This document shows, one piece after another, positions 1-64,000 of a stretch of 64,000 nucleotides of DNA. Below the pieces are notes generated by a model. The model made no database searches and was not told where the DNA came from. It saw only the letters and a list, made by a program, of their open reading frames with translations. The stretch is taken from positions 1 to 64,000 of IMG/VR virus record IMGVR_UViG_3300037296_000220. The stretch is one strand, 5' to 3'. Every line of letters begins with the position of its first letter. Position 1 is the stretch's first letter. The position numbers and the translations under genes are program-made. Origin of the DNA: a virus.

Positions 1-139
1 AGGAGCCGCCAACGCCAGCCCACTCTTCCAACTCAGCGTTGGGCAGGTTCTTTTTGGGGGCGTTGACCAGCCACCACTCCAGGTCGACAACCTGCAGCGA
101 GGCATTGAACGGTTTGAAGTCGATCCATTTGGCCTTCAT
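1..139 (-). CDS. Hypothetical protein, 5' part only (runs off the window edge)
   Basis: ATG at 139 overlaps the stop of the upstream ParB-like gene (ATGA); reads MKAKWIDFKPFNASLQVVDLEWW... Confidence 0.55.
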   Translation of the reverse strand, partial: MKAKWIDFKPFNASLQVVDLEWWLVNAPKKNLPNAELEEWAGVGGS

Positions 140-879
140 GACGTCACCTGACCTGGGGCAAAGTTGTCGTAGCGCTTGGCCATTTCCAGGAAGTCATTCT
201 TCAGGAAGGTAACCAGGGCTTCACGACCCTCCAGACCGGTGTATCCCTCAGCCATGGTGATCAGGGAGCGGAAAGCGCGCTCGTCGGCCGCAGAGACATC
301 GGCAAAGCCAAAGATGCGAGTCAACTTGACCCGGGTGGCTGACTCATTGCTGATACGCTGCTCAGTCTCGGCGCCCATGCGGTCCACTTCAGAGCCGATG
401 TCATCCACCAGAGCGTCCATGTCCATGTCATCGAGGTCGCCCATGGCCATATTCAGCTCCTTCTCGGAGAAGAACATGGTCATTTCCAGGTCAAAGCCTT
501 CGGTGGTCATCAGGCCGGCCAGCTCTTCAGCGATGGCGTCGGTGTCGTAGCTGGAATCCGCGGTCTTGTTGTCGATCAGGCGGTAGGCCTTGACCTGCTC
601 CAGAGTCAGATCGTTGCGCACCACGACGGGCACTTTCTTCAAACCAACGTCTAGGGCAGCCAGGCGCCGGCCGTGGCCATTGATGATGGTCCCGGTGTGT
701 GGACAGACTTCGATCGCCTCCCCTTTGCGCCAGCCAAACTCACGGATGGCGTTGGCTAGAATCCGAACCTGTTCAGGTGGATGGCGTTTGGCGTTCTTGT
801 CGTAAGGCACCAGGTCGGCCACGTTCCACAATTCAACCTTCAGGTCATCACGGGCTGTGTTTTCAGTCGTCATCGTCAT
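136..879 (-). CDS. ParB/Srx N-terminal domain protein
   Basis: LVPYDKNAKRH, IINGHGRRLAA and AYRLIDNK motifs; acidic C-terminus. Confidence 0.85.
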   Translation of the reverse strand: MTMTTENTARDDLKVELWNVADLVPYDKNAKRHPPEQVRILANAIREFGWRKGEAIEVCPHTGTIINGHGRRLAALDVGLKKVPVVVRNDLTLEQVKAYRLIDNKTADSSYDTDAIAEELAGLMTTEGFDLEMTMFFSEKELNMAMGDLDDMDMDALVDDIGSEVDRMGAETEQRISNESATRVKLTRIFGFADVSAADERAFRSLITMAEGYTGLEGREALVTFLKNDFLEMAKRYDNFAPGQVTS

Positions 880-1009
880 GCCGTCCTTCTTGTGGAAACA
901 TCAGGTCGCGCTCGGGGTCAAGCTCATGAATTTCGGCCTGATCCAGCTCAAATTCATCCAGGGCATCGTTGAATAGCGTGCGGGCGAGGTCGTCAGCAGC
1001 CTTATTCAT
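863..1009 (-). CDS. Small acidic hypothetical protein
   Basis: Overlaps both ParB-like neighbours; MNKAADDLARTLF... Confidence 0.45.
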   Translation of the reverse strand: MNKAADDLARTLFNDALDEFELDQAEIHELDPERDLMFPQEGRHDDDD

Positions 1010-1685
1010 CTGCGACAGCCTTGTAGTGACGCAGCAGGTGTACCAGGGCATCACCGGCGTTGGTCAGGTCGTCAGACTGGGTGTAGCCCTGCTCTGCCTG
1101 AGTTTTCTTAACCAGGTCAGTTAGCCACTCAGCGTCGATGACGTTGACTTTGAAGCGCAGGACTTGGGAGGTTTTGGCAATGGGGGCCGGGCTCAGGTTC
1201 AGCGGGGTATCGTCGCCGTCGTCTTCGTCCATGTTGTCTAGTGCGGCCAGATCGGCATCGAGCGTGTCGTGACTGAAGTAATTTTCCACTTCGGATTCAT
1301 CGAACGGCATGATCGACATGATTTCGTCCATCGTGCCCATGCCACCGTTTTCAAACAGGGCCACCATCTTGTCGAAGTTGTTCTCACCGTACTGGCCGTT
1401 GTCCAGCAGGGTCATGCGTTTGGCTTTGGCGTCATCTACCTGGCCTAAATTCAAAACCGGGACAGTTTCTTCACCCAGTTCAATCGCGGCATCCCGGCGG
1501 TGCTCGCCACCCAGAATCTCCAAAGTCCCGTCGGCCAGTTCACGCACCAGGATCGGCTTGAAAAATCCTTCCTTGCGCAGGCTGTTGACGATCTTCTCCT
1601 GGTTGATCGGGTCGACCTCGTTTGGGTTCCAAGGGTTTGCTTGCAGCGACTCGGGCGTCAGGTAGGTAATTGAGAGCTTATTCAT
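1002..1685 (-). CDS. ParB/Srx N-terminal domain protein
   Basis: NPWNPN, GFFKPILVR and ILGGEHRRDAA motifs. Confidence 0.85.
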   Translation of the reverse strand: MNKLSITYLTPESLQANPWNPNEVDPINQEKIVNSLRKEGFFKPILVRELADGTLEILGGEHRRDAAIELGEETVPVLNLGQVDDAKAKRMTLLDNGQYGENNFDKMVALFENGGMGTMDEIMSIMPFDESEVENYFSHDTLDADLAALDNMDEDDGDDTPLNLSPAPIAKTSQVLRFKVNVIDAEWLTDLVKKTQAEQGYTQSDDLTNAGDALVHLLRHYKAVADE

Positions 1686-1783
1686 TGGTAATCTATCTCA
1701 CTTAGTTGTTTGTTTGTTACAATAGTGAGAGTATTTAACATAGTGCTTGGCTATTGTCCACAACATTCTATTAGGGAGGGCCT

Positions 1784-3484
1784 ATGAAGCGCCCAATTTT
1801 GACGATCATTCACAACCCGGTCGTCGCACAACTGATTAACCCTGACCGAGACGCTCGACTCATGGTCAGTGAGATTTTGTCCTACAAGGTGGGCGACTTT
1901 GCCACCAGCAGCGGTTTCGACGGCGTGACCAGCATGTACTCGATGCGAAAGAATCAGTTTCCAGCCGGGTTCGTTCGCATGGTCAAGCTGCGCATGGAAA
2001 AGGCGGGCTACAAGGTCATGTTGCGCAGCAAGCCCCGGCCAGAAGCTCTGGGGCCTGAACGCCCGGTGGTCGACAGTTTTGCGATTGATGAGAAGTACGA
2101 GTATCAGTACGAGACCGTCAAGCGACTGGTGACAATGGGCGGGATGATTGCCCAGGTGGCGACCGGTGGTGGGAAAAGCAGAATTTTCAAAATCGCTGCC
2201 GAACGCATCAACCGCCCCACCCTGTTCGTGACGACCCGCAAAACGTTGATGTACCAGATGGCCGCCTCATACGCTGAGACCATCAATAAGCCTTATGGCT
2301 TCATCGGTGACGGCAAATGGGCGCCGTACAACAAGGGTGTCACCTTTGCGATCGTCGACACCCTGGTCTCAGCGCTGCAGGTGGTCAGTCTCGATCAGGA
2401 AATGGAAAACGCGATTCTGCGCCACAACAAGCAGGTCGACACCAAAGTGAAGGCAGCTCTGAAAGCGGCCAAGTTGCCGGCGGACTATTCCAACCTGGAT
2501 TTCGTCGAGGGTGACGCCGCGAAAGTGACCAAGGCCAAGTGCATCAAGCTGGCTGCCCGGGTGCGCGATGCAAATCAGTTTGACGCTGAGTCAGCGGCGG
2601 CGAAGCTGAAAAAGAAAGTGGTCAAACAGGAGAAGCGTCGCAACGAGGCAATGGAATATCTGTCCAGCGTTGAGTTTGTGACCTTTGAAGAGGCGCACGA
2701 AGTCTCGGGCGAGGGCTTCTTTGACCTGGCAATGGCACTGAAGAACGCGCACTTCCGCCTGGCCCTGACCGCTACCCCGTTCATGAAGGATGACGAACAG
2801 GCCAATATGCGGTTGATGGCAGCGACCGGGCCGATCGGTATTCGCATCACTGAGAAGGATCTGATCGACAAAGGCATTTTGGCCAAGCCATATTTCATGT
2901 TCATCCCATCTTCCACAACCAGGGGTGTCCACCGGGCTACGTCCTTCTCTGTGGCGTATGAGCGCAACATCGTCAATCACACCGAGCGCAATCGCAAAGC
3001 TGTCAAAATGTGCACCGTCGGCAAGCAGTACGGTTTGACGACAGTATTACTTGTGCAGCGAACAGAGCACGGTCGCAAGCTAGAAGCGATGTGTAAGCTC
3101 GCTGGGCTGCGCGCACGGTTTATCTCAGGGGAAGATGAGCAGAGCTTTAGAAAAGCTGCGACAGACGCTCTGGGCTCGGGTGAAGCTGATGTAGTGATCG
3201 GGACCAGCATTCTCGATGTCGGGGTCGACATGCCTGCAGTGGGTCAGGTGGGCCTGGTTGGCGGGGGCAAAGCTGAGGTGGCCATACGCCAGCGCATTGG
3301 TCGGGGCCTGCGAGCCAAGAAGAAAGGGCCTAACGTCTGTTTCGTGTTCACCTTTGAGGACCAGGGCAACAACAACCTGGTGAAGCATTCGCGTGAAGTT
3401 CGTCGGATAATCAGAGAGACCCCCGGGTTCGTCGAGGGTATCGTTACCCAGTTTGACTATTCGATGTTCAAGAGGGTCGCGTAG
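1784..3484 (+). CDS. SF2 (DEAD/DEAH-like) helicase
   Basis: ATGGGKS Walker A, EEAH (variant DExH), LTATP, GVDMP, QRIGRGLR. Confidence 0.9.
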   Translation: MKRPILTIIHNPVVAQLINPDRDARLMVSEILSYKVGDFATSSGFDGVTSMYSMRKNQFPAGFVRMVKLRMEKAGYKVMLRSKPRPEALGPERPVVDSFAIDEKYEYQYETVKRLVTMGGMIAQVATGGGKSRIFKIAAERINRPTLFVTTRKTLMYQMAASYAETINKPYGFIGDGKWAPYNKGVTFAIVDTLVSALQVVSLDQEMENAILRHNKQVDTKVKAALKAAKLPADYSNLDFVEGDAAKVTKAKCIKLAARVRDANQFDAESAAAKLKKKVVKQEKRRNEAMEYLSSVEFVTFEEAHEVSGEGFFDLAMALKNAHFRLALTATPFMKDDEQANMRLMAATGPIGIRITEKDLIDKGILAKPYFMFIPSSTTRGVHRATSFSVAYERNIVNHTERNRKAVKMCTVGKQYGLTTVLLVQRTEHGRKLEAMCKLAGLRARFISGEDEQSFRKAATDALGSGEADVVIGTSILDVGVDMPAVGQVGLVGGGKAEVAIRQRIGRGLRAKKKGPNVCFVFTFEDQGNNNLVKHSREVRRIIRETPGFVEGIVTQFDYSMFKRVA

Positions 3485-3492
3485 ACCCTCGC

Positions 3493-3521
3493 TTGCAGCT
3501 CTATGTAACACAGATTAAACT
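3493..3521 (+). promoter_or_regulatory. sigma70 promoter with CTATGTAACACAG operator in the spacer
   Basis: TTGCAG-17-TAAACT; operator at 3501-3513. Confidence 0.6.
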
Positions 3522-3554
3522 GACTAAATCATACAAACACACAAGGAAAGAAAC

Positions 3555-3803
3555 ATGGCCACCAGCGAAGCGCAACTCGCCTCCATCGATCGATACACCG
3601 CAAAGTACAAAGCGGCGGGCGTTCGTCGCCTGTCAATCGGCATGACTCAGGAACTCAGAGACAAACTGGATCCGATTTGTGAAGCCAAAGGTATCGTGCA
3701 CGATCGGGGCGCTCAGGTCGGAGAGCCCAACTACGTCAAGGCTCTGATTTTACTGGCTGAAGTGGCAATGGAAGCGGGCCTTGAGGGGCGCATCAAGAAC
3801 TGA
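3555..3803 (+). CDS. Small DNA-binding protein, ribbon-helix-helix-like repressor candidate
   Basis: RRLSIGMTQELRDKLDPIC strand-helix pattern; AAGGA RBS; operator in its own promoter. Confidence 0.55.
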   Translation: MATSEAQLASIDRYTAKYKAAGVRRLSIGMTQELRDKLDPICEAKGIVHDRGAQVGEPNYVKALILLAEVAMEAGLEGRIKN

Positions 3804-4389
3804 CTTTGGCTTCATACGCCACCTCGTCTTCTTTGCGCAGTGGCAGAACGTATCGGTAATAGCTTGACCGACTGATTTTGAACAAGCTCAGAACGTCCTC
3901 CACGGCTGTCTCAGGGTGTGCGTAGATGAAGTCCAGTATTGACCGGGCTTCATCCTTACTCATTGCCCTGGGGCGCCCTCCTACCCTTCCACGCGCCCTT
4001 GCCGCCTTCAGCCCTTCCTTTGTGCGCTCGCTGATCATGTCCGTCTCGAACTCAGAGAGGGCAGCTATCAGGTGAAAGAACAGTTTGCCCGCCGGCGACG
4101 AGGTATCAATGTCCTCTCGAATGCTGATTATATCAATTCCGCGAGTTTGATAGTTTTCGGCAATGGCAATCAGGTTGTGCATCGAGCGACCCAGGCGATC
4201 CAGCTTGAGCACAACCACCTGATCACCCCGGCGCAGATGATCGTTCATGGCCATAAACTGAGGGCGGTCGTTGTTGGTGCCAGTCAGTTTGTCGGTGAAG
4301 ACTTTCTCAGCACCGGCTTTGGCCAGGGCATCGAGCTGCATATCCAGGTTCTGTGACACGGTGGAGACCCGGGCATACCCAAATTTCAT
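3793..4389 (-). CDS. Serine resolvase/invertase
   Basis: GYARVST, KLDRLGRS, GRVGGRP and C-terminal HTH. Confidence 0.95.
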   Translation of the reverse strand: MKFGYARVSTVSQNLDMQLDALAKAGAEKVFTDKLTGTNNDRPQFMAMNDHLRRGDQVVVLKLDRLGRSMHNLIAIAENYQTRGIDIISIREDIDTSSPAGKLFFHLIAALSEFETDMISERTKEGLKAARARGRVGGRPRAMSKDEARSILDFIYAHPETAVEDVLSLFKISRSSYYRYVLPLRKEDEVAYEAKVSS

Positions 4390-4703
4390 TGATTAGCTCC
4401 GAACAAGGCTTTCAACAGGTCGTTCGAGAAGTCCCTCATTTGCTCCTGCAGGGCACCCTGGGCGCTGAACCACCCTTCATTATTGACCAGGGGCAAATCA
4501 ATAGCCTCCCCATCCCACCCTTCGTCAGCTATCTCATAGGGCTGACGGCCGCTCATACGCTGCTCAAACAGGTCGCGTACCCGATCCATATCGAGGAACA
4601 TCATGAAGAATCGCCGCTGCCCGTAGGTGACGATGGTAACGATGTGACCCGGCTTCTCTTGTAGGTCGGCCTCTATGTCCACCCAGCTCAATGTAGTTTG
4701 CAT
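4386..4703 (-). CDS. Hypothetical protein
   Basis: AGGAG RBS; coupled to the resolvase start. Confidence 0.6.
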   Translation of the reverse strand: MQTTLSWVDIEADLQEKPGHIVTIVTYGQRRFFMMFLDMDRVRDLFEQRMSGRQPYEIADEGWDGEAIDLPLVNNEGWFSAQGALQEQMRDFSNDLLKALFGANQ

Positions 4704-4717
4704 GCCTGTCTCCTGCT

Positions 4718-4853
4718 CGTCTCAAAAACGGTTTTTGATTATGAAACTGGATGGTAGCACTGAAACACGTTTTTGACACCGTAGCCATGCGGCCTGAGGC
4801 TCACCTTGAGAGACCGTCTTTTGACTGTCCCAGAAACGATCGTTTGTGACACG
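4718..4853. other. Probable res site
   Basis: Several imperfect inverted repeats of Tn3/Hin type (CGTCTCAAAAACGGTTTTTGA, CTGAAACACGTTTTTGACAC, GTCCCAGAAACGATCGTTTGTGACACG) upstream of the resolvase operon. Confidence 0.6.
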
Positions 4854-4942
4854 ACTGCCTATAGCCGTATTTGACAAAAGTCAGTCGATGTATTACATTT
4901 GTATTACTTCATTCACAGCGAACGCCAAGAGGGCACTACATA

Positions 4943-5206
4943 ATGATGAAGTTGCAAACCAAGCTGCGAAAGTCAGGCAATGCTCAGGTGATTCCTGTGC
5001 CGGCTGCCGCATTAACCGAATTGGGCGTGGAATTGGGTACGGAGTTCACGATGGTTGTCAGCAATGGAAAAATTGAACTTGAGAAGGTCAAACGTCGTTT
5101 GACTGAAGAGGAATTTTTTAAACGGTTGGCAACGGCGGACTTGAGCATTCCAGAGGACACTCGCATCTTTGAGGAAGCGCCCCCTGTTGGAAGAGAGGTA
5201 ATTTAA
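4943..5206 (+). CDS. mazE: AbrB/MazE-family antitoxin
   Basis: KLRKSGNAQVIPVP AbrB signature, directly upstream of a MazF-like toxin. Confidence 0.85.
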   Translation: MMKLQTKLRKSGNAQVIPVPAAALTELGVELGTEFTMVVSNGKIELEKVKRRLTEEEFFKRLATADLSIPEDTRIFEEAPPVGREVI

Positions 5207-5207
5207 T

Positions 5208-5546
5208 TTGAGTCAATCGTACACACCGAAAAGAGGAGACATTGTTTGGATCAACTTTGACCCGAGTACCGGGATCGAAATCAGGAAGCGGAGACCAGCC
5301 CTAGTGGTTTCCGTGACTGCACTGCACCAATATGGATACGCTTTCGTGATTCCAATAACGTCGACCAGTAAAGACCCGGCTTTGTACCCACCCCTGGTGG
5401 GGTTGCGGACGGAAGGACAATTGATTCCGTTCCAATTGGATTCAGTGGATTGGGAAGCCAGGCAGATTGAGTACATTGAGAGCGCACCGGAGAGCCTGGT
5501 CGATGACTGCATCCATATTCTCAAGATGCTGATGAAGATACCGTAA
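5208..5546 (+). CDS. mazF: MazF/PemK endoribonuclease toxin
   Basis: PKRGDIVWINFDP, EIRKRRPALVVS and PITS motifs. Confidence 0.92.
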   Translation: MSQSYTPKRGDIVWINFDPSTGIEIRKRRPALVVSVTALHQYGYAFVIPITSTSKDPALYPPLVGLRTEGQLIPFQLDSVDWEARQIEYIESAPESLVDDCIHILKMLMKIP

Positions 5547-5550
5547 GTGA

Positions 5551-5922
5551 CTGGTGTACTTTGAGAACGCTTTAGCCCGCTAACTGCGGGCTTTTTATTG
5601 GGTGTACTTTGAGAACGCTCTTTAAAAGGTTCGTTTTGTCGAAGTTTTGACCCTTTGCTGGTTGTTTTTTGATCAAAATGAATGGTTTACCTAGAAGAAG
5701 TTAGAACATAGGTTATATACCTATGTTAAAAGAGTTAGAAAGTTAAAGAGTTAAGGGCTGAAAACCCTATATAAAACAAAGACTTACAATTGAAAGCGTT
5801 CTCAAAGTACACCAGTTCCGTTCCCGAAGTACCCCAAAAGCGTTCCCGAAGTACACCAGTTCCGTTCTTCAGGTACACCACCGGCGTTCTTGAAGTACAC
5901 CTCAGCGTTCTCAAAGTACACC
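5551..5922. repeat. Iteron-type replication origin
   Basis: Six direct repeats CGTTCYYVARGTACMCC starting at 5797, 5819, 5841, 5863, 5885 and 5906 (21-22 bp period); two inverted copies at 5551-5573 and 5601-5619; AT-rich tract between them; DnaA-box-like TTGTCCACA at 5968. Confidence 0.88.
5574..5597 (+). terminator. Intrinsic terminator of mazEF
   Basis: AGCCCGC-TAACT-GCGGGCT followed by a T run. Confidence 0.8.
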
Positions 5923-5930
5923 TCGTTCAA

Positions 5931-6836
5931 TCACTCTACAGGCTCTATACCGGGGTTCTCCCCAGGGTTGTCCACAGATTCTGTGGATTGTTTGGGGTAA
6001 AACGTGACGATCTCACGGTCTGAGATGGCGAAATTGTAGTCCAAAATGCCGTTCCCCTGTATCTGACGCAGTTCGAACCGGAACTTGCGTAAGCTGGCGG
6101 AGCCCACCTTGTCGAACAGTTTGGCCATGCCGATCGACCACTCCTTCTGGCGCCCACAATACTTTCGGGCAATCTCATACAGGCGGCGCTCGGTGCCCCG
6201 GGACAGGCGGAAATACTCCCGGTTGTAGGTGAGCACGTTCAGCTCGTTGATTGACTCCATGAACATGGTGTTGATCTTGATGTCCACGTACTCGATGGTG
6301 CTGGCCTCGGTCTCTTCCAGGTCAAACTCAAAGGAGCCGGTATCAATGATCGAGAAGATGGACAGTTTGCCCTTGCCGCGCTGGCCAGGGAGTTTCTTCT
6401 TCTGCATTTCGATCTGGGTACCCTGCAGGCGCAGCAGCGCTTTGCGGAACAGCTCATACTGCTTGCCGCCCTTCTTGCGGTTAGTGGCCTTCAGGAAGTG
6501 GTAGGTGTACACCCGCACCTTCTCGGTGGCCACAATGGAGCGCTCGTTGTGGGGAAGGTCTTTCTCGCCGGCGGACTTCACGCGCTGGTTGTAGTCTTCA
6601 ACGATCTGACTGATGGCGTAAAGCACCAGGTCTTTGTCGAAGATGGTGGCCCGGCCATACTTGCTCGGCACGATCTTCACGGAGATGTGATCGTTCTCCC
6701 ACTCGATGGTTCGGCTATCACTCTGCTTTGACAGGGCAAACATGGGAAATTCCATGCTGTCGCGCTCACCCTTGGTAGCAATGTCCCGGGTGGGCGGCTC
6801 GATCAACGGTAGTGTGAGCTGATTATCAGTCGCCAT
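5931..6836 (-). CDS. repA: Plasmid replication initiator (RepA/RPA family)
   Basis: MEFPMFALSK, GRATIFDKDLVLY and ERRLYEIARKYCG motifs; adjacent iterons. Confidence 0.9.
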   Translation of the reverse strand: MATDNQLTLPLIEPPTRDIATKGERDSMEFPMFALSKQSDSRTIEWENDHISVKIVPSKYGRATIFDKDLVLYAISQIVEDYNQRVKSAGEKDLPHNERSIVATEKVRVYTYHFLKATNRKKGGKQYELFRKALLRLQGTQIEMQKKKLPGQRGKGKLSIFSIIDTGSFEFDLEETEASTIEYVDIKINTMFMESINELNVLTYNREYFRLSRGTERRLYEIARKYCGRQKEWSIGMAKLFDKVGSASLRKFRFELRQIQGNGILDYNFAISDREIVTFYPKQSTESVDNPGENPGIEPVE

Positions 6837-6911
6837 GAAATTTCCTCTTGTTTCAAACAAACAACTATGTATGATAGTGTCTATCAAACGCACACAGACA
6901 GGTTACGCAAC

Positions 6912-7175
6912 ATGAGCCAAAAATACACCATTTACGGGATGCCAGGCTGCTCAGCCTGCACCGCAGCAAAGGCTGCTGTCGAACAGAAAAACGCCCCACA
7001 CGAATACATTGACGTAGTTGCCGCCAACTACACCGCTATCGCGCTCCAGGCTGAACTGGGCGGCATCAACACCCGCACTCTCCCTCAAATTGTTGTCACC
7101 GACGATGAAGGCGTTATGACTTATGTCGGCGGCCTCCCTGATCTGCGCGAGCATTTGAAAACTGTTTCCTTGTAA
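6912..7175 (+). CDS. Glutaredoxin
   Basis: CSAC active site and RTLPQI...YVGG. Confidence 0.88.
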   Translation: MSQKYTIYGMPGCSACTAAKAAVEQKNAPHEYIDVVAANYTAIALQAELGGINTRTLPQIVVTDDEGVMTYVGGLPDLREHLKTVSL

Positions 7176-7207
7176 GTAACCCCTCTGGCCTGTCTGAAAA
7201 GACATTT

Positions 7208-7232
7208 GGGCGGCTTCGGCCGCCCTTTTTTT
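7208..7232 (+). terminator. Intrinsic terminator
   Basis: GGGCGGC-TTCG-GCCGCCC-T7. Confidence 0.85.
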
Positions 7233-7244
7233 GGAGAATTGAAA

Positions 7245-7868
7245 ATGTGGCAAAGACTGTTGTTTGTCCTGCGCTTTTGGATGTTAAACCCGATGCAATC
7301 CCCGCTACCCATCCTGATTCTGATCGCTCTGCTGGTTATCTTGCCCCGCGGCTCCTGGGCTGATGAACGCTGTGAAGAGTTTGCTGCTCTGGAAGATGGC
7401 CAGTTCGCGGTCATGCAGCACGGCTACCAAGTCGGCCGCGAGCATAACCTGGGCTACACCATGGCGGCTCTGGCCCTGCAAGAGAGTGAGTCGGGCAAAT
7501 ACTTGGTCAACCTCAACGACCCCTCCTTCGGCCCCTGGCAAGTCACGGTGGGTAACATTGTGCACTTCCGCGGCGAAGGCCGTGAAGTCAGCGACTGGTC
7601 CCGGGATCGGATGATTGAACGCATGATGACCGACATTCGCTGGTCGGCTGAAACCGCGCTCCAGGTGCTCCTGTACTGGGACGACTATCACAACCGCACC
7701 GGCACCTATGAGTCACTGTCGGAATACTGGGTCAATCTGTGGGGCTCGTACAACGCAGGCATTTACTACTCAGGCACCACCGGCCGGGCCTACGCCGATG
7801 AAGTGCAGCGATTGGTTCGGAACTTGAGTTTGTGCAACGTGTTTGGCTACCTGGAGAGTGGAGTATGA
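7245..7868 (+). CDS. Lytic transglycosylase (SLT/lysozyme-like) with N-terminal hydrophobic segment
   Basis: ALALQES catalytic Glu motif, GPWQV and SYNAG motifs. Confidence 0.75.
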   Translation: MWQRLLFVLRFWMLNPMQSPLPILILIALLVILPRGSWADERCEEFAALEDGQFAVMQHGYQVGREHNLGYTMAALALQESESGKYLVNLNDPSFGPWQVTVGNIVHFRGEGREVSDWSRDRMIERMMTDIRWSAETALQVLLYWDDYHNRTGTYESLSEYWVNLWGSYNAGIYYSGTTGRAYADEVQRLVRNLSLCNVFGYLESGV

Positions 7869-8359
7869 GAATTTCAATGATTTGGGCACAGTCGTCCAAC
7901 GGTATCATCGGTGCCGGCGGCAAGTTGCCCTGGCACATTCCAGGCGATCTGGAGTTCTTCAAGGCGGCAACGCTGAACAAAGTCATCATCATGGGCCGCA
8001 AAACCCATCAAAGCATTGGCCGGGCTCTACCGGGCCGGTTCAACATCGTCGTAACGGGTGATGTGGCCTACGACGCCCCGGGTTGCCTCGTAGTTCACAC
8101 TGTCGATGACGCTCTGGCTGTTGCTCGGCGCCAGGCTACGTCGGAAGCGGTGTTCATCGGGGGCGAGAAGATATACGAAGCAGGTCTCAAACACGCTCAG
8201 AATCTCTACGTCACCCACATTCACCGCGAATACCAGGGCGACACATCGATTCCCGATCTGGATTGGGACGATTGGTGTGAAACCTGGTGCATCGAGGCCC
8301 CAGTAGGGCCAAATAGCATCCCGCACAGCTACCACTCTTACACAAGGAAGGTTCGATAA
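7865..8359 (+). CDS. folA: Dihydrofolate reductase
   Basis: LPWHIPGDL, IIMGRKT, LPGR, FIGG and GDT motifs. Confidence 0.95.
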   Translation: MRISMIWAQSSNGIIGAGGKLPWHIPGDLEFFKAATLNKVIIMGRKTHQSIGRALPGRFNIVVTGDVAYDAPGCLVVHTVDDALAVARRQATSEAVFIGGEKIYEAGLKHAQNLYVTHIHREYQGDTSIPDLDWDDWCETWCIEAPVGPNSIPHSYHSYTRKVR

Positions 8360-8390
8360 TGCAGGTGACATTCCCCAATTCCCAGACTGG

Positions 8391-8663
8391 ATGATCACAA
8401 CCGATCAGTTCAACTTCATCCTGGAACGTCGGATGGTCTACGGCCCAAACAGCAAGAACGCCGGCGATACCTATTGGAAGGCTGAATCGTTTCACCCCTC
8501 CCTGTGTGCCGCCATGCAGAAAATTGTGACCATTGGGACGCTTGCCGCGAGTGATGTGATCAGCGTTGAACAAGTCATCGAGTTCATGCAGCGGCAAGAG
8601 TCTCGTATCGCTGCTGTAGAGCGAAACACAGACGATCAGTGTGAAGCAGTTACTTCAATCTAA
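8391..8663 (+). CDS. Hypothetical phage protein (5' end possibly frameshifted)
   Basis: Co-directional ORF after DHFR; the coupled ATG at 8359 is out of frame. Confidence 0.55.
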   Translation: MITTDQFNFILERRMVYGPNSKNAGDTYWKAESFHPSLCAAMQKIVTIGTLAASDVISVEQVIEFMQRQESRIAAVERNTDDQCEAVTSI

Positions 8664-8839
8664 CGTCGCTTAGAGACGCGCTGTGCGCGTCTTTCCTCTT
8701 GTGTCAATTCATACACCATTCGCAAATGCAAACGGCGTCAAAAATCAAGACGCTAAAGTGTGAACTGCGTCACACACTAAAAGTCTACCAGGCCTCAAAA
8801 TCGATTGTTTGCACCGGGCAAATTTATTCAGAGGTTAAA

Positions 8840-9739
8840 ATGGCCAGAAAGCGTGCCGTCATCGATTTGAGCCCCTACCCAGGTTTATACGTCTCCGAAC
8901 CTTACCGGCGCATATCCGTTCACACCAGCGAAGACCTGATTCGGGGCATCGCTCGCCGGGTTCGTGGCCTGGTAAGAGTCGCCGACCTTAACGTCGAACA
9001 GATCGCCAAAGAGGTGAATGTCTCGATCGAGAAGATACGGGGTGTGCTCAATGTTCGCGAACCGGAGCCTTTCTGCACATCCTTTATGGTAAAGCTGCAC
9101 GAAATGATTTCCAATCGGGACACCTACTCACTACTGGACACCTGGGTTGGCCATGCTCATTCGCTGGACCTGGTCAGCCTCATGTTGACCAATACGCGCA
9201 AAGAGGACCTGCACAGGCTGCTGAACTTCATTACGGTTATCGGAGACAGCAGCGAGCTGCTGCACCCAGAGGATTTGATTTTCACGCCCCAGGTCGACTG
9301 GCGGGATTATCTGGATTCGGGCCGTGATGTCGAGGTGGCCGGCCAGGTGGTGGCCGCCAGAATTAAGGCGGTTCGGCAGACTATGGGTGTATCGAGAGCC
9401 CGGCTGGCCGACATGATTCACGTCTCCAAATCGACCATCCAGAAAATTGAGGAATACGAGCGTCGATGCCCCTTCTATCTGCTGACGATCATCGCACATG
9501 CCCTGGGCATTCCGAGACAGGCCTTCTGGAGCGCGGAGCCGTTTAATTCGCACCTGGTTTATTGCCTGAAAATGTACCAGCAGACCGACGACGTTGGTCG
9601 CAGCTCGATACGGTTAGCCGTTCAAATGGTGACGGCCGCCGCCAGAGGGCGGGAATTTCGGGTTACGGTCGAGGTAAAGGATCGGCGTAGCGGGGATTAT
9701 GAGGTGATGCGAATAGAGGACTATCAGGGGGTTGTGTGA
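8840..9739 (+). CDS. XRE-family HTH transcriptional regulator
   Basis: RIKAVRQTMGVSRARLADMIHVSKSTIQKIE HTH plus a second N-terminal HTH-like segment; GAGG RBS. Confidence 0.8.
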   Translation: MARKRAVIDLSPYPGLYVSEPYRRISVHTSEDLIRGIARRVRGLVRVADLNVEQIAKEVNVSIEKIRGVLNVREPEPFCTSFMVKLHEMISNRDTYSLLDTWVGHAHSLDLVSLMLTNTRKEDLHRLLNFITVIGDSSELLHPEDLIFTPQVDWRDYLDSGRDVEVAGQVVAARIKAVRQTMGVSRARLADMIHVSKSTIQKIEEYERRCPFYLLTIIAHALGIPRQAFWSAEPFNSHLVYCLKMYQQTDDVGRSSIRLAVQMVTAAARGREFRVTVEVKDRRSGDYEVMRIEDYQGVV

Positions 9740-9965
9740 TGTACACTGCTCGCGCTTAAACCTTCCTTCAGTTACCCGGTTCTCAGGTTTTGACCACTTG
9801 ATCACCCGCCGTGTTTGACAGGGCAGCAGGGTAGCGGCAGCGCGAGCATGTTTGCACCCGTCAGAGACGGTGTACCGGTGCGTTTGAGGAGAGAGAACCG
9901 CCCGTTTCAACAAGGTTCGATTATACCAAACTTAGTTGTTGGTGTGTATTGATAAATTTAAGCTA

Positions 9966-10274
9966 TCACAATTCCTCTTTTGCCCAGAAAAAGCCGCATA
10001 GCAGAAAGTAAGCAGAGACCAGGAACAGAACAACCCCAGCCAGGCACTTCGCGACCGTGAGAGTAATTGTGCCCAGGCCGGTCGCCGTCACCCAAATAAA
10101 GCCCTCTGTGCCCACAAAGGTGAGAAACAGCACAACGGCCGCGAGCACCATTACAGCGAGCAGAGCAAGCCCCATGATGACCACAACCGCCAGAGGCATG
10201 AAGATCAGTCCGTAGTAGAGCCCGGTAATGACCTGTTTGATCACCGGGTGCCCGTCAGTCATACAGAATTTCAT
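9966..10274 (-). CDS. Hypothetical membrane protein
   Basis: Strongly hydrophobic ORF at the end of an operon. Confidence 0.6.
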   Translation of the reverse strand: MKFCMTDGHPVIKQVITGLYYGLIFMPLAVVVIMGLALLAVMVLAAVVLFLTFVGTEGFIWVTATGLGTITLTVAKCLAGVVLFLVSAYFLLCGFFWAKEEL

Positions 10275-10406
10275 AAGTCTTCCATCATCTTGCTGTAGAA
10301 AATCGCCTCACCCAGCGTCGCGAAGTCCCGGGACTTGAACAGTCTGCCCCAGAACCCGCGATACACTAGAACCCAACACCCGGGGCTTTCCGGGTGATAC
10401 AGCCAC

Positions 10407-11075
10407 TCAGCTCGCAGCCCGAACATTTGGACCCGCCTTCTTCTTCGTGTAATACTGACCAATGGCCCAGACCAGGGCCCTGCGGCACCAGATATAGCGA
10501 TAGGTCCAGACCTGGCCACAGTTGTAGTTAAAGTCCTCGAACCGCAATACCTCTTCGCGAGTGGCCAAATAAATCGGGTCATCTTCATCCAGATTCAGTT
10601 CAGTCATGTCGAACTCGTACAGCGCCCGGCCCGCAGTGTGTTCGTTGTCCAGCTCATACTTCAGGTGGTCGAATACCATGCCCTTTAGACGATTCAGCTC
10701 ACCCTTTGGCACTTCCCAGTCATTCATCCAGTCGCTGATGCCTTCGCGCATGGAAGACTCGCTGTATTGCTCCACACCATTGCCGTGCACAGTGGCCGCC
10801 TGCAGTTTCTCTTGCCAGTAGCCAGGGTTGATGCCTTCAGTGCCGAAAAACTCGAACATGTCGGGCGTGCGACTGAACACAAAGCAGCCCATGTCGCCGC
10901 TGAAGCACAGATAGCCAGGCCAGGTGGTTATCCGAAAGTGCATGTTGCTGCTTCTGGGGCGCTTAAACAGCAAGTTGCGGAATACGCCATCTTCGCGCTC
11001 GATGGTCATTTCGTGCTCAGCCACATCCTTCTCAAACTGCGCCGGTGACACCGTGCCTTCATATAGATCGGTCAT
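10407..11075 (-). CDS. Phage hypothetical protein
   Basis: FRITTWPGYLCFSGDMGCFVF and YWQEKL motifs recalled from phage proteins; GGAG RBS. Confidence 0.75.
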   Translation of the reverse strand: MTDLYEGTVSPAQFEKDVAEHEMTIEREDGVFRNLLFKRPRSSNMHFRITTWPGYLCFSGDMGCFVFSRTPDMFEFFGTEGINPGYWQEKLQAATVHGNGVEQYSESSMREGISDWMNDWEVPKGELNRLKGMVFDHLKYELDNEHTAGRALYEFDMTELNLDEDDPIYLATREEVLRFEDFNYNCGQVWTYRYIWCRRALVWAIGQYYTKKKAGPNVRAAS

Positions 11076-11445
11076 GCTGTTCTCCTTCCTTCAGTAGTTT
11101 TCTGAGCGTTTGCAGCTCAGGCTTGAAGTATTCCAGCGGGTCGCCTTCATAGCGGTGCACATAAAGCTGAAAGTCGGTGTCCACGCTGTCGTCCACCTCT
11201 TTATAGCGGATGTAGTAGAGCCGCCCTTCGACCAGGTCGTCCATCAGACAGATTTCTGCATCTTCACAGGCGTCCTGAAACTCCTGCTTGATGGCGTCAA
11301 AGTTGCCGTACTCGGTGGGCTTCAGGGTCAGGCCAAATACCACTTGGTCCGCTCTGTCTCTGCCCACCATTCCCGACTTCTCAACTCGGTACAGGACAGG
11401 AACTGAAGTTTCTTGTCGGGTCGCCAGCATTTGAAGGTTGCTCAT
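11059..11445 (-). CDS. Hypothetical protein
   Basis: Translationally coupled in the operon. Confidence 0.65.
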   Translation of the reverse strand: MSNLQMLATRQETSVPVLYRVEKSGMVGRDRADQVVFGLTLKPTEYGNFDAIKQEFQDACEDAEICLMDDLVEGRLYYIRYKEVDDSVDTDFQLYVHRYEGDPLEYFKPELQTLRKLLKEGEQHDRSI

Positions 11446-12002
11446 GACGCCACCTGCTGTGCTGGCTTGGGTTGCAGAGCCTGCAACTCTCTGCGCAACT
11501 TCTGGGCGGTTTTCAAGTTCGCTTTGGCCACCTTTCTGTGTTCGCAGGCAATATCGGTCATTTCGACTATTTCCTTGTCCTTAGCGTCGCAGTTCCTGGT
11601 CAGCATAATGATCTTCTCACCCCGGTCAGCCGCCGTCTCTTGCGCCGCACGAAGGTCGCCTTTAAGCGAATCAACTCGCAAGCGACTCAGCGACAGGTGA
11701 TACTCCAACGAGTTGATGGTCGCACTGTCTTCCTTCTGGCTTTCATTCATGACCCGCTCTCGAATGGCCAGCTCGTCATTCAGAACTTTCACCTCCGTCT
11801 CCAGCTCTCGCACCCTTGCCTCAGATTTCTCCCATTCTTCCAGTTTGCTGAGCACCTGTATGTTCATTTCCGGCAACTTCTCTTCACTTGCGCCGTAGCT
11901 GTACTCGTTAATCTCACGCGGTAGATTGGCCAGTTCCGCAAAGATCACCTGGTTCGTCTCGATCAGATGGTTAATGAGGGTTTCGCGGTACTCGTTTGGC
12001 AT
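11442..12002 (-). CDS. Coiled-coil hypothetical protein
   Basis: AGGAG RBS; heptad-rich sequence. Confidence 0.7.
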   Translation of the reverse strand: MPNEYRETLINHLIETNQVIFAELANLPREINEYSYGASEEKLPEMNIQVLSKLEEWEKSEARVRELETEVKVLNDELAIRERVMNESQKEDSATINSLEYHLSLSRLRVDSLKGDLRAAQETAADRGEKIIMLTRNCDAKDKEIVEMTDIACEHRKVAKANLKTAQKLRRELQALQPKPAQQVAS

Positions 12003-12479
12003 GGTCTCTCCTGTTGCTTAGTTAGTTGTTTGTGTGAGCGTTCATAGTAGTGTTTTGCATCTGGCGAGTCTACTGCGGGGTTCGAGTGCCCGTGTGCGTG
12101 CCGGGTGAGCGCGGAGCGCGACTCCCGTCTCGTTGGGTGGGCTGTTGCGGAGTTTCGGCCTTGCCAGCGTTTGCTCAGGCGTCCTTGCCCGTCATCCCCG
12201 TGTGTTTGCGTGGGGTGTCCCTTGCGTCGCTCCTGCGGCCTTACAGGGCGTCCTGGCGGCAGAGCCCGAATTGAAGCCCTGCTGCCCTGCCCTCAGTGCC
12301 CGAAATGTGGCACTTCCAGCGTTTGCACCTTCCATTTCCTACCTGTCCCGGGGTGTGGACGATGTGGTGCGGTTTGGTTGCACGTTGCTGCGGGTATTGG
12401 TTGTTGTGAATGTAGCGGTAATACGGGTATTGAGTGTTTCGGCTCCGGCAAGTTGGCACCGCCCGGGCCACGCAGCATT

Positions 12480-12522
12480 AGCAGTTTCTAAGATGATAAC
12501 GATTATCATATTAGAAACTGCT
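12480..12522. repeat. 43-bp palindrome with Fur-box-like core
   Basis: AGCAGTTTCTAA-G-ATGATAA-CGA-TTATCAT-A-TTAGAAACTGCT. Confidence 0.85.
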
Positions 12523-12538
12523 GTATTAGTGCGTTGCA

Positions 12539-12560
12539 GAGCGCGCACTAATGCGCGCTC
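12539..12560 (-). terminator. Hairpin downstream of 12571..13116
   Basis: Perfect 9-bp stem GAGCGCGCA-CTAA-TGCGCGCTC; no clear U-tract. Confidence 0.5.
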
Positions 12561-12570
12561 ATTGTTGCAC

Positions 12571-13116
12571 TTAGTCGAACAGTGCAATCATTCGCTTGTA
12601 CAATGCTGAATCAGTCTTAAAAGTCATTGTCTGCGTAGACTTCTCATAATCAGCGACATCTAAGAACAAGCAGAAGCGTTTGAAGTAGTTCGCTTGTGTA
12701 TTCGTCTCGTGACTCATAGCGCGCTGTAAAGCGTCGATGCTGATAGATTCAGCATTGTTTACGACGATGACTGTCAGAGCGTTCAGTAATGCTTTATCGA
12801 GCTTGTTCTTGTCAGTCGCAGCAATCGCGTTCAGCGCGCTCATAAGACGCTTTTTCAATTCACGCGACTGATTAACAATTGATTCAGCGTTCAGCTTGAA
12901 CGTGTAGCACACTGCTAGTGCGTCACTGCTCAGCTCTGACAGTTTGCTGTCGTATTTAGCGTGCGTCGCAGAGCGCTGTTGAGCGCGCTTCACGTCTGTG
13001 TCTTTAGTCTCTTCGTACTGACTAGCGAACTGCTCAGAGCGTGTCAGATTGTCACTAGCAGACTGTGACACAGTAGCAGAGAAAGAAGAGATAAAATCAG
13101 TCTTTTTAATAGTCAT
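12571..13116 (-). CDS. Hypothetical Gly/Pro/Trp-free protein, possible C-terminal winged helix
   Basis: AGGA RBS and near-consensus promoter upstream; weak by-eye similarity to the C-terminal half of 28293..29051. Confidence 0.8.
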   Translation of the reverse strand: MTIKKTDFISSFSATVSQSASDNLTRSEQFASQYEETKDTDVKRAQQRSATHAKYDSKLSELSSDALAVCYTFKLNAESIVNQSRELKKRLMSALNAIAATDKNKLDKALLNALTVIVVNNAESISIDALQRAMSHETNTQANYFKRFCLFLDVADYEKSTQTMTFKTDSALYKRMIALFD

Positions 13117-13191
13117 GATAAGTCATCCTAAAACAGTGCAAGTGTGCGACTTGCTTCGCGTTGATTCGCTGCGTTGCGATTCAATAAGTTC

Positions 13192-13220
13192 ATAATAAAG
13201 TCTATGTCGCACACTGTCAA
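13192..13220 (-). promoter_or_regulatory. Strong sigma70 promoter with operator variant in the spacer
   Basis: TTGACA-17-TATTAT; CTATGTCGCACAC at 13202-13214. Confidence 0.8.
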
Positions 13221-13284
13221 ACAAAGTTGTAAGTTTGTTTATATCGCTTTCGCATAGAACGCACGTTCTATATCGGTTTATGTT

Positions 13285-13324
13285 CTATGTAACATAGTGA
13301 CTTTATTAATAGAAAGCGTACTAT
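13285..13324 (+). promoter_or_regulatory. Operator plus promoter of 13359..13652
   Basis: CTATGTAACATAG (13285-13297) abutting GTGACT-16-TACTAT. Confidence 0.6.
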
Positions 13325-13358
13325 ATACGTACACACACAAACGAAAGCGAGTCACATA

Positions 13359-13652
13359 ATGAAAGCTCTTGAGATTGTACGCACTGAACGCGCAGACAAA
13401 GCAGCACGCTACACAGTGCGCGCTATCGTGCGCGACTCTAACAGCGCTCTGAAAGTCGCAACGTTCAATGCACGCATTGCGCAAGATTCCAACTATCACT
13501 TGACCAGCTTCGTTTACAGCGAGTCGCGAAAGCTCCGCGCTATCGCTAAAGCATTCGATCAAGACCGCTTGAACGATTTTTTGATGACTGTTGAACAGTT
13601 GCTTTTTAGAGCGTACCGCTCAGACACTGAACGACAATTGTCCGCATTCTGA
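13359..13652 (+). CDS. Hypothetical Gly/Pro/Trp-free basic protein
   Basis: AGCGAG RBS-like site, own promoter, downstream hairpin at 13673-13709. Confidence 0.7.
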   Translation: MKALEIVRTERADKAARYTVRAIVRDSNSALKVATFNARIAQDSNYHLTSFVYSESRKLRAIAKAFDQDRLNDFLMTVEQLLFRAYRSDTERQLSAF

Positions 13653-13707
13653 TAAACGAGAATGACCCGCGAAAGCGAAAAAAGTGCAATAAAAGCGCTT
13701 TTTTCGC

Positions 13708-13736
13708 TTGACCTAAAAGTCTATGTGACATAGAAT
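13708..13736 (+). promoter_or_regulatory. Strong sigma70 promoter overlapped by operator
   Basis: TTGACC-17-TAGAAT; CTATGTGACATAG at 13721-13733. Confidence 0.75.
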
Positions 13737-14120
13737 AGCTTTATTGAATCAGAGCGAGATTGAAATCAGCCAAAAACCGAATTTTGACAAGTCACCACGG
13801 CACGCACGCAACCGCGAGTGAAAACCGCTCCTGCGCCGCATTCCTGGCCATTCCCGTTTCCGCTCGCCGTTTCGAGGCCGCGGCACTACCACCCTTATTA
13901 CTTCGGTGCCTTATACCTATAGCCGCTCCTATAGGAAAAACCCGCGGCTCCCCGCCCTATGGCGTACCTTGGGCCGTTTCCTATGGCGGCCCCTATAGGA
14001 AAACCCCAGGCCGTTCCCTATGGCCGCTTACTGGCAAACCATGGTGTCCCGGGTGCACTGAACCCATGGGCTCACCACGGCTGCAGATCCCCTTGGCCCC
14101 ACCAGGGCTTTTCTTCAGGC

Positions 14121-14145
14121 AAAAAGAAACCCGCACTGAGCGGGT
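14121..14145 (-). terminator. Intrinsic terminator
   Basis: ACCCGC-TCAGT-GCGGGT-TTCTTTTT on the minus strand. Confidence 0.8.
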
Positions 14146-14362
14146 CAAAGGTTTTTAGGATGTCTTTCTGATTACGCCCGCACAGACCTGGTACCGCGCC
14201 CGGAACAAAGGTCAGTTTGGTCAGTGCTCGATGCAGGGCCGATAAGCGAGAGAACCGGCCTTACTGAGCGTCCACACAACACTTGAACACCTGGCTGTCT
14301 GATAACCCTATCTGAGTCGAATCAATCCAGCGTGTCTGCTCTGTTAGTCTGTGCGAGCGATG
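14121..14362 (-). ncRNA. Putative structured non-coding RNA
   Basis: -10 TATACT at 14369-14374; 14-bp closing stem 14346-14359/14175-14188; internal hairpins; no AUG; terminator at 14121-14145. Confidence 0.6.
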
Positions 14363-14638
14363 AAATGAAGTATACAGCGCTTTGATAGTTAATCACTACT
14401 GGGCCTCAGTCCCTGTTAGGTAGTCACTATAGTCGTCACGGAGCTGCTATAGGTGTATGCGTGGGAGCCGGGGTGGGACGGACCGTCATTATACGCGTAT
14501 GCCGGTGAGAGAAAGACCGTCATTGACAGCGTCTGAGAGCGTGCTGAGTGAACGGGGTGCTGTGAGTGCTACGTGTGTACTAACTGAGTGTGGGAACGTG
14601 CTTGCAGACGTGCTCAGCGTGCTTCCCTGCACTGCCCT

Positions 14639-14839
14639 TTAGCGTGATTGACGTGCTGCGCGTATCAGTCGAGCAATCTCATCCTGGTACGCTTGTTGAG
14701 CGGGGCTCAAAGTGGGCTTGTAGCGATTGTACTGCTTGGGCTTGTTCTTAGGTGGCAGCACTGTGGTCAGTGGAAACTGCTCAGCCTGTTGTTGCAGGTC
14801 TTCGTGGATCTCATTGCGTGTGTTGGGACCGATGGACAT
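14639..14839 (-). CDS. Small hypothetical protein (paralog of 15405..15587)
   Basis: Shared NTRN, TVLPPKxKPK and TLSPAQQxYQDE motifs. Confidence 0.8.
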   Translation of the reverse strand: MSIGPNTRNEIHEDLQQQAEQFPLTTVLPPKNKPKQYNRYKPTLSPAQQAYQDEIARLIRAARQSR

Positions 14840-14983
14840 AGGGTCTCACTTAGTTGTGTGTGTTGTGTGTGCAGGCGTGATTGTAACCACGGGTAAGGCG
14901 CTGTAAAGGTTCAAACAGACGCCGCGGCCCCCCCAAGGGTGTCTATCACTGTTTCAAACGGGGCATAAGCCCCGTCAGAGCGA

Positions 14984-15229
14984 TTACAGCAGGGACGCTT
15001 GCTCTTCCCAGAACGCTTGCTCTTCGAGCGGTTCAAACTGCATGTTTTGCAGCATGTCCCAGGCCATCTCTTTCTCGGCCTCGATCTGACGCTGACGGTC
15101 TTCCCAGACTGTGTCTTCATCCCACTCTTTGGCCCAGTGCTCGATGTCGTCCTGGCGATCCTCTTCTTCAGCATCAAACTGAGCGGTCAGGTAGTCCAGG
15201 TCGCGGGTTTCGTTGTATTGAATGGTCAT
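14984..15229 (-). CDS. Small highly acidic protein
   Basis: Own CCACAG-type promoter and AGCGAG RBS; D/E/W-rich. Confidence 0.7.
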   Translation of the reverse strand: MTIQYNETRDLDYLTAQFDAEEEDRQDDIEHWAKEWDEDTVWEDRQRQIEAEKEMAWDMLQNMQFEPLEEQAFWEEQASLL

Positions 15230-15404
15230 GATGTGTCTCGCTGTGCTTGTGTGTAAGTACACTCTAAGCAGCTGACAGAGGCACTTCTACTGTGGCAACA
15301 GGTTCACCAGTGCGACACCAGGCTGAAGCCACGGGACTACCGCGGGACTACCGCGGCTGTGACTGCACTGAACAGACCCGGTGAAAGCCGGGTCATTTGA
15401 GTGG

Positions 15405-15587
15405 TTACTTCAGACGCTTCAGTTCATCCTGGTACGACTGCTGAGCGGGGCTCAGTGTTGCGGTGTATGTGCTGCGCACTTTCGGCTTTTTCTTAGGTGG
15501 CAGCACAGTGATCTGACCGCCCCAGTTGCTGCTCTGCTGCTCTATAGCGTCGTGTTCTGCGTTGCGTGTGTTTTGCATGATGCTCAT
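15405..15587 (-). CDS. Small hypothetical protein (paralog of 14639..14839)
   Basis: Same motifs as its paralog; own CCACAG-type promoter. Confidence 0.8.
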   Translation of the reverse strand: MSIMQNTRNAEHDAIEQQSSNWGGQITVLPPKKKPKVRSTYTATLSPAQQSYQDELKRLK

Positions 15588-15899
15588 AGTGGTATCTCGC
15601 TGTGCGCGCTCTCAGAGCGCTTGTGTGTGATGTCTCAATCGACAGACACATGATGACAAGCGCTGAGAGGCGTCTCTACTGTGGCAACTGGCGAGCCAGA
15701 CAGCAGCCGCGGGAGCGCCAAGGGACACCACGGGGAGGCACAGCCGCGGTATGACCATGGCTCCCCGTGGTTCACCAGACGCCGCGGCACTCCCACGGCG
15801 GCACCGCTGTTTAAAAATGGCAGTGCACATCACGGCACTGCCATTCTCACCTAATCTACCCAGCCCCTCATACCTATGGCGGTCCCTATAGGAAATCCA

Positions 15900-16466
15900 T
15901 TACTCGTCACGCTGCCGTTGGTAGCCCTGCTCAGCTTCCTGGGTGCGCAACTTAGCAAAAGCATCCAGATCCGCCCGATCCCAGCCCTTGCGGGCCAGTA
16001 TCATCCCCATGCGACCCAGGGCTTCTGCGTGGCGTTTATCTTCGTCGACGCAGTAATCCCATTCACTCCCGAACATATAGGTCCACAGGTCACCAAATCG
16101 TTCATTCATCACCTGGTCTGAGAACTGCGGTGGGCCGTACAGCTCCGGGTTCAAGTCCCGGCTCAGTGCCCCATGACCCAGGACACACGCAGTGCTGCCA
16201 CAGGGAAACAAGCAGTGCTTCACCGTCAGCTTGGAGTTGGACTGACAAGAGTTTTCGACCATCAACTGATGAAAATCGGGCACCAGCTCTGATATATCCT
16301 GAGACAGGCGGTAGTAGCTGCTCATTCTCACCGTCTCAGGCTTCACGTTGTCACGCAGATGCTCATAGAGCCGCTGCAACAGATCCCAGTTGACCCCGTT
16401 CTCTGCGTGCTCCCCATACGCGTGTGTACCTGCCGGGGTGGGATGGACCGTCGTTTCTACTGGCAT
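15900..16466 (-). CDS. Hypothetical protein with CGSTACxxGH motif
   Basis: Tandem paralog of 16457..16960. Confidence 0.75.
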   Translation of the reverse strand: MPVETTVHPTPAGTHAYGEHAENGVNWDLLQRLYEHLRDNVKPETVRMSSYYRLSQDISELVPDFHQLMVENSCQSNSKLTVKHCLFPCGSTACVLGHGALSRDLNPELYGPPQFSDQVMNERFGDLWTYMFGSEWDYCVDEDKRHAEALGRMGMILARKGWDRADLDAFAKLRTQEAEQGYQRQRDE

Positions 16467-16960
16467 GAGTCAATGTCCTCTATTGCTGCTGTGAGGCTGG
16501 ACCGCTGATGAAAGGCGTGCTCTGCCACCTCTTTCATACGGTTGTAATCCATTGTCGGCAACAGCTCGATGGCTTCATCCAGGCGGGCTATGGCGCTGAC
16601 CCACTGCTTCTGGGGTGGGATGTCGTTGCTGTTGCTGTCTACAGACCATTCACCTGAGAACAGAAAGTCCCAGATACAGCCACTCTCTTTCGCACCCAGC
16701 ACCTGCGCTACAAATTTACGCGGAGCTAGCTTCAGAGGGTTCAGCTCAGGATTCAGGCAGGCATGGCCAATCACACAAGCGGTGCTACCACAAGGGAACG
16801 CTTTACCGTTCCAGGAATTGATATAGTTCTGGTTGTGTCGTTGTCGCACACCACTAAAGAAGGTGCCGATGTGAAACTGCTCATGGTTCACTTGCTCAGC
16901 CAGGAACGTTCGCAACCACTTCAGGTTCTTGATGTTCACCTTATGTGCGCCCATGCTCAT
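16457..16960 (-). CDS. Hypothetical protein with CGSTACxxGH motif
   Basis: Tandem paralog of 15900..16466. Confidence 0.75.
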   Translation of the reverse strand: MSMGAHKVNIKNLKWLRTFLAEQVNHEQFHIGTFFSGVRQRHNQNYINSWNGKAFPCGSTACVIGHACLNPELNPLKLAPRKFVAQVLGAKESGCIWDFLFSGEWSVDSNSNDIPPQKQWVSAIARLDEAIELLPTMDYNRMKEVAEHAFHQRSSLTAAIEDIDSCQ

Positions 16961-17178
16961 GAGGTCACCTCACTCGGGACAGTCGTCAAACCGTTGTGAC
17001 GCAGGTCATTGAGAAACAGAAAGTTCTCGACCTGGTCCTGATCCCAGTCGGTCACAATCTCCAGGGCCTTTGGCTCTTCGTGAATCACGGGAATGGCCCG
17101 CTTGCCACTCAGCCCACCCATGACCAACTCTTTGTCGACCTTGTGGGCGAACTCAATACGGTGTCGCTGCATCTTCAT
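16957..17178 (-). CDS. Hypothetical protein
   Basis: GAGG RBS within the dispersed leader motif. Confidence 0.7.
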   Translation of the reverse strand: MKMQRHRIEFAHKVDKELVMGGLSGKRAIPVIHEEPKALEIVTDWDQDQVENFLFLNDLRHNGLTTVPSEVTS

Positions 17179-17255
17179 GTAAACCTCACTTACTTGTTTG
17201 TGTGTTTAGAGAGTATCGCAGCACACATGAGGCACTGCAACACTGGGTCGCGCTT

Positions 17256-17618
17256 TTACTCTGGCACCCACTCACCCACCTTATGCACCAACTGATGCAG
17301 CTGACCCACTGTCATCGTGGCTGGGAGTGTGTCGCCGTTACTGTACTTGTACCCGGTCACAATCAATGTCCCGATCAATACGCTGGCCAATGTATCTGCG
17401 ATCCAGCTCACCTGAAACAGGGGCGAGCCTTCTTCAGCGGTGAACATCGCGTCATCGTCTGCCCAGACACAGTGATCATTCCCAATGTAGCCTGCCCCGG
17501 TCACAGTCTGGCAGCCGATCTCCTGGTACAGGGAGGTCAACACCTCGTCCGGGTTCAGCTCCACCTCTACCACCTGAGTGGGCTCACCCGGCTCTGCCAT
17601 GATCTTTAACGCTCGCAT
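17256..17618 (-). CDS. DUF3846-like hypothetical protein
   Basis: GGAG RBS before MRALKI; LYQEIGC...WADDDA...GTLIVTG pattern. Confidence 0.65.
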   Translation of the reverse strand: MRALKIMAEPGEPTQVVEVELNPDEVLTSLYQEIGCQTVTGAGYIGNDHCVWADDDAMFTAEEGSPLFQVSWIADTLASVLIGTLIVTGYKYSNGDTLPATMTVGQLHQLVHKVGEWVPE

Positions 17619-18332
17619 TGTTCTCTCCAATCGTCGCGGGAACCATTCTCGAACCGCGTGGTTGTCAGGTTTGTCAAAATGCCCTTTCTCAATTTGAGCA
17701 CTGAAAACAGTATAAATCAGTGAAACTGGGGTAGATACGTTGGGAAATGGGGCACCGATCGAGTGACAGCCGCGGCAGTTCCATGGGGTCGAGCGGTCAG
17801 GAGGGGCCGTGGGGCTACCGTGGCGGCACCTGATCCCGGGCTCCCTGTGGGCGGTGCTGGCTGGTTGCGAGTGGGATAATACGGGCATTACAGCGGGATA
17901 GCGGGGTGTTGCGGAGTACCGGTGTGCCAGGGTTGACTTTGACTGTGGCGCGGCGCGCGCCGATTTCACGCTACCCCCCGCAATACCATTCCTATCCTTA
18001 CTCTTCTGTTCATACTCTCTGGTGCTTTACCTCTATGAACTAACTGATTGTGCTCTCTATGGTTCTTTCTTCCCTGATTGATTGTTTCCCTTACGTTTAT
18101 TCTTATGGTTCTCTCTACAGCTCTGGCTCTCCCGGGTTCTCCTATTGGTTTGCTACCCTTTCCCGAATTTCCTTTTTCGTCTACAGGTTCATTCTCTAGG
18201 CAGTTGTACCGGGTGTATCGTTTTCTACCTTTCCACTACGTTTGTGGCCTGTTCCTCAGTTGCCACTGGTGAAGCTTATACCCTTTGTGGCCTGAGCCCT
18301 AGCGCAACAATCTGTATTAGGTGTCGGCTTGT

Positions 18333-18587
18333 TCATTTTAGTAAGTCCTTTAGCCGCTTAATCACTACGTCTGGGTGATCTATCCAGTACAGCGCCGAAT
18401 CTTCGCTGACATCATTAAACTGGTTGATCAGGTCTTCCACGAAAGCCTCCTTCTGTGTGTCAGGCAGATACCTGATGGCTGTCTCCAGCATGAGTGCATA
18501 GGCATCAGCCTCTGCTTCCAGGTCATCCGTGTGAGCCCTGGCTATATCCCGGGTCGCTGTGTTCAGGTCTTCTTGGTCAATGGTCAT
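18333..18587 (-). CDS. Hypothetical acidic protein
   Basis: ATGA-coupled to the upstream gene. Confidence 0.65.
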   Translation of the reverse strand: MTIDQEDLNTATRDIARAHTDDLEAEADAYALMLETAIRYLPDTQKEAFVEDLINQFNDVSEDSALYWIDHPDVVIKRLKDLLK

Positions 18588-19066
18588 GCTCTTCCCTCTG
18601 GTATCGAGCCTTGCAGTCTCAGTTCACACAACCTCTCTGCTTCACCACATTGCGCCCCGGTGAACAGATTGAAGTCGCAGTCTTTTAAGGGGATGCCCAG
18701 GGCCTTAGACAGCCACTTGTAAGCGTGCTGGGGCTTGTCTCCCCAGACGATGTACATGCGCTTGAAGTTCTTCTCAGCCAACTCTCTGGACGTTCTGAGC
18801 CTTTCGTGTGCCAGGGTGCCGAGTGGTAGGTGCGTATGCGGGTGCAGCCAGGTATGAGCGTCGCAGGGCTTGCACCGATACACATAGGGCCAGTTTACAG
18901 TTGTCCGGTCGAACGCCTGGTATTCAGTGACTAGCTCTACCGGGCCTTTGCAATAGGGGCACTCGGTCGGTACAGCCAGTTTGACCTTGACCTTGTCCAC
19001 CTCTGCCCTGTCGATATAGGGCAGAGGGCCAAAGGGCTCGTATTTAGGCTTGCGTCCACGTTTCAC
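18584..19066 (-). CDS. Zinc-finger protein (DUF3268-like)
   Basis: CPYC and CKPCDA...H...PLGTLA...AYKWL motifs. Confidence 0.8.
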   Translation of the reverse strand: MKRGRKPKYEPFGPLPYIDRAEVDKVKVKLAVPTECPYCKGPVELVTEYQAFDRTTVNWPYVYRCKPCDAHTWLHPHTHLPLGTLAHERLRTSRELAEKNFKRMYIVWGDKPQHAYKWLSKALGIPLKDCDFNLFTGAQCGEAERLCELRLQGSIPEGRA

Positions 19067-19069
19067 AGG

Positions 19070-19690
19070 TTACCCCTTCTGATTCTTTGGGTAGTGAATA
19101 CCACCTTCATCAGGTTGATCAGCCAATGCCATTGCAGCCTCAATAGTGGTTATACCCATAGCCCAGTGGAGAACGCAGTTGTTTACAACCCACTCTTGCA
19201 GCTCTATCGAATCTTGGTCATTCAACCAGCTCTTCAAAAATTCATCAGGTGGCTTAACACCGCCGCACAACACACGAAGCGCTTCCGAAAAGCGGAACTC
19301 CCATGATGTCGAGCCTTCGCCATCTGGCGTCAGTTCAGCTATATCGCCTTTGTTGCCGGTCATATCACAGCCCCGGCATGCTATACCTTCCAAAGATGCT
19401 ATGCGGGCACTTTGATCCGGGTTCAGATGAACCAGGTACTCAGGGTCGAAGGTGACCCGTATCGCACGCCCGTTGAACTCTCGATCAGTTTCGACACAGG
19501 TGACATAGCGCTGCCCCTTATCCTGGAACCAATACAGAGGGATGACCGGGGTCAAGCGTGTCATGCCTTGCATGAAGTGCTGGACTTCTGTGGCTTTTTT
19601 ACCCTGTAGTGCCAGAGCACGCTTGATTTCGTCCATAGGCATGCTCCAGTCAACTCTTGGCTCTATGATAAACTCGTCGTTGTGGCTCAT
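19070..19690 (-). CDS. Hypothetical protein
   Basis: Long ORF in a co-directional cluster. Confidence 0.65.
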   Translation of the reverse strand: MSHNDEFIIEPRVDWSMPMDEIKRALALQGKKATEVQHFMQGMTRLTPVIPLYWFQDKGQRYVTCVETDREFNGRAIRVTFDPEYLVHLNPDQSARIASLEGIACRGCDMTGNKGDIAELTPDGEGSTSWEFRFSEALRVLCGGVKPPDEFLKSWLNDQDSIELQEWVVNNCVLHWAMGITTIEAAMALADQPDEGGIHYPKNQKG

Positions 19691-19827
19691 GATACCGTCT
19701 CTCGCTGTGCTTCTACCCAGTCCCAGTAACCCTGACGGGTGCTGTCTTCGCTGACTTCATGCTGCCAGTCAGACACTGGATAGGTTTCGTCTTCACCCCA
19801 GGGGTCAAAGTCTGGATCAGGATTCAT
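19687..19827 (-). CDS. 46-aa Trp-rich acidic protein (not in the ORF track)
   Basis: MNPDPDFDPWGEDETYPVSDWQHEVSEDSTRQGYWDWVEAQRETVS; GAGG RBS; ATGA coupling. Confidence 0.7.
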   Translation of the reverse strand: MNPDPDFDPWGEDETYPVSDWQHEVSEDSTRQGYWDWVEAQRETVS

Positions 19828-19832
19828 GGTGT

Positions 19833-20108
19833 TTACCCTCCCACTGCTTTCATTTGCAGGTACTCACGCAGCACGGCCCGGGCGGGCTCATGGTTGCAGG
19901 CTTCAATCCACTGTTCGATCTGCTGCACGGTCATGGGCGCTTCTGCCCCGGTCACTGCTGCTTCACCGCATTCTCGGCGTGCAACCTCTCGCACAACCTC
20001 TTTCATAGGCCCAGAGACCCTGTTCACAGCTTCCAGGCCATGATGCTCTACCATGCGCTCAGCCATGAAGTTTCTGGCCGCGCCACCACTCAGTCTAATC
20101 TTGGACAT
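19833..20108 (-). CDS. Hypothetical protein
   Basis: AGGAG RBS; operon context. Confidence 0.65.
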   Translation of the reverse strand: MSKIRLSGGAARNFMAERMVEHHGLEAVNRVSGPMKEVVREVARRECGEAAVTGAEAPMTVQQIEQWIEACNHEPARAVLREYLQMKAVGG

Positions 20109-20119
20109 CAGTTTTTCTC

Positions 20120-20347
20120 CTAAACGTACTGGGCGTTCATGAATCGACCTTCAGGGTCATCTTCTCTACCGACGAACTCAGCGTATTCAAAGGTGAAGGT
20201 GATGCCTTCGATCGTGATTTCCTCTGGCCAACCATTCATTTTGGCGCCACCGGTAGACTTCAGTGTGCCATCTGGCAGTTCGTATGCAGCCAGGGCGAAC
20301 CCAGCCAAGAAGCCTGTATTAACGTGTGTCATTCCCGTCATAGCCAT
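20120..20347 (-). CDS. Hypothetical protein
   Basis: TGATG coupling. Confidence 0.6.
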   Translation of the reverse strand: MAMTGMTHVNTGFLAGFALAAYELPDGTLKSTGGAKMNGWPEEITIEGITFTFEYAEFVGREDDPEGRFMNAQYV

Positions 20348-20574
20348 CAGTCTTTCTCCACTTCCATATCTTTAATCAAAAGGGTTAACTCAGCCAGTGC
20401 CTGGGCGTTCTCTATTAGATATGCCCTGACCTCATTCTCATTGTCCATGCCAGCCAACAACCCACTGTGCTTAGCCACCGTGTCTTCCAGAGCACGAATG
20501 GCGTGATGCTTGGCCTGCTGATAATTCGCATGAACGATGCCATCCCTCGTCTGAAAGTTTGTCACCTGTTTCAT
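20347..20574 (-). CDS. Hypothetical protein
   Basis: ATGA coupling. Confidence 0.6.
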   Translation of the reverse strand: MKQVTNFQTRDGIVHANYQQAKHHAIRALEDTVAKHSGLLAGMDNENEVRAYLIENAQALAELTLLIKDMEVEKD

Positions 20575-20780
20575 AGTTTCCAGTCTCGTGTCACATAGGC
20601 AAACAGTATCTCTTCGCGGCTTTGCATCCAGGCGATCTGGCCATTCTTCATGACCCCCACCCCAATCGGATTGTAGCCATCGTCGTCCATCACTACTTCA
20701 GCCGAGCACTGACCGGTTATCTCACCATGAACTATGGTGAACATACGCAGCAGCTTCTGCTCTTCCGTCATCTGGGTCAT
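20571..20780 (-). CDS. Hypothetical protein
   Basis: ATGA coupling. Confidence 0.6.
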   Translation of the reverse strand: MTQMTEEQKLLRMFTIVHGEITGQCSAEVVMDDDGYNPIGVGVMKNGQIAWMQSREEILFAYVTRDWKL

Positions 20781-21012
20781 ACAGCCACCCTCACCCGCTC
20801 TCTGATGTTGTCCAGCGAAGCCTGGCCCAGCCGGCCATTGTCACCTTTCTCCATCAGATACTTGGTGTTGACCTGTATCACCTCCCCCTTGCAGTAGGGG
20901 AAGGTGCCTTTGTCCACCTGACACTGCGCTTTGCAGTAGCCATCTTCTTGCCACCAAAACTGCGGTATGACCCGGACCCGGACATTGCCAGGCGTACGAA
21001 ATAGATGCTCAT
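20777..21012 (-). pseudogene. Apparently frameshifted gene (or sequencing error)
   Basis: Adding one base near codon 5 joins ATG 21012 to a frame ending TGA 20777, which is coupled to the next gene. Confidence 0.5.
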
Positions 21013-21139
21013 GCGGAACTCACTTAGTTGTCTGTGTGTTAAGCAATCATACGACGCTCGCACTGGAGCGTCTACTGTGGGGTCAGGGGATTAGAGTGTC
21101 GCCGAAAGTGTCTGAGCGCTCGTCAGAGCGCTTCCCAGT

Positions 21140-21367
21140 TCAAAGCTGTACGAACGCAACGACTACTCCTGGGCGCGCGTTCTGAGACGTTCTAGCGCGC
21201 TCTCTGATCAGAGCCAGTGTGTCTGCGTGACGCTGTTCAAGTGCACAGCGGCTATGCGTCATAAACAGGCCAATGTAGTCACCCGGGGTGCCACCGAACT
21301 TAGCCGCTCGCTCTTGAGCGCTGGGCACCAGAATGACCGGCTTGTTGCAGATGGTGCAGTTAGCCAT
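21140..21367 (-). CDS. Small Cys/His phage protein
   Basis: CTICNKPVILVPSAQERAAK motif. Confidence 0.65.
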   Translation of the reverse strand: MANCTICNKPVILVPSAQERAAKFGGTPGDYIGLFMTHSRCALEQRHADTLALIRERARTSQNARPGVVVAFVQL

Positions 21368-21554
21368 TGCTCTTCTCCCGGGTGATAGCGTCGTCCATGA
21401 TGACCGTGTCTGCCGTCATGCCTCTAATCTGGCTCTTGCCACAGTTGCGACCAGACATAAACACTGTGATAGCACCGGTCGGCACACCTTTAGTGCCTGC
21501 CAGAATCAACAGATCGTGAATCCAGCTTTTGCCAGGCTCTCGAACGGGCTTCAT
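21360..21554 (-). CDS. Hypothetical protein
   Basis: Operon context; P-loop-like GRNCGKS fragment. Confidence 0.5.
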   Translation of the reverse strand: MKPVREPGKSWIHDLLILAGTKGVPTGAITVFMSGRNCGKSQIRGMTADTVIMDDAITREKSNG

Positions 21555-21558
21555 GACT

Positions 21559-21870
21559 TCAGCTCTCCCGCTTCAAGGTGATGCAGGTCAAATACTGCTC
21601 ATTCTGGAAGTTCTCAATGGCTTCTGTGCGGTTGCGAGGCACTGACCAGCGCGGCTCTTCATAGGCTGAAATGATCAGCAGCTCAACGACCGGGTTGCCA
21701 TCGGCGATACGCATGAGTTCAGCCATCTGAAGCCCGTCCTGACGCTTCGTCATAACCGTTTGGCTCAGGTCAGACAGAGCACTGCAAAACGTCCGCTCTT
21801 CATCGGTCAGGTCTGCCAGAGCCGCGTTTGAAGCCAGGGTAATCAGTAGTGCCAACATTGCCTTTTTCAT
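21559..21870 (-). CDS. Exported hypothetical protein
   Basis: Sec signal peptide MKKAMLALLITLASNAALA; two Cys. Confidence 0.75.
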   Translation of the reverse strand: MKKAMLALLITLASNAALADLTDEERTFCSALSDLSQTVMTKRQDGLQMAELMRIADGNPVVELLIISAYEEPRWSVPRNRTEAIENFQNEQYLTCITLKRES

Positions 21871-21917
21871 GGGTAGTCCCTCTGTGTGTGTCAGATCATT
21901 CTGCCACCGTTTGAAAT

Positions 21918-22562
21918 TTAGTCCAGAAACTGAGCGACCCAGAAGTCGTCTGCGTTACGGAAAGCGGCGATCATTTCCAGGTCACCAGGTGTGTGATCAG
22001 TCCAAATCTTGACAGCCTCTACTTTTGCCAATTGATCCAGGACAGCCATTTCTTCCGTTAGGTCATAGTGCCCACGACCCGGTTTGGCGTTTACCTGGAC
22101 ACAGATGGTCGGGCACTCAGTAGACATTTCTGACCGCAACACCACCACGATCGGTTCTGGCATCACTGGTGTGTACTCTTCTGGCTCAGCCTGTACCTCA
22201 CCCTCTTTGGTGACGCTCAGGAAGTTTGCGCCGCCGGGTCGCATACTTCGCATAACCTCGAACGCCTGCTGTGCGGCGTCTTCTCGACTGGTTGCGCTCG
22301 TCTCGTATTCCCAGACTATGGTGTATTCGTAAGCCTCCGGCTCCACCAGAGACAACTTCTTCTGTTCCTGAAGGATGTAGGCCCAGATACGGTTCATGCG
22401 ATCGGAATAGCTGAGTGTCCAGTAATCATCGTCGAAAAACTCAATAGCCAGTTCGCCGTCACGAGCACCAAGCAGCTCTTGAATGGAGTTGATGGTCTCG
22501 TTGAACAGCTCGCTTTCGACCGTCCGAATGGCGGCCTGCCCTACCAGTTGCTTCAGGTTCAT
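21918..22562 (-). CDS. Hypothetical acidic protein
   Basis: GAGG RBS; ATGA coupling. Confidence 0.7.
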   Translation of the reverse strand: MNLKQLVGQAAIRTVESELFNETINSIQELLGARDGELAIEFFDDDYWTLSYSDRMNRIWAYILQEQKKLSLVEPEAYEYTIVWEYETSATSREDAAQQAFEVMRSMRPGGANFLSVTKEGEVQAEPEEYTPVMPEPIVVVLRSEMSTECPTICVQVNAKPGRGHYDLTEEMAVLDQLAKVEAVKIWTDHTPGDLEMIAAFRNADDFWVAQFLD

Positions 22563-22930
22563 GCTGCCTCTCCCTTTACTGTAAGGCCGTAACTGTGCGC
22601 AATTTGTTTCAGTTCATGCTGCCAGTATTTGACATGGCTGTAGTCGTGGACGTTCTGAACCTCTTTCATTAACTCCAGGTCCACCTCAGCCAGGCTGTAG
22701 TCTTCAAATTTCTCGCACAGAACGCCATGAAGGTCATTGATGCCAGTTTCATCATCGTCATCAGCAAACTTAGCCTGCTTTTCGGTCAAAAAGTGGCCAA
22801 TGAAACAGGATTGCCCCTTTTGGTTACGATAAACGCAGTTGCCCTCGATGGCGCAGTAAATACCTTGCTTTGCGTACTCGATCAGTTCGTCCATGAACGA
22901 CTGGTCAGTGTGTTTTGGTGCCGCTTTCAT
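22559..22930 (-). CDS. Hypothetical phage protein
   Basis: CxYR...CFIG...QxVHD pattern; own promoter. Confidence 0.72.
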   Translation of the reverse strand: MKAAPKHTDQSFMDELIEYAKQGIYCAIEGNCVYRNQKGQSCFIGHFLTEKQAKFADDDDETGINDLHGVLCEKFEDYSLAEVDLELMKEVQNVHDYSHVKYWQHELKQIAHSYGLTVKGEAA

Positions 22931-23095
22931 ACTGCCTCACTTACTTGTTTGTGTGTAGTTGAATCATAGAGCTGCGCGCATGGGGAAGATACTGTGGCAA
23001 CTGGTGAGCCGAATCTGTCTGTGAGCGCTTCAGAGCGTCGCCCAGTGTGAGACTGTCAGTTGCATCAGTGCTCAGCGGGAAACGCTGTGAAGCAC

Positions 23096-23404
23096 TCACA
23101 AGAGCTTTGCCAGCTCTGCTCTGTGCTTGTTAATGAGTGCATTTAATTCTCGCCCCTGCCGCTCGATCACACTTTGGCTTTTGGTTCTCAGGTTAGCGGG
23201 AGGGTTTGCTTGCAGATCAATGGTGAAGGTCATGCCCTCTAACTGCTGATCCCAGTTTTCAATGTTCTGTACATCCGGTGGTCGCGTATCAACCGGCGTC
23301 GTACTTTGGCCACAACCACACCCCGGGTATCGATGACAGCCCATATAACCAAACGGCCCTATGTCCGCTGTGCATTCGCCGTCATCTTCATCAAATCCAA
23401 ACAT
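23096..23404 (-). CDS. Hypothetical protein
   Basis: ORF downstream of the operator copy at 23476-23488. Confidence 0.5.
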   Translation of the reverse strand: MFGFDEDDGECTADIGPFGYMGCHRYPGCGCGQSTTPVDTRPPDVQNIENWDQQLEGMTFTIDLQANPPANLRTKSQSVIERQGRELNALINKHRAELAKLL

Positions 23405-23657
23405 GCCATTCCCCCATTGGTTGACAGTCTAAATAAAAAAGTCGTCCACCTTGTATTAAACCAATATCAACCGGCCTATGTTACATACTTTTAGAGCCAT
23501 TTCTAAGGCCCTGATGGCACACAGCTTAGTGTGAAATCAGGGCCTATCTTGAGTGCAAAACAGTGGTCTTTAAGATGGTGCTAAGTGATATATACCGTTA
23601 TCGACCGCGAAAGATTTGTGTGACAAAATACGGTATGGCGGTTTGAAAAAATCGCAA

Positions 23658-24206
23658 TCAGTTTGACGTTTGTTCCAGGGTTTCCTGACCCTGCGCCTTA
23701 TCGAGAATGGACTGAATGTAGCTGTAGAACTGCTGGCGCATCACTAAGTCAATGCCATCAGCCTGTTTTTGTGCCAGATCCTGCATCAACTCATTGAAGC
23801 GCTTCTCTGCCAGGCGATTCACCAAATCTTCAGCCCATTTGATGAACTTCTCGGAAGCCAGATGCTCTGCCACCGTCTCTTGCGCCTGGTTGTCAAGTAT
23901 TCTGATCATGCGCGGCTTCATTTCGTCCTGCACAAACTTCTGCATCGCCTCATGACTGTTGCGTTGATAGCTGCCAGAGACGCCAAAATGACGCTCAAGT
24001 GCCACTTGGCTAATACCCACCCACTCTTTGCTCAAGGCTGCTGCCTGGCGATCAGCCCGCTCTATCAGCTCTTTGGAGTCTGGGATGCGGAAGTTGCGGT
24101 TGGCGAACTCCTGAATCACCGCCTGTTGTAGGTTGACCCGGGCCTCAGTGCCGTCCGGAAACAGCGTCTCCATCGCCTTTGCGTCCAGCTTAATTGTCGT
24201 TGTCAT
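23658..24206 (-). CDS. Hypothetical phage protein
   Basis: AGGAG RBS. Confidence 0.72.
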   Translation of the reverse strand: MTTTIKLDAKAMETLFPDGTEARVNLQQAVIQEFANRNFRIPDSKELIERADRQAAALSKEWVGISQVALERHFGVSGSYQRNSHEAMQKFVQDEMKPRMIRILDNQAQETVAEHLASEKFIKWAEDLVNRLAEKRFNELMQDLAQKQADGIDLVMRQQFYSYIQSILDKAQGQETLEQTSN

Positions 24207-24579
24207 CGGTACTCTCCTGCATTGTCATGGCGTTTTGCCGGTAATTGAAGTTGCCCTTCTTTCTTGCCACCTCGACCAGGGCATCGGGGTCCAGGTGGGG
24301 GTTGTAGATCGAAGCGCCCTTGTACCGGAACCACTCATGTAGTTCGTGCATTTCAGCGGCTTTGATCAGATCAAAGATTACGCCAACTATCTCCTGGCGA
24401 CACATGAAGGGCGACAGATAGCGCTTGCCAGAGCGCCAATGAGTCAGCTCCCCGGTGACGCTGTCCAGCGTGTTCTCCACATAGAGCTGAATGTAGTTGC
24501 CCGCCGTTGAATGAATGATCGTCCAGTTGGGCTTGTAGCTGCACTGCTTAACAATGGCTGTCACTTCAGAGGGAGTCAT
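24190..24579 (-). CDS. Hypothetical phage protein
   Basis: GKRYLS...AEMHELHEWFRYKG...NPH motif. Confidence 0.72.
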   Translation of the reverse strand: MTPSEVTAIVKQCSYKPNWTIIHSTAGNYIQLYVENTLDSVTGELTHWRSGKRYLSPFMCRQEIVGVIFDLIKAAEMHELHEWFRYKGASIYNPHLDPDALVEVARKKGNFNYRQNAMTMQESTDDNDN

Positions 24580-25225
24580 CAGTACCCCACTGATCTTGGT
24601 CGACTGGGTAAAAATGACAGCCACGCAGTTTCCACAGCAGTCGAAACCGCATGCCCTCTTCCAGACCCTCGCGCTTGATGACCTCATCCACTGTATCGGT
24701 CATGTGAAAGAACAGATCAGTGGCCCAGCCCTGGTCCTTGAAGCGACGCTCCGCCTTCATGTAGCCCCGGTTCAGTAATCGTTCGATATTGGCCATGAGC
24801 GTAGTGCCGTGCAGTTCATGGCTGGATTCAATTTCTTCCAGCACCCAGTCAATGATTGGGTCGCGTTCGAGCTGGGTGTCAGGCTCAAGCCGGGTGTGAA
24901 GTCTGTGCCAACGTTCGTCGTCTTCAGTCAGTGGATCGATCAGATCAACCACTTCCCTGCGAATCGACTCGTCTACAGCGACCCAACTCCCCTTTCGTGC
25001 CGTGCCGTAGGGGCCTCTGACGTAAGCCAGAGCGCCCATTGCCTCGATCTCATCGCGTATTGTGCCAATGCTTTTGAAGCCGTTTTGATGCTCCAGCAGA
25101 TCGTGCGCGAAGGCATTGCCGCCCGATGTCGGGATATATTGATCGTGCATTCTGATGCCTTCTGGCGTCAGGCCCACAATCCCAGTCTCATCATGCTCTT
25201 CGACGATGTAGGTGATAGCTTTCAT
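24566..25225 (-). CDS. Hypothetical protein
   Basis: AAGGAG RBS; AHDLLEH...E.EA putative metal-binding motif. Confidence 0.7.
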   Translation of the reverse strand: MKAITYIVEEHDETGIVGLTPEGIRMHDQYIPTSGGNAFAHDLLEHQNGFKSIGTIRDEIEAMGALAYVRGPYGTARKGSWVAVDESIRREVVDLIDPLTEDDERWHRLHTRLEPDTQLERDPIIDWVLEEIESSHELHGTTLMANIERLLNRGYMKAERRFKDQGWATDLFFHMTDTVDEVIKREGLEEGMRFRLLWKLRGCHFYPVDQDQWGTDDSL

Positions 25226-25235
25226 GATGCGCTCC

Positions 25236-25742
25236 TTATATCCAGCCACGTTCAGCGAAAGACACGATGCCGGGGTTGCCCACGACCAGGTGATCCAGTA
25301 CACGAACGTCAATAGCCTGGAGTTTGTCGATCAACTGTTCGGTGATGCGGCGATCACTTTGACTGGGCTCAGCCACCCCACTCGGGTGATTGTGATAGAT
25401 GACGATCGCCGCTGAGCCCTTCTTCAGACACTCATGGATCACTTCACGCGGGTAGACAGCAGAGCCATCAATCGTGCCGCGAAACAGCACTTCATCGGCA
25501 AGAATCTGGTGCTGATTGTCCAGGTGCAAGATGCCAAAGACTTCGTGATCGAGTTCGTTCAGGTGCAGTCGCAGGTAGTCGCGAGTCAGCTGAGGGCTGG
25601 TCAGTGATGAGCCTCGACGATGACGCCGTGCCAGTATCTTCTTGGCTTCTTCCACGATCCTGCGCTGTTCAGGACTCAAAGGGTCTTGGTGCATGTTGGG
25701 ACTCGTTAAGCAGTAGGGAGTGGTTGCTTCGTTGATGTTCAT
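25236..25742 (-). CDS. radC: RadC-like JAB/MPN domain protein
   Basis: VYPREV, HNHPSGVAEPSQSD and VLDHLVVG motifs. Confidence 0.93.
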   Translation of the reverse strand: MNINEATTPYCLTSPNMHQDPLSPEQRRIVEEAKKILARRHRRGSSLTSPQLTRDYLRLHLNELDHEVFGILHLDNQHQILADEVLFRGTIDGSAVYPREVIHECLKKGSAAIVIYHNHPSGVAEPSQSDRRITEQLIDKLQAIDVRVLDHLVVGNPGIVSFAERGWI

Positions 25743-25838
25743 CTAGTGCCTCACTTACTTGTTTGTGTGTAACTACACTATAACGAGCAGAGTGAGGCAC
25801 TTCAGCTGTGGCACCCGGGGCGCCACTGTTGTACCAGG

Positions 25839-26567
25839 TCAGGCAGCTTCGGAGGTTTCTTCTTTGATAGGAATGCCCAGGGCTTCGTTCAGGCCCGGGT
25901 CGATGATGGCAGGCAGGTTGCTCTCGTCGGCCACATCGTCTTTTGGAATCAGGTCTTTCGCTTCTGGCCACTTCTCCAGCAACGTTTTCACGGTTGTGCT
26001 GCGATTGACCAGTTGTTTCACCAGAAGCATCCGGTCGTCGAGCTGTCCCACCATATCGTCGAGCTGTTTGGTGCAATGCTTGATCAGGCGGATTTCATTG
26101 CTGAACCGTTGCTTAAATTCTTTGTGATCCATTGTGAACTGAACGGCGTTTAAGTAACACCTGCGAACGTCAAAGACCCCATTGTCGTCCTGGTTCAACA
26201 CCTTCGATGATTCAATGTAGGAAGAGCCCCCGAGCGCTTCCAGCACGTTGAACACGCGCAACTCGGTGTGGTCCAGAAGCTCCATTCGGTGCGATGGCAG
26301 CTTGATATACACCAAGTTATGTTTTACGTCTCTGATGCAGATAGCCTCTACCTCCATCTGGCGCAGTCTGACGGCGCCAGAAGCCATAAAGCTCTCGACA
26401 AGCTCATCGTAATTGTCCGGCAGCAACTCCTTGATGATGCTCTGACCCGCTGCATACAGCATCTTGCTTACGATGGTGAAGTCCGGGCGAGCGCTATTCA
26501 TCAGTCGCTCTTCAGCCGTGCGCACGATGCCCTGCTTGATGCTTTTGTTCAGTCTGCGTGTAGCCAT
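25839..26567 (-). CDS. Nmad5-like (nucleotide-modification associated domain 5) protein
   Basis: N-terminal RLNKSIKQGI and C-terminal TTVKTLLEKWPEA pattern. Confidence 0.65.
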   Translation of the reverse strand: MATRRLNKSIKQGIVRTAEERLMNSARPDFTIVSKMLYAAGQSIIKELLPDNYDELVESFMASGAVRLRQMEVEAICIRDVKHNLVYIKLPSHRMELLDHTELRVFNVLEALGGSSYIESSKVLNQDDNGVFDVRRCYLNAVQFTMDHKEFKQRFSNEIRLIKHCTKQLDDMVGQLDDRMLLVKQLVNRSTTVKTLLEKWPEAKDLIPKDDVADESNLPAIIDPGLNEALGIPIKEETSEAA

Positions 26568-26749
26568 GTTGATCTCCAGTTGTTCGCGTCATTGCGTACA
26601 AACATAGTAGTCTGTGTGATGCGGTATTAAAAGAGAGGGCACGACGTTCCCGTCAGTGCCCCTCAACGCGTTTGTGTGTGTGTACGCTGTGTCCAGTTTC
26701 CCAGAACCTAGACAACCGGTAAAGGTTCGCATTTGTGATTAGCGAACCC

Positions 26750-27061
26750 TCAGCCGAGTTTCACCACCTTATCTTCAGTCATTTGCAGTTCACCATTGGC
26801 CAACTTAAAGCGTATACCCTTGAAGGATACTGGATCGCCTGCCAGCTCTTCTGGCCACTGCTCAATGACGGCTCGCTCCAGTTCAGGGCGGCTTTCGTCT
26901 ATGTCAGCCAGCGTCTTCTCCAACTCCTTTTCGAGCAGTTCTTTACGCCGTGTCACCTTGTCCCGGGCGCGTTGCTTACGCTCTTCGATGGTGGAAATGT
27001 CTTTGAGCGCTTTCTTAAATTCCCGCATTTCTGCTTGTTTTTTCACCAAATTCTCCGTCAT
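26750..27061 (-). CDS. Coiled-coil hypothetical protein
   Basis: Operon context. Confidence 0.7.
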   Translation of the reverse strand: MTENLVKKQAEMREFKKALKDISTIEERKQRARDKVTRRKELLEKELEKTLADIDESRPELERAVIEQWPEELAGDPVSFKGIRFKLANGELQMTEDKVVKLG

Positions 27062-27469
27062 TTACCATTCTCCCCAGCCTATTTTAGACTGCTTCGTTTC
27101 GATTTCAACAAGTGCCTCTATGTCATCCAGAGCCGCTTCCTCTTCAGCACGCTCACTGGCCAAGTAACGCAGTGCATTGGCCATTCGCGCATGTGCCTGA
27201 TCCCTAACCAGTTGTTCAAATGGCTTAGGTTGAACCGGTTTCTTGGGCGCCATCACCTTCTCTCGCGCTTCAAACTCCAATAGTGTTGGCAGGGCCCCGC
27301 AGGCACGCAAATCACTCTGGGTGTAGCCATCCCTGGTGAAGCACAAAATCTCGTCGTCGAGCCGGGTCGCAAACGCCAGGTAGCGCTGAACCCGTTTCTC
27401 TAGGTCCACGTCAACCCCGACGCGTCCACCCTCAAAATTGACAAACCTAGCCATTACCACTGCCCCCAT
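27062..27469 (-). CDS. Hypothetical protein ending GWGEW
   Basis: Operon context. Confidence 0.7.
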   Translation of the reverse strand: MGAVVMARFVNFEGGRVGVDVDLEKRVQRYLAFATRLDDEILCFTRDGYTQSDLRACGALPTLLEFEAREKVMAPKKPVQPKPFEQLVRDQAHARMANALRYLASERAEEEAALDDIEALVEIETKQSKIGWGEW

Positions 27470-27774
27470 CCGAGTTGTTCCCGGGCCTGCTGGGCTTTCA
27501 GCGCCTTTTCACGCTTGCTCTCTTTAGCCTTGTTGTACCGGTCGGCACAGGACTCGCAGAACGTGTAAGTGCCCACCTCAAACAGTAGTGTGGCGTGGCT
27601 ACTTTTTGAGCACTTAGGCCCCTGACAGAACGTTGGCCGGTGGTTTGCATTCCGATCGGCAAAGATTTTCTTTAGCGCCTCTCGATTGATCTCCAGCTCT
27701 TGCATCACGCCGGGTTTCTTCAACTCTCTGATTGACTTTCGATTGCTACTAGCTGGCACGACGCACCCCTCCAT
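27454..27774 (-). CDS. Zn-finger-like protein ending GWGQW
   Basis: CQGPKC and FCESC Cys pairs. Confidence 0.65.
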   Translation of the reverse strand: MEGCVVPASSNRKSIRELKKPGVMQELEINREALKKIFADRNANHRPTFCQGPKCSKSSHATLLFEVGTYTFCESCADRYNKAKESKREKALKAQQAREQLGWGQW

Positions 27775-28069
27775 CTTTGATCAGGTTGGTGGTCAACGAT
27801 TTCACGATGTTGCGCAGCAGGTCTTCACTCAGTGGTGTCTCGCTGATTCTGAGCGCGGTGTAGAACGGATGAATGCGATTGCATGTTGCGATGTCAGCGA
27901 TCAGGTGCTGACGCTCGCTGAACCAGATGGACGTAGCCACACCGTTCTCATAACGCACCCGGACGTACTCGCCGTGCACCCTTAGATAGAGATACCAGTG
28001 AGAAGAATCATCCTGGGATTCGATGTAGGCGATGAACTCTGCCTGCTTTTCTGTTTTGACTATTGGCAT
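27749..28069 (-). CDS. Hypothetical protein
   Basis: Promoter, leader motif and AGGGG RBS upstream. Confidence 0.65.
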   Translation of the reverse strand: MPIVKTEKQAEFIAYIESQDDSSHWYLYLRVHGEYVRVRYENGVATSIWFSERQHLIADIATCNRIHPFYTALRISETPLSEDLLRNIVKSLTTNLIKDGGVRRAS

Positions 28070-28248
28070 TGTCAGACCCCTTTCGCTTGTTTGTGTGTAT
28101 GAACGCACTATATAGCAAACAAACAACTAAATGAACTATGGGAAGCACTCTGTAGCGCTCTCACAGCGTTCGCCAGATCGCAGTCGAGTGAGTGCATCAC
28201 TTTTTAGAACTACGCTCACAGACGCACTCAGATACTTTTGGGAGAATG

Positions 28249-28274
28249 AAAAAAGCCCGCTCAAGGCGGGCTTT
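28249..28274 (-). terminator. Intrinsic terminator (possibly bidirectional)
   Basis: AAAAAAGCCCGC-TCAAG-GCGGGCTTT. Confidence 0.8.
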
Positions 28275-28292
28275 GTCACACACAAAGTAGGC

Positions 28293-29051
28293 TTACGCAG
28301 CCTGAGCGGGCATCAATGCCTTCAGCAGGGGGTTGTCCTTCTCCACCAACTGCATGGTACTCCCTGTTTTAGTGACCAGGCCCAGTGCCGGCAGAAGCTG
28401 GCTGATTTGGTGGGCTTGGCTGTTAGCCGTTCCCTGGCTGTAGGGTCGAGCGATGTAGGCCTCTTTTAGCTGAGCCACTGTCAGCTCCCCATTCGCAGCG
28501 AGCAAATCCATTGCCATCTGCGTGTAGTTGGACAACTTCTTGCCGGCGGTTGCCGCGTCGAAGATGTTGATCACTTTCTCCTTGACCTTTTTGGCCAGGT
28601 TGTCGAAGGCTTCAGCCTGAGTCTTGGCGGCAACCTGGTCGTCGGCGCCGAGCAGTGAGTAGTTCTGGCCGATCTTGGCCAGTACCGCTTCAGAGCAGGT
28701 AGAGAATGACTGTCGTGGCGTCGCAGTGCGTTTCGCAGCGGCTGTCTTTGCAGCAGCGGGCTTGGCCACAGTATCCGGGTCTACGGCTTCGGTCTTCGCC
28801 GAGTCTTCGATCATCGTTGCGCGGTTTTCGGCACGCTCAACGCTGGCTTCAGCTTCGGCCAGAGTTTCGTCGTCCGTTTCCAGCTCTTCTTCAGGTGGGG
28901 CATCTTCGACAGCGACTTCTTCATCCGGCATTTGAGCTTCTTCACCCAGGTCGTCTTCCACTTCAGCCATCATGGCCAACAGTTCGTCGTCATCCAGTTC
29001 GTCGCCCACTTGTTCTACTGCTTCACTTTGATTCAATTTTGACTTAGACAT
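28293..29051 (-). CDS. Protein with acidic N-terminus and putative winged-helix C-terminal domain
   Basis: Monocistronic with promoter and terminator; YSQGTANSQAHQISQLLPALGLV helix-wing pattern. Confidence 0.75.
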   Translation of the reverse strand: MSKSKLNQSEAVEQVGDELDDDELLAMMAEVEDDLGEEAQMPDEEVAVEDAPPEEELETDDETLAEAEASVERAENRATMIEDSAKTEAVDPDTVAKPAAAKTAAAKRTATPRQSFSTCSEAVLAKIGQNYSLLGADDQVAAKTQAEAFDNLAKKVKEKVINIFDAATAGKKLSNYTQMAMDLLAANGELTVAQLKEAYIARPYSQGTANSQAHQISQLLPALGLVTKTGSTMQLVEKDNPLLKALMPAQAA

Positions 29052-29336
29052 GGTGTTACCTCACTTAGTTGTTTGTGTATGTCGTTGATCGACAAGACAC
29101 ATGATAGAGCAGCAGGAATGGGGAAGATACTGTGGGGGCTGGTGCGCCAGAGTGTCACCAAATCGAGCAATCGAGGAGGGTTTTCAGAATCGAAAAGGGG
29201 CCAACTAAGGCCCCTTTTACACACACAAACACGCTAAGTTGGCAACAGTAAGTGCCGCGCATAACGTCTGTACACTTTAACAGTAGTGGGTCGAATTACT
29301 CAATAGGTATTAACGCAAAAACAGTCATTTTGAACT

Positions 29337-29552
29337 CTAATTAACCTTGATGTATTTACCACGACAGGCGAAATAAATTGAAGAAACTGTATGCATAACC
29401 AGTATACCTATGTTCACTATGAAACTTAGAATGTTTTGCGCGTAAAGGAACACGGCATTCCACAAGGGGATAAGTGGCCAAAACACCTGAGCCATGAAAA
29501 GGTTGGCAATGCGTTCTGACAAGCCAAACAGACGAATGAGGGTGAGCTTCAT
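29337..29552 (-). CDS. Small membrane protein
   Basis: Hydrophobic 71-aa ORF. Confidence 0.45.
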   Translation of the reverse strand: MKLTLIRLFGLSERIANLFMAQVFWPLIPLWNAVFLYAQNILSFIVNIGILVMHTVSSIYFACRGKYIKVN

Positions 29553-29595
29553 GGCCACCTGGGGGTCAGCTCCCTCAACCCAGTTCGCTTTCGGT

Positions 29596-30210
29596 TTAGG
29601 CTGCATTTTCAACATCGGAGACCTCCTGCTCTTCAACGGCTTGGAGGCCCGGGACAGCAATTTCAAAAACCCCCCATTTTAAACACTTCGCAAAGCTATT
29701 CATCATAACCTCCACATCGTACTCGGCGGCGTGAGCTTTGGAGGTGTCGTATTCTTCGTCACACATGGCGGCGAGTGCCTGCAAACTGGGTGCAGTACCC
29801 AGTGGCGTTGCGGTTTTACCCAGTTGCATCGTGTCCACAATGTCCAGGGCTGGTATGTCCATTCCGATTCTGACCAGCTCATAGCCAATAAAGGGGAAGT
29901 CGAAGTTGGCATTGTGTGCGACACCCACACCGCACCACTCCAGGAACTTGGACACCTTCGGCGCCACCTGTTCCCAGGTGGGCTTACCCATCAGGTCAGC
30001 CAGACTTATCTTGTGGACAGCGTATGCCTTCGGATCGATGTCACGTCCCGGGTTGATTCGCTGGGTCCAGAAATTGCCGACCTTAGTCAGCTCCCCGGTT
30101 TCAGTCTCGTACCGATAGGCGCCTATGCAAATTTCAATGATCTTGTGGCCATCTTCTACCTTCAGGCCAGTAGTCTCGATGTCGAGCCCTACCACTTTGA
30201 TGATGCTCAT
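29596..30210 (-). CDS. DEDDh 3'-5' exonuclease (DnaQ/epsilon-like)
   Basis: LDIETTG, AHNANFD and HAAEYD motifs. Confidence 0.93.
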   Translation of the reverse strand: MSIIKVVGLDIETTGLKVEDGHKIIEICIGAYRYETETGELTKVGNFWTQRINPGRDIDPKAYAVHKISLADLMGKPTWEQVAPKVSKFLEWCGVGVAHNANFDFPFIGYELVRIGMDIPALDIVDTMQLGKTATPLGTAPSLQALAAMCDEEYDTSKAHAAEYDVEVMMNSFAKCLKWGVFEIAVPGLQAVEEQEVSDVENAA

Positions 30211-30653
30211 GCCGTTATCCCATGTGTGTAGTTGGTGAATGAGTCGGTGAAGCGCTCCTGGTTAGCCATGACCCGCTTGCTGGTCTCAACGAAGCGCTCC
30301 ATCAACAGCTCAGGATTGGCGTGCTCTGAGGCCCGGGCGTGGGTTCGAGCGCCCATGTGAGGCCGCATGACGCGAAAGTCGCCAGACTGTGTCTCGCGCA
30401 GAATGTGAAACGCATCATGTTCGTTGTATGCCACCGTCAGCAGTACGTCGAATGGCAGACCTTTGAACTTTTTCAACGGTGTCTCGATGGCCTCAATCAC
30501 AGGTTTGGACAGCCAGTATCGAGTCGCCGTCAGCAGCGCGTTCAGGCCGTAATAGAGTGTGGCGTCAGTCACATCACCCACCTGGTGCTTATGCATCAGT
30601 TCGTAGGCTTGCTGCATCACCCCGTACTCCAGGTGTTCTTCAACAGTTTGCAT
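30207..30653 (-). CDS. Hypothetical protein
   Basis: ATGA-coupled to the exonuclease. Confidence 0.7.
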   Translation of the reverse strand: MQTVEEHLEYGVMQQAYELMHKHQVGDVTDATLYYGLNALLTATRYWLSKPVIEAIETPLKKFKGLPFDVLLTVAYNEHDAFHILRETQSGDFRVMRPHMGARTHARASEHANPELLMERFVETSKRVMANQERFTDSFTNYTHGITA

Positions 30654-30693
30654 GGTTCACTCGCTCTTGTGTGTGTGACTGACAGTGTGCGCG

Positions 30694-31398
30694 TCAATGA
30701 GCGGCGCTTACAGCCTGGCGACTTGCGAACCGTGCCGCCGATTGATTGGTCATTGCAGCAGTAATAACGCCAGAAATGGCACCTACTCGCTCATCCAGGC
30801 TCACCATGTCATCCGGTATCACAAGCGGTCTCGCGTTATTGGTCACAATTGCAGTGGATGAAAAGAGCCCCTTCAGAATGGCATTAGACATCAGTTGCGC
30901 TGCATGGCTGCGTGAGAATGACTGCTTACCGGGTTCATCAGGGCTTGACACCTGCCCTACTTCGATACCCGGCTGTATCAGGACTGCCAAATCAACCTGT
31001 TCAATCTGAGCTATGACGCATGTCTCAACGTAGTCCTTGACCCATTGCTGCACTTCCGGGTCTTTGTTGATGTAGACGTAGGGGCAGGCCAGGGTGTAGA
31101 GAATTAGGTCAATGAAGCTGCGATCCAGCAATGCCCAACTGTTCTCCAAACCTGGCGCATGACAACGGTCACGAAGTCGAGCAATGCGGTGTTTGAATTG
31201 CAGCAGCAAGGCGTTTTGCAGTTCCATACGGTTCTGAACTGAGCCTATGTTGTTTATGTCCAGACCCAGGGCGTTAGCCACTTCAGACACGCTGGTCTTG
31301 TGATAGGTGACGCTTTCAGGGTGTTTCAATTCCAGGGCTTTGCAAAGGGTGGTTTTACCCACCCCTGAAGCGCCCGCGAAGGTCGCTATTTTCAGCAT
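30694..31398 (-). CDS. P-loop nucleotide kinase-like protein
   Basis: GASGVGKTT and LDRS motifs. Confidence 0.8.
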   Translation of the reverse strand: MLKIATFAGASGVGKTTLCKALELKHPESVTYHKTSVSEVANALGLDINNIGSVQNRMELQNALLLQFKHRIARLRDRCHAPGLENSWALLDRSFIDLILYTLACPYVYINKDPEVQQWVKDYVETCVIAQIEQVDLAVLIQPGIEVGQVSSPDEPGKQSFSRSHAAQLMSNAILKGLFSSTAIVTNNARPLVIPDDMVSLDERVGAISGVITAAMTNQSAARFASRQAVSAAH

Positions 31399-32112
31399 TT
31401 ACGCCACCTCTCCCTCTACTGTCTCAAACTCAGCGATTTCAGCTACGGCGCCTGCCTTAATGGTCTCAACCGTTTGCTGGACAATGTAGCGCAGGACTTC
31501 AGCAGACCAGTCTTCCATCAGCTCGTCGTCGACCAGCTCAGCCGGGTCTTTCATACCCAGGCACGTCAGGCCCGCGTCCTTTGTGCCGAACTTGCTGCCG
31601 TCAATCTGATCACCCAGGTGGACGATGTTCAACATGCCCAGATGGACCTGGTTGACGCCCTTATTGCCGATCAAGAAGTGGGTGAACTCAGGTCGAGCCG
31701 AGCCCAGTGAAACCGGTTGTCCGTCGTAGGTCAGCTCTTCAGCCAGCTCACGCGCTACCGTGCGCAGGTAGGTGGCGGGCTGATCCAGGGCGCCGTTGAA
31801 GTCATAAACGATGTCCGGGGCATCAATGTGGCCACCCAGGCCGATTGACTTCTTGCCGTGCAGCTTGCTCTCGCCGCCTTTACTGGTGCGCTGCATACAC
31901 AGCACCTGGCCATCCTTCATAAAGATGGTGTAGGGCAGGATCTGGCGGAACGCTGGGCTGTTCTCCAGCATTTCGCGCTGGCCAATCATCATCAACTGGT
32001 TCGGCAGCGGCTGGATAGCGTTGTCGACCCGGTGCATCATGATGCGATCACCGATGTTTTCAGGGGTTTTGATGGCACTAGCGTGGATGCAAAGGATAAA
32101 TTCAGGTTTCAT
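31399..32112 (-). CDS. NUDIX-fold phosphoesterase
   Basis: QILPY, SIGLGGHI, RELAEE, VHLG and EDWS motifs. Confidence 0.82.
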   Translation of the reverse strand: MKPEFILCIHASAIKTPENIGDRIMMHRVDNAIQPLPNQLMMIGQREMLENSPAFRQILPYTIFMKDGQVLCMQRTSKGGESKLHGKKSIGLGGHIDAPDIVYDFNGALDQPATYLRTVARELAEELTYDGQPVSLGSARPEFTHFLIGNKGVNQVHLGMLNIVHLGDQIDGSKFGTKDAGLTCLGMKDPAELVDDELMEDWSAEVLRYIVQQTVETIKAGAVAEIAEFETVEGEVA

Positions 32113-32246
32113 ATTGGTACTCCAGTCAAATAGATAATGCCCAGGCCGGCGGCAAGGGCGGTAAAAACGTCAATGGCCACACAGAGCACGTCGGTTGATT
32201 CAAAGGTTCTGAGTTTCAAACTTATAACTCCGTGTGTTTTGCGGTG

Positions 32247-32513
32247 TTAGAAGCAGTCGATGCCAGACTGCCCCTTGCTACTGATCACGAATACACAGGT
32301 GACTGTCGCGTCAGAGGGTGACACCCACTCATAAGCGCGCAGATCAGTGCCCAGTGCATCGAGGCGGACGCCCTGAGTCTCAACTTTGGGCATACTGGAC
32401 AGTGCGCGCATGGACAGCGACAGATCGCCGTTCCAGAAGTTCGTAAACAGCAGGCCGAAGAGGCCAACTAACGCCATGACGGCACACACGATCATTGGTT
32501 TCTTCACAGTCAA
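32247..32513 (-). CDS. Small membrane-anchored protein
   Basis: N-terminal transmembrane segment; AAGGAG RBS. Confidence 0.65.
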   Translation of the reverse strand: MTVKKPMIVCAVMALVGLFGLLFTNFWNGDLSLSMRALSSMPKVETQGVRLDALGTDLRAYEWVSPSDATVTCVFVISSKGQSGIDCF

Positions 32514-32518
32514 TCTCC

Positions 32519-33493
32519 TTACACCGCAATCGGTGCTTTGATGGCTGGCAGCGGGCTGTAGTTGGTCACTTCAAAGTCGTCACTCTCGTATTCCCAGGGA
32601 TTCTTGGGTATCGAGTCGATCACTATTTGGGGCCTGTCTGAGGTCAGCTCACGTTCATCGTTTTCCCAGTTGAACAGCAACTCTTTGGCCTGCTCGAAGT
32701 GGTTGGTGTACAAGTGCGTATCGCCGAAGCTGTGAATGAACTCGTAAGGCACCATGTTCACTGATTTGGCGATGATGTGCGTCAGCAAGGCATAGCTGGC
32801 AATGTTGAACGGCGCACCCAGGAACCAGTCAGCGCTGCGCTGGTACAGATGGCAGGACAGGTAACGCTTGGGAACACCCAGCTTGTCAAACTGTTCGATC
32901 GGCACTCTGTACTCACGCAGATGCGGCATGTTGATTGCCACCCATTGAAAACGTTGGCGCTCATTCATCAGGTGCGTATAGAACTGAAACATCGTATGAC
33001 ACGGTGCCAGAGCCATCAGACCGGCGGAGGCGTTTGCTTGAGGACTGATGGTTTCATCCGGTAGCTCACCCGGGTTCCAGGCTGAAATGATGTGCCGGCG
33101 GCTATCAGGTTTGCTATTGAGGCCGTCCAGCAGCACCTGTAATTGATCAATACTGCCAATGTTGGGCGTTTCCCAGCTACGCCACTGCTTGCCGTAGACC
33201 GGGCCCAGGTCACCCTTTGGGTTGGCCCACTCGTTCCAGATTTTGACGTTGTTCGCTTGCAGATAACCGATGTTGGTCTCACCACGCAGGAACCAGATCA
33301 GTTCGTGAATGATGGGGCGTATTGCGGTGAACTTCGCTTCAAGCAAAGGGAAGGATTCAGTCAGGTCGAAGCGCATGTGATGGCCGAAGATGGAACTGGT
33401 GCCAGTACCAGTGCGGTCGTCTTTGATGATGCCGTTATTGAGCAAGCGCTCAAGATGATCGATATACTGGATGTCGACGGTGTTGTTCAGCAT
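32519..33493 (-). CDS. thyA: Thymidylate synthase
   Basis: DRTGTGT, MALAPCH, QRSAD, PFNIASY and HLY motifs. Confidence 0.97.
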   Translation of the reverse strand: MLNNTVDIQYIDHLERLLNNGIIKDDRTGTGTSSIFGHHMRFDLTESFPLLEAKFTAIRPIIHELIWFLRGETNIGYLQANNVKIWNEWANPKGDLGPVYGKQWRSWETPNIGSIDQLQVLLDGLNSKPDSRRHIISAWNPGELPDETISPQANASAGLMALAPCHTMFQFYTHLMNERQRFQWVAINMPHLREYRVPIEQFDKLGVPKRYLSCHLYQRSADWFLGAPFNIASYALLTHIIAKSVNMVPYEFIHSFGDTHLYTNHFEQAKELLFNWENDERELTSDRPQIVIDSIPKNPWEYESDDFEVTNYSPLPAIKAPIAV

Positions 33494-33555
33494 AAGGGTT
33501 CTCGCTAAAGAAAGGTTGGCAAAGGGGTGAGGAATCCCACCCCTTTGTTTGTTAC

Positions 33556-34419
33556 TTACAAGCCAGCTTGAGTGATGGCGTAGGCTTCGAGCAGGGCTTC
33601 ATACGCCCCTTCGTGTTCGTAGAAGTAAGTCGTGTTGATCACCAGCACCGCGCTTTGCTTGATCGTCTCAACGCTAGACCAGCCACCCTTTTGCAGGTTC
33701 ACACCATAGGTGCGACTGGGGATGTCTGCGAAGGTATAGAGCTTGTTTCCTTTCGGATCTTCAGCGTTATTCAGCGACCAATTGTCCATCGTGACCAGCG
33801 TCATGTTGGCACCAAAGCGACTGTCGATGTTGTGGATGCTGGAACTACCCAGACCCGTAATCTCCAACATGCACTGTACGTCTGCACCTTGAGAGACCTT
33901 TGCCTGTGCAGCGATGCCGCCCAATGGAACGACCCGGGTTGCCTCGAAGCCTGAGTCTTCGGCCATCCAGTTCTGCCAGGTCACCCAGGGCCCAGAGCCT
34001 GTCTTACCAATCGCAATCGTCACCTGGTCAGATTCCAGATCACCAGCGTCATCAATGTCCGAGTCCTTGTTGCAGATCATGTGGGCAAACTCTTCGTGTA
34101 GATCGCCTACGTTATCGATGTTCACCGCTTTCGCTGCGTTCTGTCGCGCAAACAGTGTATAAGCGTCAGCCTGTACAATGGCGGCGTGGCATTCCAGGTC
34201 AGAGACCAGGCGCATGTTTTCCCAGGAACCGTTGGTCGAGACGTTGGTGATGTCCAGTCGCCGGCTGTCGGCTGAGTTGTCCATCATGTTACCCACTCGG
34301 AAGTAGGTGCCCTGCTCACCGCCGGTACACAGGTTGATCATTTCTTCGGCCCAGGCTCCGGTACTCATTGACACAGCGACCAGCGTTGCCGCCATCAGTC
34401 CACGATATTTTCCCATCAT
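33556..34419 (-). CDS. TAXI-family TRAP solute-binding-like protein
   Basis: Signal peptide; TGGEQGTY, STNGSWEN, AAIVQAD and IGKTGSG motifs. Confidence 0.8.
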   Translation of the reverse strand: MMGKYRGLMAATLVAVSMSTGAWAEEMINLCTGGEQGTYFRVGNMMDNSADSRRLDITNVSTNGSWENMRLVSDLECHAAIVQADAYTLFARQNAAKAVNIDNVGDLHEEFAHMICNKDSDIDDAGDLESDQVTIAIGKTGSGPWVTWQNWMAEDSGFEATRVVPLGGIAAQAKVSQGADVQCMLEITGLGSSSIHNIDSRFGANMTLVTMDNWSLNNAEDPKGNKLYTFADIPSRTYGVNLQKGGWSSVETIKQSAVLVINTTYFYEHEGAYEALLEAYAITQAGL

Positions 34420-34528
34420 AAGTCTTTCTCCGTTCAGTTAGTGTTTGTGTGCTCTCAAAAGAGAATCACATTTAATCATAGTTGTTTGTTTGATACAACA
34501 AAGGGGCTTTACGCCCCTTCTCATTGCC

Positions 34529-35545
34529 TTACGCTGCGAGCAATCCGCCCCAGGGTCTCAGGTCTTGATAACCCCAGTCTTCACCAATCAGCCCTTCGGT
34601 CGAGTAGTCAACGTTGACCGTCTCGAAGAAGTTGGCCTTGCCCCCGTTGGAGATCAGCTTGTCGAACCAGGGCACCGGGTTCTCCAGCGCTTCTGGCCAG
34701 TTCGCCTTGAGCCCCATGCCCATCAACCGGCGGTTAGCCAGATAGCGGACGTACTGCTTAACGTCAGAGGAAGACAGGCCGTCGATTTCACCCATTTCAA
34801 AGGAAAGGTCGATCACCTTGTCTTCCAGTGTGACCGCTGTCCGAGCCATGTCATAGATCGCCGTTTTGAACTCGTCCGTGACCCGGTGGGGTTCTTCAAC
34901 CAGCAAGGTGCGAAACAGGTTGGTGATCATGGCGCAATGCATCGACTCGTCACGAATCGACCACAGAACAATCTCGCCCATACCCTTCATCTTCGCCGGG
35001 TTGTCGTTGCGATCACCGCGTGAGTAGTTCAACAGCATGGCAAATGCCGAGAACAGCGACACACCCTCGTTGATGATCGTCTGTGCCAGATCCAGCGCCA
35101 GGTCGTTGTTCTCCTTGCGCATGAACTCGACCTTGTCTGCCATTGCCTGATACTCCATGAACGCCGAGTATTCACTTTCCGGCAGGTTCAGGGTGTCGTT
35201 CAGCAAGGCGTAGGCCCGCATGTGCGTCGATTCCCGGTTTGCGATAGACAACAAAGCCATCCGGGCCTCGTTGTTCTTGAACAGGGGCAGGAACTTGGTG
35301 ACGTAGTTGCCACCGACGACCTGGTCCGACGTGGTGAACAGACGTAGAATCTGCGTGATGTGGTTCTTTTCGAACGGTACCACGATTCCGCTGTCCCACT
35401 GCTGCAGATCGTCCTGCAACTTCCCCTCCCATTCACCCCAAGCCATCTGTTCGTGAATTTTGGTCATTTCGACCAGCGCTGGGTAGCGGAAAGGTCGGTA
35501 AGTTGTTGATTCACTGAATAAAAGTGACTTGTTTGCCCCGCTCAT
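34529..35545 (-). CDS. nrdB: Class I ribonucleotide reductase beta subunit
   Basis: ESTHMRAY, EGVSLFSAF, RDESMH and NFFE motifs. Confidence 0.95.
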   Translation of the reverse strand: MSGANKSLLFSESTTYRPFRYPALVEMTKIHEQMAWGEWEGKLQDDLQQWDSGIVVPFEKNHITQILRLFTTSDQVVGGNYVTKFLPLFKNNEARMALLSIANRESTHMRAYALLNDTLNLPESEYSAFMEYQAMADKVEFMRKENNDLALDLAQTIINEGVSLFSAFAMLLNYSRGDRNDNPAKMKGMGEIVLWSIRDESMHCAMITNLFRTLLVEEPHRVTDEFKTAIYDMARTAVTLEDKVIDLSFEMGEIDGLSSSDVKQYVRYLANRRLMGMGLKANWPEALENPVPWFDKLISNGGKANFFETVNVDYSTEGLIGEDWGYQDLRPWGGLLAA

Positions 35546-37485
35546 GCCTCACAGCCTCCACAGATAAATTCGTTCTCAGCCTGCGCCGCTTGTGCGTCAG
35601 CCGCTTGTTCTTCGTAATTGCGCAGCGGTTTACGATCGACCTGTACCGAAACATTTTCCGCCTTCTGCTTCGACTCAGTGTTGATATAGTAAAGCGCTTT
35701 CAATGGGCGTTCAGTCTCGGTCTCTGGGGCAAACGCATACAGGTGAACACTGTTGAAGTACGCTTTGCTTGCGCCCGTTTTGAAAAACAGGTTTTGAGAC
35801 TGGCCCTGATCCAACCAGCGAGCCCGTACCCGGCCGTGACGCACGTTCCAATGTTGGTCGATGTGTTTGGCGCCCTTGAAAACCCGCTCTTCGTGAGGGG
35901 TTAGCCAGTTCAACACAGACACATCACCATCGTTCCCTTCCACCTTTGCGTACTGCGCTTCACGCCATTCATCGAGCGTCGCCTGATCTTTGCCGCGCAG
36001 ATGAACCAGTGCCGGGCGACCATCAGTGGGAGCCTCTTCAAGCAACTGAGCAAAGAACTTGCTGCGCACCAGGAATGTGCCCGCCCGGGTCCGCTGGGGA
36101 AACGAGACCGACTCTTCCGGCTCAGTGCAGGGGGTTGTGCCGATGATGATGCTGTTGTTCGACGTAGGGGCAATGGCGCATAGGTGAGCGTTGCGCATAC
36201 CGGTACCAACCAGGTCTGGCGCCTCACCACGTTCTTTGGCCAACTTCTGACTGCCCCGCACTGCTGCTTGGTAGATCGCCTTACTCAGTGCCGCGCTTTC
36301 ATACACGCCCTCTTCCGACTCGAAGGGGGTCATGTTCTTTTGCAACCAGCCATGCAGACCCATCTGTCCCAGACCAATAGAGCGTTCGCGATAGGCGCTG
36401 AAGATGGCTCGCTTCATGTGCACCGGGTGGGCGTTCTCGATGAAGAACTGGAGCACGTTGTCGAGCAGGCGCACCAGGTCAGGAATGAAGGTGTCTGCGA
36501 AGTTCAGCCATTCGTCAGCCTTCTCCAGGTTCACGCTGGACAGGCAGCAGACGGCAGTACGCTCTTCATTGGTGGCCAGTTCAATCTCTGAACACAGGTT
36601 GGCGCTGTTGATTTTCAGGCCCAGGGCTTTCTGTGCCGGGTTCAGACGACGATTAGCTTCGTCGATGTAGTGCATATAGGGCTCGCCGGTCTTGTAGCGC
36701 GTGTCCAGCATTTCTTCCCACAGCTCGCGAGCGCGCATTTCACCACGCACTTCACCCGTGTGCGGACACTTCAGCTGCCACATTTCGTCTTTGTCCCGAG
36801 CTTTGAAGAAGGCATCGGTCAGGTTCACCCCGTTGTTGACGTTCATCGCCTTGCGATTGATGTCGCCACCGTGCGGCTTACGAATGTTGACGAACTCACG
36901 AATGGCGGGGTGACTGTCGTCCATGTACAGCGCAATGGAGCCCCGGCGGGTTCCAGCCTGGTGATAGTAGAGAATCGAGCCTTCCAGGGCTTTAGCATAC
37001 GGGATTGGACCTGGAGCCTTCTCACTCACTGCCCGCATGTTCAAGTCAGAGCCCACACCACCGCCGGCCGTAGACAACCAGGCAAGTTCTTGTTGGGCGC
37101 GAACCTGACTTTCGAGCGTGTCATCCACGTTTTGCAGGAAGCAACTGATGGGCATACCCTTTGGCTTGGCGCCCACCCACTCATATTCTTTGTTCCATTC
37201 TTTGATCGACCGGGTCAGCGACTTGACCCACTCCCCTTTCGGGCTGTTGCTGAACACAGGGCTGGCGAAGAAAAACCAGCCTCGATGCGCGTAATCAAAG
37301 ATCCGCTGGGCAAAGTCATAGTCGCCGTAACAGTAAGCAATGGCGGCACGTTCCAGTGCTTCATTGATGGATTCACCCGGCTGAGTGTAAAACCCTTTGA
37401 CCAGCTTGCGGCTGAAGTCGTTCAGATAAGCTGGTTCCTGGGCGGGTAGCCGCAGTCGTCTACGTTCTTGCATTTGTTGCTCCAC
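35542..37485 (-). CDS. nrdA: Class I ribonucleotide reductase alpha subunit (no ATP cone)
   Basis: PISCF, NLCSEI, AVCCLSS, APTS, LYY and C-terminal CxxC. Confidence 0.95.
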   Translation of the reverse strand: MEQQMQERRRLRLPAQEPAYLNDFSRKLVKGFYTQPGESINEALERAAIAYCYGDYDFAQRIFDYAHRGWFFFASPVFSNSPKGEWVKSLTRSIKEWNKEYEWVGAKPKGMPISCFLQNVDDTLESQVRAQQELAWLSTAGGGVGSDLNMRAVSEKAPGPIPYAKALEGSILYYHQAGTRRGSIALYMDDSHPAIREFVNIRKPHGGDINRKAMNVNNGVNLTDAFFKARDKDEMWQLKCPHTGEVRGEMRARELWEEMLDTRYKTGEPYMHYIDEANRRLNPAQKALGLKINSANLCSEIELATNEERTAVCCLSSVNLEKADEWLNFADTFIPDLVRLLDNVLQFFIENAHPVHMKRAIFSAYRERSIGLGQMGLHGWLQKNMTPFESEEGVYESAALSKAIYQAAVRGSQKLAKERGEAPDLVGTGMRNAHLCAIAPTSNNSIIIGTTPCTEPEESVSFPQRTRAGTFLVRSKFFAQLLEEAPTDGRPALVHLRGKDQATLDEWREAQYAKVEGNDGDVSVLNWLTPHEERVFKGAKHIDQHWNVRHGRVRARWLDQGQSQNLFFKTGASKAYFNSVHLYAFAPETETERPLKALYYINTESKQKAENVSVQVDRKPLRNYEEQAADAQAAQAENEFICGGCEA

Positions 37486-37554
37486 TAGATAAGGGGCGAA
37501 AAGGGCCCCGACTATACCACAGTTAGTTGTTTGTGTGTTTTGGTTTTTAAAAGA

Positions 37555-38118
37555 TCACGCCGCTTGCTGCAATTCCAGGAACGCCACAATGTCCTCAAAC
37601 TGCTGACACTTAACACCGGCGTGAAGCGCCCCACAGGCGTCTGCTGAGTGCTCATTGCCGTCGGTGATACGTTTGCCCTGGCGTATCCAGTTGATGTCTG
37701 GATAGAGCGCTGTCGCCCACTCGATCATTTCCCGCTTGGTCGCCGTCTTCGTGCCCACCGCCGCCAGCTTTACCTCTTCAGCGCGAAGCTGCACGATCGG
37801 CAGTCGAATCTGAGCCAGGACACCCAGGCAAATGCCGTAACTCTTCATCGAGGCCGCAGACTGAGAGCCGTGTGGCATTTCAATGAAGACGATCTTGGGC
37901 TTAAACTCTTTGATCATCCGATCCAGCGCGATAGATAGAATGCGAGCCCGGGAGAAGTCGTCACTGTTGACCCTCACACCCTTCAGCTTGGTCTTGTCCG
38001 TCTTGACCAACTCCACTTGGGTGACATCGGTGATTACCCCTACCCCGCCCTCTATCTCCAGCTCGCCCATTGCAAAGGCTGTGTTGCGCAATGATGGGTC
38101 GATTCCCATTACTTTCAT
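37555..38118 (-). CDS. RuvC-like Holliday junction resolvase
   Basis: GIDPS, FIE, KTATKREM and HSADA motifs. Confidence 0.85.
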   Translation of the reverse strand: MKVMGIDPSLRNTAFAMGELEIEGGVGVITDVTQVELVKTDKTKLKGVRVNSDDFSRARILSIALDRMIKEFKPKIVFIEMPHGSQSAASMKSYGICLGVLAQIRLPIVQLRAEEVKLAAVGTKTATKREMIEWATALYPDINWIRQGKRITDGNEHSADACGALHAGVKCQQFEDIVAFLELQQAA

Positions 38119-38133
38119 GCTCTATCCTCTCGT

Positions 38134-38847
38134 TTAGGCCCATTGACCGAAGTCGGGCAGTTTGGCTGCTTGTATCACTTTGGACTCTTCCTCTTCCGGG
38201 GCGCCAACCAGAGTGTCCCAGGTCATTTGCTCCACCTTTGCATCCCAGTCTTCCGACCATTGCTGTGACAGCTTGTCTACCGCATTTAACACCTCTGGCA
38301 GCGTAGCTTTGGCCGTGTGCGCTGAGCCGGCGGCGAGATCCAGTTCACGCTTTACTGTTTCAGGTTGATGATCCATCGCTATCGACCCTATGGAGGCATG
38401 TTTAAGCTGATCAACTTTGTCGAGACCGGACATAATCAAACTGTGTGAAACCGTGCCCATCGCATCAGCGCTCGACATTCTGAAAATCTTATGCAGGGCG
38501 CCAGAGCTGTCCGACTTTCGAGTAATCCCCAACAGTTTGAACTCCGCTCTACTGATGTCGTTGATGAATAAGAAGGTTCGAGAAGCTGTGTTCGTTGCTT
38601 CATCCAGCTTAAATACCTGTTGCCGTCGGAGCTGGCCGAAATGAAACCCTTTACCGCGCAAAAACTGACCTAGATTGGTATCAAGACCTGCCAGCATGTT
38701 TTCCGCGTCGTAGCTGAGCTTATCCAAACAGGCAAAGTTAATACTCTCTACGTCTCTGGCCTTCAGCAGCATTTTGGTAAAGTAGCCCTCATCAGCACGG
38801 CCAAACTGGTTAACCCCAAATCCCGTATTCAGGATAGCCATTGCCAT
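38134..38847 (-). CDS. Hypothetical protein ending FGQWA
   Basis: GGAGG RBS before MAMAIL. Confidence 0.7.
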   Translation of the reverse strand: MAMAILNTGFGVNQFGRADEGYFTKMLLKARDVESINFACLDKLSYDAENMLAGLDTNLGQFLRGKGFHFGQLRRQQVFKLDEATNTASRTFLFINDISRAEFKLLGITRKSDSSGALHKIFRMSSADAMGTVSHSLIMSGLDKVDQLKHASIGSIAMDHQPETVKRELDLAAGSAHTAKATLPEVLNAVDKLSQQWSEDWDAKVEQMTWDTLVGAPEEEESKVIQAAKLPDFGQWA

Positions 38848-39217
38848 CAGATTGTTCCTCCAAGTGGGATACGCAGTAGTCCAGCATCCGGTCAATTTCA
38901 TCATCACCAAACAGATCGAGTGCTGTTTTGAGCCGGAGGGTCGATTCGTACTTGTCGCACACTAGGTGCACCAGCATTTCATCAACCCCGTCTATGTTGC
39001 CTACCGTCAGTTTGTCTACATCAACCACCGTGTCAGCGTCGAACGTGATCATGGTGGTTGGGACTTCGTCGTCTACAGCATGGTGGCCGGCGGCGCCCGC
39101 TTGAGTGAACGCCAGCCGGGTCTTTGTGTGAACCTTGAGCGGGTAGATTCCTCCAGCTCTGGCAAGGCCACGACCCGCTTTAGACCAGGCACCCTTATCC
39201 CTATAGGTTTCCTTCAT
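38810..39217 (-). CDS. Hypothetical protein ending YGIWG
   Basis: GAGG RBS. Confidence 0.7.
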   Translation of the reverse strand: MKETYRDKGAWSKAGRGLARAGGIYPLKVHTKTRLAFTQAGAAGHHAVDDEVPTTMITFDADTVVDVDKLTVGNIDGVDEMLVHLVCDKYESTLRLKTALDLFGDDEIDRMLDYCVSHLEEQSDGNGYPEYGIWG

Positions 39218-39229
39218 GGTAAATTCCTC

Positions 39230-41167
39230 TCAAAGTGCTGAACCTTCGAGGGTAGAATAGCCGTTCTCTTTCTTCATTGTCACGCTATCCCTGATCCAGT
39301 CAGATAGGTCATTGTGAGATACAACCAGGACTGTTCCGCGCTCCTTCGCCCGGTCATTCAGAACCGACATCAGACGCTCAAGGCCGGATGTGTCAAGCGA
39401 GTCGTCAATCTCGTCGGCGATAAATAGAGCGATCGGCTTACTGCTTCGGGTCGCAACCAGGTCTTGTAGCGCCATGAAGCAGGACAGGCGCACTTTGCGC
39501 TTCTCGCCACCGGACAGTAACTTGTAGGTCCGCCGGCCGGTGGTGCTGCTTGCAGTGATGGCAAACTTCTCACGCTGCTCACCTTTGGCATTGATCGACA
39601 GCGTGTCCCAGACCGCTTCAATGGCCCCGTCGGACAACTGACTGAGGTAGTAAGCCGTGCGCTCATTCAGATAGGGAGTGACCGTATCGAGAACATAGGC
39701 TCGCACCCCTTTCGGACTGAACGTATCGACCACGCACTTAGCGACACGCTCCTTCACGCGTGCCTCATCCAGATGGACCGTCACTTTTTCGACCTGTTCC
39801 TGCAGTGGCTCGATCTTCGCCTCTTCCTCACCGATCAGGTCGGTGTGCGGGTTCTCTTCCGCTTTCAGACGCTTCAGCTCTTTGATGGCCTGAGTGAACT
39901 TGTGCGACACTGTCTCGATGTTCTGGACCGCTAACTGTGACGCTCTGAGCGCTTGCTGCAGCTGCTGGGACTGTTTAGCTATGTCAGCACTCGACACTTG
40001 CTTACCCTTCGCGTCAGCGAGCGCTGAGACAGCTTTGGCTTTGTCGACTTCAATACCCGCAGTTGACTTTTTGAGCGTCTGGGCTTCGGCGGCGATCTCT
40101 CGAATCCGAGTTTTCAGCGCCTGACGTGCGTCAGCAAGGTCAGCCGACTCATAGGTCTTGCCACACTCACTGCAATCGGTGCCAACTTTGTTCTCGACGT
40201 TGTCCAACTCATGCTTGCGGCGATGGACTTCCTGCATGACCCGGGCTAGGTCTGACTGATTGATGGACAGTGCGCGCTCGACTTCAGCCAGAGCCTTTTG
40301 TTCGGTACTGATGTCGTTGGTTTCATCCAGCTTTTGCAGCTGATTGTTGACGGCCTTGAGCTGGGTAGAGATACGCTCCATTTCATCGACTTCAGCCTGC
40401 TTGTCGCAGCCGTCGTATTCAGATTTCAGCTTGCGTACCGTCACAGCTTGGCTCTGTAGGTTGACGCCGTGCTGGGTGGCCCAGTTGTCAGCGCGCTCCT
40501 TCAAGTTGGCCACACGCTCAACGATGCCCTGTTTCTGGTTGACGATCCGTTGAAGCTCAACCTCTACCAGGCTGACGTTGGCCGTTGCTGACTTGTGTCG
40601 GTCCCGGGCGACTGCATAGGCTGATTCCAGCTCAGTAATGCCAGCGGCTTCTTCGACTACCTGTTTGAGCAGACGGTCAGTCATCGATGGCAGGTCTGGC
40701 ATCTTTTCCTGACCCGCATAGATGGCAGCGTTGAACACATCGATGGAGCAACCAGTCAACTGGTCGATGACCTTCTGAGTCTCCTTGTCAGTACCTTTGG
40801 TCATATCGACCGGCCCCTGACTGGTTGTTTTGGTGACGCGCACCCGGTTTTTGAGACCCTTATGCTTGCGACCCCGCTCAATGAGGTATTCGTCAGCGTC
40901 ATCGAGCAGAGTGATGGCGACCCGGGTGCCTGTCTTGTGTAGCTCATGGATCACATCGTCACCCGACTCACCCCGCGCTGTCTCGCCGTACAGGCACCAG
41001 CTGATCGAGTCTGCGAAGGTGCTTTTGCCCGAGCCATTGCTGTTCTGTGAGCTGTCATCGCGGTTCTCGCCCTGGATCAGGACCAAACCCTTGTCATCGA
41101 GCTTTGCGGTCATCTGACCAATGGGCATGAAGTTGGTCACTTCCAGCTGTTTGATTTTGACGGTCAT
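39230..41167 (-). CDS. sbcC: SbcC/Rad50 (gp46-like) ATPase
   Basis: NGSGKST, CSECG zinc hook, LSGGE, IADEIDDSLD, SH; coiled coils. Confidence 0.92.
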   Translation of the reverse strand: MTVKIKQLEVTNFMPIGQMTAKLDDKGLVLIQGENRDDSSQNSNGSGKSTFADSISWCLYGETARGESGDDVIHELHKTGTRVAITLLDDADEYLIERGRKHKGLKNRVRVTKTTSQGPVDMTKGTDKETQKVIDQLTGCSIDVFNAAIYAGQEKMPDLPSMTDRLLKQVVEEAAGITELESAYAVARDRHKSATANVSLVEVELQRIVNQKQGIVERVANLKERADNWATQHGVNLQSQAVTVRKLKSEYDGCDKQAEVDEMERISTQLKAVNNQLQKLDETNDISTEQKALAEVERALSINQSDLARVMQEVHRRKHELDNVENKVGTDCSECGKTYESADLADARQALKTRIREIAAEAQTLKKSTAGIEVDKAKAVSALADAKGKQVSSADIAKQSQQLQQALRASQLAVQNIETVSHKFTQAIKELKRLKAEENPHTDLIGEEEAKIEPLQEQVEKVTVHLDEARVKERVAKCVVDTFSPKGVRAYVLDTVTPYLNERTAYYLSQLSDGAIEAVWDTLSINAKGEQREKFAITASSTTGRRTYKLLSGGEKRKVRLSCFMALQDLVATRSSKPIALFIADEIDDSLDTSGLERLMSVLNDRAKERGTVLVVSHNDLSDWIRDSVTMKKENGYSTLEGSAL

Positions 41168-41532
41168 GCGATAATCCCCAGGCGCTTAGCTGAACTGTAT
41201 TTGATGAAAATGTAGGCATAGGCTGTTGTCAGGTAGGCAATGGCCAGCTTCGGTTGACCCAGCACATACATCATAACCGCTTCCATCGTGGAAGATCCGA
41301 CCAGATAATGAACGTACTTGGAGTTCTGAAACTTGGCCATCTGCCGTTGCAATTTTGGCCTGTGGTTAATCAGATCGTCTTTCCAGGCGGCAGCAATGAA
41401 GGCGAACATAAAAACGAAGAACCACCAGAGAACATAGATGAACTCGAAGAACTCGAAGCCAGCCAGAATGAGAACCGCTGGCGCCCAGTAGACGATTAGG
41501 TCGCCTACAATTATTGTTTTTAATGCGCTCAT
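41164..41532 (-). CDS. Membrane protein between sbcD and sbcC
   Basis: Hydrophobic; ATGA-coupled on both sides. Confidence 0.7.
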   Translation of the reverse strand: MSALKTIIVGDLIVYWAPAVLILAGFEFFEFIYVLWWFFVFMFAFIAAAWKDDLINHRPKLQRQMAKFQNSKYVHYLVGSSTMEAVMMYVLGQPKLAIAYLTTAYAYIFIKYSSAKRLGIIA

Positions 41533-42599
41533 GCCTCACCCCCGATCGTGGACAGAATGTCTTCCGATTCAGCCATCACCGCTGCCTTCAATGAGTCAGG
41601 CGTGTTGCCCTCGATCCAGGAGCCGGTCTGCTGTTTCAGACTTAGTTGTTGGTTTGTTGTGTTGGCGTTACTTTGCCGTGACACAGTCTTTGCAGGCGTG
41701 TGGTTCACAATCACACCGACGGCACCCAACTCCATCAGGTAGTCACGACACTCGATGACTTCCTTCTTTTCAGCCTGAGCCAGGCGCAACCGGGCATAGT
41801 TGCCTTCGACATGCTTTTGAAGGTCGTCAGCATCCATTGTGGCGATGGCACTTACGTCGATGAACTTCGGCGCAGAGGTCTCGCGCTGTTCGACTTCATT
41901 GGTCTCTGTGTTGTAGATGACGTAACCAGCCTGAGAGCCGATGTCGCCCCAGGTTTGATGCGTCAGCGCACCGATCGACCAGACTTTGTTGCCCACTTCC
42001 TTAAAGTTGTGATAGTGGCCACTGAACAGCGCCTTAAAGCCGAAGGCTTCTAGCTCTGTTGATGACAGGCCGTGATCGGGGATACCTTCGATGACCCCAT
42101 TGAGCGGTGCGTGAATGAACACAACCAACTCACTGACATCTTCGGACAGATCGGCAATGGTCTGCAGCTCACCACGCAAAGCATCGAGCGATGACTTCCA
42201 GGGCACCATGACGATGTCACCTATCTGCTTCGTGTCGGTGTAGACGTTCACACCCACCGTCGTCAGCACCTGGCTGGCGTTGGTCAGCTCGCAACTGTTG
42301 TCCGATTCCAGGTCGTGATTACCCGGGATAGCATGAACGGTCATGCCCCGCTTGGTGATCTTGCCGAAGCAATCCACTACCCGATTCAGCACTGACGGAG
42401 GCAAGCTGCCCCGGGTGTGAAACAGATCACCAGCGAGGTACATTTCGTCAATACCCTCTTCGAGTGCGGTATCGACCGCCTCAAGCAGCGAGTCTAGGAT
42501 GATGGACAGGCGCGTGTTCCGACCTTCATCATCGGCAGATGCAAACTGAGTCCAGTTGTGCATATGCAGGTCGCTTGCGATTAGTACCCGTTTACTCAC
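41529..42599 (-). CDS. sbcD: SbcD/Mre11 (gp47-like) metallophosphoesterase nuclease
   Basis: SDLH, GDLFH, GNHD and SGHYH motifs. Confidence 0.92.
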   Translation of the reverse strand: MSKRVLIASDLHMHNWTQFASADDEGRNTRLSIILDSLLEAVDTALEEGIDEMYLAGDLFHTRGSLPPSVLNRVVDCFGKITKRGMTVHAIPGNHDLESDNSCELTNASQVLTTVGVNVYTDTKQIGDIVMVPWKSSLDALRGELQTIADLSEDVSELVVFIHAPLNGVIEGIPDHGLSSTELEAFGFKALFSGHYHNFKEVGNKVWSIGALTHQTWGDIGSQAGYVIYNTETNEVEQRETSAPKFIDVSAIATMDADDLQKHVEGNYARLRLAQAEKKEVIECRDYLMELGAVGVIVNHTPAKTVSRQSNANTTNQQLSLKQQTGSWIEGNTPDSLKAAVMAESEDILSTIGGEA

Positions 42600-43141
42600 T
42601 TGCTTCTCCTTAATTGAACGACTGTGATGTGTGTATTGTTGCGTACAATCAGACCCCCGTACAGATTGGGGAGTAGCTTCGCCATGCGTCTTGCTGCGTC
42701 GTCTTTGCTCAGTTTCTGATCGATGTAGGTGTGGTTGTCACGAGAGTATTCCGCGATAGCGTCGTCTTTGGGCAGCGTGATGATGTCCAACACAGCCGCC
42801 TCTCCAAACTTGTAGCCCTCCTTGTCCACCAAAGCTACGATGTCACCTGTAGCCGTGCGCTCAGCAGAGGCTTTGCCCAGGCGGAAGGTGTTGAAGATAC
42901 CCCCAGTGCCCACCGGGTCCACGAACTTGAATGGCTGCTGATAATCGGAGCAGTGCAGAATCATGGTGTGGATTTTGTTCTTATCGAACAGCGCCCGGGC
43001 TACTCGATAGTGATGACAACTGTTTGAAATACCGCAGCTTTCGCACAGATCAAACGACCGGGTCTCGTTGTCCAGTACCGGCTTAGGCATCATCGTATGG
43101 CCCTTGTCGGAACGCTTCAGGCTTCTCAAATTGGTGTTCAT
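42596..43141 (-). CDS. Hypothetical protein with N-terminal Cys cluster
   Basis: Operon context. Confidence 0.7.
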   Translation of the reverse strand: MNTNLRSLKRSDKGHTMMPKPVLDNETRSFDLCESCGISNSCHHYRVARALFDKNKIHTMILHCSDYQQPFKFVDPVGTGGIFNTFRLGKASAERTATGDIVALVDKEGYKFGEAAVLDIITLPKDDAIAEYSRDNHTYIDQKLSKDDAARRMAKLLPNLYGGLIVRNNTHITVVQLRRSK

Positions 43142-43183
43142 TCTGACCCCTGTGGGGCCTTGAAGGCCCCTATTATTGTCGGC

Positions 43184-44302
43184 TTACTTGCTCTTGATCG
43201 AGCTTTCGGCAGCAGCTTCACGCTGAGCACCGATGTCAGTCTCGGTCACGTCCTTGTCCAGGTCGCCCTGGGTGTTTGGCAGCAGCTTCATCATTTCCTG
43301 GTACATGGATCGGTCGTTCTTCATCTGCTCGACCAGTTGCACCTGATACAACTTCTTACCGTCGAACTCGACCCGGTTGCCAGCTTTCTCGATGTAGCCC
43401 TTGCGCACCATGTAATCGACGTTGGTTGCAACGTCATCGATGTAGACGCCCTGATCACCGCCATTGAAGCGCACTTGCCAGGTTGCTTCCTGCAGCGGGC
43501 GGCTGACCTTGTTCTTCACTGACTTGGCCTTCACTTCAAAGCCGATGACCTCTTTATCCTTGCCAGTACCGGAGACCAGGTTCTTTTTACCCAGCGACAG
43601 TCGAATGCTGGCGTAGAACTCAGCAGCGGCACCACCCGGGGTCGTCGTCGGATCACCGTACATCACGCCGGGCTTCATGCGCGTCTGGTTCAGCAGCAGT
43701 ACCAGCATGTTGTTGTCTTCGGCAAACTGAGACAGCATGGGGTAGTTCTGCGAGCACGACGAGGCCAGAGCCAGCTTGTCACGCATGTTGTGCGAGCCGA
43801 CTTCACGACGATTGCCCTTGTCGTCGTAGAGCTTTTCATGAGGGATAGCCGCTGCCACTGAGTCGAGCACATAGACCAGGGGCTTGCTTTCTGCGATCAG
43901 GCCGCGAGCACGCACCAGCTCACAGAACTTCATGGCTGTCTCAACACCCTCTTCAAAGGTTTTGGGTCGCAGATAGCGAAAGTGGTTCGCATTGTCCGTG
44001 TTGAGGCCCAATGATTTGGCCAGCTTCGGCTCAAACGAACGCTCATGATCACCAAACAGACTGATACCGCCCATGTTCTGCGCTGCGATCATGGCCATTG
44101 TGGAAATGAAGGTCTTGCCCGATGATGCCGGGCCGAAGATTTCGACCATGCGACCCATTGGCAGACCACCGTCGTGTCGGCCGCTCAGCAGCTTGTTCAG
44201 CTCTGCCAGGCCGGTATCGAGATAGCTGGATACACCCAGGTGGGTATCGTTCGCGCCCAGAATGTCGTCCAGAGCATTGGCCAAGTCATTCGATTTTGAC
44301 AT
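43184..44302 (-). CDS. recA: RecA/UvsX-like recombinase
   Basis: GLPMGRMVEIFGPASSGKT, DSVAA, NQTR...YGDPTTTPGG and KNKV motifs. Confidence 0.95.
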   Translation of the reverse strand: MSKSNDLANALDDILGANDTHLGVSSYLDTGLAELNKLLSGRHDGGLPMGRMVEIFGPASSGKTFISTMAMIAAQNMGGISLFGDHERSFEPKLAKSLGLNTDNANHFRYLRPKTFEEGVETAMKFCELVRARGLIAESKPLVYVLDSVAAAIPHEKLYDDKGNRREVGSHNMRDKLALASSCSQNYPMLSQFAEDNNMLVLLLNQTRMKPGVMYGDPTTTPGGAAAEFYASIRLSLGKKNLVSGTGKDKEVIGFEVKAKSVKNKVSRPLQEATWQVRFNGGDQGVYIDDVATNVDYMVRKGYIEKAGNRVEFDGKKLYQVQLVEQMKNDRSMYQEMMKLLPNTQGDLDKDVTETDIGAQREAAAESSIKSK

Positions 44303-44311
44303 ACAGTTCTC

Positions 44312-45262
44312 CTATTGCGCGCCGAAGGTTTTGTCCCAGGCGGTGCGCTTTGTTGCAATGCTCATAAAGCCCTGCTCTGCAGCCAGCTCCATGAATCCGT
44401 CGATGTCGTACACGCCTTTGTCCATCTGCATCACTTTGCGCATAGCACCGTCTTTGGCGGGTGACATCAGGTTCATCAGTTTGAGGTTCCGGGTGAACAC
44501 ACCCATCTGCTCGTTCAGAAAGCGGTTGATCGGCACCCTGGCACGACTCAGTGATTTGGGCAGTTCACCCTTCTCGAAGTCGGTCTCGTTGTTGTCGACC
44601 CAGACTTTCTTCAGCCCTGCGACACCCCCAAACTCTTCCATAATGGCTTTAGCGGCCTTCTCACCGATGCCCGTGACACCTTGAATGTTGTCTGATGTGT
44701 CACCTTCCAGGGCTTTCACCTGCAGAAACTGGCTGGCGGTTCTGCAACCGGTAAAGTCTGTGAAATTGAGGGCTGTGACGTACTTGTTTGCGCCCTTACG
44801 CGGGTCGATCCAGCTCACTTTGCTGCCGACAAGCTGCATCCAGTCTTCGTCGCCTGAGCCCAGCAGCACCCGGTGCCCGTTCGGCGTCAGTAAGCGGACA
44901 AAGAACCCGGCATAGTCATCAGCCTCGAATCCTTCACCCATCACTTGAGTAGTGCCCAGACGACGCATCAGCTCACGAATGACCGGGGTCTGACGTTTGA
45001 CCTGAGCCTTGTCAGCGACTTTCTGTGGGTCGTCTGAGCGTTTACCTTTGTATTCTGGGTACAGATCGAAGCGCCATTCAGCGCGCATATCCCACAACAC
45101 AATGATCTTCGTGTACCGCACATTGCGATCCATGAGGTTCTTGAGCATGTTCAGCGTGTGAAAGGTGCACTGCGTTTGTTCGCCGTCAGCATTCGTCAGG
45201 GCTCTTGCGTGCTGGGCAGCATGAGCTAACGAGTTACCGTCAACTACGAGGTAAGCAGTCAT
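44312..45262 (-). CDS. 5'-3' exonuclease / T4 RNase H-like FEN
   Basis: VDGNS, YPEYKGKR, EADD, DEDW and GDTSDNIQGVTGIGEK motifs. Confidence 0.92.
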   Translation of the reverse strand: MTAYLVVDGNSLAHAAQHARALTNADGEQTQCTFHTLNMLKNLMDRNVRYTKIIVLWDMRAEWRFDLYPEYKGKRSDDPQKVADKAQVKRQTPVIRELMRRLGTTQVMGEGFEADDYAGFFVRLLTPNGHRVLLGSGDEDWMQLVGSKVSWIDPRKGANKYVTALNFTDFTGCRTASQFLQVKALEGDTSDNIQGVTGIGEKAAKAIMEEFGGVAGLKKVWVDNNETDFEKGELPKSLSRARVPINRFLNEQMGVFTRNLKLMNLMSPAKDGAMRKVMQMDKGVYDIDGFMELAAEQGFMSIATKRTAWDKTFGAQ

Positions 45263-45313
45263 TGATGTTCTCCGAAAATAAAGGGGCCGACTGGCCCCTT
45301 GCAGGATGGCTGC

Positions 45314-46240
45314 TTAGCTGCCGGTTTCGTCCAGGTCTGCCAGCATGGCGTCGATGTCGTCTTCGTCGAGTTCCGCATCTGCCGTTGACTCAATCGCGGC
45401 TGTATCCACTTCCTTTTCAGGGGCGGAGTTAGACTCAGCGACAGCTTCTTCCTGAACCAGCTCTTCAAACTCGGCATCGTCGGCTTCATCAGCCAACTGG
45501 TGAGTCAGAGAAGCGGTTGCAGAAGGCTTCGGTGGCATGATGCCAACAACTTGACCAATACCTTCGAGAGCCTGCTTTTTCTTGGTCTCGTTGGCCTGGT
45601 TCACGACGTTGTCCAGGTTCGTCAGCTTGGTCAGCATCGCTTCATCTACGACGGTAGACTTCGGTGCTGGGGTCACGACGTACTTGGTATCAAAACCTGA
45701 GCCTGAGCGAGTGATGGTGAAGTCAGTGCCTTCGGTCAAGCTCAGTGCGTCCACATCATCACCGGCATAGTCAATGATGCATTCGGACAGGGCGTTGAAG
45801 ATCGTTGCACCGATTTCCATAACAACCGGGTCCGTCAGATTCTTGTCAGACTGTACCAGCACGTTCATCAGGAACTTCTGCTGGGAGTTGGACTCTTTCA
45901 GAATCTCGACCAGGTCGTCGTCGTCACACTGCTTGATGGAAGTGCCGATCGCCTGGCAAATATCGCAAGGCTCGCCGTAGGTCTTGTCCATGCAAACGTG
46001 TACCGCATGCACTTTGCCGTTCTTCTCGGTCTTGACGAAGTGTTGGCCATAGTCATGCCAGAACTGCTCGGGGATACCGGTCTCAGCCTCTTTCTCACGC
46101 GACGGGTCGCGCCAGGAAGGCAGGATGCGGATCTTGGACTTACCCATAGGGGGCTTCCAGGTCTTCATGCCAGAGGCTTTCTTGGCATCAATTTCCTGAT
46201 TCTTCTTCTTCATCATTTCAGCGAGGGCGTTCATACTCAT
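45314..46240 (-). CDS. Single-stranded DNA-binding protein (T4 gp32-like)
   Basis: KIRILP, H/C...CDIC zinc motif, long acidic tail. Confidence 0.78.
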   Translation of the reverse strand: MSMNALAEMMKKKNQEIDAKKASGMKTWKPPMGKSKIRILPSWRDPSREKEAETGIPEQFWHDYGQHFVKTEKNGKVHAVHVCMDKTYGEPCDICQAIGTSIKQCDDDDLVEILKESNSQQKFLMNVLVQSDKNLTDPVVMEIGATIFNALSECIIDYAGDDVDALSLTEGTDFTITRSGSGFDTKYVVTPAPKSTVVDEAMLTKLTNLDNVVNQANETKKKQALEGIGQVVGIMPPKPSATASLTHQLADEADDAEFEELVQEEAVAESNSAPEKEVDTAAIESTADAELDEDDIDAMLADLDETGS

Positions 46241-46331
46241 TGTTGAGTTCCTTACGTTATTTTAGAGGTTTCAATTACTGTTACGGGTTGGTTAAAACAC
46301 ACCAACATAGTTGTTTGTGTGAATTGATAGA

Positions 46332-46979
46332 TTAAGCTGTTTTAGCCCGGGCATCAAGCAGATTCTCTTTTCTACCTGCAGGTGATTCGTTCATGCGCAA
46401 AGAGGTCTGCTTCTCTGCCCGAACGTCAGCACCGGCCTGGATCAGCATGTCACGACGATGGCGGAAGGATTCGACAATCTCCGACAGCAGTTCGTAAATG
46501 TGATCCGCCTCCAGGTACTGCTCTTTCGCTTCCTGAAAGCCGATTGATGCCTGAATGCGCTTGGTAATGGCGCCTTCGGTAATCTTCTCGCTGTCCTGGG
46601 CAGCCAGGCGGCGGATCGCCGTGTCCATCTTGGCTTCAGTCAGCTCCATGCGCTGTTTGAACCGCTTGGCCTGCATGTGCGCTTTGGCTTTGGCGTGCGC
46701 GTAATGCACATAAAGAGCCGCCTGGTCGACGAAGGCCGACTGCATGTCCTGGATGTTGAACGTCACATCCTCCTTGAACTTGTCCATGTTGACGAAGGTT
46801 TCAGGGCGATCAGGCAGATGACCCGGTTTAGTCGTCGGTGCGGCGTTGCCCATTGCTGGGGGTGGCGTCGCTTTCTTTGGTGTTGGTGGCGCTTCAGCCT
46901 TAGTTGCCGGCTCTTCTACGCTACCGTTCTCAATGTCGTCAAGCAGTGCGTCCAGATCCATGTCCAAATCATCTGACAT
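46332..46979 (-). CDS. UvsY-like recombination mediator candidate
   Basis: Helical protein with KITEGAI...FRHRRDML pattern between SSB and polymerase. Confidence 0.55.
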   Translation of the reverse strand: MSDDLDMDLDALLDDIENGSVEEPATKAEAPPTPKKATPPPAMGNAAPTTKPGHLPDRPETFVNMDKFKEDVTFNIQDMQSAFVDQAALYVHYAHAKAKAHMQAKRFKQRMELTEAKMDTAIRRLAAQDSEKITEGAITKRIQASIGFQEAKEQYLEADHIYELLSEIVESFRHRRDMLIQAGADVRAEKQTSLRMNESPAGRKENLLDARAKTA

Positions 46980-47044
46980 TGTGTTGCCTCTCAGTTTGTG
47001 TGTTAGTTGTCTGTTTGTATTATCGCAAGCAAGCGACACCCCTG

Positions 47045-50000
47045 CTAGTCAAGAATGTCGACTACCTGCGCGACTGCTTCGTCGATCAGCTCACGGCGCG
47101 AGTCATCGAAGAAGCACATATTGGGGTTTATCCCAATGACGTAACTGGTGTCCTGGCCATGATCGTACTCGACCTGCCCAGCCAGTTGTTCAAACCCACC
47201 CTGCACCTCTGGCAGTAGGTAGTTGCGAGCCTTAGTGCCCATGATCAGCACGACAGCCGGGTTTAGCAGCTCAATCTCCCGCTTCAGACTTGGGCCATAG
47301 ACACGGATCATTTCAGAGACATAGTCTTCCGGCATGTCCTTTGTCTTGTTGGCCTTGATCAGCGCGGTTTGATAGAGGTCAGAGCGCTTGTAACCCGCCG
47401 CCTTGAAGCCCGGTAGGATGAAGTCGGCATAGTCGCCCTCCCCTATTTTACCCATCTTCTCATCTTTGAAGTTGCCGTTGTCGTAGATCACCATGACTCT
47501 CGGATTTTTACCCAAACGGGGCGCGAGCGAAATCTCGATAGCCAACTCATTCTCGGCCTTCATGCTGTACTTCTCGACCTCCTTCGACAATTCATCAATC
47601 ACATGCGGCTGCAGGTCCAGCTTCCGATCGGCCTTTACGGCAGCAAGCATGATGCCGGGCATTGCCGCCTTCTGAGACTTGAGTCGGGTCGGGTGCAGCG
47701 GGTCATCCTGGTTCTCGATACCGGCGAACACCCCAATGTCATCGAGCATCGACTGAATCCGCTTGTTGACGTAGCGCTTATTGGTGATGTTCTCCAAAAA
47801 GTGCGCGAAGCTGGTGAAGCTGCCACCCGCCTTCTCCCGACACTCCATGATGTGCTCACTGGCGTTCTGCGTCAGGCCCTTCACCATCTGGAACGGGGCA
47901 TAGATCACCCGGCGTTTGCGGTTGCTGTCGTAGCCAATCTCGAACCGACTGGTGCTGATGTTCACGTCCGGTGGCATGACGTACACACCCCGCCGCTCAG
48001 CATCTTTCACCAAGCCCATGCGTTTGTCTTCGCCCAGAATCGTCAGTGCGGCCGCAAAGAATGCCTCCGGCTTGTACACCTTCAACCACATTGCCCAGAA
48101 GGCAATGATCGCGTACTCCACCGAGTGCGACTTGTTGAAGCCGTAGCCGGCGAACTTCTCGATGATGTCGAACAGGCCCGCTGCCTCCGTCTCTTCCATC
48201 TGTGAGTGAGACTTGCACCCAGCGACCCAGCTATCGCGCACTTTGGCCATCTGCTCAGCGTCTTTCTTGCCCATCGCTTTACGAAGGTGGTCGGCCTGAG
48301 CCATCGAGAAGCCCGCTAGATCACGCGCGACCTGCATGACCTGCTCCTGGTACACGATGACCGAATACGTCGATTCCAGGGCCGGGATCATCGAGTCATG
48401 TGGATATGTGGGGCTCATGTAACCCCGCTTAATCGCCTTGAAGTTGTCGGTTAGACCTGAGTCCAGTGGGCCTGGCCGGAACAGGGCGTTACAGGCTGAC
48501 AAGTCTTCAAAGGTCAGCGGGTCATTCTCAGCCAGCTCACGCAATAGACCCCGCATACCGCCCGACTCGAACTGAAACACCCCCAACGTCTCACCCAGGC
48601 CGAAGGCTTTAAGCACTTCCGGGTCTTCGAGTGGGATTGTGGTGTAGTCCAGGTCTTCCTTGTCCTGCTCCTTGATGTAGTCTTTGGCCAGGCGCAGCAG
48701 ATCCAATGTGCTCAGGCCCAGTACGTCGAGCTTGACCAAGCCAAACTCTTCACAGCTTCGTTTATCCCAGTTGATCACCTGGTTCTCGCCCCGCTTCTCA
48801 ACGATGGCTCGATTAGACAGCTCAGTGTCAGCCACGATCACCCCGGCGGCGTGCACCCCGTAGTTGCGAAACACCTTCTGCAACTTGATGGCGTTGCCAA
48901 ACAATACTGGATCTCGTTTGGCAAAATCCTTCAGCTCGGGCACTTGCTCAATGGCTTCCTCCAGGGATACCGGCTGGCCGTGATTGCTGGGGATGCGTTT
49001 GGCCACCTTCATTTCAGCTTCGGTGTAGCCCAGGGATTTGGCCACGCTACGCAGTGCCGACGAGCTGCCCAATACCCCATAGTTCGAGATTTTGGCCACG
49101 CGCTCTTTGCCGTACCGATCGGACAGGTAGTTATACACTTCGCCCAGTCGGGAACTCATGAAGTCAAGGTCGATGTCGGGTAAGTCCAGTCGCTCCGGGT
49201 TGATGAACCGTTCGAAGAACAGGTTGAAGCGGATCGGATCAACGTCAGTGATGCCCATCAGGAAGGCTACGATTGAGCCGCCGACTGAGCCTCGACCAGG
49301 GCCGACGATAATACCCTGCTGCTTTGACCAGCTCACCAGGTCATGCACCAGGAGGAAGTAGTCTTCAAAGCCCATGTCTTTCAAGATGGTCAGCTCACGC
49401 TTGAGCCGGTCCTTGTACTGAGGAATCAGCGACACGTCCGGCTTGTAGCCCAGAAACGGCTTGTCGATGCGCTCCTTCCAGCCCTGAACGCAGAGCTTGG
49501 TCATGGCGGCGCTGGGGTTGGCCGCAAGCGAGGGCAGCGACACATCCATCTTCTCCCACTTGTACGAGAACTGATCTGCCCAGGGCCCGTTGGAATGGAC
49601 ATAGGCTTTGTTCAGCAGTTCAGCACCCGGCACATCGATGAAGCCGTCGCCCTTCATCATGTGAACCCACTTCTTGAACTTCATGATGCCGTCTTTGCGA
49701 CCCAAAATACCCATGTCGGAGCCACCGGCTGCAGCAAAGGGGCTGTCCAGTCGGGTGTTGAAGTTCAGGATGTTGGCCATGATGTTGCGCGAGTCTGCCA
49801 TACCCTCTGCGTACAGCGTCGGACGGCTGACAAGCACTTTTCGGGAACGCATCTGTGCGCTGTTCAGAGCGCGCTTAGACACTTGACGATAGTAGAGACT
49901 GTCAGCATACGGGCACTCAATATAGAAGCGCTCAGTGTCGTTCCCGATAGCGTTTTCAATGCGATCAATGATCGCTTCGCGCTGATCATGGGCGAAGATT

Positions 50001-50425
50001 GAGCCGATACCACCGGTTGTTATCACCACGTTGCCCAGGCTGTAGGTGTGTAGCACGTCCTCCCAGCATAACCGGGGCTGACCACTGCGAATGTGGGTAT
50101 CTTCGTAGGCTCTGGACAGTAGGCGAGTGACATCCTTGAACCCTTCATCGTTCATGATGTACAGGATAGGTGAAGTAAAGGTGTCTCGATTGGACTTGTC
50201 GTCGGTCTTCTCCCAATCCAGGTCGTCGACCACGTTTAAGCGAACGCCCATGATGACTTTCACATCACCGGCGTTCTGCGTGAGAATGGGTAAGGCGTTC
50301 AAGGTCATGTAATCGGCGACAGCCAGCGCTCTATACCCCTGCTCTTTGGCTACTGTAGCCAATTGCTTTGGGGATAAGATGCTGGCTTTGGTCGAGAAGT
50401 GCGTTTCAGCGCCAATGATGTTCAT
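47045..50425 (-). CDS. dnaE: DNA polymerase III alpha subunit with C-terminal UDG-like domain
   Basis: GRGSVGGS, PDIDLDF, HAAG, KLDVLGL, GVFQFES, YQEQ and FNKSH motifs. Confidence 0.96.
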   Translation of the reverse strand: MNIIGAETHFSTKASILSPKQLATVAKEQGYRALAVADYMTLNALPILTQNAGDVKVIMGVRLNVVDDLDWEKTDDKSNRDTFTSPILYIMNDEGFKDVTRLLSRAYEDTHIRSGQPRLCWEDVLHTYSLGNVVITTGGIGSIFAHDQREAIIDRIENAIGNDTERFYIECPYADSLYYRQVSKRALNSAQMRSRKVLVSRPTLYAEGMADSRNIMANILNFNTRLDSPFAAAGGSDMGILGRKDGIMKFKKWVHMMKGDGFIDVPGAELLNKAYVHSNGPWADQFSYKWEKMDVSLPSLAANPSAAMTKLCVQGWKERIDKPFLGYKPDVSLIPQYKDRLKRELTILKDMGFEDYFLLVHDLVSWSKQQGIIVGPGRGSVGGSIVAFLMGITDVDPIRFNLFFERFINPERLDLPDIDLDFMSSRLGEVYNYLSDRYGKERVAKISNYGVLGSSSALRSVAKSLGYTEAEMKVAKRIPSNHGQPVSLEEAIEQVPELKDFAKRDPVLFGNAIKLQKVFRNYGVHAAGVIVADTELSNRAIVEKRGENQVINWDKRSCEEFGLVKLDVLGLSTLDLLRLAKDYIKEQDKEDLDYTTIPLEDPEVLKAFGLGETLGVFQFESGGMRGLLRELAENDPLTFEDLSACNALFRPGPLDSGLTDNFKAIKRGYMSPTYPHDSMIPALESTYSVIVYQEQVMQVARDLAGFSMAQADHLRKAMGKKDAEQMAKVRDSWVAGCKSHSQMEETEAAGLFDIIEKFAGYGFNKSHSVEYAIIAFWAMWLKVYKPEAFFAAALTILGEDKRMGLVKDAERRGVYVMPPDVNISTSRFEIGYDSNRKRRVIYAPFQMVKGLTQNASEHIMECREKAGGSFTSFAHFLENITNKRYVNKRIQSMLDDIGVFAGIENQDDPLHPTRLKSQKAAMPGIMLAAVKADRKLDLQPHVIDELSKEVEKYSMKAENELAIEISLAPRLGKNPRVMVIYDNGNFKDEKMGKIGEGDYADFILPGFKAAGYKRSDLYQTALIKANKTKDMPEDYVSEMIRVYGPSLKREIELLNPAVVLIMGTKARNYLLPEVQGGFEQLAGQVEYDHGQDTSYVIGINPNMCFFDDSRRELIDEAVAQVVDILD

Positions 50426-50930
50426 AATACACCCTGTTTTTGTCTCGTTTGATGATGCCTGACGCCTCTAAAATGTTGAGTGCCCGGCCTATTCTGTTCT
50501 CTGCCGTTCGGATCGACAGCGTGTACTGGTCTGCAAAGCTCCCGGTCAGCTTATTCACGGTAGTCCCCGCCTCATTCAGATGGAGAATTGCAAAGTCGAG
50601 ACCCGTGTCGACCCCCGTAGTGCGACGCTCAGCAATGACAGCCGGAATACTGACACCCTTCTGATTCAACCGTCTTGCGAGAGGCTGCGCTTTGCGCGAA
50701 ACCTTCGTTAAATCAATAAGTTGGCTCAAGTATGCGCTGGACATTTTGGGCAACTTGTTGACGCTGGACGACACAGAGACGGTCGTACTGATGATCGTGG
50801 CTGATTGAGAACAGGTATCAGCGCATCGAGTCTGGACTTTGCAGGCCTGACACGCTTCACTATCCCGACTGCAACAGATCAATGACCCGAAGCAGCCGGG
50901 TTCATCAGTTCCCCAGTTGGATTTGGACAT
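50406..50930 (-). CDS. Hypothetical protein (N-terminal Cys cluster, possible winged helix)
   Basis: PGCFGS...CQAC...C; overlaps both neighbours. Confidence 0.7.
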   Translation of the reverse strand: MSKSNWGTDEPGCFGSLICCSRDSEACQACKVQTRCADTCSQSATIISTTVSVSSSVNKLPKMSSAYLSQLIDLTKVSRKAQPLARRLNQKGVSIPAVIAERRTTGVDTGLDFAILHLNEAGTTVNKLTGSFADQYTLSIRTAENRIGRALNILEASGIIKRDKNRVYYEHHWR

Positions 50931-52068
50931 ACTTCATCACCGCATCGCGTTCATCACTGGGTAAACGGTTGGCGTAGGCCAACTCGAAGCCTTTGACGAA
51001 TGAGCCCTTCATGACGCCGATCTGCGCAATGCGGATCAGCACTCGGTTACCAATGGTTAGCGAGTATTCATCAGGGTTTTCGCGCACCTTTTTGGCAATC
51101 GCAATCAACGACTTGGCGTCTTTCTCTTCGAGGCCCACAGCCAGGTTCAACATGGTTATTTCCTGGCTCTCTGCCAGATAACCCTTCTTCATGACGACGC
51201 CGAAGCGCTCGATCGTGGCGGCATCTTGCTGAAAGGTGGATTGAAAGCGCTCTCCCCCATCACCTGAGCCGTTCGTGTTGCCAGTGGCGACGAAGCGGAA
51301 CATCGGGTGCGGGTCAATGCGCTGATATTGAGGCGGCGCATCGGGGATGATCAGCGGTTGACCTTCAAGCACAGCCTGATAGACAGACAGCACTGATGGG
51401 TGGCAGCGATCGTATTCGTCAGCCAGAAACACTTCGCCGTTGATCATCGCCAGTGGCAATGGCCCCAGCTCGAAGTCGGTCACAGAGATGGCATTACCTC
51501 CTTCATCGCGCTCAGCCCGGGCGATCTGACGGCCTACAATCTGCGACTCTTCCAGGTTGGCTGTGTGTTGAAGACGGCGCAGGCGACGGTTGGTTGCGGC
51601 ACAGAATTGGCGATATTCAGTCGTTTTACCGACGCCGGCTTCGCCGTAGATATAGATTGGAATGTTGCGCTCCATACCCATCGCGACGGTCTTCACTTCT
51701 TCCAGGTCGGAAATGATCAACTCGTCGAAGTCGGGCACATTGGCATCAGTTTCACGTTCATCGCGGGTCAACATGATGGGTTGGCCATTGCCGTACTGCG
51801 TCTTTTTGCTGTTGCGCAGGCGATAGGCTTTATGCAGCTCTATCTTGTTGTCGGGCGTTGCGACCTCTTCAGGCTCAGCAAGGGCAGTTTTAGCAGCCAT
51901 TCGCTTCTGAACTTCCTGGCGTGCAAAATCAGAAATGGTCGGCGCGTCCGGGTATTGCTCGCTGTATTCTTCGAGGGTCAAGCTGTGAGCTTCGTCACTC
52001 ATTTTCGCCAGGTGAGTCTTGATAACGTGCACCTTCTCACCGCAAATCTGACAAGTAATCTTTTCCAT
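50905..52068 (-). CDS. CobS/MoxR-like AAA+ ATPase with N-terminal Zn finger
   Basis: CQIC...H, GEAGVGKT, ADEYD, ATGNTNGSGD and ERF motifs. Confidence 0.9.
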   Translation of the reverse strand: MEKITCQICGEKVHVIKTHLAKMSDEAHSLTLEEYSEQYPDAPTISDFARQEVQKRMAAKTALAEPEEVATPDNKIELHKAYRLRNSKKTQYGNGQPIMLTRDERETDANVPDFDELIISDLEEVKTVAMGMERNIPIYIYGEAGVGKTTEYRQFCAATNRRLRRLQHTANLEESQIVGRQIARAERDEGGNAISVTDFELGPLPLAMINGEVFLADEYDRCHPSVLSVYQAVLEGQPLIIPDAPPQYQRIDPHPMFRFVATGNTNGSGDGGERFQSTFQQDAATIERFGVVMKKGYLAESQEITMLNLAVGLEEKDAKSLIAIAKKVRENPDEYSLTIGNRVLIRIAQIGVMKGSFVKGFELAYANRLPSDERDAVMKYVQIQLGN

Positions 52069-52154
52069 TCTGTCGAACTCCTGAAAACCTAGTTAGTTGT
52101 TTGTGTGTTTTAAAATAGTATCGCATTAGTTCAATGCGATACACAATGGGGTGA

Positions 52155-54536
52155 CTATTTAAGCATGTCGCCAACGTGACGAATTAGGCTGCCGCCCAAC
52201 TGTTCAATGTTGTGCAGTACCTCATAGTTCTTGTAGTACCGCGACACTGAGTTGTCCTTAATGCCAATGCTGGACACGGAAATGTCTTCCTTTTCCAGTT
52301 GTTTCAGGGCGTATTGCATGGCTGTGGGGTAAGACATGCCTCCACCGTTGCCGTAGGCGGGGTTACCATCTGACAGCACGATCAATCCCTTCTTGGAGGT
52401 TTCCTGGGTCATTAGCATGTCGCGAGCGGCCAGCAGAGCGTCCGGGTCTGCATTGCCTCCGTTGATAGGTATTTCAATGTGCCAGTCAGCGATGCGACGC
52501 TTGGCTGTTAAGCCCCAGCGTTCGTCAAACCCCTTGAAGATGGGGTGAAATACCTCCCCATAGCGGCTGAACTGGCCGGCGCCAGAGCTGTAAACCTTAT
52601 GCATTTTCTGTCGAGCTACTTCGATAGCCTGCTGAGAAGGCATCTGACGATGGTCCTCCAAAACGTCCGAGCTTGGTAGTGCCGTCGCAAATCCCATGAT
52701 TGCAAAGTTCACCTTGACGGCACTCAAGGACTCGGCCATTGCATAAGCCGCCTGAAAAGCCAGCTTGTACTTGCTCGACAATTCCATAGACCCACTGTTA
52801 TCGATCAGTAATAGAATGGACGCGCCCTGACGCTCAACGATTCGACGTTTGCGGAATACCCGCTCTTCGCCCAATGACAGCCGGGCTATTGCGGTCGGAT
52901 TCAGTCGGCCTGAGCGTTGCCCGGCTTCCCAAGACTTCTTTTCCATAGAGCGCAGATAGCGGATTAAAGAGCGAGACACCTGACCTGTCATGCCGCCAGT
53001 GGACTTCTCAATCTCAGCCATTGACTTGGCGAGTCTGTCCTGAGAATGAACTGGTTTCACCTTCGCCTGAAGATCGCCGGCTGTTGAATACGGCGTGTAG
53101 ACTGAGCCAGAATCACCCTCTCTGAACTGGTCCGCGATCATTTCTTCCAGCATGTCATCGAAGTCTTCCACATTGGCTTCGTTTTCATCCATCCCCAGAG
53201 CTACGCCAAACCCTTCATTGTTGTTTTCTTCGTCATCGCCAGCTTCTTCGTCTGGGAACTCACCATCTGACGCTTCGTCATTGGTGCCAGAGGCCGAATT
53301 GGAACCGTCATCTTCTTCCTCTTCATCGTCACCCAGTTCGTCACTGGAGCCGGCGGCTTCGGCATCGTCATCATCTTCTCCAGGGTCAGATTCGCCACCA
53401 GGCTCGCCGCTGGCGTCATCATCGGCCCCTTCGGCTTCAGATTCACCGGCGCCCTCTCCATCTCCAGCGTCATCATCCCCAGGTTCATCATCGTCATCAT
53501 CGTCCGATTCTGATACATCCTCCCCAGCGTCGTCGCTGTCCGGGTCATCGTCTGATTCAGCTCCCTCATCTTCTCCGCCGTCATCAGACTCGCTATCGCC
53601 ATCCTCCTCATGTGACCCGTCGCCATCATCGTCGCCATCATCGGAGGTATCATCTGATTCAGGCTCTTTTGCTGCGCCATCGCCAGACTCAGACCCTTCT
53701 GATTCACCGCTGTCATCTGGTTCATCTGGTTGCTCCTGCCCGTTTGACCCCTGTTCAGATAGGTCTTCTTGAAATGTCTCGGCGTCGTCATTGTCACCAG
53801 CTTGATCGCTGTCTTCCGATTCACCTGCGTCACCGTCTGATTCAGGTCTTGGGTCGCGATTGGGCTTGGTGAAGAACTTGGAGTAAGCCAACTGGGTCAG
53901 TCGTAGAACGTCCCAACTGTTTTTGCATTCACTGATCCGACGACTAAAGTCCAAGTCGTCGAGCGCTGTCATAAGCCACTCAGTTTCCGCTTTGTAGTGC
54001 TCTTCTATATAGTCAGCGACTGTTTTTTGGCCCGCCTTAGCGCGACAGCAAGCAGTGATGAGGCGGTTGAATGCTTGCGACTTCTTGGTGAGGTCAGTCT
54101 GGTCTTTCTCGATACCGGCCGTGATAATGTCAGTCAACCAAATCTCCCGGGTCCGATCCAGCTCCTTGAAGCCGCCAGCAAAGTCTTCCTCGCCCCGTAT
54201 CTCGATGTAGCAGTCTTCAATGGCATTGTTTAACCCGCCGAAAACCTCAGATTTGGACTGAGCCTCAAGTGTGGCAGCGGGGTCTGTGTACAGGATGTGA
54301 CAGCACTCATGCAGCAGAAAGCCGATGATGGCGTAGCAGAACTTAGCAGAGCATTGGTCTGGCACAACAGGCAAGTTGACGAACTTAGCCTCATGCGTGA
54401 GCCCATCCCATTGAACATAAGCCTGGGCGCCAACGTGATACACAGGGATCTTTGAGTCGGTGATTAACCGTGCGACCTTTTGAGACATGCCCCGAGTGGA
54501 TTGGATTAGGCGCTTACTCGCTTGTGGAGCTGACAT
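52155..54536 (-). CDS. CobT-like VWA protein with HExxH domain and acidic linker
   Basis: HECCH...NAIED, long D/E tract, DNSGS MIDAS, LSDG. Confidence 0.9.
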   Translation of the reverse strand: MSAPQASKRLIQSTRGMSQKVARLITDSKIPVYHVGAQAYVQWDGLTHEAKFVNLPVVPDQCSAKFCYAIIGFLLHECCHILYTDPAATLEAQSKSEVFGGLNNAIEDCYIEIRGEEDFAGGFKELDRTREIWLTDIITAGIEKDQTDLTKKSQAFNRLITACCRAKAGQKTVADYIEEHYKAETEWLMTALDDLDFSRRISECKNSWDVLRLTQLAYSKFFTKPNRDPRPESDGDAGESEDSDQAGDNDDAETFQEDLSEQGSNGQEQPDEPDDSGESEGSESGDGAAKEPESDDTSDDGDDDGDGSHEEDGDSESDDGGEDEGAESDDDPDSDDAGEDVSESDDDDDDEPGDDDAGDGEGAGESEAEGADDDASGEPGGESDPGEDDDDAEAAGSSDELGDDEEEEDDGSNSASGTNDEASDGEFPDEEAGDDEENNNEGFGVALGMDENEANVEDFDDMLEEMIADQFREGDSGSVYTPYSTAGDLQAKVKPVHSQDRLAKSMAEIEKSTGGMTGQVSRSLIRYLRSMEKKSWEAGQRSGRLNPTAIARLSLGEERVFRKRRIVERQGASILLLIDNSGSMELSSKYKLAFQAAYAMAESLSAVKVNFAIMGFATALPSSDVLEDHRQMPSQQAIEVARQKMHKVYSSGAGQFSRYGEVFHPIFKGFDERWGLTAKRRIADWHIEIPINGGNADPDALLAARDMLMTQETSKKGLIVLSDGNPAYGNGGGMSYPTAMQYALKQLEKEDISVSSIGIKDNSVSRYYKNYEVLHNIEQLGGSLIRHVGDMLK

Positions 54537-54624
54537 AAAGAGTTCCTTACTCACTTAGTAGTTTGTGTATTATAAGCGCATAAGAAAGGGCGCGACAGCG
54601 TGGGAGCTGGGCGCCCTATTCAGA

Positions 54625-54825
54625 TTACTGGAGTAGGATGGGGTCGCCGATGATCGGCATGATCAGAGTGCGGGTTCCGTCGGAGTAGATTGATATGGAG
54701 CCATCTGTGCCTATGTAATCCATCTGGTCAACCAGGTCGTTGCATCGATCCAGGGTAATGCTTGCCATTTTGTTTGTGTGGGTGGGCAGAGGGTGTTGTT
54801 GCGCGGTCAATTTATAGTCCTTCAT
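54625..54825 (-). CDS. Small hypothetical protein divergent from the repressor
   Basis: Promoter TTGACA-18-TATGAT at 54879-54908. Confidence 0.45.
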   Translation of the reverse strand: MKDYKLTAQQHPLPTHTNKMASITLDRCNDLVDQMDYIGTDGSISIYSDGTRTLIMPIIGDPILLQ

Positions 54826-55058
54826 GCAGTTTTACTAAAGTACCCGGTTTCCCTAGTACGCGTGTTTGTGTGATGGAGATCATAGAACGACGGCGTTTTG
54901 TGTGTCAATCACTTGACTGAAAATAAGATTTTACTACCTAATCTACCTTTTTGACTTGACAACCCAAACAGATTACTATGTTTGCAAGGTAGGGCGAAGA
55001 GGGATTGTCCAACCCGAAAACATAAAATCCAAAAAGGAATTGTAAGGGGAAAATTATA

Positions 55059-55553
55059 ATGGCCAATGTTAAAAAACACTTTCAAGAGACGGGCGTACCC
55101 GCTGCCGATTTGTTGAATGAATACCTACAAAACTGTGACAAAACGCAGACTGAAATCACCAAAGAATTGGGTGCTTTAACTGGCGCTCGTTCTTTCGGTA
55201 GCTTGATGACTCAATGGAAAACGGGTCGTTCACCGATCCCATTGCGCATGGTTCTCCCACTGTGTCGCATCATCGATGCTGAGCCGGGTCCGATGTTTCA
55301 AGCAATTCTTGAACATCAGATGCCCGATGCCCTCGTTGCTCTTGAGCATTTGTCCGGGCAGTCTTTCAGCCCCGGCGAGCGAGTCATGCACGACCTGGTT
55401 ATCGAAACAGTAAATGAAGCCAAGAACGCTTTCAAAAAAGAAAGTCGCTCTCCGAAGGCTGAAGTGGTAGCGACGTTCGATCTGTCCCCAGAGAGAAAAG
55501 CGGCTATCAAAGCGGCTATCAAAAAAGCAACCGTGGTTAAGTATTCCAGCTAA
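55059..55553 (+). CDS. HTH (XRE-like) repressor candidate
   Basis: KTQTEITKELG...LMTQWKTGRSPIPL; promoter TTGACT-17-TACTAT at 54951-54979. Confidence 0.75.
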   Translation: MANVKKHFQETGVPAADLLNEYLQNCDKTQTEITKELGALTGARSFGSLMTQWKTGRSPIPLRMVLPLCRIIDAEPGPMFQAILEHQMPDALVALEHLSGQSFSPGERVMHDLVIETVNEAKNAFKKESRSPKAEVVATFDLSPERKAAIKAAIKKATVVKYSS

Positions 55554-55658
55554 TTTAAATTAGCCGACCTTCCAAAGGGCCATCTGGCCCTTTTTTGTTG
55601 CCTGCAATAAATCCCTGCCTTATCCTTTTGGAACAATTTATAAAAGGCAGGGAAAATT

Positions 55659-56768
55659 ATGAAAAGAGTTGCCACCGCGGACGACTTCATGGCCATGATG
55701 AAGTCAGGTGAACAGGACTTGGCCAACCTCAGAACAGAAACCAACAACCCTCAACCCACCAAGGTCGCACGCACCTGGTCATTGGAGGAAGCGGTAGGCA
55801 TGGTGAAGAAGCCCGCCAAGTGGGTGCTTAGTGAAGCAGGCAAAGCGGGCTATACTGACCAGGAACGCTTCTCATTGGAGGTCATCAACCACCTGAGAGA
55901 CGCTGCCGGCACTCGATTCTCCAAACCTGTTGGCGCGCCAACACCCACCCTGCTGATCTCCAACTTCAAAGGCGGGGTAGGTAAATCCACGACGACGATA
56001 CACCTGGCACAATACTGTGCCATCCAGGGGCTGAAAGTCCTGGTGGTAGAGCTGGACCCCCAGGCCACCACAACCGAGAACCTGCTGAACTGCTCACCAG
56101 CGACCGAGCTGACCCGAGAGCAAACCCTGGTCCCTGCCCTGCTCGATGACACGGACGACTTTCTGCCCTGCATCCAGTGGACCTACTTTCCCGGCGTAGC
56201 CATTGCCCCCGGCAACCTGTTCTTGCAGCAAGTGGACAGCAACATCGTGGATACAGTCGACGAGATGGGCGACCCAGCGACCCGGTTGTCTCGCTGCCTG
56301 GAGGAAGCAAAGGAGCACTTCGACCTGATTGTGATCGACTGCCCACCTAACATGGGGTGGCTCACAACGAACGCTCTGTATGCAGCCGATGGGTTGCTGA
56401 CCCCAGTACCCCCTGCCCTGTTTGACCGGGCCTCATTCACTCAGTTGGCTGGTACGATCGGAACCTTTGCGCGCAACTACAACAAGGAGTTCAAACTGTT
56501 CCGCATCCTGATCACCAAGCACGGCAAGTCCACTGAGGCCCGGCGCAACGAGAAGAAGATGCGCGAGACCTACGGCGACTGGGTGATGAAAAACTGCTTC
56601 TATGTGACCACCGAGATAGAGAAGGCCAGCGCTGTCTATTCCTCTGTGTACGACCTGATGAAGCCGATGAACAAACGTGAAACCTATCAGCGAGCCCTGG
56701 ACATTGTGAACCGGGTTAACGCCGAAATACTGCAAGACGTACAGCAATTGTGGGAGACCAAACTATGA
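55659..56768 (+). CDS. parA: Type Ia plasmid partition ATPase
   Basis: N-terminal extension, KGGVGKST, LDPQ and IDCPP motifs. Confidence 0.93.
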   Translation: MKRVATADDFMAMMKSGEQDLANLRTETNNPQPTKVARTWSLEEAVGMVKKPAKWVLSEAGKAGYTDQERFSLEVINHLRDAAGTRFSKPVGAPTPTLLISNFKGGVGKSTTTIHLAQYCAIQGLKVLVVELDPQATTTENLLNCSPATELTREQTLVPALLDDTDDFLPCIQWTYFPGVAIAPGNLFLQQVDSNIVDTVDEMGDPATRLSRCLEEAKEHFDLIVIDCPPNMGWLTTNALYAADGLLTPVPPALFDRASFTQLAGTIGTFARNYNKEFKLFRILITKHGKSTEARRNEKKMRETYGDWVMKNCFYVTTEIEKASAVYSSVYDLMKPMNKRETYQRALDIVNRVNAEILQDVQQLWETKL

Positions 56769-57739
56769 GCGATGCATTTTCATCCGGCCCTCTGGGCACT
56801 CAGGCTTTTGCCAAGAAAGAGAAGAAAGAGGCTCCGAAGCCTGAAGGGACCAAGCCAGTGCAAAAGGTTCAAAAGCCGTCCGATCGAACCCCCAACAACC
56901 CTACTAAGGCCCCAGTATCTACTCAAAAAGGGTCCGTTAATGGAACGCTGCTGAAGGTCGACCCCGACAAGTTGAGCGTCTGGCGCTACGCTGATCGCCC
57001 TATCGAGGAAATGGGTGACCTGGCAGAGCTTGCCTCCAACATTCGCACCGTCGGTCAGATAGCTCCGGTCGTCGCTCGCCCATTAGGCTCAGGGAAATAC
57101 GAACTCGTTGCCGGGCGCCGCAGATACGAAGCCTGCAAACTTGCAGGTATTGAAGTCCTTGTTCTATCACGCGAACTTTCCGATGTGGAAGCCCTGGCTA
57201 TTCAGGATTCGGAGAATGATTCACGGGACTCTATCAGCCCTGCTGCAAAAGGTATTCACTATCGTCGACTTCTTGATGATGGGGTTTTTAACTCAGTCAA
57301 CCAGATGGCTATTCGTTTTGAGAAAAACAGAACCTCTTTGATAGAGCTGCTGAGGTTCGCAGATATCCCAAAAGACCTACGTGACGCTATTGGTGACCTC
57401 TCTCAAATGTCCCAACGCATGGCTAGGTTTCTGGTTCCGTTCTGTGAATCCCATAAAAACCACCTAGAATTACTAACGCCATTCGTAGACGACCTGAGAG
57501 CAGGCAAAGCTACACCAAGAATGATTGAAGATTCAATTAACCTCCCTGGTGTCTCACTTGATGAAGGAAACACTCAGATAAAAGGCAAAAACGGTGAGGC
57601 GTACTTCACGCTGAATAGAACAAAGCAGGGAGGCCTTTCGATCAATGTGCTGAAGTCTGGTAGGAGAATCTTTAATCAGGAGGTGCTTGTGAAGGCTCTG
57701 GAAGGTTTTATCGAAGACCAGATCAAAGACAGAACCTGA
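56765..57739 (+). CDS. parB: Plasmid partition protein ParB
   Basis: GQIAPVVAR, VAGRRRYEA, EN..R and HTH. Confidence 0.92.
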   Translation: MSDAFSSGPLGTQAFAKKEKKEAPKPEGTKPVQKVQKPSDRTPNNPTKAPVSTQKGSVNGTLLKVDPDKLSVWRYADRPIEEMGDLAELASNIRTVGQIAPVVARPLGSGKYELVAGRRRYEACKLAGIEVLVLSRELSDVEALAIQDSENDSRDSISPAAKGIHYRRLLDDGVFNSVNQMAIRFEKNRTSLIELLRFADIPKDLRDAIGDLSQMSQRMARFLVPFCESHKNHLELLTPFVDDLRAGKATPRMIEDSINLPGVSLDEGNTQIKGKNGEAYFTLNRTKQGGLSINVLKSGRRIFNQEVLVKALEGFIEDQIKDRT

Positions 57740-57742
57740 TTG

Positions 57743-57801
57743 ACCTGTTGGCGCGCCAACACTGGGTTTATATACAGTGTTGGCGGCTTTGGGTGCCAAC
57801 A
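57743..57801. other. Candidate parS centromere
   Basis: Perfect palindrome TGTTGGCGCGCCAACA at 57746-57761, identical copy at 55928-55943, split copy at 57778-57801. Confidence 0.7.
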
Positions 57802-58000
57802 GGGTTAAATTTTCGGAGCGGCGCAAGACGAAGTGGGATAACGGTATAACTACCTAGGCTAAGTCGATGTTGGGCAGAATGTCGATTCGGATAAGCTGCT
57901 GAGTGCGTCTGAGTGATCGCAGAACGAACGGGGAGGGGTAGAGTAGGGCGAGTGTACTGCCCTTGAAGCTGCGTCGCTCACAAGGGCTTACAGAGAGTCT

Positions 58001-58495
58001 TTAGTGAGTGGCTTCAAACGCCAAATCGACTGCTGATTGGTGGACATAAATCATGTCCCGAACGTCGAAGTAAGGCATCTGAATGCCGCGACGGTATTTT
58101 TTGTAGTACCCATAGACTCGCTTACCCAAACCGGGCGCCAACGCTGAGTCGCAGATATTGTAGATCGTCCCATCGGCATGCGCCAGGATCACTATGCAAT
58201 CCAAACCCACGTTCAAAAGTTCTTCTTCCAGCTCAGGCGTTTCCGCGAAATCTTCAATACGATAGTCGAACCGGGTAGTGCGACCTGACAGTTCTTCCCT
58301 TAGATTTAGAAAGCCGCCGTCGGTGTCGAGTGTTGCCTGGATGGTCAATTCCCCAGCTTCCCGACGCTGACCTGACAGGTGGTCCTGCACAATGATGATC
58401 GGATGGCCTGAGTTGAACAGGAACAGAAAGCCGTTCGGATCGAAGGGTAGCTTCTGGCCAATGTCGAATGTGGTTTCTTTCATGATGATTCTCAT
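58001..58495 (-). CDS. Hypothetical protein
   Basis: Stand-alone ORF. Confidence 0.6.
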   Translation of the reverse strand: MRIIMKETTFDIGQKLPFDPNGFLFLFNSGHPIIIVQDHLSGQRREAGELTIQATLDTDGGFLNLREELSGRTTRFDYRIEDFAETPELEEELLNVGLDCIVILAHADGTIYNICDSALAPGLGKRVYGYYKKYRRGIQMPYFDVRDMIYVHQSAVDLAFEATH

Positions 58496-58562
58496 ATTTG
58501 TCTGTTGTGGGTAGTGTCTCAGATTGCTGCATTAAAACAATACGGCAAACGGGACTACCTAC

Positions 58563-59177
58563 TCATAGCCAGGACTCAAGCAAAGTATGCTGGTCTTCAG
58601 TCAGTTCATCGAGCAGTTGGCCCACCTGGTCGACATAAGGCTGAAAGTCCTGGTGCGTTAACGTCTCAACCTTTTTATCCACCTGGGGCAGTGCGGCCGG
58701 CTGTTCATCCTTCAGGCGCCAGAATAGAAGAGGGCACTTGAAGTGGGGGACCGACTTCTTGATCAGCACGAAGCCCAGTTTGGTCTTGTAAGTCATGGTC
58801 GCTTCGCTGCGGGACAAAGTCAGCACCTGGTTCATTGGGATGCGTTCGATGGCACAGTAGAGTAGGGCGCGTGCCTCAATTACATCGAGCTGTTTCAGCA
58901 GTTCAACCAATTGAAAGGTGGTGACGCGATGACGATTGAGCCGGGGCTTCAGGATGGTAGCTTGCTGCATCTTGCCAAACAGAAAGGCGCGATCCAGTTC
59001 TTCCATTAGAGAATGAAAGGCGGTCTCAGTATCTGGGCGTCCGATGTGGTTTTCGAGCGTCTGAGTGCCCATCAACAGTATGATGGGCGTCAGTTGCTCC
59101 AGGTCTTTGTTCCAAATGGGCGTTTGTTGGTAAGCTGCAGCGGGGTAATCCGCTGCGATTAGATCCGATAGTTTCAT
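58563..59177 (-). CDS. Hypothetical protein
   Basis: AGGAGG RBS. Confidence 0.7.
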   Translation of the reverse strand: MKLSDLIAADYPAAAYQQTPIWNKDLEQLTPIILLMGTQTLENHIGRPDTETAFHSLMEELDRAFLFGKMQQATILKPRLNRHRVTTFQLVELLKQLDVIEARALLYCAIERIPMNQVLTLSRSEATMTYKTKLGFVLIKKSVPHFKCPLLFWRLKDEQPAALPQVDKKVETLTHQDFQPYVDQVGQLLDELTEDQHTLLESWL

Positions 59178-59219
59178 AAACCCTCCTTTTTGAGCAGGAG
59201 CTTATGCTATCTAGGAGGT

Positions 59220-59903
59220 TCAGTCCAATGGAACAATGCCTACGTCGAGCAAATGGTCGTAACCCAGGGCGGCGCCTTCCTTCCTGTAAATGTGTTCGCT
59301 ACCTGGTGGGACTTCAGAACTGAAGTGGTAGATCCGATTGTCGGCCCCCGTGTGTGACACGATGGGGCGGTCATCACTCGCTGTGCCCAAATGCCAACTG
59401 TACGCGAACTCCCCCTCTTGCTTAATGGCCTCCAGCAGCCGCACCGTGTCTGCTTTGGGCAGTTCGAGGGTTCGTTCACCAATCTCAATGAGTCGATCAG
59501 CCAGACGCTGCACGATCGTGTCCGGTGTCGTTCTCATGTAGATTGCGCGCCACTCAAACTTGCCCCGTCGCGCTTGCTCGATCCAGTTGTTGACCCCGGC
59601 CAGATTCAAGGCCATCACCGGCAGCTTGTTCTGCTTCCAGATTTCATGAATCTGGTCCCAGGTGACGCCATAGCTGTAGCCGTTGTGATCGTCTTCCTCC
59701 GCAAGCTGACCGGTGCGACGCATCAGATCGAAGGTGGCCTGGTCAACGAACAGGTGTTCATCGTCACTCTCGCTCCGTTTGGGTCGAGTGGTGAGCGACT
59801 GCACCTTCGCCATGTCGTTAGGCCAGGCTTCGACCAGAATGTTGATCAGCGTAGACTTGCCGGACCCCGAAGGGCCGGCAACCATGAGAATGGCTTTGAT
59901 CAT
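59220..59903 (-). CDS. Guanylate kinase-like protein
   Basis: GPSGSGKST, TTRPKR and NGYSYG motifs. Confidence 0.85.
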   Translation of the reverse strand: MIKAILMVAGPSGSGKSTLINILVEAWPNDMAKVQSLTTRPKRSESDDEHLFVDQATFDLMRRTGQLAEEDDHNGYSYGVTWDQIHEIWKQNKLPVMALNLAGVNNWIEQARRGKFEWRAIYMRTTPDTIVQRLADRLIEIGERTLELPKADTVRLLEAIKQEGEFAYSWHLGTASDDRPIVSHTGADNRIYHFSSEVPPGSEHIYRKEGAALGYDHLLDVGIVPLD

Positions 59904-61255
59904 ACGCCCACTCCATCTTCAGGACGTTTCTCGTCTACGGCATAGGGGCCTGAGCGAAAGCGGCTGAAACGGGGGTGACGCAAACTGCCATCAGGGGTCT
60001 CTTCATGAAATTCGACCTCAATCAGCCAACCTTTGCATCCATCCGGGTCACCTAGATTGAAATAGCCGCGTATCTGATCGGTTAAGCCAGAGACTTTGAC
60101 AGCAACCCCTTTGTAATCGACAACGACTGCGCCGACCAGGCCCACGTTTTTACCGGTGCCCTCCTCAAGGCCAATGATGGGCACGTCCACCGTCTGGCGG
60201 TCTTTAATCTTCAACCAGTCAGTTGTGCGTTTATTGTGCCACTTGCCAGCCAAAGGCTTGATGATCACCCCTTCACCACCGCGATTGCGAACAGACTGGT
60301 AGATGCCTTCAATCTCAGCCGGGTTGCTGCACAGGTAGCGCTGAGCTACTGAGATATTGGCACAGGCGGTGGGCGCTTTCGGATCGAACAGGCCTTGCAG
60401 GCGTTTGCGACGCTGAACGTAATCTCCTTTGGTGGCGCCAGCTTTCATTTCAGCTTCGGTGATGATGTCGAACGCCTGGAAGAACACCTTGTCGGTGGAG
60501 TCCTTGCGATGCACAGCGCCCACTACCGTATTGAAGTTGTCGGAGGTCAGTTCGCCATCGAGGTAGAAGGATGAATTGAAGGTGTGACCCTTCAACTGCT
60601 CGATCACTTCAGTACCGGCGTTCAACGGCTTGCCGGTACGACTGTAGAAAATGGCATCAACGTCAGGCTGAATGTGAATCAGACAGCGCACACCGTCGAA
60701 CTTCTCTTCAACTGCTACGGGGTATCCCTTGATCTTGTGGCCGTGTTTCTCATACGACTGAGCAAGCTGCACCGTGAAGTCGTCAAACAGCCCTGGGAAC
60801 GCTTTGAGCGTCGATGAACGGTTGACCCCGATGCGCAGGTCGCGAGACAGAACCCGGCGCACTACGTCCCAGATCGGCTTTGACTCCTGATACTGAGTGA
60901 GTGACACAGCCAGTGTCTTGACGGCCATTGTAGCGGCGCCACCGGTCAGGCGACGTTCTTCAAGGTGACCAAGCAGCTCCAGAATTTCGTCCGCTTCCAG
61001 ATCCGGGTCCGGGTCCACGTCAACCAGGTCGGCTTCAGACCATTCAAGCTGACGGATGTAGTAGTTGCGAAAGGGGTTGTACGTCAGGTCAAAGACGATC
61101 CGCAACAGATCGTCTTCCTGATGCTGGCTCAGCAGCGCGACCTTCTGTTTGCCTGTGGCTTCAGCCACCTGGTCGAGTATCGCGTGAACACGCTTCCAGT
61201 CGGAAAAGCCAAAGGTGAGAGCCAGGCTTATAGGTGCAGTTTCTTGTACGGTCAT
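59900..61255 (-). CDS. ATP-dependent DNA ligase
   Basis: EEKFDGVR, LDGEL, EGVIIK, WLKIK and SLRHPRF motifs. Confidence 0.95.
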   Translation of the reverse strand: MTVQETAPISLALTFGFSDWKRVHAILDQVAEATGKQKVALLSQHQEDDLLRIVFDLTYNPFRNYYIRQLEWSEADLVDVDPDPDLEADEILELLGHLEERRLTGGAATMAVKTLAVSLTQYQESKPIWDVVRRVLSRDLRIGVNRSSTLKAFPGLFDDFTVQLAQSYEKHGHKIKGYPVAVEEKFDGVRCLIHIQPDVDAIFYSRTGKPLNAGTEVIEQLKGHTFNSSFYLDGELTSDNFNTVVGAVHRKDSTDKVFFQAFDIITEAEMKAGATKGDYVQRRKRLQGLFDPKAPTACANISVAQRYLCSNPAEIEGIYQSVRNRGGEGVIIKPLAGKWHNKRTTDWLKIKDRQTVDVPIIGLEEGTGKNVGLVGAVVVDYKGVAVKVSGLTDQIRGYFNLGDPDGCKGWLIEVEFHEETPDGSLRHPRFSRFRSGPYAVDEKRPEDGVGV

Positions 61256-61264
61256 GAGTGATTC

Positions 61265-61750
61265 CTACAGTTGGGTAGCTTCAATGATTTGAGCCGGGTT
61301 GAATTGAGTCAGTTCTGACTTCTTGTCAGTCTTGGTTGTTTGTTTGTTTTGAGTGGGTTTAGTCGGCTTAGAGCCGCTGATGAACGGCTTGGCATTCCAG
61401 CCACGCTGATACCCTTCGGACTGGGTGTCGACGTTGCGACGGTCCTCTTCCAAACGTTTGTCTTCCAGGGTAGGTCGGGCCTGAGCTTCGACATGCACAT
61501 AGGGCACATAGTAGAGAGCCTTGCCCGCTTTTTTCTCTTCCCGAAGCATGCCTATGGCAGGGCATGACCGGTCTTTGATGCAGCCCTGGCAATCCTTAAA
61601 GCGATCCGGGCCCAGCAAAGTCTCTCCGTTGACGGTTTTGCGCAGGCTGAGGCTGATTACATTCAGGCAGACTGCATAGGCGGCGCCCGGTCGTTTGGTT
61701 GGTTCGCAGTTGATGCGGTGTGTGTTGTCCGCGCTTTTACTTAGGTGCAT
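61265..61750 (-). CDS. Hypothetical Cys-containing protein
   Basis: TGATG coupling; YAVC...C..CI...CPA pattern. Confidence 0.7.
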   Translation of the reverse strand: MHLSKSADNTHRINCEPTKRPGAAYAVCLNVISLSLRKTVNGETLLGPDRFKDCQGCIKDRSCPAIGMLREEKKAGKALYYVPYVHVEAQARPTLEDKRLEEDRRNVDTQSEGYQRGWNAKPFISGSKPTKPTQNKQTTKTDKKSELTQFNPAQIIEATQL

Positions 61751-62283
61751 CAGAAAATCCCCCAGTTGTTATAGGTTGGTTGTGGTGTGACTTCCCCTGG
61801 CAACTTTCGCTTGGGTGCGGTCGGTTGGATGTAGCATTCGCTAATTACTTTTATAAAATTCACCTTGTAGCGGGATGGCAACTCGTAAGAATGCTTAGTG
61901 GCAAAAGCCTTACCAAACATAGAGAGTTCACTCAGGCCATCGCCGCGCCATTTATTGGAAGTATCTTTCTCATGAGGTATAGCCAGATGAAGAACCCTCC
62001 AGGCCCAGTCTATAAATGACGACTCTTCTACCTTACGAGTTGCCACCGGTGATTCATTAAAGCCGTAACGAGTAGCCAAATTGCGACGCAGCGTAAACAG
62101 GTCATGGGGCATGTCTCTGCGACCCACGCCAATCAGCTCAGTTATGCCGTCCTCGCGTCTAAGTAGTTCCATGTAAAAGGACTCCTTGACACCTGGCTCT
62201 GCGTTCAGTTTCTCACCTGCGGCCTGAACATAGCGAAATCCCCCTTTTTGAAACACGCAGTAGTTGCCCGAGTACAGAGCCAT
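61750..62283 (-). CDS. Hypothetical protein ending WGIF
   Basis: TGATG coupling. Confidence 0.65.
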   Translation of the reverse strand: MALYSGNYCVFQKGGFRYVQAAGEKLNAEPGVKESFYMELLRREDGITELIGVGRRDMPHDLFTLRRNLATRYGFNESPVATRKVEESSFIDWAWRVLHLAIPHEKDTSNKWRGDGLSELSMFGKAFATKHSYELPSRYKVNFIKVISECYIQPTAPKRKLPGEVTPQPTYNNWGIF

Positions 62284-62774
62284 CAGAACATACCCCAGTC
62301 GCTGTATTTTTCCGAAGGCCGTTTGGGTATCGGGTCGTTGTTGACGATGAATCCTTCAGGTGGTTCAACGCTATCGTCTTGGTGGAAGGCGCCATTCCCT
62401 AAAATGACACCATTGCGAAACTGTTGTTCAACCTTTCTAAGGATGTCGTCGCTCGCGGCAAATCTTGTGGTATTGAACAGAAGCGCGTTCACCACTGGCC
62501 TAATGTCAGTATCGAAAACGTTGTCAGTATCGACAATGTGATAGCCCTTTTTCCGCTTTTTCTCGATGATTCTTTCAGCTTCAGCCAGGTTGTCCAAATT
62601 CCAGGCGGCAACTATTCGCTGAGTTACGGGCGACTTGCCATTGCGACCAGAGAAACAAACGCTCAACGACTTGTCTTTGCCCTCCATCGTGATGTTGGTC
62701 ACGACGTAATACTTGTCAGAGCTACCTTCGGTGCAATTTAGCAAAGTGCTATGTGCCTGAATCTTCTTGGTCAT
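62283..62774 (-). CDS. WGR-like domain protein ending WGMF
   Basis: GSSDKYY...GRNG...KKRKKGY pattern. Confidence 0.72.
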   Translation of the reverse strand: MTKKIQAHSTLLNCTEGSSDKYYVVTNITMEGKDKSLSVCFSGRNGKSPVTQRIVAAWNLDNLAEAERIIEKKRKKGYHIVDTDNVFDTDIRPVVNALLFNTTRFAASDDILRKVEQQFRNGVILGNGAFHQDDSVEPPEGFIVNNDPIPKRPSEKYSDWGMF

Positions 62775-62844
62775 GATGTTCTCGCTTTCTTAAGTCTATG
62801 TTACATATTTTACGCTAAACGTTCTGAATGTCACTGAAGGGACG

Positions 62845-63939
62845 CTATCTACCGCGCCCTGACCGCATCAGTTTGTCGCGCAGATTTGAGGCTTTGGTGG
62901 CACTGCGCGCCCCATCGTAAGCGGCCTGTATCTGAGCAGCGGTGGCATCACCCGGGTCGGTCCCTGGTGGTAAAGTCGCACTCTGCACTTCAATGCCTAC
63001 TCGGGAGCGGATCAGTAGCGCCATTTCATTCATCTGGATCTGGGTCTTCTCGTCGCTGTCCCACATCATCACCAGTTTGCGGAGACCCAGGGCCTTGAGT
63101 TGAATCAATACCCCAAGCTGATCGTTGTCTTCCCGGGTCTCGTTGCCTGATAAGTGCTTGCCGAAAGAGGCCACTGCCTTAATCTCAGTGCGGCTCGCAA
63201 CACCCAGCCAGTCGGTCGCGCCCTCAACTAGGGCAATCTCGGGCTCTCCCACAATCCGATCGGCGTTGTAGAGGTAGCGGCCTGAACCCGAGAGTCCCGG
63301 CGGGAAGCGGTAACGTTCACCCTCTGCAACCTCGCCGCTGATGTCCCGGCCCTGGAAGGTCATCAACTTGCCCTCCAGGTTCCGCACCGGTATCACGATG
63401 CGCTGGCTGTAGTCCTGGTACATGTCCCGCTTGTGAAACTGATAGTCGTAACCCCCGTTCTCGCAGTAATACCAGCCCGCATCGTGGGCAACGCGCAAGT
63501 CATAGCCGCGACTGACCAGGTACTGAGCCGCCCCGTAGTGCGTCAGTATCGAGACACCTTCGGGCAGTGCGACTTCGTCATCCTGGTAGCCCAGCTCTTT
63601 CTTCTTGGCGAGTTGGTCGCCGTAAATCAGAGCCAGGTCTTTAAGCTCATGGAAGAAACTGCTGGTCCGCTTGCCGTCTTTACCCAAGTGGTTGAACGCA
63701 AAGGAGAATTTGTTGAAACCAGGCTCGCCCTGGCAAGAGCCGTGAAAGCAGTTGCCCAGACCGGTTTCGGCGTTTAGATACACCTTGCCCCAACCCTCGC
63801 CGCCGCAACGTGGGCATCGAAATACCTGGAGCTGAACCCCTTTGGAGCCCAGCGATTCGCGGTAGTCGACACCCAGCTCTGCCAAGATCGTCTCGGGCGG
63901 CAAGGTGTCGAGCAGGCGAGTGAGTTGGCCGTCGCGCAT
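62845..63939 (-). CDS. DNA primase (Zn finger + Toprim)
   Basis: CPRC...CF...C, RIVIP...FQGR, VEG.TD, WDSD and DPGD motifs. Confidence 0.9.
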   Translation of the reverse strand: MRDGQLTRLLDTLPPETILAELGVDYRESLGSKGVQLQVFRCPRCGGEGWGKVYLNAETGLGNCFHGSCQGEPGFNKFSFAFNHLGKDGKRTSSFFHELKDLALIYGDQLAKKKELGYQDDEVALPEGVSILTHYGAAQYLVSRGYDLRVAHDAGWYYCENGGYDYQFHKRDMYQDYSQRIVIPVRNLEGKLMTFQGRDISGEVAEGERYRFPPGLSGSGRYLYNADRIVGEPEIALVEGATDWLGVASRTEIKAVASFGKHLSGNETREDNDQLGVLIQLKALGLRKLVMMWDSDEKTQIQMNEMALLIRSRVGIEVQSATLPPGTDPGDATAAQIQAAYDGARSATKASNLRDKLMRSGRGR

Positions 63940-64000
63940 CAGTTGATGGCCAGAATTTGTTCGATGAAGTTCATGGACTCGATGTTCTGCTTGATCGTGA
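63939..64000 (-). CDS. 3' end of the upstream gene, probably a replicative helicase
   Basis: Open frame ...TIKQNIESMNFIEQILAIN* TGATG-coupled to primase; function inferred from context only. Confidence 0.45.
   Translation of the reverse strand, partial: TIKQNIESMNFIEQILAIN

Follow-up and report, generated by a model that had tools for sequence, protein, structure and literature searches.

The question raised by this locus is what recognizes, and what is controlled by, a 13-base palindrome, CTATGTnACATAG, that recurs in front of genes in a stretch of viral DNA of 64,000 nucleotides (positions 1 to 64,000 of the IMG/VR record IMGVR_UViG_3300037296_000220; hereafter, the window). The window belongs to a circular phage-plasmid, complete at 102,534 bp (CheckV 100%), whose markers are RepA, ParA and ParB, a resolvase, MazEF, DnaE, a terminase, and a terminal repeat of 127 bp. 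The ParA-linked ParB has a parS palindrome of its own, TGTTGGCGCGCCAACA, clustered at 57746-57800, and two further ParB_N proteins are encoded at 136-879 and 1002-1685. Searches of phage and plasmid collections with the region, with an 82-aa ORF, and with the XRE-type and 181-aa proteins described below returned no close relatives, and the best identity for DnaE in these collections is only 38-43%; the phage-plasmid itself is new.

The palindrome is real and non-random. Across the complete genome it is present in seven copies with at most one mismatch, against an expectation of 0.03-0.07 (Markov order 1 and 3), while the window has nine matches with at most two mismatches versus 1.28 expected, a number equaled in none of 100 shuffles. 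The same word ranks at the top of an unbiased de novo census of 6-N-6 palindromes. Although approximately 94% of the genome is coding, six of the seven copies lie entirely between genes; being short, dyad-symmetric, over-represented, and concentrated in intergenic DNA, the word has properties by which an operator is recognized. The six coordinates given for it in the first-pass annotation are all correct (13285 and 13721, perfect; 3501, 23476, and 62796, each with one mismatch; 13202, degenerate), as is the statement that three copies are preceded by AAGT: the extended half-site AAGTCTATGT occurs four times genome-wide, and three of these are at palindrome sites. Two more copies lie beyond the window, at genome positions 99726 (perfect) and 99888 (one mismatch), both in front of the terminase operon. 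When IMG/VR was scanned for the exact pattern, 20 single-copy matches came back, approximately the chance level, and multiple copies were absent from the five large IMG/VR contigs checked. The sites within the window (without strand, as palindromes) and the promoters and genes near them are as follows.

1731..1743: weak variant, GTATTTAACATAG, with two mismatches but an unaltered proximal half, in the region of the helicase promoter; a candidate only
3501..3513: copy CTATGTAACACAG, one mismatch, in the 17-nt spacer of TTGCAG (3493-3498)/TAAACT (3516-3521); the helicase stop codon is 17 nt before it
3555..3803, plus strand: 82-aa ORF, candidate RHH-like autorepressor, with Shine-Dalgarno AAGGAAAG and the putative operator in its promoter spacer
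8840..9739, plus strand: 299-aa XRE-type protein with an HTH_3/HTH_31 domain, the sole Pfam HTH_3 in the genome
12571..13116, minus strand: 181-aa protein, N-terminal helical hairpin and C-terminal winged helix
13192..13220, minus strand: strongest sigma70-like promoter, TTGACA-17-TATTAT (11/12), driving 12571-13116
13202..13214: degenerate copy, one half (AAGTCTATGT) good, the other with three mismatches, inside the spacer of the leftward promoter
13285..13297: perfect copy, CTATGTAACATAG, upstream of the 97-aa gene, abutting GTGACT-16-TACTAT (8/12)
13359..13652, plus strand: 97-aa orphan gene with no DNA-binding lead
13708..13736, plus strand: promoter TTGACC-17-TAGAAT (10/12), directed into a stretch that lacks a plausible ORF
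13721..13733: perfect copy, CTATGTGACATAG, lying over both spacer and -10 of the promoter at 13708
13737..14150, plus strand: candidate non-coding transcript or region; it holds iteron-like repeats (CCTATGGCGGyCCCTATAGGAAA) and, at 14091-14146, hairpins resembling terminators
23096..23404, minus strand: 102-aa gene of no assigned function, the first downstream of the 23476 site, heading a leftward block of small uncharacterized genes
23476..23488: copy with one mismatch, 72 nt upstream of 23096-23404; the promoter, TAGAAA-16-TAACAT (8/12), is weak
59220-59903: guanylate-kinase-like protein, same operon as the WGR-like protein
59900-61255: ATP-dependent DNA ligase, same operon
62283..62774, minus strand: 163-aa weak WGR-like protein, first gene of the ligase/kinase operon
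62796..62808: copy with one mismatch, starting in the -10 hexamer (2-nt overlap) and spanning the expected transcription start; the ATG at 62774 is 22 nt on
62807..62834, minus strand: promoter GTGACA-16-TAAAAT (10/12)

Of the four fully intergenic sigma70-like promoters scoring at least 10/12 in the whole genome, three are overlapped by the palindrome (13202, 13721, and 62796), and at these three sites the overlap with core elements (the -35, spacer, -10 or +1) is clear. The earlier claim that five of the six sites overlap or abut promoters holds for these, but at 3501, 13285, and 23476 the promoter candidates, at 8/12, fall under the tool threshold, and 99726 yielded no decent promoter. Near-consensus promoters require no activator, and the spacer, the -10 or the +1 are typical repressor positions. 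We consider it probable that CTATGTnACATAG serves as operator for a repressor specific to this element, by which early and lytic promoters are shut off.

Many of the genes placed under such control are small orphans. The 181-aa winged-helix protein is conserved throughout the family of phage-plasmids, its helix TQANYFK being invariant, and is read as a regulated target that is possibly also a downstream regulator; the site at 13202 in front of its gene and the site at 13285 are 83 bp apart, centre to centre. The stretch at 13737..14150, for which Rfam gave no match, is a probable non-coding transcript or region. Two of the genes in question fall within a 1-kb stretch that is nearly free of CC/GG, which suggests unusual selection.

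Both the motif and the 82-aa gene are absent from all four complete relatives (25-68% amino-acid identity in core genes), but at least two of the four have other palindromes at two shared loci, upstream of the winged-helix gene and of terS. In one (G012), all four copies of a TTTACGCGTAAA-like word are at these loci; in another (G008), about five copies plus one of its own palindrome lie upstream of the same two genes. Of the remaining two, G007 has only a 9-mer in common and G009 has nothing. From a Halomonas locus, whose assembly is ridden with frameshifts, the upstream palindromes alone were used. Different palindromes at shared loci have the look of a network of the immunity type, whose operator and repressor diverge in step. 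Meanwhile, the recognition helices of two conserved DNA-binding proteins, wHTH-121 and TerS, are nearly identical in G007, G008, and G009. These two, along with the 181-aa winged-helix protein, were judged unlikely as specific binders, since the operator words change from relative to relative and their recognition helices do not, and this lack of co-variation points to an element-specific accessory binder.

Such a binder may be the 82-aa ORF at 3555-3803, which we tentatively regard as the best candidate, with a confidence somewhat short of even. Its gene has the putative operator inside its own promoter spacer, implying, at the level of sequence, negative autoregulation. Among the relatives compared it is an accessory gene, as a binder of this kind should be if it is element-specific. 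Its earlier description as an RHH-like protein agrees with its neighbours in the ESM Atlas, which are of the RHH_1/CopG/RepB-RCR_reg type, both by language-model features (0.90-0.92, with scores of 0.9 also reached by 4-10% of shuffled proteins) and by structure (TM 0.5-0.59), and which include RepB/CopB-type plasmid copy regulators. This description does not, however, extend to Pfam, as no match to RHH_1 (PF01402) was obtained at E<=10 by hmmscan or by a six-frame search of the genome, and the single-sequence AF2 monomer is poor (pLDDT 55), showing helices at 32-44 and at 58-73 but no strand at 22-29; the two modeled helices would fit the two helices of the RHH fold. No sequence match was found in the PDB. 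An exhaustive HMMER search revealed a single homolog, P0002, which is 65% identical, is encoded on a Logan contig of 14.8 kb and differs in the putative beta-strand (S27T and G29A), while a word-indexed search returned only the ORF itself, and alignment scans of IMG/VR, metagenomes, and GTDB genomes found nothing.

The operator function could also be served by another element-specific binder, either the 299-aa XRE-type protein or an unrecognized small protein, with the 82-aa ORF being just a regulated gene, for example an accessory for plasmid copy number or resolution. We see this as a rather doubtful but substantial possibility. No specific DNA-binding regulator in the genome other than the XRE protein has Pfam support, and this protein is, like the motif, accessory; the RepB/CopB-type neighbours of the 82-aa ORF and its place in a plasmid-maintenance block, with the helicase, the resolvase, MazEF, and RepA, would suit a plasmid function, and relatives sharing the operator layout have no homolog of it. 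However, the region upstream of the XRE gene contains AAAAGTCTAcc and a CRP-like box but not a full operator, and neither RHH_1 nor a bona fide XRE protein was detected in the relatives that keep the layout, so the comparative argument does not favor the XRE protein over the 82-aa ORF. That the layout is kept in the absence of all three suggests that a protein of an unrecognized class may bind family-wide, including here. The 97-aa protein, which gives no DNA-binding lead, was rejected as a binder. A host global regulator, acting as host LexA does in GIL01-type plasmid prophages, appears highly improbable: no recognizable CI/LexA-like repressor or S24 peptidase was found encoded in the element, as this reading would have it, but the relatives carry other words at homologous positions, which argues for element-specific rather than host-conserved recognition. 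The motif was not found in the literature searched and it is not known to resemble any of the gammaproteobacterial LexA, CRP or Fur consensuses.

Other readings concern what the palindrome is for. The first-pass annotation had proposed an entry-burst regulon, in which anti-restriction or anti-CRISPR-type genes are fired at DNA entry and then silenced by the 82-aa protein, much as Aca or ArdK would do. The strong promoters, the apparent negative autoregulation, the abundance of small orphans, and the two genes in the CC/GG-poor stretch would all agree with it, and the motif on which it was built is, as seen above, promoter-associated and operator-like, but the anti-defence part finds no support in homology: the regulated genes show no anti-defence homology in Pfam or PHROGs, though the many orphans may yet have such a function, the conserved one among them encodes a winged-helix DNA-binding protein, and the set takes in the ligase/kinase operon of DNA metabolism and the region upstream of terS and the terminase, which general early and lytic repression fits better. 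We therefore find an anti-defence regulon unlikely, and a burst at entry is compatible with early and lytic repression as a kinetic by-product rather than as the purpose of the circuit. More improbable still is a directional element, either an activator site or a phage-specific promoter class. A purely symmetric operator does not predict that the central base, in gene orientation, is a purine at all nine listed sites (post hoc, p roughly 0.004) or that the promoter-proximal half, ACATAG, is better conserved than the other, being intact in eight of the nine; moreover, the site at 13285 is centred near -40 of its candidate promoter, and good -35 hexamers are absent there and at 99726. Yet the position of the sites varies, from upstream of the -35 through to +1, the promoters with the best matches come so close to consensus that an activator should be superfluous, and the scanned ORFs revealed neither a phage RNA polymerase nor a sigma factor. 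An N4-type hairpin promoter (5-bp stem, 3-nt loop) was rejected on the same variable position and on the lack of a giant virion RNA polymerase, and an RNA element on the lack of an Rfam match and on sites lying partly upstream of predicted start sites. A ParB centromere was dismissed because the parS of the ParA-linked ParB is different, a rejection that covers this ParB only. Resolvases and invertases use an even 2-bp core, and a site for either was dismissed on the odd spacing and on the scatter of the sites at promoters.

An operator set of an element-specific repressor has partial likenesses in well-studied systems. The C1 repressor of P1 represses lytic genes, including those of the vegetative replicon (RepL) and the late activator Lpa (PMC8546580). 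P1 is likewise a plasmid prophage in which one repressor acts through operators dispersed over the genome, as the putative operators here are dispersed over the promoters of several operons, among them one directed into the iteron-like region and one in front of the winged-helix gene. However, the P1 operators, of which there are 22, are asymmetric and 17 bp long (ATTGCTCTAATAAATTT), and C1 is a large protein partnered by Coi and Lxc, whereas the present element has 7-9 symmetric 13-bp palindromes and an 82-aa RHH-like candidate binder. No homology to P1 proteins was seen, and no C1-like protein turned up in Pfam or PHROG scans, so that the phage-plasmid nature is shared with a C1-type network while the asymmetric operator and the C1-family repressor are not. 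Another example is the KorA/KorB system of IncP plasmids, in which palindromes of 12-13 bp at many strong promoters of one replicon provide coordinated repression after establishment. ParB-family proteins are also present here, but the ParA-linked one has its own parS, the operators mostly overlap core promoters, and no KorA or KorB homolog was identified in the element. CopG of pMV158 and Arc/Mnt of P22 immI are small RHH proteins that autoregulate through short pseudo-palindromic operators overlapping a strong promoter, and Arc shuts off Pant following a burst. These control one promoter, in contrast to the genome-wide set here, and the RHH membership of the 82-aa ORF is without HMM support. 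Autorepressors of the Aca and ArdK type combine a strong promoter, a palindromic operator, and a small autorepressor, and the operator copy in the spacer of the 82-aa gene's own TTGCAG-17-TAAACT promoter is similar, in sequence terms; however, no known anti-defence gene adjoins any operator here, and the set includes replication and virion functions.

Overall, the model we prefer is that a dimeric repressor encoded by the phage-plasmid, most likely the negatively autoregulated product of the 82-aa ORF, would bind CTATGTnACATAG, with half-sites extending to AAGTCTATGT. Operators on the spacer, -10 or start site of host-sigma70-type promoters heading several operons would, when occupied, block RNA polymerase. 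Under this control would be the winged-helix gene at 12571-13116, the 97-aa gene, the promoter firing into the iteron-like non-coding region, the block of small genes at 23.4 kb, and the WGR/ligase operon, to which the DNA preceding terS and the terminase, beyond the window, would be added. While the element persists as a plasmid (the lysogenic state), such a circuit would keep early and lytic functions silent, and it would also shut them after an initial burst at entry.

In the literature, only ‘putative repressor' annotations were found for the plasmid/lytic switch of SSU5-like and other DnaE-encoding phage-plasmids (PMC9928086). The genome described here offers a compact circuit that is open to testing, made up of a single 13-bp word, a few strong promoters, and two proteins as candidate binders. 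The family comparison suggests that the same two control points persist as the operator word varies, a signature of immunity specificity. It is possible, if on balance doubtful, that in this family of phage-plasmids of approximately 100-110 kb, fast-diverging pairs of palindromic operators and small repressors serve as heteroimmunity determinants, with an unusual 82-aa RHH protein in this case gating three conserved points together: the winged-helix protein with its invariant recognition helix, which by analogy with Lpa of P1 would be a candidate master lytic activator, a transcript entering the iteron region, which would be a candidate lytic origin, and the terminase operon. If confirmed, the circuit would provide a handle for predicting superinfection-immunity groups and induction behavior in such elements.

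The full IMG/VR virus record, the first 64 kb of which make up the window, is 102,534 bp long, and with its 127-bp direct terminal repeat and CheckV completeness of 100% it is therefore a complete circular genome. It joins plasmid functions (an RPA-family RepA, a type Ia ParA and its ParB, a serine resolvase, MazEF, and another two ParB_N proteins) to a lytic gene set resembling that of siphoviruses (DnaE, ribonucleotide reductase, SbcCD, a CobT-like VWA protein, DNA ligase, and both the large and small terminase subunits). The best matches of DnaE, at just 38-43% identity, include Pseudomonas phage nickie and Klebsiella SSU5-like phage-plasmids, as well as Cupriavidus, Acinetobacter and Aeromonas plasmids of about 108 kb. 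Given both gene sets and such low DnaE identities, the element is thus a phage-plasmid of a poorly sampled lineage.

All six copies of the palindrome CTATGT-N-ACATAG and its close variants reported in the first-pass annotation are present. At up to one mismatch, the whole genome contains seven sites (3501, 13285, 13721, 23476, 62796, 99726, and 99888), versus 0.03-0.07 expected from Markov order-1 and order-3 simulations, and the word ranks first in a census of every 6-N(0-4)-6 palindrome. Six of these seven lie entirely between genes; coding sequence, by crude gene calls, takes up about 94% of the genome. The 13202 copy retains one extended half-site, AAGTCTATGT, a 10-mer with four genomic occurrences, three of them at sites, and weaker variants are found at 1731 and 6865. 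Read in the direction of the gene downstream, 9 of 9 sites (the seven plus 13202 and 1731; a post hoc test) have a purine at the centre, and ACATAG, the proximal half, is conserved better than the distal one, an asymmetry that could stem from overlap with -10-like hexamers (TAACAT, for example) or from asymmetric contact.

Fully intergenic sigma70-like promoters (consensus matches only) scoring at least 10/12 number only four genome-wide, and three of these are overlapped by a site:

13192-13220 (-), promoter TTGACA-17-TATTAT, site in the spacer
13708-13736 (+), promoter TTGACC-17-TAGAAT, site over the spacer and -10
62807-62834 (-), promoter GTGACA-16-TAAAAT, site over the -10 end and start site

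The 3501 site occupies the spacer of TTGCAG-17-TAAACT, immediately 5' of the 82-aa ORF. The earlier proposal that the sites lie at sigma70 promoters thus holds well for 13202, 13721, and 62796, but the best promoters that can be drawn at 13285 and 23476 score only 8/12; no convincing one could be drawn at 99726. Because site placement relative to -35 and -10 differs among promoters, and because near-consensus promoters do not require activators, we read the word, on sequence grounds, as more probably a repressor operator than a promoter element.

The following features are associated with the sites:

12571-13116 (-), gene for the 181-aa protein, first in a leftward operon, putative operator target
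13359-13652 (+), 97-aa orphan gene, putative operator target
downstream of the strong 13708 promoter, about 400 bp with no plausible ORF, with iteron-like repeats and terminator-like hairpins
from 23404, block of small unknown genes, putative operator target
at the 62796 site, operon for a weak WGR-like protein, DNA ligase, and a guanylate-kinase-like protein, putative operator target
outside the window, 267-bp gap upstream of terS/terminase, with two operator copies 162 bp apart

The 181-aa protein has 14 homologs and belongs to no Pfam family. Its AF2 model, built on the 14-homolog alignment (pLDDT 94.8), combines an N-terminal helical hairpin with a C-terminal winged helix, the nearest structures being TubR (Z 8.3, rmsd 2.1, 74 residues), followed by SarA/MarR-type regulators, middling Z values that point to the fold rather than to a function. 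The predicted recognition helix, TQANYFK, is invariant throughout the family. The CC/GG desert noticed earlier, spanning this gene and the 97-aa gene, stands up to counting, with 2 CC/GG in 1019 bp (12470-13488) at 44% GC versus about 39 per 300 bp averaged over the genome. Gly, Pro, and Trp residues are very scarce in the relatives' homologs, and so, by eye and uncounted, are CC/GG steps in their DNA.

The ORF-less stretch has no Rfam match. Iteron-like repeats, CCTATGGCGGyCCCTATAGGAAA, lie at 13900-14030, downstream of the operator-bearing 13708 promoter, and at 15866-15890, and a Halomonas relative (L027 9260-9400) has four to five copies of different iterons, GGTTGCGGGCTTACCTCA, at the equivalent place beside the winged-helix gene; this region may serve as a transcription-activated origin. 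Two small paralogous minus-strand ORFs of similar sequence, with GT-rich leaders (14639-14839 and 15405-15587; 66 and 60 aa), sit in the otherwise ORF-poor 13.7-15.9 kb stretch.

Searching with the 181-aa alignment found a chromosomal locus in Halomonas, contigs from metagenomes, and eight IMG/VR contigs ranging from 48 to 111 kb. Four essentially complete relatives (G007, G008, G009, and G012; CheckV 95-100%) were compared in full; they have the structural and replication core in common at 25-68% amino-acid identity, with circular synteny across contig ends confirmed. None of the four possesses CTATGTnACATAG at up to one mismatch, a homolog of either the 82-aa ORF or the XRE protein, or any Pfam RHH_1 or bona fide HTH_3 protein. 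Motif and 82-aa gene are jointly absent, but the two-locus layout reappears, spelled differently. A TTTACGCGTAAA-like palindrome occurs only four times in G012, with two copies ahead of the 181-aa homolog and the other two ahead of terS, and in G008 a AAATGAGAA-N-TTCTCATTT palindrome is present in about five copies upstream of the former and one upstream of the latter. An element-specific predicted operator word thus marks the same two control points both here and in at least two of the four relatives. The Halomonas locus and another locus, L030, have CGTGAC-NN-GTCACG at the promoter of the 181-aa homolog; G007 has CGCTTGCAATGAA twice upstream of its homolog, with only a 9-mer in common with the terS-upstream region, and G009 has no 9-mer common to the two regions. 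Shared control points with element-specific operator words are what heteroimmune phages look like.

The conserved DNA-binding proteins stay constant while the word changes between relatives: the recognition helix of the 181-aa protein does not vary, and HTH helices of TerS and of a 121-aa winged-helix-like protein (wHTH-121) are nearly identical in G007, G008, and G009 despite differing words. For the ParA-linked ParB there is a separate parS, TGTTGGCGCGCCAACA, 3' of parB. As these proteins do not track the word, the predicted binder should be an accessory, fast-evolving protein. The 82-aa ORF, with an operator in its own promoter and one homolog (65% identity), is the likeliest candidate for that protein, with the odds somewhat against it. 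In the ESM Atlas its neighbours, by features and by structure, are RHH/CopG/RepB proteins, a lead towards the proposed RHH-like nature, but there are no profile matches and the AF2 model is poor. The 299-aa XRE protein has a solid HTH_3/HTH_31 domain and just a partial operator half-site and a CRP-like box upstream, and is an unlikely candidate; some unrecognised protein is a doubtful one, slightly less remote than the XRE protein, and a host factor is very improbable.

Other elements were observed along the genome. A perfect CRP-type box, TGTGA-N6-TCACA (8759-8774), follows a terminator-like hairpin (8664-8695) upstream of the XRE-type gene (ATG 8840). The parS-like cluster just downstream of parB (57746-57800) consists of the perfect 16-bp palindrome and two further arms, CGCCAACA/TGTTGGCG. 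The gene for the 121-aa protein (99895-100260; L002 15895-16260; weak HrcA_DNA-bdg match, E 0.016), present in each of the four relatives immediately ahead of the terS intergenic region, has its stop codon overlapped by the 99888 operator copy. An AT-rich element delimited by GACTCACA and TGTGA(C/G)T, with ATCGACGTAGT following, occurs twice, upstream of terS (99741-99834) and of the 65361-66062 gene (66147-66233; L001 2147-2233), only the terS copy being flanked by the operator palindrome. An inverted repeat, TCTCACT-N22-AGTGAGA (1693-1730), between a divergent ParB-like gene (1002-1685) and a helicase gene, may be a separate operator. A strand-polar leader motif, CACACAAACAACTAAGTGAG, precedes many genes genome-wide on the coding strand (1697-1716, 12022-12036, 34479, 37523, and 46308, for example), and polar palindromes, present in very high numbers, directly follow -10-like hexamers in G007 (AACTAAC-NN-GTTAGTT, 24 copies) and G012 (GTAAGT-N4-ACTTAC(TTAC), 30 copies); these probably form a class of promoters or 5' leaders that spans the family and is separate from the operator word.

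P1 has a single repressor, C1, that binds 22 operators scattered over the genome and keeps RepL and the late activator Lpa in check (PMC8546580). The layout described here resembles that network, with predicted operators dispersed on early promoters, on the promoter of the conserved winged-helix gene, on the promoter running into the iteron region, and beside the terminase operon. The anti-defence content assumed in the entry-burst reading of the first-pass annotation finds no support, as no match to an anti-defence family was found in Pfam or PHROGs among the putative regulated genes. A burst and then shut-off is what any negatively autoregulated circuit gives when it arrives in a naive cell, and an entry burst would be compatible with the predicted circuit as a kinetic consequence.

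Follow-up and report, generated by a model that had tools for sequence, protein, structure and literature searches.

We show that a gene cassette of about 1 kb in a 102,534-bp, phage-plasmid-like phage genome is kept almost free of the dinucleotides CC and GG on both strands, and that this desert arises neither by chance nor by amino-acid bias. The window, i.e., the whole stretch of DNA that was analysed, comprises 64,000 nt of the virus record IMGVR_UViG_3300037296_000220. Its core two-strand desert (12469..13488, both strands) holds 2 sites against about 100 expected and is unique in the genome. From 12470 to 13488 we counted one CC and one GG, where the local base composition (GC 44%) predicts 49 and 51 (P about 1e-40), and 5000 mononucleotide shuffles of this interval gave a mean CC+GG of 99.5 and a minimum of 70. 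Both dinucleotides are at 0 over 12469-13126, a 659-bp gap between flanking sites at 12468 and 13127. The sole sites inside 12470-13488 are the CC at 13127, which is the AGGA Shine-Dalgarno of a minus-strand 181-aa gene, and a GG at 13275; the next site lies at 13489. These counts uphold the desert claimed in a preliminary description of this DNA. Comparable deserts do not recur at random along the 102,534-bp genome, where the runner-up CC/GG gap spans 102 bp and comparable gaps are lacking for every other dinucleotide. A desert finder run on 2- and 3-mers returned the core desert as the single extreme of the genome (64 expected, 0 observed), with top values elsewhere of about 15-16.

The island has a GC content of 44% in a genome of 54%. 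Low GC, which the preliminary description had already set aside as a cause, does not explain the desert, since GC and CG steps are over-represented in its core (91 and 75, respectively, vs 50 expected each). The two-strand desert stops at 13488 and is followed by a one-strand extension (13489..13798, + strand), in which GG is absent (0 vs 12.4 expected) and CC is present (12 vs 16.3), including in the 3' half of a 97-aa gene (13489-13652). The first + strand GG beyond 13275 is at 13799, so the count agrees with the earlier statement that GG is missing from the + strand up to that position.

Level of the constraint

The rule is obeyed by coding DNA, codon junctions, promoters, the spacer between the promoters and two stable hairpins. 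At the codon junctions of the 181-aa gene, hereafter F, C|C was found 0 times vs 7.8 expected and G|G 0 times vs 14.4 expected, and the apparently untranscribed spacer (13221-13300) is likewise CC/GG-free except for the GG at 13275. The proposal that the constraint acts on DNA and not on protein composition is therefore supported by junctions, non-coding DNA and hairpins, all of which comply. Both ORFs (181 and 97 aa) indeed lack Gly, Pro and Trp, and they do so because the gene unit is kept without CC and GG. Palindromes free of CC and GG are at expectation in the desert, both as 4-mers (68 vs 60.4 expected) and as 6-mers (16 vs 14.6), and GCGC is 7-fold enriched (17 vs 2.4). Generic restriction-site avoidance was thus not found there, and restriction stealth, one of the causes suggested at the outset, is contradicted in its generic form.

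Genes, promoters and flanks of the cassette

Gene F (12571..13116, minus strand) would encode a helical hairpin at the N-terminus and a winged helix at the C-terminus, as indicated by its homologues, their alignment (A1) and an AlphaFold model (pLDDT 94.9). Motifs invariant in alignment A1 are THA, SRE-KKR and H-T-TQANYFK. The model elements (H108-119, E124-126, H127-133, H140-151, E155-158 and E163-166) follow the H-S-H-H-S-S topology with a recognition helix and a beta-hairpin wing, which indicates a fold class only and no named family. Residues 101-181 align to the winged helices of TubR, SarA, MarR and ArsR (Z 7-8.3); against the C-terminal 80 residues TubR gave Z 8.3 (rmsd 2.1 A over 74 residues) and SarA Z 8.1, with Z 7-8 being the range of common arrangements. 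F resembles MarR, SarA, ArsR and TubR in that its invariant TQANYFK sits on the helix that occupies the recognition position, and differs from them in its N-terminal helical hairpin and in having no sequence-family match. Foldseek of F against the PDB gave no match at E <= 0.001 and only weak winged-helix rows. PHROG and Pfam searches returned nothing significant for both desert proteins or for the relatives' small ORFs, a protein Atlas search returned only clusters without names, and the cassette DNA had no similarity match in phage and plasmid collections. We also considered whether F and the product of 28293..29051 are related, with F as the purged member; this was rejected at the sequence level (BLASTP E = 19). 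The model of F, which is of high confidence, predicts a winged-helix DNA-binding protein and favours a regulator over a typical anti-defence protein; the preliminary description had offered anti-defence and master-activator proteins alike, of which the regulator side is strengthened and the anti-defence side weakened.

The divergent ORF (13359..13652, + strand) would encode a basic (pI 9.9) orphan protein of 97 aa. A search of 5.8 billion protein clusters returned no homologue of it, and it matches no Pfam or PHROG family; its Atlas model is of modest confidence (pLDDT 0.62). Identity with the relatives' conserved second gene of roughly 100 aa was rejected, as there is no similarity between the two. 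That this ORF is a real gene is suggested solely by the promoter, operator and terminator around it.

F is preceded by a sigma70-type promoter (TTGACA-17-TATTAT; 13192..13220, minus strand) that matches the consensus at 11/12 positions and carries an operator-like half-site (13201-13213) inside its spacer. Upstream of the 97-aa gene lies an exact match to the candidate operator palindrome CTATGTAACATAG (13285..13297, both strands), which has 9 matches in the window at <=2 mismatches vs 1.3 expected. A second exact copy (13721-13733) overlaps a sigma70-type promoter that was recognised by consensus match (TTGACC-17-TAGAAT; 13708..13736, + strand) and reads rightwards out of the desert. The sigma70-type promoters and the operator common to both genes, as described previously, are therefore present, the latter as the palindromic candidate CTATGTnACATAG. 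Judging from the consensus match of these promoters, the cassette would be read by unmodified host RNA polymerase. Directly after the F stop, a hairpin with a 20-bp stem (12480..12522, minus strand) is built without CC or GG (minimum free energy -26.1 kcal/mol, z = -6.8), and the left edge of the desert lies 11 bp past it. The terminator hairpin after the 97-aa gene (13673..13709, both strands; -21.2 kcal/mol, z = -5.8) has A and T runs on opposite sides and is possibly bidirectional.

The flanks on both sides of the cassette are repeat-rich, GC-rich and largely non-coding. The non-coding flank downstream of F (12003..12468, minus strand; 61% GC), read by eye, contains two copies of CAATACCCG that are 37 bp apart on the minus strand, at an inferred position of about 12395-12440. 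The other flank (13799..14100, both strands; 62% GC) carries CCTATAGG, CCTATGG and CCGCGG motifs, and arrays of CCDHGG start there. CC/GG density in the flanks is 1.6-1.9x that of the genome, a 'hyper-density' that we rejected as special because it is mostly due to high GC content (61 vs 56 expected and 73 vs 61 expected given 61-62% GC). CCACAG-N23-TAnnnT is a phage-specific box outside the desert in this genome. In the relatives, a CGCTTGCA-N17-TAGAAT promoter with A/T-rich upstream tracts is conserved, and the ribosome-binding site ACGAGAGA has no GG. Just downstream of their deserts stands a conserved CCCTAnTGGCGCC..CCGGA and, after it, 2-3 CCTTACACA boxes spaced by 36-37 bp, an array absent from the remainder of these loci, and the CAATACCCG pair may be the analogue of the CCTTACACA boxes.

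The desert in related phages

Homologues of F at 35-41% protein identity sit in deserts of 876-1490 bp (loci L002, L004, L005 and L006; in L003 the desert is in pieces), and one of these (L006) has a GC content of 54%. Orthologous loci thus retain it instead of showing normal CC/GG content, and since the desert is held at such low identity, it is under selection. Cultured Pseudomonas syringae phages (Nickievirus) carry it as well, over 1137 bp in nickie and 1125 bp in hairong, and Nican01 has the same CC/GG profile. In Rhizobium phage B1VFA, a desert of 851 bp, about 12 kb upstream of terminase, surrounds a 199-aa protein not homologous to F; the desert therefore belongs to the locus rather than to the gene. 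Within the F family, 16/59 cluster representatives lack Gly, Pro and Trp. The desert keeps its place on the map, with the terminase gene 11-17 kb downstream, and in nine genomes both its distance from terminase and its order relative to it are conserved. The gene inside may be inverted, or replaced as in B1VFA, while the desert stays, and the desert edges are very sharp and coincide in many lineages.

The banned word differs among lineages. In L008, all of the remaining sites (35/35) are GGA/TCC, compared with about 22% elsewhere in that locus, i.e., this lineage bans only GGB/VCC. The sense-strand GG-free zone reaches farther out than the CC-free zone in most loci examined; in 5/7 relatives it extends 170-375 bp farther upstream on the F sense strand. 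The one-directional operons of L002 and L004 have a core without both CC and GG, and the L004 repeat array that precedes the promoter is also CC/GG-free. Two relatives, ANB28 and a Klebsiella element, have no desert, and ANB28 avoids restriction sites in the classical manner, with TGATCA, CTGCAG and further sites absent. A metagenome scan yielded four loci, all of lineages already sampled, and single-protein scans of viral contigs found no matches. Terminal repeats were searched for inside the ANB28, B1VFA and Klebsiella records and none were found, and a literature search for a dinucleotide-free phage region or a characterised relative found no describing paper.

Candidate readers of the word and competing explanations

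The genome would fit a phage-plasmid of the SSU5-like supergroup, as far as can be told from its genes alone. It encodes RepA (PF10134, 1e-54), ParA and ParB_N together with a full virion module (terminase, tape measure and neck protein), which agrees with the phage-plasmid character proposed earlier, and several genes match families named after SSU5. A ParB_N and ABC-ATPase gene cluster adjoins the helicase gene and terminase. As for an enzyme that might read the word, TGT/DpdA (PF01702) had no match in six frames of the 102.5-kb genome and was found in 14/14 control genomes; C5 and N4/N6 methyltransferase domains were likewise not found in the genome. A protein with an Nmad5 ('nucleotide modification associated') domain is encoded (53.8 bits), a domain treated only as predicted, with no demonstrated activity, in PMC11846954. 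A presence/absence comparison of five genomes with and without desert, set against the desert-less ANB28 and Klebsiella element, nominated no enzyme and returned only two small virion-module ORFs, which have probably merely diverged. The phage's own DNA modification is a possible reader. DpdA 7-deazaguanine modification offers a likeness, being a phage enzyme with a 2-3-bp target that varies by lineage, which would fit GG here and GGB in L008; it differs in that this genome has no such homologue, and we know of no published modification-free island. CC[AGT][ACT]GG is purged from 18-53 kb of this genome (0 vs 33-71 expected); a single 'tiered' reader joining this purge to the desert was rejected as a general solution, as B1VFA has the desert without the purge.

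Among the competing explanations, stealth of first-entering DNA against host defences, with the words of restriction-modification (R-M), CRISPR (CC PAM) and Ssp purged, is unlikely in our view, even if it is the best placed of the rivals. On this view, the segment alone meets the host before protection has been produced. It follows a documented precedent: in T5-like phages, R-M, CRISPR and Ssp are effective only against sites inside the first-step-transfer (FST) region, next to which runs a long repeat-rich stretch of non-coding DNA (PMC10644984; bioRxiv 10.1101/866236). Nican01, moreover, is reported with long direct terminal repeats (PMC11256456, Table 2), listed there as 'DTR (long)' without coordinates. 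The T5/BF23 pre-early region resembles the cassette as a small gene block with sigma70 promoters and host polymerase, and its missing recognition sites decide whether R-M, CRISPR and Ssp act; its repeat-rich non-coding border, the injection-stop signal in T5, may have a counterpart in the cassette flanks. It differs in measuring about 8-10 kb against a desert of ~1 kb, and for the cassette, two-step entry and a place at the DNA end are hypothetical. To our knowledge, the T5 region lacks particular 4-8-bp sites and not a whole dinucleotide, and no recoding without Gly, Pro and Trp has been reported for it. The fixed map position relative to terminase would suit first entry. However, the ban is identical in phages of unrelated hosts, P. 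syringae (gamma-) and Rhizobium (alpha-proteobacteria), and the undepleted palindromes and enriched GCGC argue against purged restriction sites. The type I-F CC PAM and Cas9 NGG put forward initially do not fit either, as a CC PAM reads no flanking base and the L008 lineage tolerates GGA/TCC and nothing else; the neighbouring base matters there, whereas PAM depletion would remove the word whatever its neighbours. Ssp, also on the initial list, reads CCA and would ban that one trinucleotide only. Known restriction-site avoidance and PAM depletion share with the desert that selection removes a short word because something reads it, but in the known cases the depletion is statistical, extends over the whole genome and is directed at host-linked PAMs or words of 4-6 bp. 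ANB28 is such a case and has no desert. The desert, in contrast, is an absolute ban confined to about 1 kb; its word has only 2-3 bp, proteins are recoded to comply with it, and phages of unrelated hosts share it.

We regard as less probable again that the desert serves packaging or ejection, as the last-packaged, first-ejected stretch by the cut site, freed of a word that terminase cuts or that the neck or portal binds. The conserved order and terminase distance, the very sharp edges, and the persistence of the desert around an inverted or replaced gene (B1VFA) would all suit it, and the CCCTAnTGGCGCC..CCGGA with its CCTTACACA boxes resembles a cos- or pac-type terminase-binding array; terminase being a core gene, a specificity that drifts by lineage is also plausible. 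It leaves the sigma70 promoters and the operator regulon unexplained, save by coincidence with first entry, and desert ends and contig ends do not coincide consistently. We know of no terminase that cuts at a 2-3-bp word. Slightly more doubtful still is a ban at the level of transcription or RNA, in which GG in the message or non-template strand is excluded first and the CC ban is secondary, e.g., to make the first transcripts resistant to a ribonuclease or transcription shut-off factor directed at GG. T4 RegB is a sequence-specific phage RNase that cuts at GGAG. At the edges, sense-strand GG is never tolerated while CC is (13489-13798, and the offset zones of the 5/7 relatives), the left edge falls just past the F terminator hairpin, and ACGAGAGA is GG-free. 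Against this, the core lacks both words even in the one-directional operons, apparently untranscribed DNA is also clean (the 13221-13300 spacer and the L004 repeat array), and the transcript from the 13708 promoter directly enters CC/GG-rich DNA. GG steps are preferred oxidation sites, and avoidance of such oxidation or alkylation hot spots in first-needed genes, perhaps with the GC-rich flanks as sinks, would agree with cassette genes that must act before a second copy exists and with the dense CC/GG of both flanks; we nevertheless deem it very unlikely, as the flank density mostly follows from GC content, chemistry would hardly lead to a lineage that tolerates GGA alone, and other essential genes have no such protection. 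A functionless mutational footprint (CC-specific deamination) or an AT-richer acquired island is close to refuted. CC -> TC/CT changes would lower GC, as in the 44% island, but the L006 desert is not AT-rich at 54% GC, the ORFs are open and conserved with invariant motifs, the sharp edges coincide in many lineages, TGG -> TAG/TGA would have made stop codons, and GC and CG steps are enriched and not lost.

The explanation we prefer, with a probability of roughly 0.4, is that a factor borne by the phage lineage reads the GG word and that a host-transcribed early cassette is kept exempt from it. The 1.0-1.3-kb block would be a self-contained unit read by host RNA polymerase, most likely immediate-early as its promoters suggest, that encodes F, a winged-helix protein and probably a regulator, and a small basic orphan protein. 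From promoters to terminators, a short word containing GG would be excluded from the duplex DNA of the unit, and a trans-acting factor inherited with the phage lineage would read this word; exemption would allow the unit to function at time zero on a single incoming genome. Candidates for the factor are a DNA-modifying enzyme, a nuclease (terminase or one that degrades host DNA) and a protein for DNA coating or shut-off. We favour a reader travelling with the phage over a host defence because the banned word drifts by lineage and the hosts span gamma- and alpha-proteobacteria; a host defence is further disfavoured by the lack of generic restriction-site avoidance and by a CC PAM that does not suit the GGA exception. 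Such lineage-drifting specificity typifies a phage-inherited enzyme or binding protein more than it does any single host system. Counting against our preferred explanation, the strand-asymmetric edges are not predicted by a purely symmetric duplex reader, the explanation does not account for why one unit should be exempt and the rest of the genome not, and neither domain searches nor the presence/absence comparison found a reader. More tentatively, the ~100-kb phage supergroup may carry an undescribed inherited factor that reads a 2-3-bp GG word and acts by base modification, nicking or genome coating, with the desert as a GG-free 'clean room' for the first genes that is kept although their proteins must then do without Gly, Pro and Trp.

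A ban that removes three amino acids, across deep divergence and different hosts, points to a 2-3-bp word that is read site by site in vivo, and no known phage or host system accounts for such single-word reading. The desert is easily found computationally and is present in the cultured, tractable phages nickie, Nican01, hairong and B1VFA, which makes it directly testable. The cassette proteins would be natural folded proteins built without Gly, Pro and Trp, going by their modelled folds, and the new winged-helix family provides candidate first regulators for a large and poorly understood group of phages and phage-plasmids. If an inherited GG reader exists, the desert would be a sequence-only marker for such systems and for the first-acting genes of uncultured phages.

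The CC/GG desert and the level of the constraint

The viral record spans 102,534 bp, of which the window covers the first 64 kb, and its ends overlap by 127 bp, so the assembly is effectively circular. Our CC/GG recount bore out the coordinates and details of the preliminary description, with one refinement. A 659-bp gap without any CC or GG separates the CC/GG at 12468 from the CC at 13127, and up to 13488 only this CC, part of the minus-strand gene's ribosome-binding site (AGGA), and a GG at 13275 occur. About 100 would be expected in 12470-13488 at the local composition (44% GC); 5000 shuffles gave a mean of 99.5 and a minimum of 70 (Poisson P ~3e-40). Because GC and CG steps are over-represented, the desert is not due to low GC. 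Across the entire genome, the longest other CC/GG gap is 102 bp and no comparable gap was found for any other dinucleotide; a general 2-/3-mer desert finder returned the desert as a single outlier (64 expected, 0 observed), with top values of ~15-16 elsewhere. The refinement concerns 13489-13798, where the ban covers only + strand GG (0 vs 12.4 expected) and CC does occur (12 vs 16.3 expected). We noticed that GCGC appears 17 times in 12470-13488 (2.4 expected) and GCGCGC six times (0.1 expected), yielding alternating purine-pyrimidine tracts; this excess is probably a by-product of retaining G+C without GG or CC.

We show that the constraint operates on nucleotides, as had been proposed for the DNA. 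Both the 181-aa product F (12571-13116, -) and the divergent 97-aa ORF (13359-13652, +) lack Gly, Pro and Trp. Codon junctions in the F gene obey the ban (C|C: 0 vs 7.8 expected; G|G: 0 vs 14.4 expected), as does codon choice: GCC, ACC and CGG, which in the phage's replication genes account for 37%, 47% and 23% of their respective amino-acid classes, occur 0, 1 and 0 times in the two desert genes. The rule also holds in the promoters, in the spacer between the divergent pair, and in two hairpins of very high stability (12480-12522, z = -6.8; 13673-13709, z = -5.8).

Regulatory elements and encoded proteins

Consensus matching agreed with the sigma70-type promoters suggested earlier: F has a predicted near-consensus promoter (TTGACA-17-TATTAT, 13220-13192, -), and a second predicted promoter (13708-13736) reads rightwards, leaving the desert. 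The proposed shared operator also held, with exact copies of CTATGTnACATAG at 13285 and 13721, near-copies at 3501, 23476 and 62796, and nine matches in all at up to two mismatches (1.3 expected), tying the desert unit to a small putative regulon. The relatives' conserved promoter is CGCTTGCA-N17-TAGAAT with A/T-rich tracts upstream; their 5' untranslated region contains a hairpin, and their ribosome-binding site, ACGAGAGA, is GG-free. Upstream of the F promoter in one relative (L004:5464-5700) lie about eight iteron-like repeats (GAATGATTCTCATTCTCAAATGC), nearly CC/GG-free.

Beyond the deserts, elements are different and phage-specific, such as the CCACAG-N23-TAnnnT promoters of this genome. 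A pair of small paralogues (60-66 aa; 14639-14839 and 15405-15587, both -) with ...VLPPK.KPK...TLSPAQQ.YQDE... in common lies in two copies of a ~745-bp repeat, one ORF per copy; this promoter is matched exactly in one copy (15261-15295) and in variant form in the other. Directly beyond the downstream desert edge, every relative has a conserved CCCTAnTGGCGCC..CCGGA element followed by two or three CCTTACACA(A/G)CC boxes at 36-37-bp spacing (L002:1597-1677, L004:7253-7332, L005:1796-1903, L010:8949-9035 and L012:12540-12632), absent elsewhere in the fetched loci. These boxes always have a single orientation, many within short C-run/G-run stems, and may serve as binding sites for terminase or a regulator, or as nut-like RNA hairpins. 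Left of 12469, this genome holds two copies of CAATACCCG 37 bp apart, a possible analogue of the relatives' boxes.

In the AlphaFold model of F (pLDDT 94.9), a long helical hairpin at the N terminus precedes a C-terminal winged helix whose recognition helix bears the invariant TQANYFK motif. Residues 101-181 best match TubR (Z 8.3, rmsd 2.1 A, 74 residues), SarA, MarR and ArsR domains, and Foldseek matches were of this type too, all of them weak; the modelled fold thus places F, which is mildly basic (pI 8.4), in the winged-helix class, a fold class and not a named family. The 97-aa ORF (pI 9.9, modest Atlas model confidence) is an orphan with no homologue or family match. The genome encodes RepA, ParA/ParB, DNA polymerase III alpha, ribonucleotide reductase, thymidylate synthase, RecA, a gp32-like protein, ligase, an SbcCD-like pair and a full siphovirus virion module, a gene set that makes it a relative, with phage-plasmid features, of the SSU5/Nickievirus group.

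Conservation with the locus

The desert is real, highly non-random and conserved. Orthologous loci on ~100-kb IMG/VR contigs, with F proteins at only 35-41% identity, keep CC/GG-free stretches of 1292 (L002), 1490 (L004), 1072 (L005) and 876 bp (L006, at 54% GC), or of 403, 173 and 313 bp (L003). So do the Nickievirus phages, cultured virulent siphophages of Pseudomonas syringae (nickie, 1137 bp; hairong, 1125 bp; Nican01 has the same profile). With all loci oriented on F, the very sharply bounded desert begins near -350 and ends somewhere from +900 to +1350; it holds F and one or two further small ORFs, none with any Gly, Pro or Trp. Searching 1.8 billion cluster representatives with a profile yielded 48 members of the F family, which is uncharacterised and has the invariant motifs THA, SRE-KKR and H-T-TQANYFK. 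When these are pooled with earlier matches and representatives of 150 residues or more are counted, 16 of 59 lack all three amino acids, a state scattered over a quick, weakly resolved tree. Our literature search found no published description of the trait.

In six genomes, F is followed 11-17 kb downstream by the terminase gene, encoded on the same strand, and the desert-to-terminase distance is comparable in nickie, Nican01 and the Rhizobium phage B1VFA (59% GC). B1VFA has one 851-bp desert (69 CC/GG expected) ~12 kb upstream of terminase, whose gene, on the other strand, encodes a 199-aa protein also devoid of Gly, Pro and Trp and, at an hhalign probability of 0.2%, not recognisably related to F. 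The desert therefore goes with the locus. No desert is present in two genomes that share the core genes, Stenotrophomonas phage ANB28 and a Klebsiella phage-plasmid; the latter shows just a mild 4-fold CC/GG dip. In ANB28, TGATCA, CTGCAG, TCGCGA, TTCGAA, GCATGC and CCGCGG each occur 0 times (25-49 expected), a case of classical restriction-site avoidance. The banned word also varies: in the L007/L008 lineage, the zone retains 35 CC/GG steps, all of them GGA/TCC (GGA is ~22% of GGN outside it), so the word banned there is GGB/VCC.

A real but separate feature is a purge of CC[AGT][ACT]GG, with 0 across the early and middle genes (35 kb, 18000-53000; expected 33 under a 4th-order and 71 under a 2nd-order Markov model). 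The word is concentrated at 13795-17850, in 11-bp-phased groups between small genes (e.g., 15329/15340/15351 and 15707/15718/15728); CCCNGG and CCNGGG are at expectation. Because B1VFA has neither the purge nor the phased groups, we consider them distinct from the desert; the purge was not seen in ANB28 or the Klebsiella element either.

What might read the word

Several host defences had been put forward as readers of CC/GG, and the same ban in phages of gamma- and alpha-proteobacteria speaks against such systems. A CC or NGG PAM is read irrespective of adjacent bases and so cannot produce the GGA-only exception of L007/L008; Ssp reads CCA only. Generic restriction stealth is contradicted by CC/GG-less palindromes at expectation in the desert (68 vs 60 and 16 vs 14.6) and by a 7-fold GCGC enrichment. 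The closest precedent is still phage T5: host systems reach T5-like phages only by way of sites in the segment injected first, a stretch flanked by non-coding repeats (PMC10644984; bioRxiv 10.1101/866236); a comparable stealth of first-entering DNA nevertheless seems unlikely here. We give similarly little weight to a packaging or terminus explanation, which would suit the fixed map position, replaceable gene content and box array at the edge, and to an RNA- or transcription-coupled component, consistent with strand-asymmetric edges and a sense-strand GG that is never tolerated.

Our tentative preference (probability about 0.4) is that the desert is an exemption from a word-reading factor travelling with the phage lineage, which suits both the host independence and the drift of the word. 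The phage's own DNA modification, also suggested previously, may be such a factor: a 242-aa protein (25839-26567, -) matches Pfam Nmad5 (nucleotide modification associated domain 5; 53.8 bits) and phrog_1965, a possible hint of base modification, Nmad5 being a predicted modification-associated domain (PMC11846954). Against a phage-borne factor, the genome encodes no TGT or methyltransferase, and a presence/absence comparison of five desert-bearing and desert-less genomes nominated no enzyme. By tblastn, just two ORFs were present in nickie and B1VFA yet not in ANB28 and the Klebsiella element, namely an 81-aa phrog_1131 protein (84752-84997 of the full record, L015:1752-1997, -) and a tail-completion/Neck1-like protein (86454-86882, L015:3454-3882, -). 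Neck proteins sit at the DNA end; the pattern probably reflects sequence divergence. The desert picks out a probably regulatory cassette, presumably transcribed by the host, whose position in the genome is fixed.

Follow-up and report, generated by a model that had tools for sequence, protein, structure and literature searches.

What does a six-letter word do when it is stacked at helical spacing in the gaps between genes, yet is missing from most of the genes around them? This question is raised by a 4-kb block of a 102-kb phage genome, which was analysed in a window of 64,000 nucleotides (positions 1 to 64,000 of record IMGVR_UViG_3300037296_000220). A preliminary description had listed CCNNGG hexamers at 14064/14075, 14091/14102, 14922/14933, 15329/15340/15351, 15707/15718/15728, 15744/15755/15765, 15782/15793, 17770/17781, and 17807/17818. 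All of these are correctly placed, as are its count of nine copies within 13,940–14,110 and its remark that the spacers between hexamers vary.

Pooled, the five intergenic gaps amount to 1,296 bp. Against 2,000 dinucleotide-preserving shuffles of them, the comparison that the description had asked for, both density and 11-bp pairing are in excess. The gaps hold 31 CCNNGG against 10.1 ± 3.0 expected, and 10 pairs at 11 bp against 0.08 expected, a number reached in none of the 2,000 shuffles (maximum, 4). Genome-wide, 12 of 16 pairs at 10 or 11 bp fall in 14,064–17,818, and when 1,024 gapped four-letter words were scanned without bias, CC..GG came out on top for 10–11-bp pairing, here and in two relatives. 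The refined motif is CCDHGG, in which base 3 is not C and base 4 is not G. The 4-kb array stretch contains 26 of the 82 genome copies of this form, an 11-fold higher density, whereas the remaining CCNNGG forms, with C as base 3 or G as base 4, show no enrichment there (0.9-fold). All 11 CCDHGG pairs of the genome at 10–12 bp spacing lie within 13,795–17,850.

It had been proposed that the hexamers form a lattice on a single face of the helix. This holds within groups, where paired hexamers share a face, but not between them: because groups are offset by 16–17, 26–27, or 37–38 bp, array distances fit a half-turn period of 5.25 bp (R = 0.66) and not one of 10.5 bp (R = 0.13). The geometry is one of pairs on alternating faces of the helix.

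The arrays, genes, and signals of the block are arranged as follows.

13795–14107, no strand: array block 1, with CCDHGG at 13795, 13878, 13942, 13967, 14039, 14064/14075, and 14091 interspersed with CCTATRG pairs, at the meeting point of converging leftward and rightward transcription
14091–14107, plus strand: terminator-like hairpin at array block 1
14128–14146, minus strand: intrinsic-terminator-like hairpin, which transcription reaches before array block 1
14639–17621, minus strand: block of seven small orphan genes that each have their own signals
14639–14839, minus strand: small orphan gene
14880–14907, minus strand: sigma-70-type promoter (TTTACA-16-TACAAT) of gene 14639–14839, directly downstream of array 2
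14887–14938, no strand: array 2, with the pair CCGCGG-N5-CCAAGG at 14922/14933, 15 bp upstream of the -35 hexamer, and a single CCACGG at 14887 within the promoter spacer
14960–14973, minus strand: terminator-like hairpin (GGGGC-loop-GCCCC), read from the sequence, after gene 14984–15229 and before array 2
14984–15229, minus strand: small orphan gene, very acidic
15287–15299, minus strand: conserved GTTGCCACAGTAG box of the promoter downstream of array 3
15329–15356, no strand: array 3, three hexamers at exact 11-bp steps (CCACGG, CCGCGG, CCGCGG)
15375–15394, minus strand: terminator-like hairpin, after gene 15405–15587 and before array 3
15405–15587, minus strand: small orphan gene
15676–15688: second copy of the GTTGCCACAGTAG box, downstream of array 4
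15707–15798, no strand: array 4, in which eight hexamers form three groups with a super-period of 37 bp; the 100 bp as a whole make an imperfect palindrome
15817–15844, minus strand: strong terminator hairpin with T-run, after gene 15900–16466 and before array 4
15900–16466, minus strand: small orphan gene
16457–16960, minus strand: small orphan gene
16957–17178, minus strand: small orphan gene
17256–17621, minus strand: small gene, DUF3846
17770–17823, no strand: array 5, two pairs (17770/17781 and 17807/17818) at a distance of 37 bp, upstream of the block's first small gene

Each array fills the spacer from a terminator hairpin to the next promoter, and the order terminator, array, promoter, small gene is repeated five times on the coding strand. 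The arrays lie after terminators and 15–160 bp upstream of five promoter regions, an operator-type placement, and none of the seven small genes contains CCDHGG, all array hexamers being intergenic.

We favor, with a probability of about 0.55, the reading that the arrays are cooperative docking sites for a putative CCDHGG-reading protein acting on a terminal-repeat/pre-early module. A single dimer, most plausibly of the ribbon-helix-helix type, would recognize each hexamer as a small site with two-fold symmetry, reading the outer C:G pairs and leaving the two central pairs almost unconstrained. Where two or three hexamers follow at 10–11 bp, dimers would sit on the same helix face and could touch; neighboring groups would lie a half-integer number of turns apart, so that a filled spacer would be bent or wrapped. 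With arrays in all terminator-to-promoter spacers of a 4-kb block of autonomously transcribed orphan genes, the bound protein would organize the module and could insulate or shut off pre-early cassettes, or mark the repeat for packaging, circularization, or plasmid partition, a dual role resembling that of the pSM19035 omega protein. We infer a protein as the reader, as well as its fold and its function. The DNA-binding protein suggested in the preliminary description agrees with the anatomy and the conservation of the arrays, though not with the single-face geometry attached to it.

Array 4 counts against protein docking, as it is also an extended palindrome with the better fold on the transcribed strand: it forms a 100-nt hairpin (-68.6 kcal/mol, z -5.4 on the minus strand), which is 12 kcal/mol more stable than that of the plus strand because of G-U pairs. 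This, together with the position of arrays 50–160 bp upstream of promoters, would suit arrays that act as nucleic-acid structure, either as RNA or DNA hairpins backing the terminators or as bent GC-type upstream promoter elements. Such a role is scarcely credible, however. Arrays 1, 3, and 5 fold no better than shuffles (z +1.5 to -2.2), and many pairs are unable to base-pair, e.g., CCAAGG with CCAAGG or six direct hexamers in the phage RHEph10. Conservation is limited to the CC and GG letters, the spacers being variable, and the absence of the word from genes is left unexplained. There is no Rfam match in the window and significant folding in one of four arrays, which argues against a structured RNA.

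Conservation in relatives, another check called for in the preliminary description, is borne out. Arrays are present at the syntenic place in the distant cultured Rhizobium phages B1VFA, V1VFA-S, RHEph10, RHph_X66, N1_10, and Y2_11, namely at the end of a long one-way gene block, adjoining a helicase and two ParB_N genes. In these relatives the CCDHGG arrays are concentrated in 2.5–3.5 kb of 115–122-kb genomes, in clusters such as the following.

B1VFA, 39,656–42,264: array cluster
RHph_X66, 3,084–6,483: array cluster
N1_10, 7,043–9,375: array cluster
RHEph10, 95,931–98,745: array cluster, including six consecutive hexamers at 10-bp steps
Y2_11, 7,798–10,358: array cluster

They likewise sit past terminators and ahead of promoters, and the small genes flanking them are unrelated between phages. 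The D-H centers are found in all 31 array hexamers counted (B1VFA and RHEph10 listings). Between B1VFA and V1VFA-S, 20 of 21 intergenic hexamers are retained, with no substitution in 80 CC/GG positions vs. 8.7% divergence at other intergenic positions. The arrays are thereby shown to be conserved in kind and place across three phage lineages, and the hexamers to be under purifying selection in one lineage.

The nearest known counterparts are plasmid partition systems. In pSM19035, arrays of omega heptads (parS1-3, at PcopS, Pdelta, and Pomega) are operators of several promoters as well as centromeres; omega and the ParG-parH system of TP228 represent type Ib partition with ribbon-helix-helix proteins. 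As in these type Ib and omega-type operator-centromeres, CCDHGG forms runs of a short word at regular spacing upstream of several promoters within a few kilobases. Cooperative reading by small dimers and the double role of operator and centromere, established there, are proposed here by analogy. The likeness extends to the relatives: RHEph10 gp154, which matches the RHH_10 (5e-5) and ParG (3e-4) models, follows a small ParA (gp155) about 3.5 kb from the arrays and has a homologue in V1VFA-S, which makes a gp154-type protein a candidate array reader in these phages. Unlike the contiguous 7-bp heptads or ACTC boxes of omega and ParG-parH, the 6-bp CCDHGG sites stand at 10–11 bp, after terminators, in a probable phage terminal repeat. 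Moreover, the cognate pair of small ParA and ribbon-helix-helix protein found in RHEph10 and V1VFA-S was not detected here: the par genes are of type Ia (a 369-aa ParA and a 324-aa ParB_N/HTH protein), and no ParG-like homologue was found by tblastn. The ParB_N and small-terminase-like proteins are shared by this phage with its relatives, including those without arrays, and the 12571 product, named as a possible binder in the preliminary description, has no detectable family. One-turn spacing of short repeats is also seen in R1 parC/ParR and R388 stbDR/StbA, where 11-bp-phased direct repeats in two sets at a promoter build a higher-order nucleoprotein complex. Those systems have two sets of five repeats, in contrast to the many two- or three-site groups on alternating faces over five gaps described here, with a degenerate site center and no adjacent parM/parR or stbABC.

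The position of the block may also point to a role at the genome end. B1VFA has fixed ends with a 3,605-bp direct terminal repeat, and V1VFA-S a terminal repeat of 3,939 bp (PMC12509600). The V1VFA-S counterpart of a 3,605-bp stretch of B1VFA exceeds it by 334 ± 10 bp only for stretches beginning at 39,194–39,808, which make up 0.65% of all those possible and coincide with the array block. This places the 3.6-kb repeat of B1VFA on the arrays, as judged from two lengths in the literature, of which one is a coverage-based estimate; at ± 20 bp a second region fits too. By homology of layout with B1VFA, the array block of the present phage, which is one circular contig, is most likely a direct terminal repeat and pre-early module. 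Since the block is probably a terminal repeat, the idea of a packaging or injection signal, raised in the preliminary description, is indirectly favored.

In T7, arrays of short repeats stand beside the 160-bp terminal repeat (concatemer junction). T5 has a repeat-rich injection-stop region in its terminal repeat (bioRxiv 10.1101/866236). Here too, phased or clustered short motifs would lie in or beside a direct terminal repeat carrying pre-early genes, and in T7 and T5 the function of the arrays is still debated. The word is different, however, and its arrays lie between genes vs. in one untranslated region. An injection-stop signal of the T5 DnaA-box type is contradicted by this intergenic placement and by the DnaA boxes, of which 13.7–18.4 kb holds no match (TTWTNCACA occurs once in 64 kb, at 29,215).

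Outside the block the same word is purged, which is a new observation. In genes, 54 CCDHGG are present vs. 208 ± 11 expected from synonymous-codon shuffles, a 4-fold depletion (window: 42 vs. 149 ± 11.5), and CCDHGG is the sole depleted class among 16 XC[DH]GY classes. The depletion is far from uniform: about 53 kb hold no copy at all, whereas the word is concentrated 11-fold in the arrays, as can be seen from the following stretches (expected numbers are for genes, from the same shuffles).

7574–13794, no strand: CCDHGG-free stretch of 6.2 kb on the other side of the arrays, 0 vs. 9.4 expected; contains the CC/GG desert at 12470–13488
17824–55530, no strand: CCDHGG-free stretch of 37.7 kb, early and middle genes (replication, nucleotide metabolism), 0 vs. 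68.5 ± 6.7 expected
55531–57858, plus strand: CCDHGG island, four copies in or beside parA/parB (type Ia); outside the arrays there are no others between 7.6 and 66.4 kb
57859–64000, no strand: third CCDHGG-free stretch, continuing beyond the window to 66,395, 0 vs. 17.4 expected in genes of 57,859–66,395

Together the three free stretches have 0 copies vs. about 95 expected in genes, while late genes are merely 2.4-fold depleted. Because the word is stacked in arrays yet removed from early and middle genes over about 53 kb, it is clearly read by something in vivo in this phage. The preliminary description had treated desert and lattice as one system partitioning the genome by CC/GG content. 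The first part gains support, as a 59-kb domain surrounding the arrays has been cleared of the very word that they consist of; the second does not stand, as the purge is hexamer-specific and forms of CCNNGG containing CCNGG, with C3 or G4, are enriched in this genome. No purge is seen in the relatives (CCDHGG ratios 0.83–0.92), and the genomes of B1VFA and RHEph10 tolerate hundreds of single hexamers. Arrays being kept in phages without a purge, their function is therefore independent of any purge.

Arrays and purge would be joined if the arrays were packaging signals read by terminase, slowing or stopping the motor for the end cut in the right-hand terminal repeat, with stray hexamers purged from the last-packaged half, when the motor is slow and cut-competent. 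If the map is drawn as linear, with one repeat copy at either end, a 48-kb site-free zone directly precedes one of these copies and the site-bearing late and plasmid genes fall mid-map; a small-terminase-like DNA-binding protein adjoins TerL, and the probable terminal repeat and the T7 arrays fit as well. This explanation is nevertheless very improbable, given that B1VFA packages fixed ends with 435 single hexamers genome-wide, that fixed ends need one cut site and not arrays over five gaps and 4 kb, and that terminase-like proteins are also conserved in relatives lacking arrays.

Protein binding by itself gives no obvious reason for the absence of single hexamers from early and middle genes, which counts against the docking reading. 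A restriction-like nuclease, of the host or made early by the phage, would give one: if CCDHGG were its target, the phage would have removed the word from DNA that needs to stay intact and is expressed early. Cutting at the arrays, all outside the block genes, would fall only between complete units of a redundant terminal repeat and be harmless or useful, the arrays serving as decoys or as programmed cleavage points that release or circularize incoming DNA, along the lines of Davison's proposal for T5 A1/A2. In T5, sites in first-entering DNA are cut and later DNA is protected, and A1 has been proposed to be restriction-like and to cut palindromes in the two terminal repeats (bioRxiv 10.1101/866236). 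The purge is in keeping with this in being complete and word-specific; its depletion against codon shuffles is that of type II restriction-site avoidance, 7 of the 8 Pro-Trp dipeptides use the codons CCC-TGG, and many other 6-bp palindromes are avoided genome-wide (GAATTC, AGATCT, and GAGCTC, 0 copies each). Those palindromes, however, are purged in both genome halves, CCDHGG by domain. To our knowledge, no type II enzyme has CCDHGG specificity; CCNNGG enzymes would cut the enriched C3/G4 forms too. In addition, 26 sites at a genome end would be a liability under a plain restriction enzyme, relatives conserve arrays without a purge, and neither a nuclease of this kind nor a methyltransferase was detected among the genes scanned with Pfam or PHROGs. 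A nuclease, although the chief alternative to protein docking, is on balance unlikely.

An extension of it, which is quite unlikely, is that a CCDHGG reader (a phage restriction-like nuclease or nickase, or an exploited defense enzyme) splits the chromosome into three zones: a word-free 59-kb early/middle domain, late and plasmid genes with the rare word, and a terminal repeat with phased arrays. If so, the arrays would be points of programmed cleavage, release, protection, or circularization of incoming DNA, and the site-free domain would survive the destruction of host DNA. This would give a sequence-defined form to the hypothetical T5 two-step injection model in which A1 is a restriction enzyme. 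The first-step-transfer DNA of T5 is devoid of EcoRI sites, and here, as in phage restriction-site avoidance generally, a short, mostly palindromic word has been removed through synonymous codons, most fully from early-needed DNA. Unlike in such avoidance, the same word is concentrated in phased arrays, its purge follows domains, and its specificity matches the arrays of relatives without a purge.

All of the hexamers listed in the preliminary description of the gaps between 13,795 and 17,850 are indeed CCNNGG, and the high density and 11-bp periodicity that it reported stand out clearly against dinucleotide-preserving shuffles. The five gaps (1,296 bp pooled) contain 31 CCNNGG versus 10.1 expected, and 10 pairs are spaced at exactly 11 bp versus 0.08 expected, a value that none of 2,000 shuffles came near. 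Genome-wide, 12 of the 16 CCNNGG pairs at 10 or 11 bp fall in 14,064-17,818, and when 1,024 gapped four-letter words were ranked by one-turn pairing, CC..GG came out on top. The hexamer centres in the arrays are GC, AC/GT, AT or AA/TT; C never occupies position 3, nor G position 4, which defines the array word CCDHGG. This word has 82 copies genome-wide, of which 26 lie within the 4-kb array stretch together with all 11 of the pairs at 10-12 bp; the other forms of CCNNGG show neither enrichment nor pairs there.

The same description proposed a lattice on one face of the helix. Pairs and triplets are spaced by one turn as it suggested, but the groups lie 16-17, 26-27 or 37-38 bp apart, so that a half-turn period describes the arrays (R = 0.66 at 5.25 bp) and a single face does not (R = 0.13 at 10.5 bp). 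By contrast, the one-face period of 10.5 bp fits the arrays of the Rhizobium phage RHEph10. Chance and simple segmental duplication were both rejected, on the shuffle statistics and because the arrays persist in three lineages although the genes around them are unrelated.

A new and stronger observation is that the array word itself is purged from genes. With synonymous-codon shuffling within each gene (simple ORF calls) as the expectation, CCDHGG occurs 54 times outside the array block versus 208 +/- 11 expected; a second computation gave 42 versus 149 +/- 11.5 for the window. CC[DH]GG is the only strongly depleted class among the 16 XC[DH]GY classes (ratio 0.26; others 0.71 to 1.23). The depletion hits all nine CCDHGG variants, the forms with C3 or G4 are at or above expectation, and other CC-gap-GG spacings are unaffected. 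The codon pairs reveal how the word is avoided: Pro-Trp is encoded by CCC-TGG in seven of eight cases, and a C-ending codon precedes [C-D-H][GGN] in only 2 of 64, though C ends 34% of codons.

Three stretches are entirely free of CCDHGG: 17,824-55,530, 57,859-66,395 and 7,574-13,794, with in-gene expectations of 68.5, 17.4 and 9.4, respectively. Late genes retain 37 copies versus 88.6 expected and the first 7.6 kb retain 9 versus 20. Outside the arrays, the interval from 7.6 to 66.4 kb has copies only within or next to parA/parB on the plus strand. In an unbiased hexamer ranking, members of CCDHGG are at zero copies in the early/middle domain and present in the other half of the genome; the classical palindromes GAATTC, AGATCT, GACGTC, AAGCTT and CAGCTG are purged to the same extent in either half. 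From the purge it follows that single hexamers, too, are read in this phage, with a high cost in early and middle genes and a lower one in late and plasmid genes. Early and middle genes lack the word completely over about 53 kb, and late genes do not; this unusual in vivo footprint shows sequence recognition with a temporal or positional logic. It may inform old questions about T5, namely the site-free DNA that is needed first and the processing of ends. Total absence needs only effective selection and not lethality, so the cost could be one of titration or of a roadblock. The purge was observed in one genome: in the Rhizobium phages B1VFA, V1VFA-S and RHEph10 the ratios are 0.83-0.92, with no purge and no long site-free gaps.

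Each module of the array block has the same order on the coding (minus) strand: small gene, terminator hairpin, CCDHGG array, promoter, next small gene. Its main features are as follows.

14,128-14,146, minus strand, terminator hairpin
14,960-14,973, minus strand, terminator hairpin
15,375-15,394, minus strand, terminator hairpin
15,817-15,844, minus strand, terminator hairpin
14,907-14,880, minus strand, promoter TTTACA-16-TACAAT
15,287-15,299 and 15,676-15,688, minus strand, conserved promoter box GTTGCCACAGTAG
14984-15229, minus strand, gene for an acidic protein of 81 residues (about 40% Asp+Glu, several Trp)

The seven small genes of the block are orphans, one of which encodes a DUF3846 protein, and none of them contains CCDHGG. 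Two pairs are paralogous (14639-14839 with 15405-15587, and 15900-16466 with 16457-16960), which indicates that cassettes have undergone duplication; the arrays adjoining the paralogous copies differ in hexamer number and sequence. The acidic protein gave no family match and can be envisaged as a small DNA mimic of the Ocr type. More generally, family searches with the block genes and their Rhizobium counterparts gave nothing informative. T7-like RNA polymerase promoters, an idea prompted by CCTATAGG, were discarded, as a search among the large proteins found no such polymerase.

Two other sequence features accompany the block. A second repeat family has CCTATRG in pairs at a distance of 12 bp, with AAA after them (13916-13998, 14017, 15873-15891); these repeats sit in the interval from a stop codon to its terminator, or form inverted pairs, and resemble the repeats CTATAGAG/CCTAGAGAG that B1VFA and RHEph10 have in their leaders. 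In addition, a T-poor, A/C/G-rich non-coding stretch of 300-400 bp with YAGAGAG-type repeats lies ahead of the first array in each of the three lineages (18000-18330 on the minus strand of the window, 3300-3650 in the Rhizobium relative locus L012, and 3250-3560 in L022, the RHEph10 locus). In the Rhizobium phages, TTTACA / TGTTGACA boxes form a cluster before this stretch and are possible early promoters at the genome end.

Nucleic-acid structure was considered as an explanation for the arrays. The fourth of the five arrays (15,700-15,805) is an imperfect palindrome of 100 bp with eight hexamers, and its minus-strand RNA folds at -68.6 kcal/mol (z = -5.4), 12 kcal/mol better than the plus strand through G-U pairs; it could form a cruciform or, in read-through RNA, a hairpin beyond the terminator. 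The first, third and fifth arrays fold no better than shuffles, and a hairpin reading for all pairs was rejected, many of them being unable to base-pair; structure is therefore not a general explanation.

The phage is a large siphovirus with a DnaE-type polymerase, as marked by its gene content. It also encodes ribonucleotide reductase, SbcCD, a UvsX-like recombinase, ligase, primase and CobS/CobT-like proteins, together with plasmid-type genes: a RepA initiator (PF10134), a resolvase, parA/parB and two ParB_N proteins adjoining a helicase. From 102 kb down to 14.6 kb, nearly every gene is on the minus strand. Its nearest cultured relatives, at only 38-43% DnaE identity, are Pseudomonas phage nickie and the Rhizobium phages B1VFA, V1VFA-S, RHEph10 and the RHph_ series; the gene order of B1VFA is conserved, in the opposite orientation. 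The region 13.7-18 kb had no match in a DNA similarity search against 50,697 phage records, and neither Rfam families nor tRNAs were found in the window. A search of IMG/VR with three proteins found no close relatives and recovered two distant DUF3268 loci (L006, L007); protein searches returned only the phage's own 188-aa protein, and the best match of the DUF3268 neighbour was 42% identical.

The following features bear on replication and on DNA modification.

5,793-5,901, 44-bp tandem repeat, beside the RepA (PF10134) gene at 5931-6836
25839-26567, gene for an Nmad5 'nucleotide modification associated' domain protein
32519-33493, gene for a long thymidylate-synthase homologue
59220-59903, gene for a guanylate-kinase-like (dNMP kinase-like) protein
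7865-8359, gene for DHFR

The tandem repeat and the RepA gene are probably a plasmid-type origin with iterons, distinct from the CCDHGG arrays; a role of the arrays as RepA iterons was rejected on this location of the iterons. Taken together, the Nmad5, thymidylate synthase, guanylate-kinase-like and DHFR proteins hint that the phage DNA may carry a modified base, which, if present, could affect its restriction behaviour.

Conservation of the arrays was borne out in the Rhizobium relatives. In a pattern search, each 115-122-kb Rhizobium phage genome showed CCDHGG pairs (10-11 bp) clustered in one stretch of 2.5-3.5 kb. The pairs within the cluster were counted as follows.

B1VFA, 8 of 11
RHph_X66, 9 of 12
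N1_10, 7 of 13
RHEph10, 9 of 13 (six consecutive hexamers)
Y2_11, 8 of 9

The order of terminator, arrays, promoter and gene recurs in B1VFA and RHEph10. The place of the arrays is syntenic, at the end of a one-way gene block and adjoining a mixed-orientation region with helicase and ParB_N genes, and the small genes between the arrays of the Rhizobium phages are not homologous to those found here. Between B1VFA and V1VFA-S (about 91% identity in this region), 20 of 21 intergenic hexamers are retained, the single loss being a deletion, and the CC/GG letters show 0 substitutions in 80 positions versus 8.7% divergence in the rest of the gaps. No CCNNGG arrays were found in Stenotrophomonas phage ANB28, Xanthomonas phage JGB6, a Klebsiella phage-plasmid or nickie; the four pairs of ANB28 all lie in or between structural genes, and two of them read as perfect hairpins.

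B1VFA and V1VFA-S have fixed termini and direct terminal repeats of 3,605 and 3,939 bp, whose location was not given (PMC12509600). The two genomes were aligned, and the length excess of the V1VFA-S counterpart was computed for every 3,605-bp window of B1VFA. An excess of +334 +/- 10 bp was reached only by windows starting at 39,194-39,808 (0.65% of windows); at a tolerance of +/- 20 bp, a second set, within structural genes, also fits. The B1VFA repeat would probably start at about 39.2-39.8 kb and end at 42.8-43.4 kb, which is where the array block and its small genes lie. In SPO1 and T5, it is in the terminal repeats that blocks of small orphan genes are found, equipped with host-type promoters and terminators of their own. 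By extension from B1VFA, the arrays of the present phage probably coincide with a direct terminal repeat and pre-early genes. The viral record, of which the window covers the first 64 kb, is 102,534 bp long, and its 127-bp end repeat looks, from its length, like a circular assembly overlap and not a true terminal repeat. One DNA run, a salt-lake metagenome that is the probable source, was listed as containing the phage, and no RNA run was; among its Logan contigs, the phage is one circular contig of 102,414 bp with flat depth and no visible ends. The arrays do not coincide with a turning point in GC skew, no word occurs at both of the inferred repeat boundaries in B1VFA or V1VFA-S, and the nickie record contains neither a terminal duplication nor an analogous array.

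The arrays are conserved in three lineages regardless of the purge and therefore have a function of their own. We give a probability of roughly 0.55 to the reading that they are docking sites for a putative DNA-binding protein, which would organise the terminal-repeat/pre-early module. A short near-palindromic word whose outer C:G pairs are fixed and whose centre is free, repeated at one-turn spacing, is the signature of cooperative binding by small dimers. Ribbon-helix-helix (RHH) proteins such as Arc, ParR of R1, ParG and omega bind in this manner; omega, whose arrays lie at several promoters and are both operators and centromeres, is the closest working model. The Rhizobium relatives encode a 213-aa ParA and, after it, a ParG/RHH-like protein of 87-92 aa, in a type Ib-like arrangement that lies at a distance of about 3.5 kb from their arrays (gp154/gp155 of RHEph10, L022 10264-11180; related locus in another relative, L025 9352-9615). 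This ParG/RHH-like protein is the first candidate array binder; no homologue was detectable in the present phage. In the simplest view, arrays and purge have the same reader, because the purged class is the array class, including the C3/G4 exclusion that the relatives' arrays share.

The main rival, which we regard as unlikely, is that a restriction-like nuclease reads CCDHGG. The arrays would then be cut sites, whether merely tolerated, used as decoys or programmed, and would lie between the intact cassettes of a repeat that is redundant. It echoes the proposal that in T5 a restriction-like A1 cuts palindromes in both terminal repeats (Davison, bioRxiv 10.1101/866236). That the arrays are packaging-termination signals is very doubtful: in a linear map the site-free zone directly precedes one copy of the repeat, but B1VFA has 435 single sites. 

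The analysis yields a precise DNA target, CCDHGG in 10-11-bp pairs, for the putative protein. The large siphoviruses concerned form a phage-plasmid-like clade, and since Rhizobium phages in culture belong to it, pull-down and genetics are feasible. The arrays also bear on how the terminal repeat and the pre-early 'takeover' genes are organised in phages with direct terminal repeats, which is poorly understood.

Avoidance of 6-bp palindromes is strong throughout the genome: GAGCTC, AGATCT, AGTACT and GAATTC have no copies, CTCGAG, GACGTC and GATATC one each (two over both strands), and CAGCTG 13 (26 over both strands) versus 67 expected. At the genome scale, GGNCC is depleted to 0.68 and CCNGG enriched to 1.34. 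The CC/GG desert at 12470-13488 lies inside the CCDHGG-free stretch 7574-13794 and directly adjoins the first array of the block, and its complete absence of CC/GG exceeds what the CCDHGG purge would give.

Follow-up and report, generated by a model that had tools for sequence, protein, structure and literature searches.

A possible stand-alone non-coding RNA unit built from a promoter-leader cassette in a phage genome

Our analysis tentatively favours the view that positions 14361-14121 on the minus strand hold a stand-alone non-coding unit of ~240 nt, built from the phage's own promoter-plus-leader cassette and placed, in a phage or phage-plasmid genome, within a region of small, separately promoted genes. 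According to this preferred reading, a CAGTAG box and a TATACT -10 hexamer would start transcription, a degenerate CA-rich mRNA leader would make up the first ~25 nt with no ORF after it, and a strong intrinsic terminator would end the RNA. The leader-like 5' end would pair with a segment ~30 nt ahead of the terminator, forming a 14-bp clamp, and the remainder would comprise ordinary, weakly defined secondary structure plus an open segment of ~37 nt. If functional, the RNA would most likely act through that open segment as a base-pairing riboregulator of the sRNA type; a precisely folded protein-binding RNA is not likely. As a non-coding early transcript, the unit is plausible.

The window, that is, the whole stretch of DNA analysed (64,000 nt), is the first part of an IMG/VR virus record of 102,534 bp with direct terminal repeats. 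The genes of the record include DnaE, ribonucleotide reductase, ThyA, RecA, an SbcC-like ATPase, CobT, ligase and a plasmid-type RepA, and a search run without a positive control found no T7-type RNAP in it. The nearest known relatives by DnaE, at just 38-43% identity, are Pseudomonas nickie-like phages, Rhizobium phages and phage-plasmids of ~105-117 kb from Klebsiella, Acinetobacter, Aeromonas and Cupriavidus. Because the best DnaE relative anywhere (the top match among 5.8 billion proteins) is 47% identical, the phage is, by this sequence comparison, a singleton within a large clade. Directly downstream of the RepA gene (RPA family, 5931-6893) lie direct and inverted copies of GGTGTACTTTGAGAACGC, ~17-20 bp long (5549-5817), which are probably the iterons of a plasmid-type origin.

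What can be read in the DNA itself are the sequence elements of the unit, its lack of an ORF, and a promoter and leader that bear a family resemblance to others in the phage. The unit has no ATG, with stops in all frames, and its features, in the order of the minus strand, are the following:

14403-14396, minus: upstream box of the promoter, CCCAGTAG, which varies the phage's CCACAGTAG(A) box
14374-14369, minus: -10 hexamer TATACT, read directly from the sequence
14359-14337, minus: leader-like 5' segment CGCTCGCACAGACTAACAGAGCA, a degenerate copy of the CA-rich 5' leader
14359-14346 and 14188-14175, minus: predicted closing helix P1, CGCUCGCACAGACU with GGUCUGUGCGGGCG, 14 bp with two G-U pairs
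14344-14274, minus: arm P2, an irregular hairpin in the MEA fold, helix probabilities 0.53-0.97
14269-14226, minus: predicted arm P3, GCUC/GAGC, GUA/UGC and GGCCGGU/AUCGGCC, probabilities 0.76-0.99
14225-14189, minus: open segment of 37 nt, predicted single-stranded, with the direct repeat ACUGACC..ACUGACC
14174-14147, minus: A/U-rich spacer UAAUCAGAAAGACAUCCUAAAAACCUUU from the helix to the terminator, assigned from sequence and fold
14146-14121, minus: intrinsic terminator with a G+C-rich hairpin of 7 bp and then UUCUUUUU, pair probability 0.99

The predicted +1 lies at ~14361 and the closing helix begins about 2 nt later, with its 5' arm (14346-14359) inside the leader-like segment (14337-14359), its two arms 159 nt apart and a pair probability of 0.97 in the predicted ensemble. 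The first-pass annotation had described the -10 hexamer and this helix, including its two G-U pairs and its position near the predicted +1, and both are present as claimed. The AUG-less unit followed by an intrinsic terminator was likewise confirmed; the terminator hairpin spans 14146-14128 and its U-tract runs to 14121. The inner helices fared less evenly, since GACAC/GUGUU, CUGG/CCAG and GGCCGGU/AUCGGCC occur in the MEA and centroid folds, whereas UCA-GUGUU/AGCACUGA is an alternative pairing only. In the MEA fold, P2 is composed of ACA/UGU, AGCA/UGUU, GACAC/GUGUU, CUGG/CCAG, UUGAU/AUCAG and GACUC/GGGUU; this arm differs from that of the MFE fold and is no better than shuffles. Of the two ordinary arms, the well-defined part reduces to the GGCCGGU hairpin of P3 (14260-14254 with 14243-14237, minus strand).

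Overall, the MEA fold takes the shape of a three-way junction in which the 37-nt strand stays open. The most defensible anatomy in the modelled fold would be an end clamp, two ordinary arms, an open strand of ~37 nt, an A/U-rich spacer and a terminator. Such a layout would fit a base-pairing sRNA that ends in a terminator; it would not be that of an RNA folded precisely to bind a protein. In this regard, an A/U-rich spacer followed by a terminator is the usual 3' module in enterobacterial-type sRNAs, a point that we counted in favour of reading the unit as an sRNA.

The minus-strand intergenic regions of the phage share a box, CC(A)CAGTAG(A), with a TAnnnT hexamer ~20 nt further on. This box/-10 pair precedes the ORFs at 21080, 15295 and 12078, and the variant CCCAGTAG-N21-TATACT is found at 14403. 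The pattern CC.?CAGTA-N19-24-TAnnnT has six minus-strand sites (29135, 22997, 21080, 15295, 14403 and 12078) and one plus-strand site, against a shuffle mean of 1.8 for both strands together. In the candidate, TATACT stands 21 nt downstream of the CAGTAG box, matching the spacing in the other units of the phage. Measured against sigma-70, the -35 is poor, and for this reason a consensus scan left the promoter uncalled. The earlier claim of an own promoter is supported as regards the resemblance to the phage's box/-10 family.

The mRNA units of this box type carry the leader ACACA(A/C)A(A/G)ACAACTAA(G/C)T(G)AG, followed by ATG. Over the whole record, the minus strand carries 19 copies of the core ACAACTAA and the plus strand a single one, where 1.6 per strand are expected. 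Over its first ~25 nt, CGCTCGCACAGAC-TAACAGAGCAG, the candidate carries a degenerate version of this leader with no start codon after it, as comparison with CGCTCACACAAACAACTAACTAAGCAAC at 12035 (after the promoter at 12078) and ACACACAGACAACTAAGTGAG / CACAGACAACTAAGTGAG at 21039 shows. It follows that the 5' arm of the closing helix would be leader-derived. Transcription itself, where the RNA begins and ends, the clamp and whatever function the unit may have are our inferences.

The CA-rich motif ACACA(A/C)A(A/G)ACAACTAA(G/C)T is spread more widely over the minus strand, with copies at 12029, 14857, 21031, 29072, 37530 and 52100 in the window and at 65330, 66085, 75532, 87270, 94170 and other positions beyond it. 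Where the flanks of a copy were read, the context was a promoter, a leader or a gene end. In some units the motif is a 5' leader just past the -10, followed by GTGAG..ATG, and in three units (37538, 75540 and 87276) an extended -10, TGGTATAAT or TGTTATAAT, closely follows it. Its role may be that of a leader, an enhancer, a factor site or a promoter element.

The fold of the unit exceeds chance marginally, through the closing helix only, and nominally. Compared to dinucleotide shuffles, the 250-nt unit has z = -2.32, and the 195-nt core including the closing helix has z = -2.03 against shuffles. The 157-nt interior without that helix (14345-14189) scores z = +0.56, and 142 of 200 shuffles fold equally well or better. 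Additionally, 3302 of the genome's own 187-nt windows were folded and their energies regressed on composition; against this composition-corrected background the core, in a frame that had been picked to include the closing helix, has z = -1.65 and falls at the 5.9th percentile. The centroid fold differs from the MFE fold, at an ensemble diversity of 37-39. Altogether, the earlier description of a multibranched structured RNA finds no backing in these values. We estimate the chance that a 14-bp helix joins both ends of a given 240-nt unit at roughly 0.3-3%. Comparable helices (ungapped, 14 bp, at most two G-U pairs, loop of 100-260 nt) occur at ~9 distinct loci in the 102.5-kb genome, one of which is the RepA iteron field. 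At present the case serves chiefly as a caution: a clamp with plausible inner hairpins in a gene-less gap persuades by eye even when the interior is at chance level, and equally good helices exist elsewhere in the genome, several of them where ORF listings show long open frames.

The strand preference of the fold was likewise counted towards the sRNA, the minus strand reaching -71.0 kcal/mol (z = -2.0) versus -57.2 kcal/mol for the plus strand (z = +0.15). The first-pass annotation had also argued that the G-U-compatible orientation of the arm mismatches favours RNA; this is weak, since by simple reasoning two transition mismatches share a given strand about one time in four. Elsewhere in the neighbourhood, the segments 15610-15860 and 12463-12634 are among the most stable local folds of the genome scan (z about -4.4 to -3.4); they score on both strands, and the candidate RNA falls far short of them. 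The former consists of CCGCGG/CCACGG palindrome arrays between the gene at 15900-16466 and the 60-codon ORF (ORF60) described below.

Among known RNAs, the candidate can be compared with phage trans-acting sRNAs that end in an intrinsic terminator, as described for a lambda sRNA (bioRxiv 10.1101/2024.10.31.621285) and reviewed in PMC12197685. Like these, it is short and gene-less, with a candidate promoter of its own and, at the end, a Rho-independent terminator with a U-tail; it has an A/U-rich pre-terminator stretch and, in the modelled fold, an accessible segment that could pair with the start region of an mRNA. Unlike them, it is known from sequence alone and, at ~240 nt, lies at the long end of the range. 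Another class comprises 3'-UTR-derived sRNAs with an internal promoter, of the DapZ/MicL type. In common with these, the candidate is downstream of a small ORF with no strong terminator between, shares the terminator and has its own candidate promoter; it departs from them in that the upstream ORF is 230 nt off with repeats in between. CisR is a phage-related sRNA derived from a 3' UTR (PMC13250501).

Resemblances to three structured RNAs are limited to general shape. The length and paired ends recall 6S RNA (RF00013), which is largely a double-stranded rod with a central bubble resembling an open promoter; the candidate, in contrast, has no Rfam match and is predicted as a three-way junction that leaves a long strand open. 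As in Y RNA (YrlA, Ro60/Rsr), the ends form a long closing stem and the distal part is branched, but there is no tRNA-like module according to ARAGORN, no Rfam match and no Ro60 gene in the phage. TROVE/Ro60 (PF05731) is absent from the 102.5-kb record with positive controls; the host may encode an Rsr. Terminal inverted repeats closing an RNA of ~190 nt are reminiscent of the a1/a2 repeats of retron msr-msd ncRNA; however, the candidate precedes a terminator, not an RT ORF, and the record is devoid of reverse transcriptase RVT_1 (PF00078), again with positive controls. The lack of both TROVE/Ro60 and reverse transcriptase therefore disfavours the Y-RNA-like and retron-like readings.

That the RNA belongs to no recognised family, as initially noted, was borne out by the searches. 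Rfam 15 at the gathering threshold gave no match over the 64-kb window, and in E-value mode over 13100-15900 it returned only terminator-driven matches (E at least 1.4, well below gathering); weak RyhB and Trp-leader matches (E >1) come solely from the spacer and terminator. ARAGORN found no tRNA or tmRNA genes in the window. When the unit was compared to phage and plasmid DNA, a terminator piece of ~40 nt was the only part matched. The exact two-arm pattern has no match in IMG/VR, where a scan for the leader motif gave isolated chance matches only. The 20-mer of the open segment has no match in metagenomes, and its 17-mer gave chance matches only in GTDB genomes. One cluster of the latter shares a common conserved flank resembling a coding gene, which, read by eye, may be a short-chain dehydrogenase, with the 17-mer antisense to its ..QFGQ.. 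codons. A single-sequence covariance model matched only the candidate itself in the phage. In five distant relatives the best match of such a model (17.8 bits) lies antisense in a CDS of Pseudomonas phage Nican01 and was judged to be chance.

The surroundings are similarly isolated. The proteins encoded at 12571-13116, 15900-16466 and 17256-17969, as well as RepA, have no relatives in IMG/VR, and a neighbouring protein of 188 aa matches only itself among 5.8 billion proteins. Comparison of the unit with the rest of the genome by tblastx and blastn revealed neither a paralog nor a decayed ORF. In summary, the collection of homologs that had been proposed as a check on the candidate returned none from phages, plasmids, IMG/VR, JGI metagenomes, GTDB genomes or the neighbour searches over 5.8 billion proteins.

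The block from 13.9 to 15.9 kb is a set of mini-cassettes with many duplicated segments. Two paralogous small basic proteins of 66 aa (ORF66, 14639-14839, minus strand) and 60 aa (ORF60, 15405-15587, minus strand) are 56% identical and share TVLPPKxKPK and TLSPAQQxYQDE; between them lies an acidic, Asp/Glu/Trp-rich protein of ~81 aa (15229-14984). The sole outside member of this family among 5.8 billion proteins is P0005, a protein of 61 aa with 47% identity on a Logan contig of 2752 bp, and a family profile found nothing in viral, metagenome and genome contigs. A tandem repeat of 34 nt, ATGACGGTC...CGCRTATA (14456-14523), appears to be a leftover fragment of duplication; its second copy resembles the first codons of the gene at 15900-16466, ACGACGGTCCATCCCACCCCGGC.

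In addition, CCTATRG / CCTATAGG sites cluster around the unit, near which 8 of the 12 plus-orientation copies of the record fall. Six copies lie within ~110 bp just downstream of the terminator (13916-14017) and two more at 15873/15885 (15873-15895, after the gene at 15900-16466). Pairs of sites are direct repeats 12 bp apart, CCTATRGCSGYYCCTATAGGAAA. Inverted copies are found at 14427-14453, upstream of the candidate promoter, and an 18-bp inverted repeat joins 13912-13929 with 14440-14457. These are probably binding sites for a DNA-binding protein.

The ORF66 gene (14839-14639) has a good promoter, TTTACA-16-TACAAT, at 14907-14880. Between its stop (14639) and 14121 there is no convincing terminator, with one weak candidate at 14530-14516, and given the strength of the ORF66 promoter the stretch is therefore probably transcribed anyway. 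On the plus strand, a promoter at 13708-13736 and a terminator at 14091-14107 converge on the terminator of the unit, the two terminators (14091-14107 and 14146-14121) standing back-to-back. This plus-strand promoter, TTGACC-17-TAGAAT, reads across the CCTATRG array, and no credible ORF is present from 13708 to 14107. Thus, positions 13708-14115 on the plus strand may constitute a second non-coding transcript of ~380 nt.

Duplicated and decayed pieces fill this neighbourhood, and a dead cassette is therefore a real alternative and the leading rival, although we consider it a somewhat unlikely one: a duplicated promoter-leader unit would have lost its ORF and would perhaps still be transcribed, without function, the helix being a chance inverted repeat. 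The 5' end agrees with such an origin in being a degenerate leader with a 3-nt gap and with the start codon missing where other units have ATG, and so does a region of duplicated modules (the ORF60/ORF66 paralogs, repeats of 44, 33 and 28 nt and the 34-nt tandem repeat), together with the ~9 helices of like quality in the genome and an interior that folds at chance level. Against decay stand the body of ~170 nt, in which tblastx and blastn searches of the genome detected no trace of a decayed ORF or paralog, a terminator that is intact and strong, and a helix that joins both ends of the unit, which would happen by chance at the low rate estimated above. Another alternative, a specific multibranched RNA that would bind or decoy a protein (RNA polymerase or one involved in defence, for instance) or serve as an antitoxin or scaffold, had been put forward by the first-pass annotation, and we regard it as improbable. 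In its favour, stable RNAs typically have their 5' and 3' ends paired, the candidate is close in size to 6S and Y RNAs and the minus strand is favoured for structure. The interior value (z = +0.56), the conflict between MFE and centroid folds with its ensemble diversity, the lack of an Rfam match and of TROVE and RT partner genes in the record, and a covariance model with no credible match in the five distant relatives all argue against it, and we found nothing pointing to a decoy, antitoxin or scaffold role. In this sense, the earlier call of a stand-alone ncRNA is retained for a gene-less unit with a promoter-like site and a strong terminator, but not for any special structure beyond the closing helix.

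Read-through from ORF66 would allow a further reading, namely that the unit is the long 3' UTR of the ORF66 mRNA, with the clamp and terminator acting solely as a stabilising 3' end. The scarcity of terminators between 14639 and 14121 and the fact that each other mini-gene ends in a hairpin are in its favour; we nevertheless find it hard to credit, as a family-type promoter box and -10 stand directly ahead of the clamp and the UTR, at 520 nt, would be long for a gene of 66 codons. A DNA-level element beside the CCTATRG array, either a protein-binding inverted repeat or a single-strand structure for initiation or origin function, is very improbable. It is suggested by the CTATAGG-type sites that bracket the unit (14427/14447 upstream and six at 13916-14017 downstream) and by the 18-bp inverted repeat, but single-stranded DNA folds of the two strands are ordinary (z = -1.4 and -1.0), the RepA iterons are located elsewhere (5549-5817) and the arms of the helix are 159 nt apart. 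Scarcely any weight is given to a 36-aa peptide from a GTG start (14282-14172, minus strand). Such an ORF exists, with an AGG ~9 nt upstream of the GTG; the frame has no ATG, is Arg/Ser-rich with a random-looking composition, crosses a helix arm and begins 80 nt inside the unit rather than behind the leader.

Returning to the preferred reading of a base-pairing sRNA, a possible target emerged from the open segment. Its positions 14225-14212 (minus strand; nucleotides 138-151 of the RNA) show perfect 14-nt complementarity to codons 4-8 (YQFGQ) of a tail-fibre gene, at genome positions 75461-75474. This gene (75485-71361, minus strand) encodes a protein of 1374 aa with tail-fibre PHROG hits. When ~137 translation-initiation regions are considered, 0.4% of shuffles and ~2% of other genome windows match one of them over 14 nt or more; a target test based on duplex energy was not significant (p = 0.12). 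The complementarity was found post hoc and is a weak lead. A fuller proposal would be that an early sRNA, from an exapted promoter-leader cassette, pairs via ACUGACCAAACUGA with tail-fibre codons 4-8, that translation of this late, host-range gene would thereby be held down early in infection or in a plasmid or lysogenic state, and that the 14-bp clamp would shield both RNA ends; taken jointly, we hold these steps to be a long shot.

If real, the unit would be an orphan phage-encoded small RNA from a lineage without close sequenced relatives, and a clear case of an sRNA gene born from a duplicated mRNA promoter-leader cassette. Beyond the candidate itself, the phage-wide leader motif and the CCTATRG arrays may be of wider interest for how this phage organises its transcription.
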